This document shows, piece after piece, positions 1 through 64,000 of a DNA stretch of 64,000 nt. The DNA comes from Marsupella aquatica (Eukaryota > Plantae > Marchantiophyta): positions 10,625,832 through 10,689,831 of the forward strand of contig OZ316897.1 in assembly GCA_973895155.1 (NCBI GenBank), in the 5' to 3' direction. Each line of letters begins with the position of its first letter. Within the stretch, counting starts at the first letter, position 1. Position numbers and translations under genes: made by a program. Below the pieces are notes generated by a model. The model made no database searches, was not told the origin of the DNA, and worked only from the letters and a program-made list of their open reading frames with translations.

Positions 1-2404
1 AAGGTAACAACCCTATTGATCGGGATGACACTTCCAAAATGTTTCCTTTCAGATGTCATGACAATCATTCATATCAAGTGACCAGTCGGCTCACCGGTCC
101 ATTCTGGCTTTAGATCCAGTTGAGAGACAATTGTACTGTGCTCCTCTCAATCCTTCATGGACTACACTAGCTGGGTCACTTCCCAAACATGCTGATGAGT
201 GTGCAATGTAATTTTGGCCAGAGAATTCATTACTAGTGTTGACTTCAGGCTGGAGAAAAGTGGACCAAACGTTTGGGATTCTCTCCGCATAGTAAAAAAA
301 AATTGGATTCTCTCCCAATGGTCAATTGAAAAGTTTCATATTGTCTCTCCCAATGGACCTTTGGAACTCAATACACCCTCAAGTGACCTCCTCTACCACT
401 TGGGCTTACCTTGAGGGGTCACTTCCACAAGTTTTGTCATGTAAGAACACATTAAGGGGAATTTTATTCATTTTAGGAAAGTACATAGAAGTAGCAAGGA
501 AGTAAGGAGTAATCATTCAAAATTGCCACATGTCATCACACAATTTATCATTTGCCACATATTTGGTGGTTTTTTGAGCTTCCTATTCTTTTGAAAGGAG
601 CTGGTTCAATAGGGGCCTTTGCACAGCATATACAAAAATCATATAAGGTGAATTCCTTGAGGGCTGACCATCTAGCCTGACATCACGTACTCTGGTTGGT
701 TGTGTGTGGTAATATGGGAAAGCGTGCTTGTGTACGTAGTTCAGGAAGTTTATGACCAAATTGGAGCATGCAATCACCATATATAGCCCCTGGGCCTTGT
801 TGTTAGTTTGAATACATAGTGCACATTGTCTACGCACTACAAACGTACAACTGATGATCACTTAATATGAGGTCTTGACACAAATTCTCAAAAACCTCGT
901 CTGTATCCCTCCCATCCTTTGACACTCCCCCTCCTTGATGATTCCTCCCTCCCATCTCTCACCACTCCCCCTCCTCGACCATCCTTGCCTTGTTGAGTAA
1001 GCAATAGCTACTCAAAGACAACATGCACATGTGCAATGTCCAACAAACACATGAATGGTTGACACAAGAGATTCACCCAGGGCTTTACCTCACAAGAGGC
1101 TACATATATATGTAGAGGAACACACAAGGGAGCTTTATTGACCTCGATGCCCATCAACCATATGAAGTCTTCATAAACTTCATTTTTCCCTAGCTTTTAG
1201 ATGACTTTGTAACAATGAGCCTAAGTTCCACTCACAAGCTAAGTCTGACTAATGAATATTATAGTTGTAGTCACACATTTAATCTAAATCAAGTCCCTGG
1301 TTACGGTTAGACTAACTATGATTGCATAGTAACTCTAGACCCAAGGAGTCAATGGCTAACATTTCAATTTCCCCCTTGCCTCTTTTTTATGCAAGTGTAT
1401 CATTAGTCTGCTGGAGGTATTAATTGGAAAACTAAACAAGGTTTGCCATTTCTAACGAGAGTTTAACTAAAACTCACTTATCGCCTAAACAAGAATGAGT
1501 AAGCTCATAAATATATCAAATATTGCAAAACTATTAAGTTATCCTAGCTACCAAGCTAGCTACTTGTAACATCGTATAATCTGTGATGTGACACAATGTT
1601 GGGAAAGTAAAACTCTTCAAAGAAAGAACTTTCATATATAGGTGTAAATATATTGCATTGAATTTACCATCAATCGACTAGCTCAAATATTTTATCAAAC
1701 ATAACTATCTAATAAAGTAGTATCCTATGTCAACATGCTTCAATATATCACTCTGTGGTCCATCATGTAGTTCCCCGCGTAGTTTATAGAAAGATGTGAT
1801 TCACTTATATCCTAGATGAAGCTCAACATGCATACTCATCATTGAATACATTGGCTGTTCCAGCAACATTTGCAACATTTGCTGAAAAAGAGTCAATAAA
1901 CTTACCTGGAAAATACTTCTAGCTTCCCCTGGCTAAACTTGTCATATATATGTTTAGCAAAAAAAATAGATTTATGTCTTGGGACTTTCTAGATCTGAAA
2001 TTCTAAACTAGATTTACCTTTGTCTTTGTCATTTGTCCGCTATATTGTAATCTGACTACCACAATTTACATTTAGTGCAATGCTAGACAATGTTGATGAC
2101 ATCGTCAATTTTTGCTAGCCTATGAGTCAGTATAGCACTGACTTAATATTTCATTGTAACTGATGGTCCTCTCTCATGATGAAACAATACATTTAACCAT
2201 ACCTGACAATGATTGGTAAATGAGGGCAAAGGGCTAAGATTGAGGGTGAAAAGCCTTGCTTCCCACCTTGCTTTCATCACTCAAATTCTCTCAAAGATAT
2301 TGCAAATCAATGACAAGGTTGTTGAATCCATCTAACAATGCGATCTTAAATCTTTATGTTGTCATCCTTCAATTTGAAGTTCATTAGGTTCAAGGACGTG
2401 CATG

Positions 2405-2886
2405 TATCATGCTACCTTTACCAGGTTTCCATTGCACGGCATCCTCAACGGTGTTGCTGTTCAAGTTCATGTTACCCTTCAACGGACTCACATTGTGCAT
2501 AAGGCCAGACGATTACATCAGACCCTTATTGAACTCACTGAACTGACTGGGCTTCTAGGGCTTCTACTGGCACTAGTCACGCATAGCTTAGGTCTTTGTT
2601 GTTGGAGCCCTGTTCATTCCAGTGTTGAGGCCCCCCTTTGCCTGCGGGCGGTGCCTTGTTTGCCTGTTGTGTAACTTAGTTTGTTTGTTTTTTTGTTTTC
2701 GCCCCCCTTGGCTTGGCCCTTCTTTAGGAGGTGACCTTGTGTACTATTGGGGTGCCTTTTGGCGCTTAGTCGCCAATTTGGGTGTGTGTGGCCAGGCTCT
2801 GTGTGGTTTTTTGCCTGCCTCACTGGTCTTCGCCGCAGTGGGTTCTCTAATAAACACGTATTTCAACCCCCCAAAAAAACAAAAAA
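2405..2886 (+). mobile_element. 5'-truncated LINE 3' end inserted in the Copia gag region
   Basis: GT-rich tail with AATAAA (about 2849) and an A-rich end (2873-2886). Copia gag-like sequence appears to resume on both sides. Imperfect flanking repeat GGACGTGCA/GGACATGTA. Confidence 0.45.
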
Positions 2887-3065
2887 GGGACATGTAGAGT
2901 GTGATTATTTGAAAGCTCTTTCTAATAGTACTTCTAGATAATATTGCACGCAATGCCTCAAAGAATGATGTGCAATGTACAGTATAAGAGCTTCAAGCAA
3001 GAGCCAAAACTCTATGATAGCTTGCCTACAAATATTGCATAAGTCATTTTTTTATTGTCCTGTCA

Positions 3066-3456
3066 TGTTGGGACATGATCTAGACCGAATGAGACAGCAT
3101 CAACATGTGTGAACATTCATCTATAGACTCCGACACTGAAAGTACATGGTTCACCCCGTTCGGGGTATGTCCATGCCGGCCATGAGAGAAATGCAGTAAT
3201 GCGAAATGATTACACCGGCCCATGTATTTTCAGTCTTGCCCATGATCAAAGGATGGCCGGTTCTTAGAGCTCCTCCTCTCACTCTCTTCTGAAGAGTGAA
3301 CCTTCAAGTGTGAGCACACATTTGTGTTCCCCTTGGGTATACCCGTTCCCATGGTCTATGGGAACCTGGAACTCAAACTAGTGCTATCCTAGTCTATTGA
3401 AGTCTAGCTAGTACTATGGAAGTATATAGGTTATACTAGAGGCATACCTTTAAACA
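3066..3456. mobile_element. Solo LTR (about 390 bp)
   Basis: TGTTG...AAACA termini. Flanks TGTCA and CATCA are compatible with a CGTCA TSD decayed by CpG deamination. Shares the GGTTCACC...GTCCA motif with the solo LTRs at 24344 and 43457. Confidence 0.6.
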
Positions 3457-3549
3457 CATCACACTAAATAAGTCCACACACATTAGTAAATCTTATATTG
3501 TACTGCTTAGCTTCCCTTAATCTACATGATGAGCTATGGCACGCTTTGC

Positions 3550-4737
3550 CGTTGGGAGGCAAGGCCAAGTAGGTGCGGAGGTTGAGTTCCAAGGGTGCTT
3601 GGCCCTAGACCATCAGTGGGGCAAACCGGGCATTGGTTGCTAGTATCGGGGCCATTATGGTCCCGGTGTGTTGGGACAAGCTTTAGGACAAGCTACGCTA
3701 TTTGGGCCATGAGCATGTCCTAGGGTCAGGGCGGTCAGTTGGTGATGGATAGGTACGAGGGGGAACCCGGGCCGCGCCCAAGGAAGGAGTTGTTCTGGAC
3801 GAACAGTGGGCGTGGTTCTGGTTCCGGCTTATAGCATCGGGAGGACCTATCGCTGACCTATTTACCAACGTCTGTTGAGCTTGAGTTAGGATGCTAGACT
3901 TGGCGAGTTTTAGATCGTGAAGGGTTACTTACTGAGGTGCTTGGTTGCTTGTGAAGACCCTGAGGACCGCTGAGTAGCGGTTGTGTTGGAGAGCAAGTGC
4001 GGCTTCGTATGGGAGGGGCCGTTGGTGATGCAAAGGGCACTAGGTTGCTTGCTCGAGGTATTTTGTGGAGGCGTTCGGGCACCAGGGGCACTTGGGGGTG
4101 AGTGCTGGGATTGGTGAGGACGTTGGGTGGCAAGGTCCACCACTCCGCCATGGCTCATGACTTTGGCTCGCCCTTAGCCCCCAGGGAGACACCACTCCCC
4201 TCATATATGCTTCTGCAGACCTGCCACCCCCGGACCTACTTTGGCCCCCCACCTTGACCCCAACCCGCATGTTTGGGCGCACCACCAACTGGAGATGCCC
4301 ATAACTTTCTAGTTAGGCGTCCGTAAGCGGAGTGCGTTAGCTCTTCCTCAGATGCCTAGGTCCTCAGATCCCATCGTGATCGGGCCAACCCGGTGTTCAT
4401 GCCTAGGTCCTCAAATCCCATCGTCACCCGAGACCCCCGATCGGCCAAACCCGGATCAGGCCATAACTCGTGCCCCAAGTGTCCATTGCCCATGGATTGA
4501 ACTCCATTGGCCTTGGGCCCATTCCGCTCAACCCGACCAGCCCTCGGCTAGTCTAAGTCCGTAGTGTGTGTCACCAGCTTAGTACCTTGCCTTCACTAGT
4601 GCCACGCCCCATTGTCCACAAGTCTCCCCATGCTGAGTCCTCCCCGGGTGGCCGTTCCGGGCCTGGACCATAGGGGAGCTCAGCGTTGAAGTCAGCGACG
4701 CCGGAACTAAATGTTAAGGTAGTCGAGTTCAATGACT
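3550..4737. mobile_element. Left half of a nested pair of AGT...ACT LTR-like elements (3' part of inner copy 3550-4144; 5' part of host copy 4145-4737)
   Basis: 3550-4144 aligns with about 45427-46024, and 4145-4737 aligns with 44533-45189. The terminus CCACCACT at 4144 is followed by CCGCC, and the terminus ...GACT at 4737 is followed by TTTTG. Confidence 0.8.
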
Positions 4738-5534
4738 TTTTGTGTAGGCATGCAATTTGCTGTTGGAATGTAGCTAGCAACTGGTTGCAGGGTCTCTTGG
4801 TGATTGGTAGGGTGAGGGGAGGGTGAGTTTAGTTAGACTCCTTCTATCTGTTGTGAGGAAGACACCTTTGATCACGTTACGCACTTTCCTCCTATATCAA
4901 ATATTGTGATGCATTTGGCTGGCCAGGAATGGTCAGAATTTTGACAGATCCAAACCAAGGACTTTTAATCAACTCCTGGTCTTCTCCAAAGCTCTTGATC
5001 ATCTACATGCAATTGCTTCAACATCACCACTGAGTAGGAAACATGGGTGACTTACTCAGGCCAAACTGCTATTGGAACGGGAACAACACAGAGTTCTGAG
5101 ACTTAGTGGAGTCCAACTTACTATTACACATTACTGAGCTGTATTTCCTTGGTCCTACCAATTTTGTCTTAAACACTTTCACTAGACACTTACCTCTGAT
5201 TTCAGTTCTTGGTAGACCTCACTCTTTAGAGGTGTGGTTGCCACTGTTGTTCACTTTTAGTTTACCATAGTTCTAGTTTCCATTAGGCTTCACCGGAGAC
5301 TTCTTTAGTACTGCCATCAAATTGCTGAATTTGTCCTGCAGTGGCACTCAATCGCTTGGTTTTCGTTATACTCTAGACGCTAACATCCATTGTATTACTT
5401 GGGTTTGGTGGATGGATGTCTATTCTCCTTTGGGGCTGTGGTTTTTTTCGCCCTTGATGGCCTGCCGCCTTTTGGCCTGCTTGTTCCCGTGCTTGTTTCA
5501 CGCGGAATAAAGGTCAAATTTAAATTAAAAAAAA
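4738..5534 (+). mobile_element. L1-type LINE, 3' part (ORF2 C-terminus, 3' UTR, poly-A)
   Basis: Translates LCRHAICCW at about 4740-4766 and IWLARN..F at about 4913-4940 (L1 ORF2 C-terminal W..RN motif). AATAAA at 5506 and an A-tail ending at 5534. Confidence 0.75.
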
Positions 5535-6184
5535 GATACACCAAATTTTGTGGTTTGAGATTCCTAGTGTACTACCCAGCAAACAAACGTGACCTTTGTT
5601 GTATTCAGGCAAATAGTACAATATTCCAATTGTTGAGTCAATACCATGTTTTCCTGTGGATGAATGGATGGGATTAATTTGTGTGTTTCAGGAAAATCAT
5701 AAGGAGTGGAACGTGGTGGGAGTCAAGGCAAAGCAACTGATTAAATCACAGAAAGATAACAATATCATCATGACGCTCCGCTTGTTGAATTGAGCCTGTG
5801 TTATCCTGCAGATGATGGATGGGATTAGTACATCATGGGTTAGGGCACCTCCGATAAGGTTATGGCAGGGACAATAGCACCTTGCCATATGGCGGGCGAC
5901 CAATCAGAAGAAACCTCAGGTTAAGTACTGGGGTTAAGTTAACCAGTATAGGAAAAGGGGGTCATGGTAGGAATACAAATAGTTTGGGGATGAGTTGACA
6001 ATAAGAATCAGTCTGGGGCTCAGGTTAGTAAAAAATGGTTTGCCAAAATGTCACTCCAAATTTGACAATGCATAGATCTAAAGGTCACAACCGGATTGTA
6101 CAAGTCAAGCACAAGTGGAGCCTTTGCAACTTGCCATAGAGTGGACGAGTCCTAGTACATCACTATCTTGTTTTATTAGAAACA

Positions 6185-7192
6185 CTAGCTTGATGCCTGT
6201 GCATTGCACGAAAGATTTTGAGGAGAGAGCAAGATGTTGAGGCGAAGGCAAGATGTCAAGGAGAGGCCAAGATTTTGAGGCATGCGAAGATGTTGAGGTG
6301 AGGGCAAGATGTCAAGATGAGGAAAAGATAGGGAGGTGAGAGAAAGATGTCAAGGCAAGAACAAGATGTCAAGGAGAGAAAAGATGTTGAGGGTGACGGA
6401 AAGATATTCTAGTGAGATGAAAATGTCAAGGTGAGCAAAAGGTAAGATGCCGAGTTGAGGAAAAGATGTCCAGGTAGCTGAGAAAAAGATCTCAAGGAGG
6501 GGAATGATGTCAAAGGTGAGAAAATATGTCTTGGTGAAATTAAGATGTCAATGTGAGAAAAAATGGCTAGATAAAAGAAAGATGTCAAAGTAAAGTTGTT
6601 GTGGCACTGGTGTTTAATAACCTGTGCATTGCACATAGAAATTGGAGACGTCAGATAACGACCACCGCATCTATTCAACCCATGTTTATTATTTTAGCCA
6701 ACTTTTTATTCTTTTATCCAATTTTTTCTGGCCTCCCTTCCCCTGCCCCCCCCCCCCCCCCCATCCTCTCCCTTTGTTTCCTTGCTTTGCCCTCTTGCCC
6801 TCCTAGTGCCTTGTCCTTCCTCCTCCCCCTTTTTCTTCCCTTTACCACCATTAAAAAGACTAAAAAAGGAGTTGAAAATGGGAAGAAAAGACAATTAACC
6901 TCCAAAAAATTAAATCCTCCACTTTAAGAGTAAAAGCCAAAATAATCCTCGTAGTGCTCTCTCCTTGCCAAAAACCATCATCTCAAGTCAATCTATTTTC
7001 ACTTTAATTTTCCATGCCAAAATGTACTCTAAATAGACCATAAAATAATCTACTTCCACTTTAATGCTCAATGCAAAAAAAGTACTATAAGCAAGTTACA
7101 ACATAACTACAGTAAATTGTTCCCCCCCCCTTTTTTTCCTTTTGTAACAGGACAATGGACCTTTTGGCGAGATTCATTAGTATAGTAGTAGA
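6185..7192 (-). mobile_element. Non-autonomous Helitron carrying a minisatellite
   Basis: On the minus strand, A|TCTACTACTATACT at 7192, then the hairpin GTGCAATGCAC and CTAG|T ending at 6185. A second hairpin with CCAG lies at about 6607-6635. Confidence 0.75.
6225..6590. repeat. Minisatellite, about 18-19 bp unit (GGCAAGATGTCAAGGTGA-like)
   Basis: Recurrent AAGATGTCAAGG / AAGATGTTGAGG. The reverse-complement array is at 30275-30680. Confidence 0.85.
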
Positions 7193-7890
7193 TAAAATAT
7201 ATATTTATTGTACATTATTGAAGAATATTGAAGTTTTGACAAAGTAAGAAAAAAGTGAACAGAAATGGGTATGGACTCTGAACTACTGTAGGTATATGCT
7301 TGATGGACCTAGTGAAAGGTTTATTACAATTTGGACCCCCTTTCACACTTTTTTTAGATGTTCTTGTCTAGGAGTGACTTGAGGACATCAACATAAGATG
7401 GGTCTACTCTTATAAGTAGCCAGTTGTTGATACTGAATCAGTGTTATGCTTTTAGATCATAAAGCTAGATGACACTAAGTTCCACGATCCAGAGATGGGA
7501 GCCTCGTGAGAGATTTTGGTCCCTCTGTACATATGATATGGATTTTAGATTTGCGTTGCGTTTCATTGTCATGTTTGTGACAGATCTTGCACTCTGTTCA
7601 GTGCATTGAGCATCAACAATCAACTACTCAGTAATGCAGCTAACACTGAAAGGCTTCCAATGATCCTACCAGTGCGGGCAAGTTCCCTGCCCCCTTTTAC
7701 CAAAGGACATTGCCCTGGTTAGTCTATTGAGGTCAAGTGCCCCAGACGTCTTGTAAAGTCCTCCTAAGTCACTCCATCTTTGTAGACTGTTGATCAATGT
7801 CCTATTTCATTGTCATGTTTAGTGAGAGGTCTTGCACTCTTTCAGTCTATTGAGCATCAACAATGAACTATCTTTAGTTAGTAGTGTAGC

Positions 7891-9841
7891 AGTCGCGAAT
7901 ACAACTTTCACCTACTCGTAATTGCTCTAGCGTTGCCTAACTCCAGCGTTGAGCCCCTCTTAGATTTGCTACCATCATAGCCATTAGGGATGCGACTAAC
8001 AAAGAGGAGGCTAGTAAGAACAAGGACAAGACTTGAGAAAAACGCGCTCCAATTTAATTCTATTGGGCCCATTGCCGATCAAGGAAAAATGAACTATTTT
8101 TCCGACGGATCACCATAGGGGCCCGAGAAGCCCCACATGAGCCCATCATGGGCTGCATATTTCTTGGCCAACGGACCCAGGGGCCAAAAGTTATGGCTGA
8201 CTCAAGCCGCATACTTGTAGTTTGGGCCCGTTGCCGATCACGGAAAAATGAACTATTTTTCTAACGGATCACCATAGGGGCCCAAGAAGCCCCACATGAG
8301 CCCAATCATGGGGCCACATATTTCTTGGCCAACGGACCCAGGGGCCAAAAGTTATGGCCGACTCAAGCCGCATACTTGTAGTTTGGGCCCGTTGCCGATC
8401 ACAGAAAAATGAACTATTTTTCTGACAGATCACCGTAGGGGCCTGAGAAGCCCCACATGAGCCCAATCATGGGGCTGCATATTTCTTGGCCAATGGACCT
8501 AGGGGCCAAAAGTTATGGCCGATTCAAGTTGCATGCTTGTAGTTTGGGCCCATTGCCGATCACGGAAAAATTAACTATTTTTCCAACGGATCACCATAGG
8601 GGCCCAAGAAGCCCCACATGAGCCCGATCATGGGGCCGCGTATTTTTCGGCCAACGGACCTAGGGGCCAAAAGTTATGGCCAATTTAGACTCGATTAGAG
8701 TCGCCGCGCATCGATGGACCAAGAGGGGGTTGCCTGGACCAAGAGGGGGTTGCCTGGACCAGATCGGGGTTAGGGCCATAACTTTTAGCCCCCTATGCCA
8801 CAATTTGTGCTCGAGGCCAAGTTACGAAAGGTTTTCGATTATCTTCATTTCGAGCTAAGTGGCAGGGCCCACGGACCCTTGGGTAGGGGGCCAAAGATAG
8901 GGGACCAAAGCTGGTCCGGGGGTGGCAGGTCCCCAGAAGCATATATGAGGGGAGTGGTCCTCTCAAGTTTGAGATCGAGCTGATCGCGATCGACGAAGAT
9001 ACGTCGTTTCGAGTTTTGAAGCGGAAACAAACATAACTCGACGACCGGATCTCCGTTGGGGGAGTTCTTGGGCTCATTGGAAATCTAATGAAGAAAGATA
9101 CCTCATGGTGCTCTTTGATTGTGCATTGGATGGTTTTGTTTTTGAGGCTTGCAATGGGGGGAGTCCCTCTTGCCGATCCGAAGTCGAACAGTGACCAAAC
9201 CGCATTTGGTTCCCACGGGGACCTGATGTTGGAGAGGTAGAACCAAGTAGACTCTGGGGGTTGCCGTTGAGATCTGGTCCCGATGCATGGTGAGAGGTTG
9301 AGCGGAACCCGGTTTCGCCGAGAGGTGGATAAGATCTAGAAATTGAATGGTCCAGGCGTGTTACTACTAGTTTGTGACAAACTGAGATTGGGCCATGGGC
9401 ATGTCCTGGAGGCAGGGCAGTTAGTCATTGACGGATAGAAAGTGGGGAAGCTTGGGTGAGATCCGATAGATAGACTGTTCCGGACGAACAGTGATGTCGA
9501 CCTTAGTTTCAGCTTATGGCAAGGCCATGCGGGCCTGGGAGGCTCTATCCGCTGACCTACTTACTAACGACTGTTGAGCTTGATGCAAGACAATGGTCTT
9601 GGGGGTTCCGAGATCAAGACGGATTCTTACCGGTTGGTTGGTTGCTTGTGCAGATAGTAAAGACCGTTGAGCGACGGTTGTGCTAACGAGGGCAAGTGCG
9701 GCTTCATATGGGAGGGGTTGCTAACGACAAGGAATATAGTCGGAGAGAACTTGCCCCAACATTCCGTGTTAGTGCAAGGTTCGACTTGTTTCAAGGCTGA
9801 GAGACAAGTTTGGACGGGCACGTGGTGGGAGGGCCACCATT
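7891..9841 (+). mobile_element. Solo LTR-like element with AGT...ATT termini (divergent member of the 3550/44234 family)
   Basis: Starts AGTCGCGAA and ends CCACCATT, flanked by the TSD GTAGC (7886-7890, 9842-9846). The block GCATATATGAGGGGAGTGG is shared with the other copies. It sits in the second copy of a local ~245-bp duplication (7560 and 7805), which supplies the empty site. Confidence 0.75.
8063..8683. repeat. Tandem repeat, about 160-bp unit, nearly 4 copies, inside the LTR-like element
   Basis: Units start TTGGGCCC(A/G)TTGCCGATC at about 8063, 8222, 8383 and 8544. Confidence 0.9.
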
Positions 9842-11179
9842 GTAGCTGATGCTGAAATGCATAAAAACAACCCCACCAATATACGTGGACAAACTCCCTG
9901 CCCCTTTTTATTAGAGGACATTGAGCTGGTCTGTTCTGCCATCCTTGAGGGCAACTCTCCTCCATATTCAAATGAATATTTAACCTAATACTATGAGAAA
10001 ACAATGGAAAATGGCTGTAGCACTGCTATTAAAGGGGCAAGTGGGTTCTTGAAAGGTGGCAGTCACCAAAATAGGCTATCAAAAGTATAAAATATGGTTG
10101 CCCTGTTATGCCGGATTAGGGTTTAGGCATTTTAGCTTCATTTGAGGGTTACCCTGGAGGAATGAGAGACTAAGATTGTCTCCACATTTTTCAGAGATCA
10201 AAAGGAAACCCTCACCACCTTGGTTTTGAGGATATTGAAATACACACCTTAGCACAGTGGTCAAGGGTTTGATGGGGATGGAAGATCGAGGGCTCAAAAA
10301 CTGGGAGTATATGCTAGCCTTTTACATGGAGCCAATGCTAAGAAATTGAAACTTTAATGTGAGGGTACTTCTGCGACCTGGAAGACACTACAAAACCGAT
10401 TTTAAAAAAATAAACAAAAAGATTAAAGGGATTCTGTTTAGATTAGAAAAATTAGGAAAAACCAAAAATAAACTGTCCTAAGCAGATTAAAAATAATTAC
10501 CTTTGAAAAATAGCATTCCTGAGCAGGTGAGGTGGATTGGTCATAAATGAAGGTAAACAAAGTAATGAAACCTGCCCAAACTGCTGTGCTAAAGAAACTT
10601 GCAAAGGAAACACTACAGTAGTTGGGACCGTGTGTGCGAAGAGTGAATGTCACCTTTCTATTCTAATTTTGGCACATTAGGGACTTGGGAATGTTTTGGT
10701 GACTTACCTTCCAAACTTAATGGTCCAGATCTGATCATACACAGATCTAAAGTCATAGCACGACAATACCAGTCAAATAGACAATTCCTGATGATCGGAA
10801 GCTTCTGGTAGGCTTCTCATCTTTTTTAGTGACTTGTCACAATCAATGGTCGAGATTTGATGATGAGCTATCTAAGGGTCATAATGTGAAGGTACAAGTC
10901 AAGAACACTCTCGGAAGGTTCTAAACCCTCGATAAGTGCCACCAGCCCAAAAATAATATAAAAAACACTGCATGGAACTACTGTAGTTAGTGCACAAAAG
11001 GTCATCGCCTTCATTTTTCCGACCACAGGCGACGAGACACCTCAAATGGACATGTCCAGGAGTTTGACACCTCCGACTGTAATTGAGGACCACCTTTACC
11101 GTACTATCCCAGTCTGTTCTACTGGACTCTGACTGCAGGTTTCCCGCTTTACAATCATGCTGTGTCCGGGCCAGAGTGA

Positions 11180-11334
11180 TGACTCAGCAGACACGTGGAT
11201 GCCATTCGTTTGTGCGCAGAGACTTCCACCTGCGAAAAGCGCGGGTAGAAACACGAGAAGGAGCATCCAGTTACCAGTCGCCAGCAGGCATCAGCGCTCC
11301 TAAGCTCTGCTTTGATCTAAATCTAAGTATAAAT
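11180..11334 (+). promoter_or_regulatory. Candidate promoter of the USP gene: TGACTCA, ABRE/G-box (GACACGTGG) and TATA
   Basis: TGACTCA at 11180-11186, GACACGTGG at 11190-11198 and TATAAAT at 11328-11334, upstream of the ATG at 12094. Motif match only. Confidence 0.4.
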
Positions 11335-12093
11335 TAGTTTCAAATTACTTCCGAGCTGATAGCTGATTAGTCCCTGACAGGATTAGTTGCTCTTCGATCG
11401 TGATGCTCGTCTTCCTCTCTAACTGCAGTTAAGTAAGAGACTGACATCGACGGCCATGAAGCCCCTCCCTCTGGGGATCTTATCGTTACCGCCGTCGATC
11501 TGAGCCGGAGGATGACCGGTCGAGGGGAAATAAACCCCAGTAAAGCAGACTTGAAGGGGGCAGATGATCTGTCGATTGATTGATCGATTGCACTCAAATG
11601 AAAGCTCTGGAATTCGATTTTGATTGAGATTGATGAATGTAAACAGTGGGTTGAGGAGTGGGTTGAGGTCGTTGGGAAGAATGTGGATGAGCTGTCTGAA
11701 TTCAAGCCTAAAGCTTGTTCCGTATTTAGGACCGAGTGTTGTTCGTGCTGCCTCGTACAGAACGTTTGGATTCTTTCTGTTAGCTCCTTCCACATTGCAA
11801 TTTCATCGATCTGATTGTGAGCAGCAGAGCTCTGTTGGGTCTTCAGTTTTTGAGCTACACTCCAAATGATTGCATCGATCTGTTAGTAGAGTCGGAGAGC
11901 TCTGTTGGGTCTGAATTATTTAGCGACATTCCAATCGCATCAATCTGTTTGTAGTAGAAGTAGTAGGAGATCGTGGTTGGGTCTTGAGCATTTGAGCTAC
12001 ATTTCGCGAACTAAAGCTCTTGCTGATCACCTTATTGTTCCGAATTAAACTGGAGTTCAGTCTTCTATAGAGGAGAGAGAGAAAGAAAAGAAA

Positions 12094-15000
12094 ATGGTGA
12101 CAGATGGGAGGAGGAGGGTGATGATAGCGGTGGACGACAGCGAGGTGTCGTCCTATGCTTTCACATGGGGGATTCGGAACCTCATACGTAAAGACGACCA
12201 TGTAGTTGTCCTGACCGCATCTCCCTTCACTGCAGTGCGCTACAATTCAGCTGAGATTGCCACTGGTACGACTTTGGTCTCACAATTGAATTGTTCTGAT
12301 TGTCCTTTTCCTTCTGCGGCCCTTCATCTATGCTCCAACTGTATCACTAACCCCTACCTGTGCTCAGAGCTCGATCTACTCGCTCATTCAGAGTATCTCT
12401 GCATGGCATTTTCTCGAGGAGAAGAGTGAGTTCTGCATGGTATATTATGATGTTTGATGTCATTGGTTGGCCTCGTTTATCTGAAAGGAAAAGATGGAAT
12501 GTGCCGGTAGAGCAGACTAATTTTGTGAACCTTGGATTATTGATTGCAGGAACGGAGTATGGCGGCAAAGGACCTCGGAGGTCTGAGATTTTGGCCGCTA
12601 GTACAGAGCATGCAGTGCCTGTAGTCGCTACAGACGACGGGGCAGAAGCTGCTAGCGTCGGTGTCTCCAGCAATTCGAAGAACCTTGTCAAGAAGTACCT
12701 TCAGCTCTTACTACACTCCAATGTACTCTCTCTCTCTGTTTGTAAAACTGGTACTTCACTTGCAATCATTTTCTAATTAGGGGAAAATTCGTCCGATCAA
12801 GAGTGAGCAACGCTTATGTACTGTTCTTGAGGTTCTGGGTCACCAAAGGTTTACCCAGCGTCCTGCTCACTTCGTGATCAAGAGGACTTTCCCGTGATCG
12901 ACTCGTTAGCCGGGCTCAATCGCAGCTCCTCAACAGGATGTGATGGACTGTTAATGACACTCAAATGGCATTGTCCCCTGGGAAGTGGATCTTTCTTGAG
13001 AAATTGATTTATGCGTTTTAACTCCTACTATCATCAGATGTTCATTCGGATGCCTCTCATGTACATACATAGTAACCGGAAGGTCCAGGAGAGGCTGAAG
13101 ATTCCAAAGCTCTTTGGGGTCTTATCAGTTCTCTAGACTCCGTCACGATCCGCAGTACAGCTCTAACGCATAACATTGATTCTGGAGTGAGAACACTGCA
13201 TCAAGTGCTGATGTGCGCCACCCAGTATTTACATCTTGAACAATGATCGCATTCATCTATTCTAACGGAACCTTTCGTTAACATAGACAGCGATCTACCC
13301 ATCATTGAAGAGCCCCTGCGAAATGCTCATTCTTGCGATGACCGTTAGCTAAATACTGCTTCAATGATGGGAATCACAAATTGAACTCCTACTTTCCTTT
13401 TCTCAATTGTAGTCAGCATCAGGTCATGATTCACATGAGAAAGTGATTCTACTTCCACCAGGAGGTGCATGATATACGATTCTTCCGTCTCTGGCGTTCA
13501 TTTACTTTCAGAACTTTCTCAAGCTTGCTCTGTACATGCAGCAGAGGTTGGAGGTGGTTTGATTGACAAATATCCGTGCATAGCCCTCTTCTGATTGAGT
13601 GATGCAGTGCATACCCAATGGCACCTTTCTAGTAGCAGGGAATGAAGTCTTTTATGATGATATGTTACGGATACATCTAGTCACCGGTGATCCTAACAAT
13701 GTCTACACTGCAGATATCTTGCGAGGGAGAAGTCGTAAAGGGACACGCTGGCAGCTGGATTGCAGATGAGGGAGAACGGCTCAAAGCAGATGTTATCGTC
13801 GTTGGTAGCAGTGCTTCTGGTCTAGTAAAGAGGTAGTCTCTGAGCCACTGGACTTTCAAAGAGAATGATTGCATTTCATTTGTTAGAGTCTTGAAACTAG
13901 GAATGCTCTGCCAGGGAGTAATCAGCGTGCTGAGTATGGCTCCTTCCTTTCTTCCTGAGTATTTACTGTACTTGCAATTAATGAATACATCGAAGGTATT
14001 GTTCCTGATCAGAACTATCTTTTGGTGAGGTTCCGCGAGAAGTACGACATGCCTTCTTGAAGTAATCGCATTGCATATCCGACTGAGCAGGACTTTGCTA
14101 GGCAGCATCAGTGACTATGTCTTGCACAACGCACCTTGCACAGTAGCCGTTGTTCGGCAGTCTGAAGAAGCTCTTTCGAAACATGATCCTCTGGCTTCAT
14201 CAGGTGGCCCTAGGAAAATCGTCATTGCAGTAGACGAATCAAAAGAGGTAATTGGTCTATAATCTTTAGTTTCGTTTGGAATCTACTGACTTCTTTTGTT
14301 CTCCCATTGCTGCCTTTCCTCCTCTCTGTTCCTCCTCGCTTTCTAGCAGAGTTGTTAAGGGTTGAATGCCGCCATACGGATCGATAATTGAAGTTGATTT
14401 CTTCGTATAACTCTTCGCTCTCACATCTCGTAGGTATTGCTTTGTTTCATCTCAAAGGCTGTTGGGTGGCGTACGTATGTCACCTCTAGGGAAGAGTAGA
14501 TAAACCTCCGCTTGTGAGAGAAGCACAATGTCATGTGAATGGAGTCTTTTTTAGAAATCTCTTTGGACAATTTCTGAGCAAGCTGCATGTTGTTTCTATT
14601 GCTTGACAGGCCATAAATGCCTTTAAGTGGGCTTTAAAAAATTTCTGCAGCCCCCAGGACCACGTGATCGTGTATCATGTTCACCACCCGTATGTTGCTC
14701 CCATCACTGGAGTGGGAATTGGTGAGAAAGACGTGTTCTCCACCTGTTGCCAGAGTCAAAAAGACCTTGATACGCCGTGTAGTTTGCCAGCAATTTCTGA
14801 GTTTCTTCCACTCCTGCGACGATCAAATATGTCTCCATCACATATATAATCATTACTTTGCCAAGCGAACACAGCCATCGCATTTTCTGAAGTCTGCTCG
14901 TTGGTGATGCAGGAGAATTTGGCATTGAGGAAGTGTACACCCTTCCCGAAGTAGCAGTCAAAGATGAGGTGGCATCTTTAAAAGATAGCCAGAAGGTCGT

Positions 15001-15924
15001 CGAGAAGTTCATGGAGTATGCTGAAGGACAAACAGAGGTGAGTCTCTCGATGGCGTGAAAAATGATTGGGATTCATTTTCCCTCTATTTTGATTGTTGTG
15101 GCGTGTCTCACAATAGCAAGTTAGGGAGTGTTTTGGTAGCGATGTGAGAAACGACTTATCGTCAAATTTACTCTCCTCAGTTTTTCCTGTCAGTGTATGT
15201 AGCATGTGAATTGTATTTTCCTGTCAGTGTATGTAGCATGTGAATTGTAAACTGCTGCTTGACCCGTTCTTTGGGTGCTAATGGTGGTTTTCGAGAAATA
15301 AATCGGACTAGTTAAGTGTAGAAGACTATGTTAAATTTATTGTGGATTTTTCAGATAAAATGCGAAGGCATGGTGGTGACCGGCGAGACACAAGAAAAAG
15401 TGATTGAAGGGCTGAATGCCCTCCGAGCTGATGCTGTTGTTGTGGGCACGCATGATCGGAGTGCCGTTTCAAGGTGAGACACGTCTGCTCTAACCGATTC
15501 GTTTTTACCCAAAATAAGAAGGTCGCCAGTCTACACAGATCACAAATACGAGAATTCGACGACATACGATTTTTTGGCGTGACTGATAGAACCAGATATA
15601 GAAATTCTGTTGTTACGTGGTTCCCATTTCAGGGTAAGAATTTTTGCTCTGTTCTTTGTTGAGAGATTGTTTATGGAGAAGTGCCTCCACTCTTGTCTCT
15701 ATTGAGCAATTCAGATTTTAAAGAATTCATTAGGTTGGCAGATCATTAACAACTTGTGTAGCATTTATCAGTTGTATGTAGTAACACATAATTTCTTGCG
15801 TTGCAGGACATTCTTGGGTAGTGTGAGTGACCATTTGGCTCACAATAGTCCTTGCCCTCTCATAGTTGTGAAAACTCGCAAGAACATTTCCGATCCTGAA
15901 GTGGGACATCAACACGCAGTATGA
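12094..15924 (+). CDS. Universal stress protein (UspA family) with two tandem Usp domains, 364 aa
   Basis: Exons 12094-12265, 12550-12722, 13714-13832, 14091-14247, 14610-14721, 14913-15037, 15355-15473 and 15807-15924, all GT-AG and in frame. Motifs RRVMIAVDDS...LLGSISDYVLHNAPCTVAVV and RKIVIAVDES...FLGSVSDHLAHNSPCPLIVV. Confidence 0.92.
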
Positions 15925-17750
15925 GGATCATAATCCATATCCTGTTGGATTACCATTAGCTATCAAGAGCCCCAGACCGGCAACGCAGAACGGCAATTCT
16001 GACAAACAGATGTTCTGATCTGAGAAGACTGAAGGTGCGCAGATGAAAAAGCTTGTTATTCCATGTTGAATAAACCTTCCGTTCCAGGACATCAGCAAAG
16101 CAGGGAAGATAATACTGTTGTTAAAACCAAGATTGATTCGAGTTCATGAAAACTCGCAAGTCCCAATTCGGGATTGCATTGGAGGGAAACGTTTTCCATC
16201 CAGCAAAGATAATTCCAGTGGAAGTTGGGTAGTGAAAGATGAAATTAGAGCTTGGAGAAAGAGATCTAATCACCTGGGGGAAAATCACTGAGAGGCTACG
16301 AACTTTTTCAACTTGGTCAATAAGTGAAGAAAACTGACAGCATTCTTCCTGCTTTCTACTGGATGGGAAATAGATTTGAGCATTTTGTTCCAGTGATTGT
16401 AGCCCGTAACGACGAGATGTTCAAGCGGCCGAATTAAGAAGCCTTGGACGTTTTCTTTACGAAAATAACTGTGCCAAATTTTGAACGATGTTCGTTGTAA
16501 AATTGTGAAATCTGACAATTTAAACATGATTGTTTTCCTTACCTGTCCCGCTTCACAATCGTTTTCCATGCTGTAAATTGAGTTCTGTCCATTCTTGAGC
16601 AATGTTCTTTGTAAAGTTGTAGAATCTGGGTATAAGGTATCTTCTCCTCACCTCCTTTTCCACAAGCAAAAACCATTGCATCTCATCTTTTAGGTTCAAT
16701 CTGATTCCCTGATTAGAAATGATCGTCTCCAGTCATCGCATCTCACCTTTTAATTGTCGTGTCCAGTCTGATTCTTTAGCTCACGATAATCGTGTTGCCA
16801 ACGATAACTCTGTTGCCAACTACAGCAATATTCCCTGCTTAGATGTTGTCCAATCCGTCAAAATGATTGGATTGGTAATGTAAGATGATACAGATTCGTA
16901 TTTCAAAATGTTTGCAATGGGGGAAAACATGTATGGTTCGAATTATTAATCCACGAAGATCTAGCAGAAGAGCGTACACTCATATCTGCGTAGGGAGAAA
17001 CGTTTGCTTATATCTTTGGAGGGAGAAAACCAATACGACAAGTTATGATGAAATGAACATAAAGCAATGACTCCATTGTGGGGTCTGCTATGAGGTTTAG
17101 TCAAGAGATGCTAATTCTGGCAAAGAATATCTTCTCCTTCTGGACATGGGGATTATTTGTCAAGAAACAAACATCTCCTTTCCTCTTTACTCCCAGTACT
17201 GCGAACATGACGACCAGCATGATGCTTCAGACCATCAAACTTTGGAATCAACAACTTCACTCTGCCCCCGACCTTACAGCAAATTGGACACCTGCTAACA
17301 AATCTTCCTATCAGTACCCACTAATGCTTCTGCCCATGGAAACTTAGCAGCTAAATCGTCGTGAAAGTGACGATTAAGTTCATGGGTTGTCTTGCGCTTC
17401 TTCTCTGCCACCTTTGGATAGATTGCTATAATATCAGTCAGCTGAACTTCTCTGCAACCTTTGGATGAAGTGGTATCCTTCAGTCGGCTGAAATCAGAGT
17501 TTACAATGTGCTCCTTGCCTGTAACAACTCGAACAACCCCTCTATTTTAGAACCCAAGTCAGAACCAAACAGAAAGCTTTCTGGAACTGACGATAAGCTT
17601 CAAGGAGGCCCATTCACAAATCCTCTACTGTTGAGCCCTACTCAGAACCAAACAGAGAGTCATCAGGACCCAACGATGAGCTCCAAGGAGAAGGCCCACT
17701 CACAGCTGATGTGCGAGGGCAAATGCAAGCCAGAACAATAAGTAGCCTGC

Positions 17751-17896
17751 ACCCATACTGAATTGGACGATTCAACGGGCCAGAAATCCTTCTCCCTGCC
17801 CTTGGATATACAGGCCTACTACAACCCATACTGAATTGGACGATTCAACGGGCCAGAAATCCTTCTCCCTGCCCTTGGATATACAGGCCTACTACA
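17751..17896. repeat. 73-bp tandem duplication inside degenerate coding-like sequence
   Basis: ACCCATACTGAATTGGACG...GGCCTACTACA at 17751 and 17824, with diverged ATACAGGCCT units continuing to about 18020. Confidence 0.85.
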
Positions 17897-19705
17897 GTGT
17901 AGATATTTCAACATCCCATTCAATGGAGGTGCCAATTCAGAAAACCCTGCCCTTGAATATACAGGCCTCCTACACGATGGATATTCCAACATCCCATGGA
18001 TGTACAGGCCTATTAGACTATGATATGTCACCATCCATTCAATGGAGGTGCCATAACAGAGATTAATACACAGCACTCAGTGGACCAGTGCATGTTCTCT
18101 AGACAACAGTTGAAGAAAAAACTAAGGACCTATGAGGCAAGAGTACCAAAAATGACTGAGGAAACTGGCAAAAAGTAAGTTTGAACCCCTGTCTAAGGGC
18201 CGTCTTGCATGCAGACGGTCCTTCAAAAAATGGCCTTTCAGACAAACGGTGGGAGCCCCTGAGTGAACAAAACTGCCCCCTGAACGAGGCCGTCTTGACG
18301 GCACTAAACTAGGACTTGGAAGGGCAAGGCACGCAAACCTTGCCTTCACAGTCCCGACCTTTGCATGGCACATAAGACAATGGCATTTGCTTTCCACATG
18401 TCACTGAACTGGGCTGCCTGTGATTTTGCCGTGCGCCTGATCCGGTCCTGGTTATCAACTCTCACCTGCTCGTACACGTAGGAGACCCTGCAAATTGCCC
18501 TGCATATGAAATGCTTCAACAATTCACTGTGCGCTTCACCTGAACACTTTGCATGTAATCCTGTCACTGCGACGCATTTGAACTTGAGAGCATCATGAGA
18601 GTGCTCGTGAGAGTGTAGAAATTGAAGTCAGCATATGGTAAGCTTCCAGCATTGAGAGAGCATTGAGAGTGTAGAAATCAATAAGGATTGTACATGCACT
18701 CAATAGCAGTCACTTCTGATCCTGCCTCCAGATTCTTTCAATTTGTAAGCTTCGAAACAGCAACCACAACATCAACACATGACAACATTTGAAAAACGCT
18801 GCCCGGCTAACCTTACCGATTCCAATCAAGCTCACAAGTAAGTTGAAGTCTCACATTCTATGTTGCATTTCAATTGTCAATAATTTGTGAGAACAACTCC
18901 TTCATCTCGCGCCTGCCTCTCTCTTCAAAATGTGTGAAATCACCACCGACCTCTACTCAAAGTCAATCAATCAGCCAGCCGTCTTCTCTATACTTCCCAT
19001 CAGTTGTTGAAACTAGGTAGGTGGCTAGAGCAACTGTGATCCAACCAGGCTAGACAGGTTCTACTGTACATGGCTGTGGTGGAATGCGGAAGACTGGGGC
19101 TAGGCGCAGGGTGTTGCCTTGCCTAGAGAGTGTAACAAATGTGAGAGAGGAGGCTCCTTCTCACTTTCTGGATCGATTGGCAATAGTGGCTAGACCAGGC
19201 TCTACATAGTTGTGGTGGAATGCGATGAGTGGGGCTGGGGCAGGATGCTGCCCTGCCGAGCGAGTGGATGCGTCTCACTTTTTGTGTAATTAACCTGGAT
19301 TGATCACTTTCAATTGAACTGTGGAATGTTTTGAAGTCATGTCAAGTGCAATTCAAATTTGGCTTCAATTTTATAGCTTTTGTATGCCCGATGTCAGTAT
19401 AGTTTGGTTTGAATGACGATGCTTGATTGTTTCATATACTCAAGCTCATACTGTACAACAAACTCTATATGTAGGGTAGTTTGGAGTGCACCAATGTAGT
19501 ATACCTGATCATGAAGGGAGCTTGGAAGGGAGTGCACAATTGTACGTCGTGACTACTTGCTTCCTTTGTAGTGGCTGCGGTAGACTTGTGCATTTAATAG
19601 TACCCAAACATACCGCCCGATACATACTTAGAAAGGCATATAAACTATTTATGAAGTACAACAACTTTGTTGTGAAAATTCATTTTAGGGTCAGGTTTAG
19701 ACACA

Positions 19706-20490
19706 ATGGAGCCTAGCAAAGATAATCTGAAGGGCCTTGCTACTAATTATTTGGGGAAGATAAAAGAGGCGAAAGAATACTTGACTCACGTGCAGTCAAT
19801 GCTTTGTGAAGACCTTTGACCTGTTTTGTAGACGGACATGTTAAATGCCAAAATTTGTGATAGAGAGACCCAGGAATTGAAACACGAGGTTGAGAGGTTG
19901 AAAGCAGAAAACCAACGGCTTCTCGGCGAGAACAAGACATTGGAAGTCCTGCAATCAGAGGTTGTTCAGATGTTGCAGCGGAGAGAACATAAGAATAAAA
20001 CAATCTCTACAGAGACTGCAGCTGAGAGAAAACTTGTAATAGGAGCACAGGAACCTTTGGTCCCGATTTCCCCAACCTGTCCAAGATTACTCGGGAGATT
20101 ACTATGCACAGAATAGATCCAGGACAGACACATGCTTTGAAAGGCAAACTTCCACTTCGCATAGTAGATTCTTTGGTCTCTGACACACCCTACGTGTCGA
20201 ATAGTACAGGAGTTCCATCCACTCATCAGCATAATGCTATTTCCTGCAAGACCTGGGAAGAAAATCTGCTTGGAGAGTGATTCTGTTGGCCTTGGGCCTG
20301 AACGTAGGAAACTACCTTCATAAGATAGAGATAGATATGTAATTCTAAGGTCATACTTATTTGACCTACTATTGGCACTGTCTTATCCAGACCATGATTA
20401 TATTGTGGATCATTATATATGAATATGATAAAACTTTGCTTCATCATTTTGTTGAAAATATTGAAAGCCTCAAGAGGACATGGTTTTAAC
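19706..20490 (+). pseudogene. Degenerate third ORF inside the Harbinger element (coiled-coil protein, unknown family)
   Basis: The ATG at 19706 is in frame with the 19838-20116 ORF across two stops (TGA, TAG). Heptad-like ELKHEVERLKAENQRLLGENKTLEVL. Protein-like continuation after frameshifts. Confidence 0.55.
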
Positions 20491-20657
20491 ATGCTGCAAT
20501 AATTTCAATTGGTTGTTTGAAGAACTCTTGTGGTTTAATTTTAATTTATTTATTTTTACACGCTTTCTATATATGAACTTATGTGTTTTGTGCATTGAAT
20601 ATGTTTAAAACATATTGATGTGCGAAATCACCACTGACTTATTTGTGTCCCTTTCAG

Positions 20658-21874
20658 ATGACGAGCCAGAATTAGAGAGAGGTTCCAGGCCAAAGTTTGG
20701 CTTCACAAGGTGTGTCATTGCATGATTTGGATCTGAACATTGCTGCAGATCCCACTACTACACCACAACGTCAAGGAAGGAATAAGTTGCCAGATTGGAC
20801 TGACGAGGAGATGACGGTTCTCATTGTAGCAAAACAGAATGAATATCACACTGTCATTATGGAAGGCTCAACACAGAAAAAAATGACCAGTAGCAAGTTG
20901 AAATGGAAAGCATTGGCAAAGTTTATGGTGGATGAGGGGTACACTAATCCTATTCGAGATCCAAACTCTTGTAAGAAGAAGTGGCAGCTTATTGAGAACA
21001 AGTTTAAAACAATTTATGACTGTGAAAAGATCGAAGGAGAAAACTGGGCAGGTTTCTTACTTTAACATGGGTGACAAGGACGACGCGACCATCAATTCCC
21101 CACTAATTTATCTGTTGATCTGTATGAGCAATTGTTGGAGTGGTATGCAGATATTCCACGCATCACTCCACCTAAAAAGTTCACATCTGACATTTCTTCT
21201 ATGGACCGAAATGCACAGGAGAATCCGTTTGATTTATCATCAAAGAGTAAGAACTTACTTCCTTTTGCTTATGCATTGGTTTCTTTTTGCATGGTGTAGC
21301 TATATTTTGGTATTTTTTTTATGCAAGTGATTCTGTGATATTTTATCACAGATTTTATTTTGCACTGAAATTATTGTCCCCTTTTCAACACCTATATCTT
21401 TTCTTTATTAAATAGTATAACAAGTACGTTATGTCATTTGCAGGTGATGATGATGTTGAGTTTCATGAAGATAGGTCTATCCCTACCAGCCAGGAATACT
21501 ACCCAGGACCAACACACGAGGGTACGCAGTCACATGATGTCAAGAATACCGGTGGAGTGAGAGAACCATCATCCCCTCAGGACTTTTCTGGCCCAAGCAA
21601 GAGACGTGTGAAGCGAAAGGCAACCAAGTTTGGCAGTGATAAACAAGCGCATTTGAGAACCATGGCAAAAAGTTGGGCTGAGATGGCTTCTACGGCCAAG
21701 CGTGATGTTGATATCCGAGAACATGATTCTCACATGCGAGAATGTGAGTATGAAATTCGAGAGCGGCAAGAGAGAACTTTGGGTACAACAATGAAGACAA
21801 CATCCGAGCAGATGACACGTTTGACTGATGCCCTTATGGAGAAGCTTGCAAGTTCTTCACAACCTTCACAATAG
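20658..21874 (+). pseudogene. Harbinger Myb/SANT (trihelix-like) DNA-binding protein gene, disrupted
   Basis: WTDEEMTVLI...KWKALAKFM...CKKKWQLI tryptophan pattern. One early stop and frameshifts near 21040-21085. Probable intron about 21248-21443; the C-terminal coiled-coil exon ends at 21874. Confidence 0.8.
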
Positions 21875-22057
21875 AGTCCCGAGTAGAGTAGCACTTGGCT
21901 AGTTTGTATTTATCAAGTGTAGTACTTAGGGTCTACTACTTCAATTAACAGTTGCATTGAATTGCAAAAAAAACTATGATGACACTTTCATGCACTTTTC
22001 AATTGCAAATTTTATTTCAAATTTGCCTACAACATTTTCATTTGGAAACATAAATAG

Positions 22058-23426
22058 TCACAATGTATTATCCCTTGGGGCAGTACGACGTCTTTGTCGT
22101 TCCTGCTCCCATTCTCGCTCCCATTCTCTCTCAGGCAACAAATAGTTCATCATTGCAACACGAATCTGTCTACATCCATTACCAAAACTATGATCTCCAG
22201 CTGGAGGGCCTCCAGGTTCATAAGGAGGGTCTGCATCTAATCCCCAAGCTGGATCATACACATCTCCATGATCAATACGAATATTGTGTAGAATGCATGC
22301 ACAAGTAACATAATGTGGCAATCGATAAGAGAGGGACGATACATTTTGCATGAAATAAATCTCCACCTATTTTTCAACTGACCAAAAGCACGCTCTACGC
22401 ACATCCTAGTAGAGCTAAGCATGTAGTTAAATTCTCTCAGATTGCGGCTACGCTCTCTTGCACCGGGGAAAGGGTTTAGCAACCAAGGATAACTTGCATC
22501 ACCAATAATGTACTCCCTTGTACAAAATCCCGTATGTGATGTAAACATGGGACCTGAGAGTTTTGTGTGGTGTACTGTAACATCGTCAAAAAACCCGGAC
22601 ACCCGTAGAAGGCAAGAGTCTTGTATGCTACCGGGCCATCCCGAAAAGACATCCAAAAATTGAAGACGACTATCACAGTAGCTTGCATAGAAATGCTCTG
22701 ACCATTCTTGAAATCACGGTAATCACTAGAATTTGTTCCAGGCGGTAGCTCCACTTGAAAATGAGTGTCGTCTATTGCACCACAGCAATTTGGTAATCCT
22801 TGTAGTTGGCGAGATTCTTCTTTCACCCTTGCCATGGCTTCTCCTTGTGGCCAACTCAAATGTGTTCTCCTTGCTCGCATAATCAAAGCCCTAACAAATC
22901 ACCAAACAATACCCGATATGCATAGCACGGAAACCCCAAACATCTCTGAAAGCGTCAACAACAAACAACCACTGGAAAAGCGACGGAGGGCTATGGCAAC
23001 TTGACGCTCAACAGACAATGTTCTATTTGTCAAATTGCGAAGGCCAGGTGGGGGATGTGTGGTCATATTTTCTCTAACCAAGTCGCAAATATACATGAAT
23101 GTTGTCGGTGACACTTGGAACAAATACTTGAAGCGAACAGGATCATGCTCAATCACATGTGTCAAATACCAGCCACTCCGCTCTCTTGACCTCGGCTCAA
23201 TGTAATTTCCAGAAATATGTGAATAATCTCTGCAAAAAGCTGATTGAATAGTTTGAAAGAGTCGCAACAAGTCTGCAAATTGTGTACCATTGTCATCTGG
23301 CATCTGTCTTTGTGGCAAATCATAGTTGCCAAGAAGAGCGTACAGTTTTAGTTGTTGCAAAATCAGTTGTTGCAAGGCAATAATTGTGGAGAATATTATC
23401 TCAAACTCCTCGTTTGAAAGCACCAT
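22058..23426 (-). pseudogene. PIF/Harbinger (HARBI1-like) DDE transposase, frameshifted
   Basis: Motifs VAIALRRFSSG (HTH region), CCGAIDDTH, FSGWPGSIQDS, IIGDASYP, RMCVERAFGQLKNRW and CACILHN, spread over four ORF fragments. Confidence 0.93.
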
Positions 23427-24343
23427 TGTGACAAAATAATTTGAGCTTGAAAGGCCTCCACAATGAATGACATGTCTTTGACATTGTCAATAGTGAAGAG
23501 AAAAATTGAGGGCAATAAGAAAGTGCAAGTAACTAACAAATTGTAGGCACAGAAGTGAGTGAAGTGCTTGCCAAAAGTCATCACTTATTTGTGAGTCCTT
23601 GACAGTGAAAAAAGCTTTGCAGTACACCTTCGTTTGCAAGGCCACATCTTGTACTATACCTGGCTTTCGTATGGCCTACCTTCAGCTATACTACACCTAC
23701 TATACTATTTCTTGGCCCTCTACTGCCCGAGTGAATTATGTAGTGTTTGGAGGAATGAGCTGGTAATGTTTAGAGGCATGAGCCGGTAATGTTCGGAGGA
23801 ATGAGCTGAGCACATAAGAAAAATGGCAATGCCCAGATTCAACATTCTGATTGTAAGAGCGACAACAACAAATCACGATGCCTACCGTCTGTCTGATCAA
23901 TGTTGTTCACGATTTCAATGTGTGGACGAGGGTGAGATGCAACAGTAGTCACCGAATTGTAAGCACATTTTGCAGCGGAGCACATGAAATCAGTGGCAAC
24001 ACATTCTTCAGCAACAAACGCCCACCTCAAGAACGGGTGAGGGCAGGCATCAGCCGGAGGCCAGTGCGTCCATGTCAAGTAGAGGAGGAAGAGAGACTTG
24101 TGAGTGCAGAAGCAGAATGCAGGCTGGAGCGAAATGTAGGATTGGAGCGCAGAAGCGGAGTGCTAGACAACCGATTTCCTTTGTATTACATTCGGCTAAC
24201 TTGTTGTGTAGCAAACTAGACTTTGCAGGGCTTCTTCACTTCGCAACGCCAATTTGCGCTTCACATTCAATGCAGCCTCAATCCCCTCTATTGCTCTCGG
24301 TAAACTAAGCGGCACATAACGACATAGGTGGACACGAGCCCCT

Positions 24344-24688
24344 TGTTGAGCATAGACGACAATCGCAACGACAAGCTCATCAACCATCCAACGCACAAGA
24401 GTTGACACAGAGAGATACGTGGTTCACCTCCACATGAGGCTACGTCCACGGGAACACACATGAGCTTTACTGCACTCTAGGCCGACCGGCCATACCAAGC
24501 ATCCACAACGCAAGCTCTCTCTATCTCTCAACTAGCTCCGTAACAATGAGCCTGAGTTCCCACTCTCCAAGCAAACACCGCTTGGTTATAGAGTGTGCAC
24601 AACATGACTAACCTAACCAAGTCTACGACGAAGGTTAGCCTTAACTATGGTATAGTCGCAACTCTAGACCTAAGAGTAAATCCTAACA
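24344..24688. mobile_element. Solo LTR (345 bp) nested in the Harbinger element
   Basis: TGTTGAG...CTAACA with a perfect CCCCT TSD. Similar to 991-1361 and 43457-43814. Confidence 0.88.
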
Positions 24689-25080
24689 CCCCTCAGCACA
24701 TCCAACACGTAACACAGGGGAGGATTGAGTTGTTAAACCAAATCCCTAATTCTGTGTAAGTTTTGCTTTGTGAAAGGCCGCATTCTTGAGGGCCGATGTA
24801 CATGCAAAACGGCCCTAAACCTCATTCTTTCTTAGAAAGTCCAGTTGAAATGTGCTGCAGCGGCTAGAACACAGCATCCAGAATCCCTGCCTTGAATGAG
24901 CAGCAAACATTCAAGAAAATGCACACTCAAAGGTCACTGGCATATATGTAGTTAATTGTTACTTCGCAAGGGAGGGGAAGGCACAATGTCACTTGCCTAT
25001 CCAATGATTAATACGTGCAAACCATACTTTTCTTCGCTTAAACCGTTGGTATCGTATTACGAGGTCGTGGAGGGACGCTA

Positions 25081-27562
25081 TTTGGAGGATTTCCACACCT
25101 AAGGATGAGTATGTTTGATTTAGCTCCTGGAAGTGTACTTTTTGATCAAGTCTACCGACTGGTCTCTCCGTTTTTGATCAAGTCCAAGGGACTGGCCCTA
25201 CCATCTACAACTCGTGCCCACTGGGTGAGTGCAGTCACCACCCCCCTCTCGTGGGCAAGCATACAAGCGTTTACAATAAGATTTGAACACTAGTGACAAG
25301 GGCAAATATTTCTACAACGAAACCGACCACATGCACTAGGGGAGGAAAACAAACAACACAAACAACACAAACAACAACAAGTGACACACAAAATATTGGA
25401 ACCTCAAGCCAAATCCATATCTCTTGGTGTTTCCTGTAACACATGCAAGGACAACCCGGCCTCCTGCCGTCTGCCCAACTCCTGCCTCCCGGGGACAAGT
25501 GCTACGTTCTCCACCTCACTACTCTGGCTTGAACTTCTCCTAATCGGTGCGCTACTCACAAAAGCTACTCAAAAGCATCCAAGCACTATGCTGAGTTCCC
25601 CCCTCATTCACTACGGGGCTTCCCCCTAAATACTGGAAACAAACACACCAAAGCACCCCTCACGGGGTCACAAAGGTGGCGGCTACCCTAGCTGCGCCAC
25701 TAAAAACCCTTCACGAAGAAATCCCTAATCCTAAAGCATGCAGCACACACATGCTCCTAAAACCCTAATTTAACTATGGGACCGACTGTGCCTTCGACGG
25801 CGCCCCCCAACATCGCTACGTAAACTGTGAAAATGCAAGGAACCCCACAATTGCCAAAACTAGGTGCCACTCTGATTGCACCCCTAAGCTCACCCCTGGG
25901 TAGCCCTGCTCCCCCTGATCATGAATCATGAAACCGCTCCTGAAACGGACGTCGACGACCAAGTTATGGTCGTTTTAGTTTCACATACTTACCAACTTAG
26001 TCGGGCCCTAACTTACTCATCCTGGCTCCGTTTGAGGAGCGCCGCCTCTTGTTGGAATCAGCTCCGCGAGCTCTTTCCAACAAGCCTATGAGTGCCTACT
26101 TCCAAAAAGTTTCAAAAGCAAGAGGTCGTACGACCAAGTCCGTACGGCTACCCTAGTCTCCTCCTCCTCACTCACGGTGCCCTGGCTTGAGCCCCATGAG
26201 TTGGTCTCCTCATCACTCTCATCTGGAGTGAATACCCCTCCGCTAAAAAGGACTCACTTGAGTCCACCACCTCCTATCCTATTTATCTACCCTGCCTACC
26301 AGCCTCAATCCTCCTGATCGCCACCACCGGTCCGCCGTAAAAGGAGGGGGCCCCGACAATTGTCGAAACTAAAATTTTCTCAGAATTCACTTTTGAAAAC
26401 ATATCTGAGGAGCCCTCCTCTTCCTGATCACGGCTCCGTAAACGGTGCACAAAACGGAGGTCAAACGGCCAAGATATGGTCGTTTAAGTTTTCACGGGGC
26501 ACCGTCTCCCTCTATTTTTTCCGTACAACACCAGGGGGCTTCGGCTTTGCAAAACACGGATCACGGGTTCCCCGTATGTGCTGCTACCTCCTCCTTCCCT
26601 TGCAAAGCTGGGACCTCCTGCCGTACGGACGTCCGTACGGTCTTAGCTCCGTTTCGGCCATGTTGGATTCAGCTCGGCGAGATCTTTCCAACAAGCCCAT
26701 AGACTCCTGATTTTGAGATGGTCAAAAATCTGATGTTCGTACAACCAAGGTCCGTACACATGTTGAAAGCAAGCACAAGAGGGAAAGGGTTTAGGGTTTA
26801 GGTATGGGTGGAAACCCCATAAGTGAGAATAGAGAAAAAGGGAAGGAAGAAAATGTGAGGGCCCCTTCTATGGATGTGTTCTTCTACGGAGTGCCCCTTC
26901 TACGGAGTGGTTCTTCTACGGAGTGCCCTTCTACGGAGTGGGGAAGGGAAAGAGAGAAAAAACTATGTGACGACCACACAAAGTGTGAAGGGGAACATAA
27001 GTGTGTGAACCCCTTCCTTCTAAGGGCCCTCCCACCATCACTACTCCAAGATTGCCTAGTTTGCCGTTTTAAATCTCCATGAGGTCCCTCGAGATGTCAC
27101 TGTTTGATATAGACCTAAAATAAACTAGAGAACCTCAGTTTCGCATGGGGCTCATTGAGGGCTTCAAAATGAATCCAAACATGACCATGTTTGGAATAGT
27201 ACTAGCGCAGCAACATCTGTTTTAAGTTTCAATGTTTTTTATATTTTGGTCATTCTTCCCGTTTTGCGCCCTACGTGGAGCCTCCGACCAGCCCCCACCC
27301 CTCCAAGATGCCCACACCTTGGCTCCAAGTCCTTGGGCTGCCTTGTGGCCTCCTTGTACCCCCTCAATGGTTCCCTTGTCATCCATCACCGCCCAACACC
27401 CTTCTCAACTCCGGCCTCCGGTTGTCGCATCCATTTATTAGAACTAACAAAAATAAAAAATTTGAAAATCCAAACACTTTTACTACACCTACTTGTCTTT
27501 CTATTTATATACGCAATTATAAATCATCACTAAGTTACTACCGGGTTTGGGGCCCTGTCACA
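25081..27562 (-). mobile_element. Long solo LTR (about 2.5 kb), probably Ty3/Gypsy
   Basis: Minus-strand start TGTGACAGGGCCCC at 27562. Flanks CGCTA/CACTA (one mismatch) and an imperfect left terminus. Internal repeats (GTTGGA.TCAGCTC...TCTTTCCAACAAGCC twice; CTTCTACGGAGTG three times). No coding signature. Confidence 0.6.
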
Positions 27563-28039
27563 CACTACCCCACAGCCGGGAACTTCCAATGGCGGAAGAA
27601 AACCAAAGAACTGAAGCCATAAAGGACGGAAAACTTTCAACATTGATTGACAATTCTTGAAAAACATTGGCTGGTAGACGAGGCAACGAGATACTGCAGG
27701 GAAAGAGATACTGCAGGGAAAGAGATACTGCAGGTGGCCGAGTCTAGGCCATTGGCGCCAGCCCTTGATCTAGATATGGCGAATGGCAAGGATTTTCCCA
27801 AATTTTGCCCAGTATCATCGCCAGCTCGTTGTCCAGATTGGTCTTGGCGAATATTGGCCACAAAAAATCAGCCCATCACAGTCCAGTAAAATTGTTTCTT
27901 GGACATGTTTTAACTCACTTGGCTATTAAGACATAGTTTTTACCCCCCTTTGCATAGTATAAACTAAATACAACACTAAGTAGCACCACCTTATTGGATA
28001 GAGTGCTCCCTTGGTACACATTTTAGTGGTCCATGTGAG

Positions 28040-28150
28040 TTTTGGGCTTATGAATTGATGTTTATGAAGTTTAATTATTATTTTTGGGCTTATGAATTGA
28101 TGTTTATGAAGTTTAATTATTATTTTTGGGCTTATATCTTGATGTTTATG
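28040..28150. repeat. AT-rich tandem repeat, about 42 bp, 2.5 copies
   Basis: TTTTGGGCTTATGAATTGATGTTTATGAAGTTTAATTATTA repeated. Confidence 0.85.
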
Positions 28151-29999
28151 ATTTTAAAATAAATTTTGATTTTCACCTGCAAGGGAACTAGATAAGGCAA
28201 GCACGTAACAAAACACAATCTATAATATTTAATATTAGCACAATGAAAATCTAAGCCAAATGTACCCTCCACATTCCATGATGAATAATTCAACCAAAAT
28301 GATCAAAACTTTGATGGAAGTTTTAGTTTACCTACTCTAGCACATTCTCAAAACTAAAAAATATTTGAGTTTAGAAGCTTCAAATTATTACAATTAAACT
28401 CAAATTTTGTGAGATGTGGTCCATGGGGGTTTCAAAAGACAAACTTTGTGGTTCATGAGAGCATCATTTCCCTTGTTTACTGAAAGCAAAATGACAAATA
28501 TATGTTATATAAATAGCCATCATAAGCAGTCATTGGTCATGGAGTGGTTTGATTACTTGCAGCCCAATCGGACAAGTGAAGAAAAATTTATGTGAGATTA
28601 GTTGCATCCCTTGCCCTTGAAATTCCTGAAGTTGTATTGTGAGGACTGGGTGATGAGATAGGTGAGCCACTAAAGTCTCTTGTACTAAAAAGTTACCATG
28701 AGTACACTTTAAGGGCCGATATTTTGGAGACCACCACTTGCAAAATGGCCCTTACAATGAGCATCCCTGAGCCCCAACTTATCTACAAAGCTTATCATGG
28801 TTGGTGAGCCCCAACTTATCTACAAAGCTTATCATGGTTGGTGATATTAACACTAAATTGTGTAGCTCTCTCACATTTGAATCCTAGTAGTAATAGTCTT
28901 TCTAATCAAACTACTATAATACCCAATCCCGCTCTTTTTGTAGTATCGTCAGTTTACAAAATGAGTTTGGGCGGGAATCATCAGAGGCCATTCGATCCAC
29001 TGGTGTTTATTCCCAACCATTTGATAAAAAAACAGACCCCCTCTATACATCCTCCCTCTTTGCTAAGAAGGACAAATCCTGCCATGGAAAGGTGAGTATA
29101 GTACCTCACCTCCATCCTTGAGAGGACTGTGTACCCTTTTATCACACTTAGCTTGCTTTCCTATGACCTTGATAATCATGAGAGGACTGTGTACCCTTTG
29201 GCATACTTAGCTCGCTTTCCTATGACCTTGATAATCATGTTGCCTCAAGTGTTGTGCAACAAGTACACTCCTCATTTCTTTATCACTTTGTCTACTATTT
29301 ATTTTCACTATGTTTTCTTCTTAAGATTGGTAACCAGTAGTGTGTCTATGAGTGTTTGTTTTCACTCTATTTTTTTGTAAGGATTGATTTTGGGAAAGAA
29401 TGGGGGAAAGACACATGGTGAAACTCTCCAACACCACATGTCAAGGTAACCAATAGTCTTATTCTAGATCCTTTAAATTTTCTTTCTAACAATCTTGACA
29501 ACTTCAATTTTTATTTAAGACAGGACACATGGCTAAGTTCCTCCAACAAAAGATGCAACTCAACTTTCTCGGGAAGCTAGGTAGCTTTTTGTTTCTGATG
29601 GTCTCAAATTGTTTTTAGCCTATAAACATAGGGTGTTTAGGGTTGGTTATTGTCTATTCATCCTAGCCCGTCCCACATTGCATTTACATTGGAGGGGTGG
29701 CCGGGGGGATTGAATTTCATGGATCATCTGCCATGCTCTCGCTTTGCATTGGGTTGGCCCACCATTCAATTGTTTCTTGCATTTTTTAGACATTTATATA
29801 TGGGCTCATTCATTTTATGTCTCCCTCCTCTGTTTCCTATGGGTTATTTTCCTTCCACATTAACCAAACTTCTGCCCTTTGGTGCCTGGTTGGGTTCGAC
29901 CTCTGGGCTCCCCCCCGGGGCTTTTGTCCCCGGTTGTGCTCCAGCCCCACCTTTTTGAAAAGAAAAGATTATAAAATCAAACTTCTGCCCTAGCCACAA

Positions 30000-30711
30000 T
30001 CTACATATATTTTGCTATTTTCTTATGATCTCATCAACAACATGGACCCAAAAGCAAGATTTGGATCACTACAACAACATTTTCAAATAAGAACACTTCA
30101 GTGCATCACCACTTTTGCTCAAAAAAGATTTTCACTCAACTTTATTTCTCAGCAAATTTGTGTTTAATGGTACTTTTAAATCTACTACTCAACTACAATC
30201 TTTGTGCAACCACAACGCCTTCTCTTGAAAACACTTTTGCTTTGAAAACATCTTCACTCAACCACACTTTCTCTCATCTTGACATCTACACTTTCCTCAA
30301 CATCTTTGCCTCACCTTGACATCTTTCCCTTGCCTTGATAACTTGCCCTTTCCTCAACATCTTTCCCTCTGCTTGACATCTTTGCCTCTGCTTGACATCT
30401 TGCCCTCACTATGACATCTTTGCCTCACCTTGACATCTTTCCTCACCTCAACATTTTTCCCTCACCTCAACATCTTGCCCTGTCCTTGACATTTTGCCCT
30501 TGCCTCAAACTCTTTCCATCCTGTCCCTGTCTTTGCCTCTCCTTGACATCTTTCCCTCACCTCGACATCCTTGCCTCTCCTCGACATCTTGCACTTGCCT
30601 CAAATCTTGCCTTCACCTTGACATCTTGCCCTTACCTCAACGTCTTTCCCTTGCCTCGACGTCTTGCCTTCACCTTGGAATCTTTTGTGCAACACACATG
30701 CATCGGGCCAG
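30000..30711 (+). mobile_element. Non-autonomous Helitron with the same minisatellite 3' module
   Basis: A|TCTACATATA start at 30000. The 3' end TGTGCAACACACATGCATCGGGCCAG|T matches the 6185 end. CTTGACATCTT minisatellite at 30275-30680. Confidence 0.65.
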
Positions 30712-31369
30712 TACTCCATAATAAGAGTAATTGCAAGTGATTCAATTATTTACCGTTTATGGAATCAACTCACATTATTTGGGGCGAGGTGGTTGATACC
30801 AAAAATATTTTTGCATTAGGACTCAGGTTGGCTCAAATCTGCACACACCCCCTACTTGCACCAACTCTCACCACATGTTTCTCCGCTTGCAGCTATTTTC
30901 CTGGTTCCATGTGTTTTTCCTCATAGTGGGGGTCAAATCCTCCCACTCCCAGTGGCCAGACACATGTTCCTTGGTGGACCTGGGCACCCACTTGGGGGGT
31001 TTTTCATAATGTCTTTTGCCTATACAATATAGAGCAATAAATGTTGGAGTTCGATTTGCTCCAAGGGTCTGGTACTCCTCTGCCCCTAGCCATGAAACCT
31101 TGCTCTGACCTCTTGGTTTCATGGACGAAGTGCTACCTCACCCCTTTCCCCAAAATAATCAGCACCACCATGTTTTTAGTATTGGCAGAAGTTGGGTAGT
31201 GTAGGTTCCACCTATCTGAAAAGTCCTGTCTTTGCCACTTTAGGCCAAACTTTGCTAGATTTCTCTTCTAGTAGAGCCAACTTGCATCTAGCAGCCCTAC
31301 AGAATGCGGCCGTAGCACCCTCAAAACTATTTGGGAAAAAAGAAATCTCATTTGACAGTATTTGCTGCA

Positions 31370-34300
31370 TGTTGAGGAATGATGTGGGAAATGATAATGA
31401 GATTCCTCTCTATAGAATGAATGGGTGCATCTCTATATATAGTCTCCGTCCGAGTTATCCTATATGGTGACTATGGTTAAGGTAACCATGGAGTCTAGTT
31501 AGGGTATAACACTCCCCCTTGGCTATATAGTGATAACTATGTAGACAAAAAGTCTTCTAACTAGATTATCATGCTTATAAACATGGGATGATTTGAGTAC
31601 AAATGAGGAAGGTACTGCCTCGTTAAAACCTTTAACAGCTCTAAAAAACTCTATCAGGGTAACAGAGAAAAAAAATATCTCGGCTCTAAAGGAAAAACAG
31701 TACAGCCCTGTCGGTCCTCAAGTGAATCTGGTGGTATGTGGAGTTAACAGCAACAACTCCACTCCGTCAAAATGAACAAGTTGTCGTATGCTCAATGACT
31801 CAACAACAACGTGACATGTCTCCAAATCGCTCACCATCGCATATACATCCGCACATACATCCTCGCATCGAATACAAATTAAAACATATATGAAAAAATG
31901 ATTAGTAATTAAGTTATTATCATAAAATCACTTGTCCGTGGCTCATCTGCGCAAAGTGTCAAGTATAATAATAAATAATGTCATCTCGTGCAACTGAGTG
32001 CGTAAAGTATGGGATGTAAAAAGTCCAAAAAATATGATCTCCCCTTCAAAACAAGGTTTTGAGGAATATATTATTCTCGTAAAACTCAAATATCTAAACT
32101 CTCCCTTAGAGTTCAAGGACTCCTAATTAGATTCTTAAATAGAGGGTTCTTGTGCAAAATGCACAATTCGCAAGCGTGTGTAGTCGACACACAAAGAAAT
32201 CTCTCAATCTTAGATTTCAAAAACATGTAGTATCAAATAGTTTTTATATGAAAAATAACCTGCAGCACCAAAGGGTGTGCATTCACAACACCAGCGGGTG
32301 TGTGTATAATATGACACGTCTGCCCTGCACGTCTGCAGTTCTCATATTTTGACAAAGAGTGTCAAGTCAATATAACTTCACAAATAACCCTGTGGAGTCC
32401 AAACATTCAGTCGAACGTCCATGTGTGTCATAGCGCAGAAAAATGCTAGCTCAAAATGATTCGCTATCTTGCGGAGGTAAAGTGATATTCATAAACGTCA
32501 AACAACTCCGCATAAAAATAGTTTAGAGCTAGTGATAGTCAAAAGATCCCACTTAATGACCAAGTACCAAAATGTACTCGTAGTGGGTAAATCAAGTGTG
32601 ATTGGGGTTTGAGAAAATAAACTTTCTCCCCCTAAATATGCATTTTATGCATATATTATAGTTGAAAGCTAGAATTAAGTTGGACCGGACAAATTTATTG
32701 GGTTTGCCTATATTAACCCCTCATTACTCATTCTGATTTGAGTTTACTTTGGGTTTCTAAATATTCGCAGTTAAACCCCTAAAGGGTTATTGATTATCCG
32801 CTTTTGGATATGGCTGGAAACTAAGGTCATGGAACTAACCTGAAGTACTGTACCTTAGCTTATTCTGGATCTTTCGTGAGAGACATATCTGCCATCGATC
32901 ACTGGATCTCAGAAAATCTATACCTTACCAAAATACCTCAAAAACTAGGTCATAGAGCATGGTTAAAGGTATGGTATTAGTTCCGTACTTAAAAACTATC
33001 ATCCCACCGAACGATGGCTATAAAAGCTCTCGTTTGAGTTGTTTATGGTGTAAAGACCATGAGGATAAGGCCCTTAAGTAAGATATTTCCCTAATGTAGG
33101 GTAAGCCCATGTCAATTGGTGTAAAAGTTGTAAATGGTCAATTTACACACAAAAAATGTATGGACCAAAGTTTACTCCCCCTGATGGTGTAAAGTAGGGG
33201 TGTAAAATGGTGTAAAAACCATTTTGTGATTGAAATGGGTGTAATAACCACTTTGTAAATGGAAAGTAGAGGTATTTGGTATAAAACCATTATTTCCAAT
33301 GTGCAAAGTCAAGTAAGGGTGGTATGACATGTAAATATGTCAAATGCATGTAAAGCATGTGTTGCACATGTAAGGCATGTTAATGTATGCAAATTCAACA
33401 AGTGACATGTAATTTCCCTAAACCAGTTGATGTGTTTACATGTGTAAACTGTGTAAATTGCTGTGTAAATTTGCAATGTGCACTTATCATTTTCCATTTC
33501 ATTTGTTTATCCATAAGTGCAAAACATCCGTTGTCAACAAGATTTTCTTTGTTAATATGTGCATATATGGATAATTTTTCAAAAATGAAGATTTTGCACT
33601 GAAACACATGGGATTCTCTTGTCTTTGGATAAGTGCACCCAAGCATTTGTATTTCAGAAACTCTTTACTATACTGTGCATTTAATGAGGGTTGCACTTAT
33701 CTGGTGTTCGAGTTTTTCTCGAGGATTTTGAGATCGAATGTTGCATGTTTAAGTCACTCATGTGTGTCTCTTGAAATCTCACTTGTCGCTTTGGCTCATT
33801 CTTTTGATTGCGATCATCTTCTCAGGCTCATTCTTGGACAAGCACAACATTCCATATTTAGGATTCAGAAAATGCTATCAGATCTAGACCCCACAACGAT
33901 GACTCGTTTCTTTCGCTGGATGCCATCTCCCGTACGTTCACAACCAAAGTCAAGATGTTCTTCCTCCACGAAATTTGCTTCTATCTTCTCCAATTTGATA
34001 CGACTGTATCAAATGGCTCTTATTGGAATCTTCAATGAATCAGCAAACGACCAATTCAACATCCATGTTTGGCCTCTTGTAATGCCTGTACTTCACTCGA
34101 TCGTGTGTAATGGGCATTTCCTTTCATCCTTTATGGCTCGCAGATTGACCAACAAGAAACTGTCAGCGGTTGAGAAACATTGTGAAATTCAGGGAAAGAG
34201 AAGGCGCCTGCGTTCGTCCCTTATGAGGTTAGGGTTTTGAAAAATTTTCTTATGATCCGGATCGGGTCCTGATTTGCTCTCGATCCACCCGGCTTCAACT

Positions 34301-34853
34301 CATCGCCTCGAGTGATTTAGGTTGATCTGGCCTGGTTGGGTAGAAGGAAGCAGCGCGGCTGAACTCGATGTCTCTTGCCTCAGCCATAGCTTTCCACTTG
34401 ACTCAAATCATTGCCTTGAATACTGCTTTCCCACACGATCTTCAGAATCACCCTTCAAAACAAAATTTCTTTTGATCATATCACAGCCTTCATAAGCTTG
34501 CTCTCGGCGCGACCACAATGCTACATCCTGTCGTTGCTTCAATGTGACTCATGTTCTCTTGGTGGTTCAAACTACTAGCCTTCTCACTCCCAATTCAATT
34601 CTCCTCCATAACTTGGAAATCCTTAAGAGAACATTCATTCATCATAGCCATAGGGAAATTCCTAAAAAAAATTCATGATCAAGCTCAGTTGGTCTAGAGT
34701 CGTGCTGATAACGTGTTGAGGAATGATGTGGGAAATGATAATGAGATTCCTCTCTATAGAATGAATGGGTGCATCTCTATATATAGTCTCCGTCCGAGTT
34801 ATCCTACGGTAACTATGGTTAAGGTAACCATGGAGTCTAGTTAGGGTATAACA
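31370..34853 (-). mobile_element. Non-autonomous LTR retrotransposon with short LTRs (3.5 kb), primer site matching the tRNA-Ile 5' half
   Basis: LTRs 31370-31511 and 34714-34853 differ by 2 substitutions and a 2-bp indel. TGTT...AACA termini, CTGCA TSD, PPT CTCCCCCT at 31512 and PBS at 34682-34713. No recognisable gag-pol. Confidence 0.92.
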
Positions 34854-35529
34854 CTGCAATCTTTCAATACACTGTCTTTTTTGTTTTGTTCCAAGGCGGA
34901 GTTTGGGACATCAAGGGAAGTTTGCCTTTGCCCTTGGGTCTCCACCTTTACTAGTGTCTTATCACAGGAAAATCTCACCAAATGGTATCATGACACCAAT
35001 TATTTTGAGTACTACAAACCACCTTTACTAGTGTCTTATGACAGGAAAATCTCACCTAATAAATGGTATGATGACATCAATTATTCTGAGGACTACAAAA
35101 CAAACGGTCCATGGCATAAGAGTTGGCTCTTTATAGCCACTTTCCCACCCAGCCTATGACCCCATTGACCAGAATCTGAGGGAGATCTAACGGACAGAAA
35201 CTAGTCTAGTACAAATAGATGAAGAACATTACTAATATATTCTCCTTCTAGTGCGAAATGGAAAACTCCCTATATATTTAGCTGATGTCACCAAAAAGGC
35301 TGTTGCCTTTTCATGCGCCGCCTTGCTTCCCTGGTCCAGCCCATTTAGTTGACTGATATACGCCTATACTACTGCTCCATTGTGCCACCATTCCAGCTGT
35401 CAGTACGTTGACTTGCCTAAATACCGGGGAAAAAACAATAAGCCCTCCCCAAACAGGGTAAGCTCGGTTTGTGCCAAACGAAAGTATGCATTTCGTGTCT
35501 GGAGAAAGACCCCGCACTGTTTGTCTCTT

Positions 35530-35760
35530 GTCGACTGTGCCGTCTGCAATCTGCCAAAGTGGGTGACTGGGTCCCATAATAGACGGCGGGGATATCGGGA
35601 AAAGCAGAAGTGCATCTCAGAGCCTTTAGATTACTGATAGAGGTTTTGTCGTATATCGACTGCGCCGTCTGTGGTCGGCCACTCGAGGTGACTGGGCCCC
35701 ACATTACGGAAGCACTACAATCGACTGTGGAGCATTCATTTCAGAGCCTTTAGATCACAA
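35530..35760. repeat. Diverged ~125-bp duplication upstream of the LRR-RLK
   Basis: TCGACTG(T/C)GCCGTCTG...GTGACTGGG...TCAGAGCCTTTAGAT occurs twice. Confidence 0.7.
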
Positions 35761-37507
35761 AGCATTGACTGTGAGACTGAATCACTGAATCTGAGCGCTT
35801 CTCGAAAGCGGACAAATCCGGCTTGGGAGAGGTGCAGACAGGACGGGGCCCGTTTGGGGATGTGCGTGTCGACTGTACAGTGGGGAGGAGACTCCCTTTC
35901 ACTGCTTTCTTCAGCTCTTCAGCAGAAAAGAGGACTCGAAGAGTCCAGGGACTGTTTTTCCGTCAATCTTATCACTGTGTGATTTTTTAATTGAAGTTGT
36001 GGGAAGTTGGGAACACGCTTTCACATCGTACAGTGCATTTCTCGTCACTTTCTCGATGCTCGCGAGGGGCTTTTAGACCTCCCAATCCATCTCCTTTCTT
36101 TTGAGATTCTCAAGGAAAAGATTTGGGTCACTTTCGAGGGGGTGGTAGCGATTGCTCTTGGCTTTCATTCTGAGGACTAGATGGGGATGGATAGCAGTGG
36201 CACCCGAGCTCAGAACGCACAACTTCGATTGGGCATCCACTGACGGTGGAGACGGTGGACCGGAGAAACGTGTTCCAAGTCATCTGAAGGTATGGATTTC
36301 ACTGAGTTAGAGCAGTTGTTTGTACAGACTTATAATCCGTTGGGATTGTGGGATGGTCTAATTTGGTCAGTTGATCGGACCGTGTCCGAAGACTTTTTTG
36401 TATCTTCTATTCTGTGCTGTTAGAGGTGCCATCCATTCTTCTGATTATCGCGTCAGACAAGGTGCGAGGGATTGACTGGAAATTTACCACTCGTGTTAAA
36501 CATTTATGCTTCTGAGTTCCAGCTTGGGATGTGGATTGTGAGGAGTCATCCTTCTAAATGTTCTGAAACCCTATACATGGGACTGCATATGTGTACATTA
36601 AGAGCCGGGGGGCCGGACAAGTGCAAATGATAAAACAACCTTTACTGTAGGGCCGAGCCATATGGGAAAGCTTGCACATTTGGTTACATTGATGTTCATT
36701 TTCTTAGTGCTATGAAGCCCACACCACCCTCCAGACTTTCCTTTTTGAGAAGCGAAGAGTTGAGGTGAAGAGCTATGGATTTCTACTAACTCGATAGTGT
36801 CGTCCGTGTCAAAAGCCTGGGTTGATAGGTCAGTCCCCTTGACATTGGACGCTGTCCTGGATTATTGTGATGTGTACTCTGTGACCGTGGCGACCAGATG
36901 GGATTCTTCGACACTCCTTATAGTTAGGGGAAATGTGATGCTTCGATTATTGAGTAGATAATCTTTCCTCTGGAACTGCTGACAAATATCTGTCAGGGAG
37001 GGCTTGCCATAAATTTTGTCATAGGAGACCTACTCAAGTGCGTGGAACTTTACGGGTAGTCGTGTGCAGTCAAACTTTCGCATATACACTAATCTTTCCG
37101 GGACTTAATGTACGGTGTTGGCTGCTCTGTCCGGGGAATATTTGGTATTGGATGATATACCATGAAGGCAATCGGAGCTCAGTAAGCGCTTGAAGGTTGC
37201 ACTGCCTCACAATCCAAAGTTCTAAAGTCCGTAGTTCTAAGTCCGTACGTTTGTGACTTTGCAGATGTGCGCCGGAGCTAGCTTATGTTAGGTTGGGAGC
37301 GCCACCATTCACACTCTAGGCATCTTGTAGATTCAGATCCGATTTACTGCCCATCACCAAGAAAATCGGATGTAGATAGTCCTTGCCAAATGATTCAGGT
37401 CTCAATCATGGCGGAGTATCTTCAAGCGGCGGTGATTCGATGGGAGCGAACAAAGGCATTTTAATTCTGGATCTGTTTACTTGAAGGGCTGAGCCGTCGC
37501 TGTCTGC

Positions 37508-39898
37508 ATGAGGTTGACGTTGGGCAGGATGCATTTTTTTGTAGTCCTCAGTGTCCTGTTCCTGGCTGGGTTCCAGAGCCCTTTAGCAGCGCAGGAGGCA
37601 GCGCTTAGTTCAGGCTTGAGGAAGGATGGAGAGGCGTTGCGGATCTTCAAAAGTGAGATCACGTGCGACCCATCAGGAGCTGTACGAGATTGGGGAGCTC
37701 ATGCAAATCCTTGCCGATGGAATGGTGTGGAATGCGCTCGAGTCGATGGGATGGACAGGGTGGTCAGCCTAGAGCTATGGGGATTGGAGCTGGAGGGTTC
37801 CATCTCGTCCCAGGTAGGGCAGCTATCGGAGCTCCGAAAGCTGGCCATTGTGGGCAACAAGCTCACAGGGCACATCCCTTTGGAGATTCGGAACTGTCAC
37901 AGACTAACTCATCTGGACCTCCGTGCAAACCATCTGTCTGGTTCAATACCCTTCAGTCTGGCCGATCTCCCCCTTTTGGAAACCCTGAAATTGTCCGAGA
38001 ATCAGCTCACGGGGCCGTTGAGTGCACTTCTTTATGACAAGAAGGGGTACAGCAGCTTTAATCCTTTCCGTATCCTGGGAATACAGACAAATTCCGTGGC
38101 TGAGTTATGTTCCCAACTGCGAGTAGTGGATTTGGCTCATAATTCGCTGTCTGGGACGATCTCATCTGCTATAGGGGAATGCAGCAAGCTGGTGGAGCTG
38201 AGCGTGAACAACAATAAGCTCAGTGGACCGATTCCTGCCAGTCTCTCCGCCATTCCCCAATTACGGTCTTTGCTCCTCAACGGCAACCGTCTCGATGGGC
38301 CTCTGCCGGCTCCCATAGCGATCGGCTGCAAGAATCTCCAGTATCTGGATGTGTCCGACAACCTTTTGAGCGGATCGATTCCATCAGAATTTTCGGCTTA
38401 CAGAGGAGTTCGGCACTTCAACTTCGCCAGCAACCAACTGGTCGGTGCAATTCCTCTGGGCAGGTGGAGGGTCGAGCAGATGGCTATGGAGGGTTTTTTC
38501 TCCAGTAACCCGGGCTTGTGTGGCTGGCCTTTAACTCAAGTGTGTGACACCACACAACGAGAGAGTTCCAGTGAGGATTTTCAGCTACAAACCCCGGGGA
38601 GTCTATTCTACAAAGGTTGGAGCTTTCTTGCCGGCCTCTACTCGAGGTTGTACGAGAGGTCTCAGACTTTGGGGCAGCAGCTGGGCAACGTGCGTGTGCG
38701 AGGTGGCTTTGGCTGGAGGAGTAAAGCTGGGACTCGGAGGTCCATGGCAGAATCAGGCTCACCAGCAGCTTCACCAAAAGCTTCACCAGCAGCCTCCCCA
38801 GTATCTACACCAGCAGCCAGTCCTGCAAAAAGGAATCGCCACACAGTACGAAGGTGGGCTTTAGGGCTAGCTTTGGGGCTAGTGGCTGGTGCCATAGCTG
38901 CTGCTCTGCTTGCTGTTCTGCTCCGCCTGTTTGTCTTTTACATGCACAAAGCACCCCATCTACAGGGCCCCATCATTTTCCACCCCAACATCTCCCCCAA
39001 GATGTTACTGTTCTTGGAGAGAGATGAGTCCCTCCGCGAGGCAGATTTGGTGGGCGAGGGAGGTGCAGGACGAGTTTACAAGGCCGAGTTGGAGAACGGT
39101 ATGGTTGTGGCAGTCAAAAGAGTGGTGGTGAAAGAGGATCAGAAGGGCCTGTTTGGGAAGAAGCAGATTCAAGCAGAGCTTGAGACTCTCGGATGCATCC
39201 GTCATCGAAACCTGGTTGTTCTTCTGGCTTATGTACACAAACCAGACTGCCATCTCCTCCTCTACGAATACATGCAAAATGGATCTCTTTACCATGTTTT
39301 CCAGAAAGCAAATGCCGGAGAGCTGGAACTTCCTTGGCCCATAAGGCACCGGATTGCTTTTGGAACCTGCCAAGGATTGAGCTACCTTCATTTTCTGTCT
39401 AACCCCAGAATTGTTCACAGAGATTTGAAGCCGTCCAACATTTTGCTGGATGATATCTTTGTCGCCCATGTCTCCGATTTTGGGCTGGCCAAAGTGATTC
39501 CGGATGCCGACACACATGTGACCACTGGAGTGGCTGGCACTGTGGGGTACATAGCGCCAGAGTATTCTCAAACCTGTCGGTTCACTGATAGGAGTGATGT
39601 GTATTCCTTTGGAGTAGTGTTGGCTGTCCTTCTAACAGGCAAAGACCCCACGGATCAGTTCTTCCACACCGTGCCCGGGGGAAGCATTGGAAGCTGGTTG
39701 CATGATCTTCTGCAGAAGGGAGAAGGTGTTGACGCCATTGACCCAAAGCTCAAAACTGGTGACAGTGGTTTCGAGGCGGAGATTCTCTTGGCCATGAAAA
39801 TAGCGGTTTTTTGCACCAATGCAAATCCAAACGAGAGGCCATCGAGTAAGGAGGTACTGGTCATGCTCGAGCAGATTCGGAAGGATGAAGAAACCTAA
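37508..39898 (+). CDS. SOBIR1: LRR receptor-like Ser/Thr kinase, SOBIR1/EVERSHED-like, 796 aa, intronless CDS
   Basis: Signal peptide, LRRNT (PCRWNGVEC), about 9 LRRs, an SP-rich stalk and the TM WALGLALGLVAG (GxxxGxxxG). RD kinase (GEGGAG, VAVK, HRDLKPSN, DFG, APE) with SOBIR1-like segments FGLAKVIPDADTHVT and YSQTCRFTD. Orthology judged from recalled sequence, not a search. Confidence 0.88.
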   Translation: MRLTLGRMHFFVVLSVLFLAGFQSPLAAQEAALSSGLRKDGEALRIFKSEITCDPSGAVRDWGAHANPCRWNGVECARVDGMDRVVSLELWGLELEGSISSQVGQLSELRKLAIVGNKLTGHIPLEIRNCHRLTHLDLRANHLSGSIPFSLADLPLLETLKLSENQLTGPLSALLYDKKGYSSFNPFRILGIQTNSVAELCSQLRVVDLAHNSLSGTISSAIGECSKLVELSVNNNKLSGPIPASLSAIPQLRSLLLNGNRLDGPLPAPIAIGCKNLQYLDVSDNLLSGSIPSEFSAYRGVRHFNFASNQLVGAIPLGRWRVEQMAMEGFFSSNPGLCGWPLTQVCDTTQRESSSEDFQLQTPGSLFYKGWSFLAGLYSRLYERSQTLGQQLGNVRVRGGFGWRSKAGTRRSMAESGSPAASPKASPAASPVSTPAASPAKRNRHTVRRWALGLALGLVAGAIAAALLAVLLRLFVFYMHKAPHLQGPIIFHPNISPKMLLFLERDESLREADLVGEGGAGRVYKAELENGMVVAVKRVVVKEDQKGLFGKKQIQAELETLGCIRHRNLVVLLAYVHKPDCHLLLYEYMQNGSLYHVFQKANAGELELPWPIRHRIAFGTCQGLSYLHFLSNPRIVHRDLKPSNILLDDIFVAHVSDFGLAKVIPDADTHVTTGVAGTVGYIAPEYSQTCRFTDRSDVYSFGVVLAVLLTGKDPTDQFFHTVPGGSIGSWLHDLLQKGEGVDAIDPKLKTGDSGFEAEILLAMKIAVFCTNANPNERPSSKEVLVMLEQIRKDEET

Positions 39899-42800
39899 AC
39901 CGAAGTTGCTTTTTAACTCTACTCTTTGTACCTGACTTGTGGCACTAGTGGATGTAGCTTTTGAAATAGACGGGGTGCAGTTTTTCTAAATTGTATATGT
40001 GAATTTTCTGGTGTCGAATTGTTATCTGTGGATCCGCAAAAGATGAGGGGAGCTTTGTTTAACCCCTTTGACTCATTGGGCATACTTATAGTTTGGCATT
40101 TGCTGTTATCAGGGGCCCAGTAGTATTGGCGTGAATGGTAATCTGAATAAGCTGTAGTGGGATACTGCTGTTCAAGTAGGTTTGCTCAGGCCATCATAGT
40201 CGAATGCATCTTTTTTCGCTATTGACCACAGTATTTGCAGAAAGGACATATTTGACATTGGAAGAATTGATGTGTGTCATCTGAGCGGGCCGTAGTGTGA
40301 AACTGGTGACCCAACAGTATCTCTGGGCTAATATCCAGATGGATGGTCTTACAACTTGAACCGCATTCTTCTACTGTCAAAACCTGTATCAGGCATTTAC
40401 CCAAATTTACCACTAGAACTCATTCGGTACCGCCCACAACATGTATAATTTGTGGGCTGACAGAGGAGTTCATTGGACGGTGTAATAAATTCAATTGGTT
40501 TCCAGGATTTGTAATTGGACCAGACCGGGAGAGGGTCTTGTTTTAGAAAGTCGGAAAATATCTAAATCTTGGTCAGTATCTAGATCCATGTCGCTGACAT
40601 GTCGGAACACGTCAGATACACCCCAAAGGTGTACTTTGAGGTCGTTTCCAGTGACTTCTTCTATTTCTAAAGACATTGTGAGAGCAGATTTGCTCGTTGA
40701 TTAGCTAGAGGTTCGAAGTCTGCAAGTGAGATGAAATTCTAATGAAACGCGGATGCTGATTCGTCACTGGAGTTGGAGGTAGAGTTTGACATTGAACTTC
40801 TTCTCAGCTGCTGACGAGTTCGATCGGTGCAGTAGGAAGGGTGTTCTCATCCAATTTTGAATGTTCTCGTTCACCGTGTCATAAAAAATCCCACTTAATA
40901 TACAGTATTTTAAAGGACGAAGGGAGAGCTGCTGACACAATGAATAAATCGACAAGCCGTCTCAATTGTGAATGCTCGGACAACTCAATGTACTAATGTG
41001 TACATGGTTGGATGGTTAAACCACAATTGAGAGCTATCTATAGCTCTCAACATACACACCCACATTCACCTATAGTATGGGTGGAGAGCACAAATTCGAA
41101 TTTCTCGCACTCACTGTCATCTCATCAGTCCAGCATATGGGTCAATAGGGTTCAAAATGTAGATCTCGCCTAGATTTACGTTCTTCGAAAAGCAAAATCT
41201 AAAACTAGTCAATTGTAAGGAAAAAATCTTAAAAAACAATTGCAACCACCTGATTGGTTAGGGCCGGCCAGGTATATGGGCAGGGGAGTGATGGCATGCG
41301 GGCAGGAGTGGCTGGAGGCATCGTCGTCTCCCAGCCACTGACCGGCAGTCACTCAGGTTGCAAACAGCCCTTAAACTTTGGCCAGTGAAGATTCTGTGTC
41401 CCAAAGAAACTCTATGCAGCAAAGAAACGCCAATGCATGCCTTGGACTGCCTCACTACTTCCGTCCTCTTCTCTCTTGTGCGAGTTGCATGGAAAGTTCA
41501 ATTTTCTTCTCGATGATGCGGCGAGACAGATTTCAGGTCTCCAAACACTTCTCCGTACTCATGCTAGCAACCGGGACCTCTTTGTATCACCAAGGTATGA
41601 TTTCCAAAATCGAACACATACGATATCAGTTTAGTTTATAATTTGTGTTTTCGATGTATTACTAATTCCTTCAAGGGTGGACATGTACATTAAGTTTTCT
41701 CTTCACATAATTTCATTCAATCTGATAATTATAATATAGATCAAAGGCTAGGAGACAGGAGATCGAAACGGAAGTGAAATCAGCTCATTACATCCAATTT
41801 AGTCCTCACGGGAAGAACCAATGAGATTGACTCTTTCCCAAAGACAAATATATCCTACAATCGGAAAGAAAACTTTTTGCTATCATCCGACCAATTGAAT
41901 GAAATGAAATGAATATATCCGTCCAAACTCTTTGCAGTCAAGAAGTCATCAAAACTTTCTAATTGAAGGGATGAGGTGTATCTTGTCCCTATCCTAGTAG
42001 TGATCTATTCCTCATCCCTTTGTAGAGACATCAGGACTTTGCCCTTTCGGGTCAATGGCGCCAGTGTAGTGCGTTCCAGGCTTTCTAGATGAACTTCAAA
42101 TGGCTTTCCGGTTGTGACTGTAAAATTTACTTTGCGTCAACAAAAGTCTTACCCCAAACTTTAGATAGCTATACTAACTGCAGCTGAATTGAGGTAGAAG
42201 ATCTCCTATAAACCAAGAACAATATAAAGAAAGCGGAGGATGAGCAGCTGTGGTACAGACTTGGGCAGAGTCAGATACATGGCTAGACGATAGGAAGAGA
42301 AGAGAAAAGCAAAGAAAAATTAGGAGAAGACTGCAGCCAGGGCGAGTTGGACAATGGTAGCAGTCGGCAAGCAAAGGGGTGGCCAATACTGAAGCAATCT
42401 AATCACTGCTGAGATTGAGCAGCTCAACTGCAACAAGCGCAACTGAATAGCCGACGAATTCCCAACGAATGCGGAGCAGAATTCAAAATCGCATTTGTGC
42501 TCAGCCGCTGCAATTGTGCTCTCTCTGTGTGAAGAAAGGAGCGATTCAGAGCAAGCAAATTCTGAACAAACGGATTGAGTGAAGTTCTTTAGTTTGTTCC
42601 ACTCAACCACATACAACTAAATTGAAGAGCAAAAACAAAAGTAAAAACACAGCTAAAATTGTATGTATGCTCTCACCCTCTTTCTTTGCAATCCACAAGC
42701 TACAGTGTAGCAATTGCTATATTCTTCCCCACAATAGTCACCCGCAACCTCAGCACCATGATCAGCACCATTGATCAGCACCATGCAACAGGAGTTCAAG

Positions 42801-43260
42801 TTGCAAACCTCACCTCGCAACTTGAACTCACAGCTTGAACTCACAGCTTGAACAACGAACTCTATGTACAATTAGCTCAAACTATCGTTGACTGTAAAGG
42901 GTGATAGAAAGGAAGGAACCAACCAGGGAGGTAGTAGGCATGAAAACGAGGAGTGTGAGGGGACCACACTCCCCACTACATGCCTTTGTTAATTAAAGGA
43001 GTGCCTCTTTTGTTAATTAAAGGAGTGCCTCTCACCTCTAGTCAGCTCACTTTGGGTGTAGCCAACTTGCAATCTACTGCCCGTACTCACTCCCAATTCC
43101 ATGGAACCTAGCCCTAAGTAGGGTGAGGGTGGCTGAGCAGGGGAGGCTAATGAGGAAGCAGGGATGGCCTATGAGGGATGGAGAGGCATGTTAGGCTTTA
43201 TTGTGGGATCTGGAGTTACTATGCAGCCATAGTCAGGTACTTGATTAAAGTTAGATGTGT

Positions 43261-43422
43261 CACTACTATATTCACTAGAAAAATTTAGCTTGTGAGTAGA
43301 ACTTAGGCTCATTTTTACGGAGCTATGAGATAGGGAGAGCATAGACACTATATTCACTAGAAAAATTTAGCTTGTGAGTGGAACTTAGGCTCATTTTTAC
43401 GGAGCTTTGAGATAGGGAGTGC
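43261..43422. repeat. Tandem duplication of about 81 bp
   Basis: CTATATTCACTAGAAAAATTTAGCTTGTGAGT...GAGATAGGGAG occurs twice. Confidence 0.88.
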
Positions 43423-43456
43423 TTAGTCTATGGAGACTCAATATGATCGATGAGCC

Positions 43457-43814
43457 TGTTGAGTACAGTCGACATTTAGAACGGCAAGCCCAATCATGAT
43501 TATTCAACGCATAAGTAGTCAAGACAGAGAAATTCATGGTTCACCTCAACTGAGGTTACGTCCACCAGAACTCATGAAAGCATTAATATTTATTGCACTC
43601 TAGACCCGTCAACCATACCGAGTCTTCACAATACTAATTCTCCCTATATTTCAACTGGCTCTGTAACAATGAGCTTGAGTTTCCCCGATCCAAACAAACA
43701 CTACTTGGGGATATAGTGTGCAACATGACTGACCTAACCAAGTTTGCGACTAAGGGTAGCCCTAAGTATCTTATAGTTGTGTCTGTAGACCTAAGAGTAA
43801 ATTAATGCCTAATA
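43457..43814. mobile_element. Solo LTR (358 bp)
   Basis: TGTTGAG...CTAATA with a perfect GAGCC TSD. Same family as 24344-24688. Confidence 0.85.
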
Positions 43815-44233
43815 GAGCCAAGAGTTCAGTAAATGTTTTTTGTGTTTTCCAAATTGTGAACATAGCATGTGTGTTCCTTGGCAGTTGCACATGTGCATGC
43901 TGTCTTTATATAGTACAAAGTTGTTTACTCAACAATTATGGTTTATATCAGAGCATGCTTGCTTGGGAGCTACAATTTTTGTGACGGTTTGCTTAGCACA
44001 CATTATTGTTGGTGTTTTCAAGAGTTTTATAAGTACATGAACTTGGATGTTAGCCCGGTTCATAAGATAGACTAGTGTTACTTAGGGCATTATAAAAGTA
44101 CTTAGACTCATTGATCAAAGTTTGGAGGAAGAGGTAATCAAAGATTTTTCCATTACAAAGGTTTTGGTGGAAGTTGAGAGGATTGAATTTCTTTTCTAGA
44201 GGAGAAAGAGATTTTGATGTTGTGTGGAGCCCG

Positions 44234-46024
44234 CCCAACGCAAGCTCCCTTGGGAGACTGAACAGCGCCCAACGACAATTATATTACAAAATTAAAGGTA
44301 GAGATTGCCTATTTATTGGCTTTGCAGCTTGGTTGCTGTTCGGCAGGATTTGACAAGCGGGCGAGCTAACACCCACAAACCCCGAGAACCCATGGAACCC
44401 CCAGACCCAGCTGAGCTCAGGAGGGAGTAACCCTTCTCAAGAGATTTCCAACGCACCCAAGAAGTCCTCCAACGGACTTCCCGTTGGGGAGATATCGTCG
44501 TTTCCGTTTGGTGCTTTCCCTTAGTGTCGCGACCGCCACGGCTCACGACTTCGGCTCGCCCTTAGCCCCCAAGGAGACACCACTCCCCTCATATATGCTT
44601 TTGGAGACCTACCACCCCCGGACCAACTTTGGTCCCAAAAGGTTTGGCCTCCAACCCGGATCCTATCACGCATATTGGGCGCGCCACAAACTGGCAACGC
44701 CCATAACTTTCTCGTTAGGCATCCACAAGCGGAGTGCCTTAGCCTGTTGTGATCGGGCCGACCCAGTGCTCATGCCTAGGCCCTCAGGTCTCATTGCCGC
44801 TCAGGGCCCCTGACCGGCCCAACCCGGATCGGGCCATAACTTGCGCCCCAAGCATTCGTTGCCCATGGCGTCAACTCCATTGGCCTTGGGCCCAAGAGAA
44901 GCTCACGCTCAAGCCCTCAGAACTCAAAGTCCGTTCGGGGGTCCAGACGGTCGACCTTGAGCCCGGCCCATTTTCCCCCTGGACCCGACCAGCTCTCGGC
45001 TAGCCTAAGTCCTTAGTGTGTGTCACCAGCTTGGCTCCTTGCATTCGCTAGTGCCACGTCTCGTTGCCCACAAGTCTCCCCATGCTAAGTCCTCCCCGGA
45101 TGGCCTATTCGGGCCTGGACCATAAGGGAGCTCGGCGTCGGAGTCAGCGACGCCGGAGCTAAGTGTTAAGGTAGTCGAGTTCCGCGACTGGCGGTCACAA
45201 CACCAAGGGAAAATGTCAAACGGAAACGACAATATCTTCCCAATGGGAAGTCCGTTGGAGGACTTCTTGGGTGCGTTGGAAATATCTTGAGGAGGACTAC
45301 ATCCTCCTGAGCTCAAATAGTCTAGGGTTGCTATGGGTTCTTGGGGTTTGTGGGGGCTAGCTCGTTCGCTTACCAAATCCTGCCAAAATAACAGCCAAGC
45401 CGCGTTCAGTCTCCCAAGGGAGCTTGCATTGGGGAGACAAGACTAAGTAGGCATGGAGGATGAGTTCCAAGGGCACTTGGCCCCTAGGCTATCAGCGAGT
45501 GAGAACCGGGAGTTAGTTGTTAGATTCGGGGCCATTTTTGTCCCGACGTGTTGGGACAAGCTTTAGAACAAGCTATGTTATTTGGGCCATGAGCATGTCC
45601 TGGTGGCAGGGCGGTCAATTGATGATGGATAGGTACGAGGGGAAACTCGGGCTGCACCTAAGGAAGGAATTGTTCTGGATGAACAATGGGTGTTGGTTCT
45701 GGTTCCGACTTATGACATCAGAAGGACCTATCGCTGACCTACTTACCAATGTTTATTGAGCTTGAGTTAGGATGCTAGACTTAGGGGAGATCTAGATCCG
45801 GTTTGGGTTACTTACCGAGTCACTTGGTTGCTTGTGCAAACAATGAGGACCGTTGAGTAGCGGTCGTGATAGAGAGCAAGTGCCTCTTCGTATGGGAGGA
45901 GCAGCAGGTGCAAAGGGCATCAAGTTGCTTGCTTGAGGTATTCCGTGGAGGCGTTCGGGCATCAGGGGCACTTAGACGTGGGTGCTGGGATTGGTGAGGG
46001 TGCTAGGTGGCTAGGTCCACCACT
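44234..46024. mobile_element. Right half of the nested AGT...ACT LTR-like pair (inner copy 44234-45189 minus; host copy 45190-46024 plus)
   Basis: About 44237-44537 and 45190-45432 form an inverted repeat. The terminus ...CGCGACT at 45189 is followed by GGCGG, and the terminus CCACCACT at 46024 is followed by CAAAA. Confidence 0.8.
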
Positions 46025-46495
46025 CAAAAGAAAGATATGTGGGATAGTTTCAATAGTGCCTAAGCATAGCGTACAGATTCCATCAGATTTAGCAATCTGC
46101 AAGGCCCTAGAACCCGAGAAGAGCCCTTGCGCCAAGATCTACCACACAAAGGTTTTAGCTTTTGTGGACAGATCAGCAGTCCACACCACTTTCCAAACAT
46201 GACTCCATTCAATCTCAGTCAAAGCTTCCTGCCAGATCCGGTTTAATCTAGAGAAATCAGATCCCTTGGGGTGAAGCATCTCATACACTCTACCGTTAGA
46301 AGTACTAAAATGATTAGGCACATAATCCATGTCAAGCCAATGCCATTGTCTAGCCAAGGAGTCAAAAGCTGTGCCCCAAAATCCAGTCCTCTGAATAACA
46401 CAGATAAATGATGAACACCAGTGCTTCTCCACTGTGGAAAAACCTCTGAACCGGAGAAGCCTGGCCTCCAAAGTCCTTCACTCACAGTCCCCATA
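46025..46495 (-). mobile_element. L1-type LINE ORF2 fragment (zf-RVT region)
   Basis: WSHVWKVVWTADLSTKAKTFVW*ILAQGL...GICTLCLGTIETIPHIF is typical of the non-LTR RT zinc-binding region. Confidence 0.8.
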
Positions 46496-47336
46496 GGACC
46501 AAAGGTGATGACATAAATTGCTATAATAATGGATTACCAACTCCATGATAGATCACTTTTTGCCATAAAGATTGGTCATATGCCACTACCATAAGTTATT
46601 ATAGAGGTAATGAAAAAAACTTTTACATAATTGTGTGAAAAAGCTATGACCATTTGTGTATGGTCAGAAGCCATCATCCATAACTAGGACGGTTTGAGAC
46701 ACCCTACCATAATAGCAATTTCTTCAGCAAGTGCCTATGATTGCAGCCAACCTAAAGTTTTGTACAGTGGTACATGTGGCTGCAACCAAGCTGAAGACAC
46801 TGTCTCGGGCAGGGATGATTTTGCTCTGCCTCCCATAGCTATTGGACCAGAGCCTCATTCAAGTTACATTTAAACTCCATTTCGATTGTGCCTGATCCCC
46901 TCCTCCATCCTTGTTCTTTTTAGCAAGGTCGCTCTGCCCCCCATAGCTATAGAGTCCCTTGCCTCAACTTAAGATACTCCGTGTACTAGAAGGCAGATCT
47001 TTCAAACCCTGCCTGATCTCCTCAATCCTCGTCACTGTAATTTTTAAGGTTTTTTCTTTTTAGTCAGGTCCTCTGCCTCCCATCGGTACAGGACCATTGC
47101 CTCAATTAAATTTATACTCGGTGTACTACATTGAAACGTTTAAGGTTTTTACATTCTAGTCAGGTCCTCTGCCTTCCACCTGTATAGGACCCTAACCTCA
47201 ACCAACTTTATACTCACTATACTTCTTGTAGATCTTTCTTTTCTTTTCTTTTAGTGTCTTGTGTTCAATACTGATACTGACGACTGTACTGCTTATGGGT
47301 CTTTTGTTTTTTTAGCATTGTGAATTGTGCCTGATC

Positions 47337-47489
47337 TATATATATCTCAAATAAGATAAGCCAAACCAGGAGTTAGGATCCAAAAAGCAAAAAATCCAAT
47401 AAAGGGGGAAACAGGGAAAGACCCAAGACGACCGAAGAGGCCTCACAATCTCAAAAGTCCCAGAAACTACAAACGAAAGAAAAGTCGAC
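47337..47489 (-). mobile_element. Short insertion, probably a truncated non-LTR 3' tail
   Basis: Flanked by the 9-bp direct repeat TGCCTGATC (47328-47336, 47490-47498). T/G-rich on the minus strand. Confidence 0.45.
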
Positions 47490-48222
47490 TGCCTGATCCC
47501 AATCCTAGTCACCGCAACTATTAAGGTATTTGTTTTTAGTCTAGGTGGCGAATGTCACGACCTTGTGCCAAAGAGAGTTGTTAATTAAGATTCTTCCTTC
47601 CCAAACTTTAGAACATTCACTTCAGATCTCCCTAGATTTAAGGTTCTGGCTACAGCGAATGTGAATCCGAAGATTTCATGCCTTGCCTTTTTAAATAATT
47701 TTGACGACAGCGGACTGTTTCTGCAGCCCTGAATTCTTGGCACTGAATATCTAGAATGTCTGAAATTCTGAAATAAAAAATTCATCTGCGCTGTTGGGCC
47801 GTCATCATCATTTTATCCGAGAATGAGTTCAGGTAACAGCTGTAGCGAACAAGCATTCTAAGAGTACTGTAGGTCCGCAGAAGCTCACGATTGAGGTGGT
47901 GCAGAATCCGTGTGACACGATTGATTGACGTGGAGGATAAGCAGGGTCTCATTTCTGAGTTGGGTTTGATTGAGGGACGGCTTTCGAATGCTCGCTGCCG
48001 ATGTGTGCGCTTTTAAAGCGATCCCAGAACTAAAAGTTATTGGTGTCTAATGGCAGCGATTGATTGATTGAGTGATCAGAGCCTGAGAGAGAGTTGAAAC
48101 TTCGTTTCTCGATTCGGTCGGTGGTTTGCAATTGTTGGGCGAAGCTGATTGCGTTGGGGAGAACTGCAAATTGGGCTGTAGTAGAGGGATTTGGTGAAGA
48201 TCTTGAAAGTTGTAGGTAATTA

Positions 48223-48840
48223 ATGGCGGCGTCCCTTTCTACAGCAAGTATTGGTCATCTTTCGGTCGGTGTTTCCTCCTCGTCATCGAATTTTCTCTCT
48301 CAATCGAAGCGCTTGACTGCCTCGTGTAATCCTTCGAGCCACACGTCTTCGATTTCGGGCGGGAGCGTCTCGTCGTCGTCTACAGGTGGATTCAGGGGCG
48401 CGAGATGCAGAACAAGTAGTGTTGAGCTTGAGGCTCCTTCTGCGGCAGCAACGACTTTGTATGGTGTCCTAGGACTGGAGCAGAGCGTCGACCTCAACGA
48501 TATCAAGACCTCGTACCGGAAGCTTGCGCGGCGGTACCACCCGGATGTGTGCTCCGGAGAGGACCGGGAGGAATGCACGAAGATGTTCCTGCAGGTGCAA
48601 GACGCGTACGAGGTTCTCTCCGATCCCGTTCGGAGAGCCAAATACGACCACCAGCTGATGAATCCGCTCGGCCCTGCCTCAGTTGGATGGGGCAGCATGG
48701 TTAGGCGGAGTAAGGAAAACGAGACCGACACTTTGGCATGGAGGTCGGCGTGGAAGGAGCAATTGGCGCGTTTCCCGAGAAGGGAACGACAGGCGGACTC
48801 TTGGGCTGCTAAGATGCGCGCAAAGGATGCAGCACGCTAA
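48223..48840 (+). CDS. J20: Plastid-targeted small J-domain co-chaperone (J20/DJC-like), 205 aa
   Basis: Ser-rich transit-peptide-like N-terminus. J-domain TLYGVLGL...LARRYHPDV...AYEVLSDP. The C-terminal W...W..QL...SWAAKMR resembles plant J20. Confidence 0.88.
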   Translation: MAASLSTASIGHLSVGVSSSSSNFLSQSKRLTASCNPSSHTSSISGGSVSSSSTGGFRGARCRTSSVELEAPSAAATTLYGVLGLEQSVDLNDIKTSYRKLARRYHPDVCSGEDREECTKMFLQVQDAYEVLSDPVRRAKYDHQLMNPLGPASVGWGSMVRRSKENETDTLAWRSAWKEQLARFPRRERQADSWAAKMRAKDAAR

Positions 48841-49740
48841 TAGCGGAGGTGTCTTTTGCTGTAGGTGTTCTGTTTGAGGAATGATGAGATGAACGAAGAT
48901 CACTGTTTGGCGATGTGAGCTGTTTGGGGATGGCTGTATATAATTTTCCACCTTTGGAAGGCCGTCAGCGGAGCCTCGGGCAGTGACGTATTGGTGCTGG
49001 AGGCACTCAAGGACTATCCTTTTCGACTCAGTTAGCTTCACTCGGTGCGTAGTCGAGTCGGAAGATGTACATATTGATTTGAGATCATGGTGTAAAGTTC
49101 TCTCTAAGTGCTGCATCAAGGGACAACATTGACGAATCTTCGGAAGGTGCACATTTTTTGATGAGATGTATAGTAGAACAAGAAGGGTACCCCAGAATGT
49201 GGCAGCAGCAGCAGTAGTAGCAGGCGATGATATCCCCACAGCCGAGCGCTTTGGAGCACTGGGGGAGATGGAGTCCGTGTCATGTTGGTCGAGATCGATT
49301 GACGCTTCGACGGATCTTGCTGACATGTCGGTTTGGAGCCCTGTAGTTAATATTTAACTCTGCGAAGGGCATGTCCCATGGATGGGAAAATAATTTGGAA
49401 GCTTAATCGAATCGTAAGTTAAGTTGTGTCAGTGACAAGGAGATATCTCCACCACAGAAATATTTAACGAATGGTGAAGCAAATGTACTTTAGTGCCTAC
49501 GGGAATTTCATTTTGCTGCCTGACAGTGGCCTGTACATACATTCTCTGCCTAATGAAGCTTGGGTCCAGCATCCATGAATTTGACGCGTCTGTCTTAGGA
49601 TCTCATGAATTCGTGGTCGCGTGGCATGAATTGTAGAAATTCTTCTGGGGCTTTTTGTGGATGCTACTATCTGGCAACTTTTGAAATGGATCTATGCATT
49701 CTAGGGAGCAAGTGAATTGAGACTCTATTTGTAAACGTTT

Positions 49741-49915
49741 GAATCTATCTGTCGTTTGGTTGCCCTTGTAACTATATTCCTGACCAAGAGCAGCTATGGT
49801 CGCTTGTTACTCCAGTTGGAAACGTTAGAATCTATCTGTCGCTTGTTGCCCTTGTAACTATATTCCTGACCAAGAGCAGCTATGGTCGCATGTTACTCCA
49901 GTTGTAAACGTTTGA
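49741..49915. repeat. Tandem duplication of about 87 bp
   Basis: GAATCTATCTGTCG...CCTGACCAAGAGCAGCTATGGTCGC...AAACGTT occurs twice. Confidence 0.88.
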
Positions 49916-51339
49916 ATTGGGGTTTGATTCTATCTGTCCCTTGTCGATCTAGTTGTGAACCTTTTCCATGGTGTCGTCTCCATGGTGTCGTCTGAAAGCT
50001 CCCGGTGGCTCCTATGGTATATTGCTGTGGCTGGAGTTTCTCCACTGAATTCCTACTTTTGGTTTGCGGTTTTAGTTTTCTCCTGGTGGCTCCTATGGTC
50101 TGTTGTTTTGAATTCCCACTTTTGGTTTGTGATTTCGGTTTTATTGGTGACTCTAGTTGCTCTTTTCCACTCCATACGGCGTGTGAAGAGGGGGCGGAGG
50201 GAGATTTCTTATAAATGATAATTGTAAGTGAAAATATGTTCTTCCGTTTGTGTTTTGGATTAACAGAGATGTGAATGGACCGTTATACGGACATGAGTGA
50301 TGTCTTTGTTTGTTTTCTACGGTTTTCTTGTTGACTGCATGTACAAAACAGCATTTAAATTTACATATGCTCATGCAGTCAATCCTTTGTGGCCCCACTG
50401 ATATACCTCCATTCGTTTTTCCTCTTAATCATTTCCCTGACAGTCTCAGACCTCCCGTTGATATATTCTTCTCCAAAGTATTTAGTATACGCTCACTCAT
50501 TTTCTACAACCAAATCAAGCTCAAGGTCCTTTGAGAATTAAAAGTCTCCAATACTTTATGACTGCTTCGTAATTGAAATGTACTAAGACGGTCACTGCCA
50601 ACAGCTCCCTGATCTCTCCGACCTTTCTTTAGCACTCCTTGGACAGCTTTTTCTTTCTCTGTTTCAGTCCTGGTTCTTTCGCTTCACTCCTTATGGGCTA
50701 ATTGACTTGCCCCTTGTTGGTGTGGTGGTCCTCTCGGGCGTATTTTTTTGGTTCCTTGTCAGTTAAAAAGGCAGGGTTTTGCCTCGCCCACGGGAGCAAT
50801 GCAGTCGCGCGGCTTGTTCCCTCCAGCTTACTTTTTGCTTTAAAGTAACGCCAGGTCTCTGCACGACGATTCCAGCCAATTCTTATTTGACATGCAGCCG
50901 ACAAGGCAATTCACAGGATAATGACTCAAGTGAAAACGTTTGTGATCCGTGTGTGTTTGTGTATTTTTGTCTGAGCATGCATCAACACCCTGACTATGAG
51001 AACCTGGAGCTATCTCACTGGTTAACAAATCAGGTTCTGTTCCAGCTGGTCTCCAAATTCGATCCACGTTGAAGCACCACAGGCCCTCAACAGTTTTGAG
51101 AACTATTTTCTCGCTCGAAGAAACTAGAAACTCTATTGGTACTGGCCGAGCCTCAATGGCCACCAAAATTGCACTAAGTTCACATTCCGCTAAGGTTGTT
51201 TAGTATGTACTTCGTCCTCGAGGGCCAAGCAGCTGTTACACTTCGGCCGAAATCTTGTCCCCCAAAAATTGCAACACCTATCCGCCAGAGGAGTCTGGTT
51301 TGGTAGATTTGACTAATCTTCATTTCTTTCTTTCTACCT

Positions 51340-54300
51340 CTCCCTACTTTCCCTACTTTCTTCTCAGCCTGTGTATTTTGAGCAGCGGTCTCCCACTGAT
51401 CATAGAGGGAGTCGCCGACAAGCAGAATGAGCTTGGCTCCAACCGCAATCGTCTTCCTCCGTCAACCACTGGGAAGCCGGGCATGCTCTATTCGACAAAT
51501 GATAGGGCCGATATCCTCTGGCATCCTCAGCAGGAGGAGGAACAGCTTGCGAGTCCAGCACAGTGCCTTCTGCTGCCATTTCCTTTTCCTTTCTGGACAT
51601 GGCTTCCTTCTCCTTCCGGCCCTTGCGTTCGTCTTGCCCTGCTTGGCCCAAGTCTTGGTGTGTGCCATGATCAATCCTGCCACTAAAATTGTTAGCAGGT
51701 ACGTCCCTTCACTCTATTCCTTCCTCTCAACTTTGAAGTTGAGGAATGATCCCAATTACCTCTGCAGATCAATGTCATCTGCTAGTCACGAAGCCTTAGG
51801 CTCCTTTTTATTGGCGCACAAAACTTGGGCCTCGAACCGGACCCATAATATCCCACGATCTGAGCTATTGCGTAAGCACTCAAATAAGTCGACTGTGGAT
51901 GCTGAGCCAACGTCATGTCTGACTGTGACTTGCTTGAGAATGGTAGGGCTAAAGGTCAAAACAGAAAAATAACTAGGGGTGGCACCAAGGCTGCCCAGAA
52001 TTGGAGATCAGGCACTCTCAAAAGAAGGTCATTGGTTGAAACAGGAATGCTAAGGAAAGGACAATTAAATCGAGGAGAAAAACAGTATCATTTTCATGTA
52101 GAGATGCAGACAACATCAAGTACATGATTTGTCTTCCGAATGCGATAACCTCAATCATACCAAAATTTTAAAAACGACACAGGAGTTCGCAAATACCAGG
52201 GTGGAGACTCTTACGACATTGTTGTAGGAGCTTGAACCAAGTATATTTTCCAGAAATTCATGCTGATAATGCTCCATGGACTTGCATAGACTTTCCACCA
52301 TGTTTTGTTCCTGTGTCACCATTTCTTGCACTGTCCCTGAAATATACCCAGCAACTCAAATTAGAGCTGAATAGAGCCCTCAAAGTTTGATCCAATGCAT
52401 TTTCCGTGCAATGACCCTTTTCAACACGCACAAAGCTCAAATGACAAAAGGTTCGAATTCCCACCAAATTTGCCCTTGTACACGATGGCATTGTATTTGA
52501 AATACAGTAGTTAGTTCACATGAAAACAGTATCCGGATCATCTTACATATGTCCAGCAAGGAACGTACATAAGCAAAAATATGCAACTGTGAACAAATCG
52601 CTAATTGTCAACTGTCCAACTGTTCTCCAGCGATACTGCAGATGCAGCCATCTATTACCTTGCTTAGATTTGTCTGATAATCGCAAATATAAGTCTTCTC
52701 TCTTATCCGGCTTCCTTGTCACCTGCCTTGAAAGGAACTCATCACACACGGCAATTTTTCCAACCTTCTCCTGTACTTCAAACATTTCTTCAGGGTACTC
52801 ATCTTGATCTTCTTCTAAACGAGCAAGACCCTTAAGGGACTTGTCGAGCTCCTCAGACTTTCCATTCAGAGGCTGTACACAAATGTAACCCAGAACCAGC
52901 CCGTTAGCTTGTTTGTAAAAATACACCCTGGTGGCGGTTGTTAAGCCCAGTAAATGTGGTCTTGCTTTCTGTAATGGTCAACAAGATGTTTCTGGATGCT
53001 TAAGGATCCTACTCCGACTCCCAGGGAGTTTCATGCAGGACAAGTAAAGGAGAAATGCTAGGGATGAATCTTCACAATCGACTATCATGCAGTCTCGTAC
53101 GGAGAAACAAAGTTAGAAAACTCATCTGCTCATGCAGGCATACCTCCAATGACTCTTTCTAAGCCCCCACTCTTGCTTCCTCTCCTATCGTCCACAGGAA
53201 ATGCCTGTACGCACCTTGCTCCAGGGTTTTTACAGCTATGAAATTCAACTCAGAATAACGTCAACCCTAAAGCCAGTTCATCGATAGTTCAGTAGAACAG
53301 TAAAAAATAACGAAACTTCAATACTTCTTTGCACCACCTCAGAAGCCGCGTGGACACCGCTTCGGTTACAGAACCCAGAGAGATTGTTATGAACGATGCT
53401 CATATTGCTATCTTGCACTAAACGTGGAATCCATACGCAGGAATGGTGAATTTGGTTTCTACCTTCTACCTTTATGTCCTAAACCTACTAAAGAGTAGTG
53501 CCCAAATGTTCCCTTCTGTCTTCGAAACCAATCTTTGAAGGCGCAGCTGTCGTCTATCCGTTAACACAAACGTTTCCCTCTCCAAGGTCTCAAAGGTCAT
53601 GAAATTTAGTACTTTGCCCTCTTTTCAACTTCCCACCGTGCTCTCAAGGAGCTTCCATGACTCAATCCCCTAACTAGTTTTGTCCACTTTAGCCGTCTGA
53701 AAATCATTCACATTGTTACCCGCAGCTCAATTTGTCTAAACAACTACACAGCGATAGAGCTGCAAGTATTAGTCTTAGAAGGAAAAGAGGAACATAATGA
53801 CAGTTGATAGACATGGAAGCGATGGGTCCGGAGCACGATCAAAAACCTGATTCCAGAGTACAGAAGGAAAATACTACTGCAACCTGAGTACCCCTACCGC
53901 ACCCAGCTCACCTACCTGAAACATTTCAGTGTGGCTTCCCGGGACCTTGCCCAGGTCGTCGTGCTCAGGCATGGACAACTCTTCGATATTCTTCCCACAG
54001 TCACCTGGAGTCGTGGTTTCTGAATGCCGTTGCGCATCGACGACGCGATTGAGGTCAGACTTCTGGGCGTGATAAGTATGACTCTCGCCCTGTTCCAATT
54101 TGCGGGAGAGCTCTTTCACTTCCTGAGTCTTTTTCTCTAGCTCTCTGCACTTCTTCAATAATTCAATTACGTAGTGGTTCCCAAGCAATCTGAAGCTCTC
54201 TATCAATTTATGCACCTCCGCTACAAGTTTCGAAGTACTACTAGGGCCACCCCCTACTTCAAGGAGTATCTGCCTGAGTCCTTTGATGCATGCCGTAACG

Positions 54301-54386
54301 GCCTTGCATTGGGTTTCAAACATATCATTGTCCATTCGATTCCGAACTTCTTTTTTGAACCCTCCTTCACCCCTTACTGAATCCAA
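51340..54386 (-). pseudogene. Degenerate multi-exon gene remnant of unknown family (coiled-coil N-terminus)
   Basis: Protein-like minus-strand blocks (54386-53917, about 53695-53465, 53235-53145, 52926-52659, 52340-52215, 51685-51350). Several end in GT donors and several contain stops. Confidence 0.4.
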
Positions 54387-54414
54387 ACCAATAATCGGAC
54401 TGAAATCCCGTCCC

Positions 54415-54745
54415 TACGAAATTCCGCGTATACACACTCCAGCGTCCCTCTACTTCAACTCAGATCAGAAGAAGCTTTTCCCACCACCGAAATTCAGCGT
54501 TTATAGTCTCCACTCTCCAGCTTCCACCTACGTCAACCCACAGCAGAGGAAGCTTTTCCCAAGAACGAAGCTCTGCTCTCCAGTTTCCACCTACGTCAAT
54601 CAACCCAGATCATAACAAGCTTTTTTCCAAGAACGAAATTCCTCGTTTATACACTCCAGCGTGCCCAGATCAGACGAAGCTTTTCCCAAGAACGAAATTC
54701 CGCGCTTACAAACTCCAGAGTCCAAGTACGTCAACCCATGTCAGA
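54415..54745. repeat. Diverged tandem repeat, about 60-80 bp, about 5 copies
   Basis: GAAGCTTTTCCCA...CGAAATTCC...CACTCCAG recurs immediately upstream of the minus-strand remnant. Confidence 0.75.
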
Positions 54746-57100
54746 CGAGGCCTTTTCCCCCCTGAAACAACCCAGGATCTTTTCTACCTTTTTTTCTCAG
54801 GAGATCTTTAGAGCCCTCCACCCCTCCTTCGAGGTATTGTACGACTAGCCTGAGGATCTTTTGTACCTTCTTTCTGAGGACATCTTTAGAGCTCTCCACC
54901 CAGTTTTCGAAATGGAGAACTATGGTATTTCCGGTTATATTTGCCACATCCCATTTTTTTGTTCACCCTCCCTTTGTTTTTTAGAGTCTAGCATAGTCTT
55001 TATGTGGAGTTACTGGCCTCACTCTAGACCATAGCCCTTGAAAGTAGCTTATGTTCACAATGTATTAGTAAGATGCAAGCAAACAAGAATTTTGAGAGCA
55101 AGGAGAGTGTTGTTATCCAGTCACGAGTGGTTTTAATTTTATTTTTGCTGCCATTTATATTTTTAAAGTTTTTTTAAAGACTCCAGATGCTTAGGGAGTT
55201 TGCTGGCCAAATGAGGAGTCACAGAAATGGATGTTACCAACCAGGTTGCTGTTAAGGATGCAGTTGCTTATAGAAAAAAGGGGTCACTAAGTAAAACTTT
55301 TGCTCTTGCAAGGATTTTTTTACTGTTTACTCACACACTCCAATTGTATGACAGGTTGACTGACTGACTGGGGTCAGCATAATTCTTTAAGCTTTTCTTT
55401 TCTTTCTAGCCAGGGCTTGGAGGTTTCACTTCCACCAAGTTGGCACATCACACACAAAGAACATTGTCATTTTATTGGTTCTAAGAGAAGAATTAGAATT
55501 TTTGTGGAAGAACAATTTTTGTGGAAGAACATTAGGGTCTTTGTAACCAAAATTTTGGAATAGTTTAAAATTATTCCAACTTTATAGGGGTAAAAGAATT
55601 TATAAAAATTCTTACATTTTTTAGGGGGTCTAAGGCTTACATGTCGCAGGTGATGGGGGGCCCCTATATAGTGAGATCCCCAAGATCCAGGGCGGCGATG
55701 ACTTGTGAAATGAACTGTAAATACAGGTTACCTGTTTCCCTCATTTCAAACAAACCCAAGAAAGTGTCTTGCAATAAACTCTCAACACCTAAGTGTGGCT
55801 TTAGAAGATGTCTATAGCTGCTTCTTTTTACTACCTCAACAATTCAATGAGCGGAAATGGCTCCAAGTACCTTTACAAGTAGAGGGCCCAAATAAATTGT
55901 GATGTGCATGTTTATTTTGTCTAAAACTGTAGACCACCTTCACAAATTTTGGCTCCTTCATTCAAGGGATTGGCTTTTATTGAACTTATTTTCAAAAGCT
56001 TTTGGGTGTGGAGTTTGTTGTTAATAGAACAGAAAGTGACCCTCTGATTTGCTTTGGTAGAAAAAGCTGCAAGTACCCTGACTTCTTGTAAAGGCACCCT
56101 CACAATGTCATAGAAGCTATTCTTAATTAGTCTGTCCTGGTTGTGTGGCTTCTATCTACAGTCCCGGGATCGAGCATCATTCATATTCAATTGTGGTGCC
56201 CTCCCCTCAACAACAAGTTCCTCTCTTTTGGTTCCACCTTTAACATTCTGAAATCTTAGGGCTATCTTGCATGTGCAACTGCCCTGATATTTGACTGAAC
56301 AATTTGAAGTCCTAGCATTGGTACCTCGTTGTATACTGTGTGTATCGAGGGGCAGGATCTGTCCATTACGGCCAGATTGAAGAACACACAGGGTAAAACA
56401 AGCAGAACAGTAAGGCATATAGCATGAGGGAGGGCGGTGGACTTGACTCGATAGCCGTCGAGGGAGGAAGAAAGATTTATTCAGCCTCCTTTGATCACGG
56501 GCATGGATATTTAGTGAGTAGCTCAGTGATCTGGATTAGTTTCAATTCGAGAGGTCTTTTCAACCTCGTACAGATCCCAAAGCAGCACGATTAAGTCTAA
56601 TACGTTAAGGTGTGGCGGCTCTTCACTCTGGGGGTCTTGAGTTCTTCTCAAAACTAGTGGTGCGGAGTCACATTCCATGAGCTTGTGCAAGGTACTATGA
56701 GTGTAGATCCCCCACAAGTTGAAGAAATCGGGAAAGATTTAAGGAGACTCGAACACTCATCTGTGAAGTTTTCAAAGGGAAGTGAAGAGATGCTTGCAAA
56801 ATCCAAGTTTACTTGCTCCAGAGAGTCTGGATGGTACTTACTGGTGGTGAAACCGAATATCAGCAAGTGCTGTGCAGTCTGATCTAATTTTGATCATAAA
56901 CAGATACAAGTCAATGATTATACATTCAGAGAAAGACATATAATCCGAATGGGACCAGGAGAAGAAAATACACGATGGAAAGCTGGTACCTCAAAGGGGC
57001 GAAAATGGGGAATTTGACAAGTTCTAGGAGAAAGTACACATCTGGGCGTTTTTTTATTCATCCAATCCAATTACCGAATCAACTCGATGACGTGTTGAGC

Positions 57101-60100
57101 CTATGTGGCAGTTGCAGTTATAGTGGCATGCCGAGGAGATGTTAGACTTGATGTGATGTTAGTGAAACCGTTCCTTTGCAGCTCAGCTTTGAGATCCAGT
57201 GTGAAATACTCATCTAACCAAGGCTCGGTTAATTTCATCATGACAAAAAGAGCTGGTGTCAAATCCTGTCAAAACGAGCCAGAGGCAACTAGAGCGGCTT
57301 AGAATTGGCAGTTGAGACTTCCGCAAATCTAACAAAACTAATTGAAAAATTTGACCATTATGTCGTAGAAATTAGTTTCCAAATTGGGAAGGGGGCCGAG
57401 CTTTGTCTTACCAGCACGCAGGTAGAACGTAGAAATTAAAAAGAAACAGGATACAATCTTCACAATGAGACGACAGTAATACTAAATTTTGGGAACAAAA
57501 ATCCAAGCTCACCTGAATAACCTTGCTTTCAGGCTGCAAGAACAATCAAATAAAACTCCAAATTAAGATTCTTCGCTAAGCTTCACAATTGCTCCGAAGG
57601 AGAGCGACATGCATACAAGATCGCAGAACTGCCCACTAGACAGCACTAAAGAATCAACAGGCCCAGTTGTGAAAAATGGGGGCAAAGCTATACAACAGTC
57701 CGCATGCCCAATCTTATCTTCAAATTAGGCTCAAAGCTCATCAGTGCGGTATCTCAGTTGCTATATAATTATAGAACAGAACCGGGACCAATTTTTCTTA
57801 GTACAGGTAATACAACCTAAGGACATAGTAGACACCCCTTGACAGACAGACTAGAGATACGTACAGAAGTGTCCATTACAGCGATTGTGCCTCCAGGTTT
57901 CATGAGACGGCGAGCCTCCCTCAGAAAATTTCTACTCGCATATTGTGGTACCTCGTGATGCTTTACATATAGTTACCAACACATATAGTTAATACCGCTC
58001 CAAAACGTCGACATGGAACTCTTTTAACAACTACAGTAGCTCCGAGTTTTTCTTGCCATAGCATGCGTTAACAAACCAACACCCCTTACGTCTTCCAAAC
58101 AATCAAACGTCATTGATTGTTCTCTAATCCTTCACTGCAACATCTGTGAGTTAAATCTCCAGTTCTACAAATATACTTTCCTTATCAAAATCCCATGCTC
58201 CGAAAGATTCCAAACAACTAGTAAGCAAAGTTTGCTAATAGTGGGGATTCAGTCAGGGACTCACCACAAAAGCATAAGATATGATGTCAAAAGACTCCGA
58301 CGGTAATCCCGTCTCTTCTCCATTCGCATGCAGATATTCGATACTTCGATTCGTTGGTGAAGTCGTGGCCTCCTTTTTTTGAGTGTGTTGGGCTACAGCC
58401 AGATAATAGGGAGACAGGTCCAACCCCTGTCTCACATACAAATGACAAGATGTATCGTGCTTCAGCAGCCACTCACAAGGAACTGAGATCGAAGAAGTTT
58501 CACTTGTCAATTGATTCCGCAAGTCAAGGTTTCCAAAGCTTCTATAGCCAAACGCCTTCACGAGAATTCAAATAGGACCTTATGGCATATATGTACCCAT
58601 TGTCATTATTTCAAGTTTCACATGTTTAATTCCCAAAGACAAGCTCTAGAACTCAAACACGGAATTTTGGCTACAATTCTTCCTCCGATCATGATTTCGA
58701 ATGCTTCAACGGCCTAATGCGAGGGCTAGAATGCACTGGACTTTAAAATAGCTCCCAAAAGAAGATGTTGAGAATCTATTTCCCATGGAGTGCACACTAC
58801 CAGACTGCAAAGGCTGCAGTGGAGTAATAGTCTGGTAGATGCTTGATGCGTCTTTGGCAAGGGATGTGCAAAACGGTGACCAAAATCTGTAACAACTGAA
58901 GCAAAAGTCAGTAAAGGTTAGTACTTACTGTGACTCGTGCCACGGGAAAGTGGTCACGAAGGTATCGGGCACTGATGCCTATGGAACACCCGATGTCAAG
59001 AATGGCGCTAGCTTGAAGGCCGTTGGAGAATTTTGTGTGATGCGCCTCTATCTCTTTCAACCATCTGAAACGGAGAGTTCTCTCGGCCAACTGCGGTGAA
59101 TCAATATGTGCGAACGCTCGCTTCATAACAACTTTCGTTGCTGGCTCTGCGTCAAAGGCCGCCTGCGTATAATAACTACATCAGAGTCATTCTGATGTAA
59201 CTTAGTTTACTTAGCTATTAAACGCGTGAAGTTGAACAATTAACGTCAAACCTTTTAATCTCAGTACCCATTTCGGGTATTTGACTTCCCATCACGTTGC
59301 TTCAATGTTAGTACTTCAATTCTATGGGAGGCCGCTGATTGACTTCGCCAAGACATAGAGACGCAAGGTGCATATTCTCTAGGCCCACCCAACGCGGGGG
59401 CGCCAACACAGAAGGGATTAAAACCACTGACAGGAAAATCATGTACCCCTACGTTGCTTGAGAGGCTATCACTACCGATCACGAAAGACGGCAGTTCAAC
59501 ACCTGGCCTACTGAACTAAGTACCAACATGTATTGTGTTCCGGAACGACCCGTGACGTGATCACAATCATGCAATCACAGTGAACCTGTGTGTTTGCTTT
59601 GATACGAGTCGTCTTCCGTTGAAAATGCATACATGAAAAACTATCGTTGTTTTTCCTTCAAGACCTATCGTCAGTTGAGAATATGCAAATGGAAAGGAAA
59701 CATCTAATGTGTGTTTACTACCAAAGAGTGCTGCGGTCAGTTGAAAGAATTACTCGCAGTATTATATCGGATGCGTTTGTTTGACTTCATATGGACACGT
59801 CAAGTTGAATGTAGTACCTCCCAAGACAAGTTGCCATCTTCGTATGAATGAAACGCTTTCATATAATCTACGCATCAAGGAGAAGACGACGGCGATGCAG
59901 AAACACGGCATTAATCATTGTTTGACGAATGGGAACAAATTTTAGCTTCTCAACACTAGTCTGCCACCGAAAGCCTTTAGATGCATTCATCGTTGCTACA
60001 ACTGCTATCGTTTCAAATCTGAACGACCCCTTATGTGGCCCTCTTTTTGACCTTAACCAGCAATCCCAGAAGGTGATGCTATTGTGTTTGTAAGAAAACC

Positions 60101-61535
60101 ACGCCCAATGTACACCAAGACATTTATAGCAAGAGATATTACATAGCTGGCTGCAGAAAAGAATTCGAAGCCGTTTTCCTATCCACTGCTTCACTACTCA
60201 GGACATTGTGTGTCGGGCTTACAGTCAGGATAGATTAAGTTGACGTTCTCCACGAGGTCTTTTTCAGCATACACATCCGATTCCTTTAGCTCCTTCACCA
60301 TTTTCTGCCAAGGCACGCCGGTCTTTTCTGCCGTCCTGCCCCAAAATATCAAGAGACATTTCAGCTGCCCAAGAACAAGAACATTGACTCTTGCAGTCAC
60401 CTTTACATATCATGGCAAGATCGAATAATCACCCTGTGAAAGATATAGTAGCTTCCTTAACTGCACCTTATCAACTGTATTATATGACGGCAGCTTTATT
60501 GAACGAATAAAAGAGATATCCTTGCGGTAAAGTCATTTCGCATTAAGTGTGGCATTCGTATATATGCATTTCGATCATTCCTTCAATGGTCATGGTGTTA
60601 ATTATCTAGCATTTCCTTTCGGGCCAAACACTCTCAACTTTTCTAGGAAATAAAATCCCCAGGGCAGCGTTCTCCTCATCAAATGGAAAAAATTAAAACT
60701 AGTCAAGACAGTGGCATCAATTCAATAACATTCAGGAAAGTTTTCGTTTGAATTGCCAATTCTGGAATATATCATCCACAATTTGGTTTGAAAGTCTTTT
60801 GTGCCTACAATGCAGGCAGTGATACTTCCCAGGAAATATCCAGCAGATCAATTATCCCTATCGACATTGTATCAATTGTGAGCACTCTCTGGCGTCTGAG
60901 ACATTAAAAAACTTCAGTCACACAAAAGGCGGAAATAAGTCTAGAGACTCCCCTTCGGCTCAAAAGAACAGAAGACACAAATCAAGGATGAAAGGCAAAT
61001 GTAGGACCAATATTAGCGGTGTCACACTAGAAAAGGCAAGTAATCATGCTAAGGACGATTCTACAGGACTCTCCTGATCATGACTTTGCTACGGTTACAT
61101 TTAAGTAGCAATTCATTGAATCATCACACTTTACTGTGGAAGATGATGATAATGGCCAGTAGAAATGAGTAGAGAGACAAGGGTTAGGAGTCGGAAAATT
61201 GGTCTCCTACAAGAAGGATAATCATGCTGAGGAAGCTTTCACAGTAGTCACCTGATCATCATTTTTTGAGCGAAAAACTTTAGCGATTTGTACACCGGCT
61301 TGATGGAAATCAGTGTGGTCACAACGCGAGCCAAAGGGTCGTCCCCGGCCCAGCGCGCTTTCCTCTGTCCCTTCTCATACTCAGTCTGCTCGACTGTGCT
61401 TGAGCTCGCCGCAGCCAAACTCCTCACTCTCACGATTGCTGCTCTTCGTGTCGTTGCATCAGGACAACATTTCCAACGCCCCGCGACGTCCAATGGTGCG
61501 CCGCGGAAAAAACAGACGCCCGCCACGGCTGCCAT
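57101..61535 (-). CDS. Plastid-targeted class I SAM-dependent methyltransferase (Methyltransf_11/UbiE-like fold), 374 aa
   Basis: Exons 61535-61252, 60335-60223, 59867-59818, 59162-58929, 58426-58265, 57960-57865, 57533-57513 and 57265-57101, all GT-AG and in frame. Motifs YPDYYMKAFHSYEDGNL, ILDIGCSIG, GLDLSPY, SFDII, HEVP and MKPGGTI. Confidence 0.9.
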
Positions 61536-61829
61536 CACTAGCTTCAATTCGAACGATTGGAAATCGTGCCCGAGACGAGAACCTCACTTGAATTGCAGGA
61601 TCGTGAATCTCGCTACGCCATGTCTTCACTATCCAGATCTAAATTCAACCGATTGATCCAAAGTCGTTTCCAAATAGTGTGCCTCGTTCTTGGCTGGATT
61701 GCAGCATTGAGATTCTCGTTTATGTCAATCCCAGTGCTACATGCTCTACCACATTCATCTCGGCTATGGCGGTCCCCTTTGATGATCTCTGTAACAGGAT
61801 TGCCTTTACAGTACTCTGCTGCTTACCGT

Positions 61830-61990
61830 GTCCGAGTGCATGACTTTATAAGTGCATCGACGGTCTACCGAGTCTAAGTGCATGATTTTATAAGTGCACC
61901 TACGGTCTACCTAGTCTAAGTGCATCACTTTCTAACTGCAGTATAGTGTTCTGTATCTAAGTGCATGACTTTCTAACTGCATCTATGGTC
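61830..61990. repeat. Tandem repeat of about 40 bp, about 4 copies, upstream of the methyltransferase
   Basis: TCTAAGTGCATGA(C/T)TTT(A/C)TAA(G/C)TGCA recurs. Confidence 0.75.
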
Positions 61991-62943
61991 ATGGTCACAC
62001 ACCAAAAATGCTCTATGGAATGTGTCTGCCCCCTTGGTGCCCATTTAAAACTTGTCGGTGCCCTATTGACCCATGGGAGTGTGTTGAAACCAGTCTCAAA
62101 CCAAAAGCCCTTGGATTAAGTTTTGCCCAAAATTTGGGATCGGGTTTGGGTCATGGATGTTAATTTCTCACAGCAACTGACTGAAAAAAGGGGAAACAAC
62201 ATTTTTGAGACACCTTGTTAGGTCAACTCAAAGTACTAAGGTTCACATTCCATAAGTCCTGTGTGATGAGTTTATGACCACAAGTCTTACTGACTCACAA
62301 AGTCACAAGTTCATGTTCCATAACTTTTGGCCATAAGCCCTGGCTGTAAGGGGAGGCCTTTAACCATGCTCTCTGCCCAAGACAAGAAAAATTTGAATTG
62401 AATTGAATTTCAATGTGAAAAAAGTTAACATCAAGTGCTGTGGCCTAAGGCTATTGAACCAAAGCATTTTGGTCCTTGTGAAACCTCAAAGAATTTTGTC
62501 ATAGAAATTTTATGAAATATTATGAGCATCCTGGGTAGCATTGACTTTTCAGTGTATGCATTATTAGGAAAAATAAAAATCAAAACATTAGTCATATTTT
62601 GTGATTTCCTGAAATTAAAAATAATTCACGTCTCAGTGCTGGTCCTAGGCTATCAAGGATGACACTACAGTAGCCACAATCTGGCTGGGCTTCTTAAAGC
62701 TACCAAGATCTAAGGGGACAACAAGAAATGTACCAATCAAGCTTATAAAGCGCAATCAAAAGCTATTCTCTGGGCCTACCTTCGTCTAAATGGGGGCATA
62801 AGTGAAAGTGAGGGTGAAAGTGAGGGTGACAAAATACAGGGATGGGGGCAAAGATGGAGAGTAAATACCATGGGATCCTTTTCTTGTGCAACTTTAGTTT
62901 CTCTCCTATCTCTATATACTTTCAGGTTTGTTTTAGAATAGGA

Positions 62944-63066
62944 TAATGTCCTGGTTAGAGGGCATTGTCGGATATAATGCCCTGAAAAAAGAGGGCAGTA
63001 GCCCGAGTTTTGAGGGCATTATTTCCATAATGCCCATAACTAAATAATGCCCATAACTAGGACATT
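62944..63066. repeat. Short foldback (MITE-like relic)
   Basis: AATGTCCTGGTTAGAGGGCATT is inversely matched by AATGCCCATAACTAGGACATT, with internal GGGCATT/AATGCCC repeats. Confidence 0.5.
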
Positions 63067-64000
63067 AATGTACGTAAAACTTGAATGACTTTTCGATAAC
63101 AAACAAGAAAAAGTGAATCCCTGAAATAGAAAATTCAGATTAAAAGGTCATCCAAGAAGTGGTTGCTATGGAATTGGCCAAAAATATACGTTCTTGAGTT
63201 ATATTAGGTTCTATTCATAGATATTTTGTTTGTATCACCATATAAGATTTGGTTATCATTTTGAGATCTTGACTAAATTAAATTTTTTTTGTGTATGGTA
63301 AAATTATATTTAATTTTTACTTTTCCTATATTTATGGTGTTTTGTATAATCCCCTCTTCAAAAAAAGGGTGCATTATGAAGAATTAATGCACTCAAATAT
63401 ACAAAGAGAAAAGTCATGAAAAGCTTTATGTAAGGGTATTATTAGCATCTCTTCTCTCACACAAGAGATAAGGGTGACAAAATAATTATTTCTTGTGTGA
63501 GGTAAGAGATGCTAGTGCTAAGGCACCCTTAAAAATTGCCTTAGCACCCCGGGTTCGCTCCCATGGAACCCACTTTCTCCCACGGAACCGACCTTTTCCC
63601 ATGCAACCGAACGTGATTCTCGATTTTCGGAGGACCACATTCCGTTCGTGTGTTACTTACGGATTTTCCCGCCAAATTCACTCCCGCTGTTCTCTGCCTG
63701 AAAACCTCTTCAGCGCTTGAGGGAAACGATCTTTATGGTGTAGCGGATGGAGCAGGAATTCGACCCACAACTCCGTGCCATTTTCAAAGCAAGCTCCACA
63801 GTCGACTCGAGGGACAACCTCGTGCTGGAGTTTTGTGTGAATGTGTGACTTCGTAGTTCAACTAGCAACGAGTTTTTGTCGCAACTGAATGAAACTGGAC
63901 AAGGAGAGATACGGTCGATGAATTCAATTCACATCCATTGAGGGAAATTTGGCTTCAACTCATACATTCGTACGAGTTTGGCAATGGCAGGGGGTAAGAT

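Follow-up and report, generated by a model that had tools for sequence, protein, structure and literature searches.

Split transposons record a probable 40.7-kb inversion in the liverwort Marsupella

A transposable element inserts only as a whole, so that split halves and split target-site duplications record a later rearrangement, and the use of nested transposons and mismatched target-site duplications to date or order rearrangements is standard practice in grass genomics. In the Drosophila melanogaster group, two-break inversions are reported, by Ranz and colleagues in 2007, to arise from staggered breaks and end joining, with inverted duplications of breakpoint sequence (PMC1885836). Another class comprises inversions by ectopic recombination between inverted transposons, and at maize p1/p2 the Ac/fAc elements induce inversions by alternative transposition (PMC8225341).

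The stretch of Marsupella DNA analyzed here (64,000 nt; hereafter, the window) resembles each of these systems in part. With the Drosophila staggered-break inversions it shares the lack of a repeat common to the two breakpoints, an ancestrally single sequence now inverted at both ends, and a balanced outcome; the duplication, however, is just 7 bp long, whereas inverted duplications at Drosophila breakpoints are often much longer, and it derives from one breakpoint only, and the host is a liverwort. As in ectopic-recombination inversions, transposons occupy both breakpoints and target-site duplications are split between the ends, but in Marsupella the elements at the two breakpoints are unrelated, and their pieces complement each other as halves instead of being recombinant copies. 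A short duplication inverted across two junctions is also seen in the maize inversions, whereas the Marsupella junctions carry no transposon ends and their 7-bp duplication differs in length from the 8-bp target-site duplications of hAT elements. The logic is that of nested-transposon dating in grasses; here, three independent elements (a LINE with a two-copy nest, together with an LTR element) close the two breakpoints simultaneously, a completeness of the split-element record that is uncommon in degree, not in kind. We propose, with a probability of about 80%, that the window carries a lineage-specific paracentric inversion of 40,684 bp (positions 3550-44233) in a leafy liverwort related to Calypogeia, produced by two breaks, one of them staggered, and subsequent end joining (Table 1).

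Table 1. Features of the window that bear on the proposed inversion
Feature	Position	Strand	Basis
Target-site duplication of LTR element (TGCCT on +; AGGCA in element orientation)	986..990	-	Identical to 43184-43188 once reverse-complemented
3' LTR, 371 bp, TGTTAG...CTCAACA	991..1361	-	Inverted homology to 43189-43934; 69% over all aligned columns, 77-88% in blocks
Polypurine tract directly upstream of 3' LTR: AAAAAAGAGGCAAGGGGGAAATTGAAA then TGTTAGCC	1362..1388	-	Sequence
LTR element, internal region, 3' part, degenerate; contains nested high-copy repeat ending at 3446	1389..3549	-	No Pfam match; loose contig ends at 3446
Left breakpoint 3549|3550 and CGTTGGG, one copy of the 7-bp duplication	3550..3556	+	Sequence, alignment to repeat copies
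Inner repeat copy, distal part, now within the segment read as inverted	3550..4144	+	Identity of 83% to 45432-46025; continues the reverse complement of 44234-45189 colinearly
CCGCC, target-site duplication of inner copy, one copy	4145..4149	+	Sequence, reversal
Host repeat copy, first part, begins AGTCATTGAACT on - strand	4150..4737	-	Alignment, reversal
TTTTG, target-site duplication of host copy, one copy	4738..4742	+	Sequence, reversal
LINE 3' part: end of zf-RVT knuckle, ORF2 tail to ~5119, untranslated tail to 8-A run	4743..5534	+	Protein alignment, reversal
Universal stress protein (USP) gene, last exon; cargo of proposed inversion	15706..15921	+	Match to positions 119-141 of the 141-position Pfam Usp profile, E = 1.1e-4
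LRR receptor kinase gene, intronless, 796 aa; cargo of proposed inversion	37508..39898	+	Pkinase and LRR families; 84% identical to C. fissa orthologue P0021
AGGCA, other target-site duplication copy of LTR element	43184..43188	+	Match to 986..990
5' LTR, 746 bp, with 80-bp tandem duplication and ~350-bp insert	43189..43934	+	LTR alignment
Primer-binding-site-like TGG[TTTA]TATCAGAGC, initiator-Met tRNA type usual in Copia	43939..43954	+	Sequence
Leader and possible gag start, up to right breakpoint	43955..44233	+	Sequence; no Pfam support
Right breakpoint 44233|44234 and CCCAACG, second (inverted) copy of the 7-bp duplication	44234..44240	+	Sequence, alignment
Inner repeat copy, proximal part, 956 bp, private 56-bp insert at 44268-44323	44234..45189	-	Alignment
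GGCGG, target-site duplication of inner copy, second copy	45190..45194	+	Sequence, reversal
Host repeat copy, second part, ends ...GGTCCACCACT	45195..46024	+	Alignment, reversal
CAAAA, target-site duplication of host copy, second copy	46025..46029	+	Sequence, reversal
LINE ORF2 fragment, 5'-truncated, ends in first half of zf-RVT knuckle	46028..46507	-	Protein alignment, Pfam
J20-type DnaJ gene, anchor outside inversion	48223..48840	+	Anchor shared with C. fissa
UbiE-type methyltransferase gene, anchor outside inversion	57101..61777	-	Anchor shared with C. fissa

Elements divided between the two junctions

At both junctions, the sequence on either side finds its former neighbor at the opposite junction in reversed orientation: the inner repeat joins 3550-4144 with 44234-45189, and the LTR element joins 991-3549 with 43189-44233. 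The first-pass annotation had deduced an inversion from four observations, namely the two halves of a LINE, the split duplication of a host element, that of an inner element nested in it, and the complementary halves of the inner element; all four are found in the sequence where it had placed them. Reversal of 3550-44233 in silico, the check that it had suggested, restores the nested copies, direct GGCGG and direct CAAAA duplications and a continuous LINE frame, and also yields TGCCT...TGCCT around a 3604-bp LTR element. The three 5-bp duplications match exactly at predefined ends (chance of about 1/1024 each) and, taken together with the base-exact colinearity, lie far beyond chance expectation.

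Both nested repeat copies, which are 1.4-1.5 kb long and belong to an AGT...ACT family, can be reassembled by joining a piece at ~3.5-4.7 kb to a second at ~44.2-46.0 kb. After the reversal, the inner copy comprises 1544 bp between direct GGCGG, and its excision leaves a host copy of 1423 bp between direct CAAAA. The rebuilt copies align end to end with 84.5% identity over 1386 columns, each being intact at the break of the other, and CCGCC/GGCGG is a true duplication because GGCGG occurs only once in the inner copy, which has no break there. The halves of the inner copy, with CGTTGGG/CCCAACG in common, are colinear with the host copy, where this 7-mer is single, as it also is in a third copy of the family; at the two ends of the inversion it is present as an inverted duplicate. 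The previously suggested order of events (LINE, host repeat, inner repeat, inversion) is dictated by the nesting and is upheld.

With respect to the LINE, the reverse complement of 46030-46080 reads CTLCLGTIETIPHIFLL and 4743-4823 reads CRHAICCWNVASNWLQGLL..., the two being in frame when one TTG of the duplication is included. On the window as it stands, the database protein P0145 aligns in separate pieces, with residues 146-254 at 46354-46028 on the minus strand, and residues 256-274 and 281-364 at 4743-4799 and 4829-5080, respectively, on the plus strand. The Pfam zf-RVT domain of P0145 comprises residues 184-263 and therefore straddles the split, which bears out the claim that the minus-strand half on the 46025 side and the plus-strand half on the 4738 side belong to one zinc knuckle. 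When database proteins were compared with the rearranged window DNA by local tblastn, with stops retained, single alignments across the LINE junction resulted for P0146 and for residues 146-274 of P0145 (combined E 1.9e-43). Pfam gave no match on the separate LINE pieces of the window; the element is typed as a LINE with a zf-RVT ORF2 tail by homology to the C-terminal region of ORF2 with its zinc-binding domain, and protein P0159 bears Exo_endo_phos, RVT_1, and zf-RVT domains. The plus-strand fragment does continue the frame as annotated, but the 'poly-A' to which it was said to run is an 8-A run (5527-5534). A search for a target-site duplication of the LINE itself found none.

The second breakpoint sits in the remnant of a 3.6-kb LTR retrotransposon that is split like the repeat nest, its LTR pair, primer site, polypurine tract and AGGCA duplication forming one proper element only after the reversal. 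The structural hallmarks of a Ty1/Copia LTR retrotransposon (an LTR pair with TG...CA ends, a 5-bp duplication, a primer site and a polypurine tract) are all present, the primer site differing by a 4-nt insertion from the canonical initiator-Met type, TGGTATCAGAGC. Because the two LTRs have diverged strongly (69% identity overall) and the protein remnants have no Pfam match, the identity of the element rests on this structure: Copia-order gag and pol domains were sought and no Pfam family was found on any open piece, a 31-aa pol-tail-like piece has no Atlas match, the likeness of the KHVDIGYYFIR motif at 1708-1800 to a Copia pol tail was judged by eye alone, and the internal region, at 2.5 kb, is too short for a full pol. 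The earlier description of an inversion that broke the inner LTR-like element and a Copia gag stands in so far as the second break lies within an LTR retrotransposon; the 'Copia gag' is without Pfam support, and the distance from the primer site to the break is 279 bp, which puts the break in the leader or at the start of a putative gag. The window holds no second copy of this element, only a 338-bp relative of the 5' LTR insert at 24344-24681.

Breakpoints and their repair

The pieces on the two sides were formerly contiguous, and each breakpoint is located with single-base precision. The locus before the inversion would have had two transposon landmarks ~40 kb apart. The first would have been a 5'-truncated LINE invaded by a 1.4-kb high-copy repeat (duplication TTTTG), into which a second copy of the same family inserted in the opposite orientation (duplication GGCGG); the second would have been a degenerate 3.6-kb LTR retrotransposon (duplication AGGCA). 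One double-strand break would then have occurred within the inner repeat copy and the other in the LTR element, 279 bp beyond its primer site, and the segment between them, with the USP and LRR receptor kinase genes, would have been rejoined in reverse by end joining. A 7-nt stagger at the repeat-side break, once filled in, would leave the two junctions with CGTTGGG and CCCAACG, respectively.

No similarity was found between the exchanged flanks at the two breakpoints. Breakpoints without common homology, together with a 7-bp inverted duplication, are best read as the probable outcome of two breaks, one staggered, that were joined end to end, and this signature favors end joining over recombination between repeats. 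Ectopic recombination between inverted repeat copies might be expected from a family this abundant with inverted copies adjoining the right breakpoint, but we regard it as extremely improbable, given that the exchanged sequences (the internal region of the LTR element and the repeat copy) are dissimilar and that the two sites hold complementary portions of a single repeat copy instead of a pair of chimeras. This candidate was rejected: no homologous inverted repeats span both breakpoints, and the junction sequences contradict it. A very improbable origin is alternative transposition, in which a DNA transposase would have acted on reversed ends and the 7 bp would be its target-site duplication; the inverted duplication at the two junctions is like that of transposon-induced inversions in maize (PMC8225341), but no transposon termini abut it, and the neighboring …CACGCTTTGC and …GGAGCCCG, both internal to the LTR element, are not mutual inverted repeats. 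Replication-based template switching (fork stalling or microhomology-mediated break-induced replication) could produce the 7-bp copy as a by-product and is consistent with a short duplication at junctions that lack long homology. Nevertheless, it is quite unlikely, considering that the event is balanced, with a gain of at most 7 bp and each transposon piece present once, and that microhomology is not visible on the LTR-element side of either junction.

As for the origin of the staggered break that we favor, it is conceivable, although we give the idea little credence, that the oppositely nested copies formed a ~3-kb quasi-palindrome (arms of 590-830 bp, 82-88% identity) that broke in the ~900 bp separating the host 'B' arm from the inner one, and that such nests are fragile sites seeding inversions in this genome.

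Gene order and assembly support

The USP gene, visible as its last exon only, and the receptor kinase gene are both cargo of the segment read as inverted, with J20 as an outside anchor, in line with the suggestion that the two genes were reoriented relative to J20. The kinase, annotated previously as SOBIR1-like, is identified at the level of an LRR receptor kinase only. Exact-product look-ups returned no record for J20, for the kinase or for an ORF of 35 aa that crosses junction 1.

In Calypogeia fissa, the methyltransferase (+), J20 (+) and kinase (+) genes all lie within 40 kb. With the methyltransferase set to plus, the window reads (+1,-2,-3) and the reconstruction (+1,-2,+3), the reconstruction being one reversal away from the C. 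fissa order and the window two; this comparison draws on three shared gene anchors only, one of which (J20) needs a further inversion. The reversal of J20 against the methyltransferase relative to C. fissa is a separate event. The comparison with a relative that the first-pass annotation had called for thus places the kinase and the methyltransferase on the same strand in C. fissa, as in the reconstruction and unlike in the window. Outside the genes, no conservation was found between C. fissa and the window, and no USP gene lies between J20 and the kinase in C. fissa. In Marchantia, the locus tags of J20 and the kinase orthologue are far apart on chromosome 4, the kinase not being within 10 kb of J20; this genome is uninformative as an outgroup because the two genes are not neighbors there.

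We infer that the arrangement is present in the plant and not in the assembly alone. An assembly artefact, that is, a plant with the uninverted order in which the assembler flipped the 40.7-kb stretch, is quite unlikely. Among the read-derived contigs listed over 1500-6500 (four runs; short contigs only), none bridges 3549/3550, and one breakpoint lies inside a repeat family with a summed contig depth that exceeds the depth of the unique flanks by a factor of 10^3-10^4. However, the window is free of gaps (N count of 0), a flipped contig would not generate an inverted 7-bp duplicate of a motif found only once in intact copies, and the orientation of the kinase differs from the outgroup in the sense predicted by an inversion. 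Furthermore, a repeat-guided misjoin is not expected because both junctions join non-homologous sequence. Contigs X2-13 and X3-20 cross the junction of host repeat and LINE (4737/4738) with zero differences. A junction 32-mer had 0 matches among metagenome contigs, a result that carries no weight either way for a plant sequence.

The proposed event would be a fully resolved small inversion in a bryophyte, with base-level breakpoints and with polarity drawn from three split transposons and an outgroup. It would have moved the receptor kinase and USP genes relative to J20 and the methyltransferase, no gene being broken, and, if polymorphic, would locally suppress recombination. Nested transposons as barcodes are a known approach, and an ordinary structural change of this kind leaves the understanding of inversions unaltered; its use lies in annotation and in surveys of structural change in liverworts. 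The uninverted order would read ...GGAGCCCG|GCAAAGCG..., with an unbroken inner repeat copy at the locus.

Nested repeat copies and the interrupted LINE

The matching pieces at ~3.5-4.7 kb and ~44.2-46.0 kb belong to two copies of a single repeat family, ~1.4-1.5 kb long, with AGT...ACT termini and 5-bp duplications; in self-comparison of the window, 3554-4145 (+) matches 45432-46025 (+) with 83% identity, 4145-4737 (+) matches 44533-45189 (+) with 82-88%, and 44234-44538 and 45189-45433 are reverse complements (83%). The host copy, inserted in a LINE, is rebuilt as rc(4145-4737) + 45195-46024 (1423 bp; rc, reverse complement) and the inner copy, inserted in the host copy, as rc(44234-45189) + 3557-4144 (1544 bp), and the two align end to end with 84.5% identity over 1386 columns. 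At the inner copy's break point the host copy is continuous (...GCTTGCATTGGGGAGAC...); at the host copy's interruption the inner copy reads ...CCGTGGCGGTCGCGAC..., with GGCGG present once, and therefore the inner copy has in GGCGG/CCGCC its true target-site duplication, as the first-pass annotation had proposed for this split pair. The stretches named in that annotation have the described sequences; moreover, the complementary inner-copy halves that it found to share CGTTGGG/CCCAACG yield a rebuilt copy colinear with the host copy. This heptamer occurs once in intact repeat copies and now stands at both breakpoints, inverted to each other.

A 56-bp A+T-rich insert (44268-44323), confined to the inner copy, provides a locus-specific tag usable in read searches. 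In the third, diverged copy, tandem units form a long array inside the element (about 7950-8700), which is absent from the other two. Copy number of the family is very high: its summed contig depth is 10^3-10^4x that of unique flanks in all four runs, an indication rather than a measure of number.

In silico reversal, suggested as a check and run on 3557-44233, produced direct GGCGG...GGCGG around the inner copy; excision of this copy with one duplication left direct CAAAA...CAAAA around the host copy, and excision of the host copy restored an uninterrupted LINE reading frame. The LINE is identified by independent proteins: when searched against 1.84 billion representatives, a 112-aa piece (46142-46477, minus strand) matched 24 relatives, among them P0159, a complete ORF2 that carries an endonuclease domain, RVT_1 and zf-RVT. 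The database protein P0145 aligns with the unrearranged window in pieces (residues 146-254 on 46354-46028 (-), 256-274 on 4743-4799 (+) and 281-364 on 4829-5080 (+)), whereas on the reconstruction residues 146-274 cross the join in a single ungapped alignment (combined E 1.9e-43). The zf-RVT domain of P0145 spans residues 184-263. Thus, the LINE pieces do form one CCHC knuckle (C-TL-C-LGTIETIP-H-IFLL-C), interrupted by the host copy with 0 residues lost.

An LTR element at the second breakpoint

The second breakpoint is closed by the structure of an LTR element, a finding beyond the first-pass observations. Of the broken "Copia gag" postulated there, the LTR element is borne out by structure, and the gag has no Pfam match on the open pieces. 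As they stand, the two homologous LTRs are inverted to each other, 42 kb apart; reversal assembles one 3604-bp element in the order duplication, LTR, primer site, internal region, polypurine tract, LTR, duplication, with the break 279 bp past the primer site. Primer sites of the initiator-Met type are usual in Copia elements. The LTRs are old: their blocks are 77-88% identical, and the overall value is 69%. The 2.5-kb internal region is a remnant, in which KHVDIGYYFIR (1708-1800, minus strand) looks, by eye only, like a Copia pol tail.

Within the 5' LTR are an 80-bp tandem duplication (43265-43426; units 95% identical) and a ~350-bp insert (43457-43802) that is missing from the 3' LTR and has its sole relative in the window at 24344-24681 (75%). 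A high-copy repeat (about 3377-3446) stops at 3446, where many contigs diverge into other sequence (ACCTAACA...); hence the internal region contains another, nested element. In run X3, a contig of about single-copy depth skips 2379-2893 and 2981-3383, with a few base differences nearby; it may represent either a second haplotype or a paralogue of the internal region.

Positions of the principal features in the window and in the merged C. fissa locus
Feature	Position	Strand	Remarks
5' LTR	43189-43934	+	TGTTAG...CTCAACA
3' LTR	rc(991-1361)		TGTTAG...CTCAACA
Primer-site-like TGG[TTTA]TATCAGAGC	43939-43954		after first LTR; degenerate, initiator-Met type
Polypurine tract	1388-1362	-	directly before second LTR
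Outer flank AGGCA	43184-43188
Outer flank TGCCT	986-990
Third repeat copy	7891-9841		diverged; duplication GTAGC
USP gene, last exon	15706-15921		Pfam Usp, E = 1.1e-4; within inverted segment
Kinase	37.4-40.1 kb	+	window
J20	48.4-50.1 kb	+	window
Methyltransferase	61.4-57.1 kb	-	window
Methyltransferase	1.8-6.5 kb	+	C. fissa
J20	10.2-12.2 kb	+	C. fissa
Kinase	27.9-30.6 kb	+	C. fissa

Probable origin of the inversion

The left stretch is present in four runs from two studies, and two read-derived contigs (X2-13 and X3-20) cross the repeat/LINE junction 4737/4738 with no differences. On 1500-6500 only short contigs matched, and among those listed none crosses 3549/3550; nevertheless, an assembly artefact is very unlikely given that the window has no gap, that the unrelated sequence joined at both junctions precludes a repeat-guided misjoin, and that a flipped contig would carry no 7-mer duplication.

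We infer that the inversion arose by two double-strand breaks, one of which would have been staggered by 7 nt and then filled in, followed by end joining; the balanced outcome and the short inverted duplication at one break fit such joining. The same staggered-break model has been proposed for Drosophila inversions (PMC1885836) and is applied here to a liverwort. Recombination between inverted repeats is excluded by the lack of similarity between the exchanged flanks, and alternative transposition, as described in maize (PMC8225341), is disfavoured by the lack of transposon termini next to the 7-bp duplication; origin by a replication-based template switch is improbable. Before the inversion, the repeat nest, with its copies in opposite orientation, formed a ~3-kb quasi-palindrome, and the break falls between its "B" arms; speculatively, this structure may have contributed to the break. 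Events of this kind, and the reasoning by which they are inferred, are familiar; the present case adds one more example, cleanly resolved.

Gene cargo and order in Calypogeia fissa

The inverted segment carries a USP gene and an LRR receptor kinase gene, with no gene broken; both were correctly described as flipped, their direction relative to the DnaJ-type gene J20 and the UbiE-type methyltransferase gene being now the opposite. The proteins closest to those of J20 and the kinase come from C. fissa (78% and 84% identity, respectively), which places the window in a leafy liverwort related to that species. Two overlapping C. fissa loci were merged into a 40.4-kb reference. With the methyltransferase set to +, the signed order is (+1,-2,-3) in the window and (+1,-2,+3) with the inversion undone, so that the reconstruction lies one reversal from C. 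fissa versus two for the present order. The residual difference is due to a further, independent reversal that turned the J20 block in one or other lineage; its ends are not marked by any split transposon in the window. Non-coding DNA of the window and C. fissa contains no alignable sequence, and the C. fissa interval from J20 to the kinase holds no USP.

J20 (48216-50081) and the methyltransferase (57058-61777) are convergent and 7 kb apart in the window; in C. fissa (loci L001 and L004) they are in tandem, 3.5 kb apart. Short degenerate tandem-repeat arrays at 6190-6560 and 30264-30704, both within the inverted segment, are mutually inverted and 74-82% identical at many offsets.
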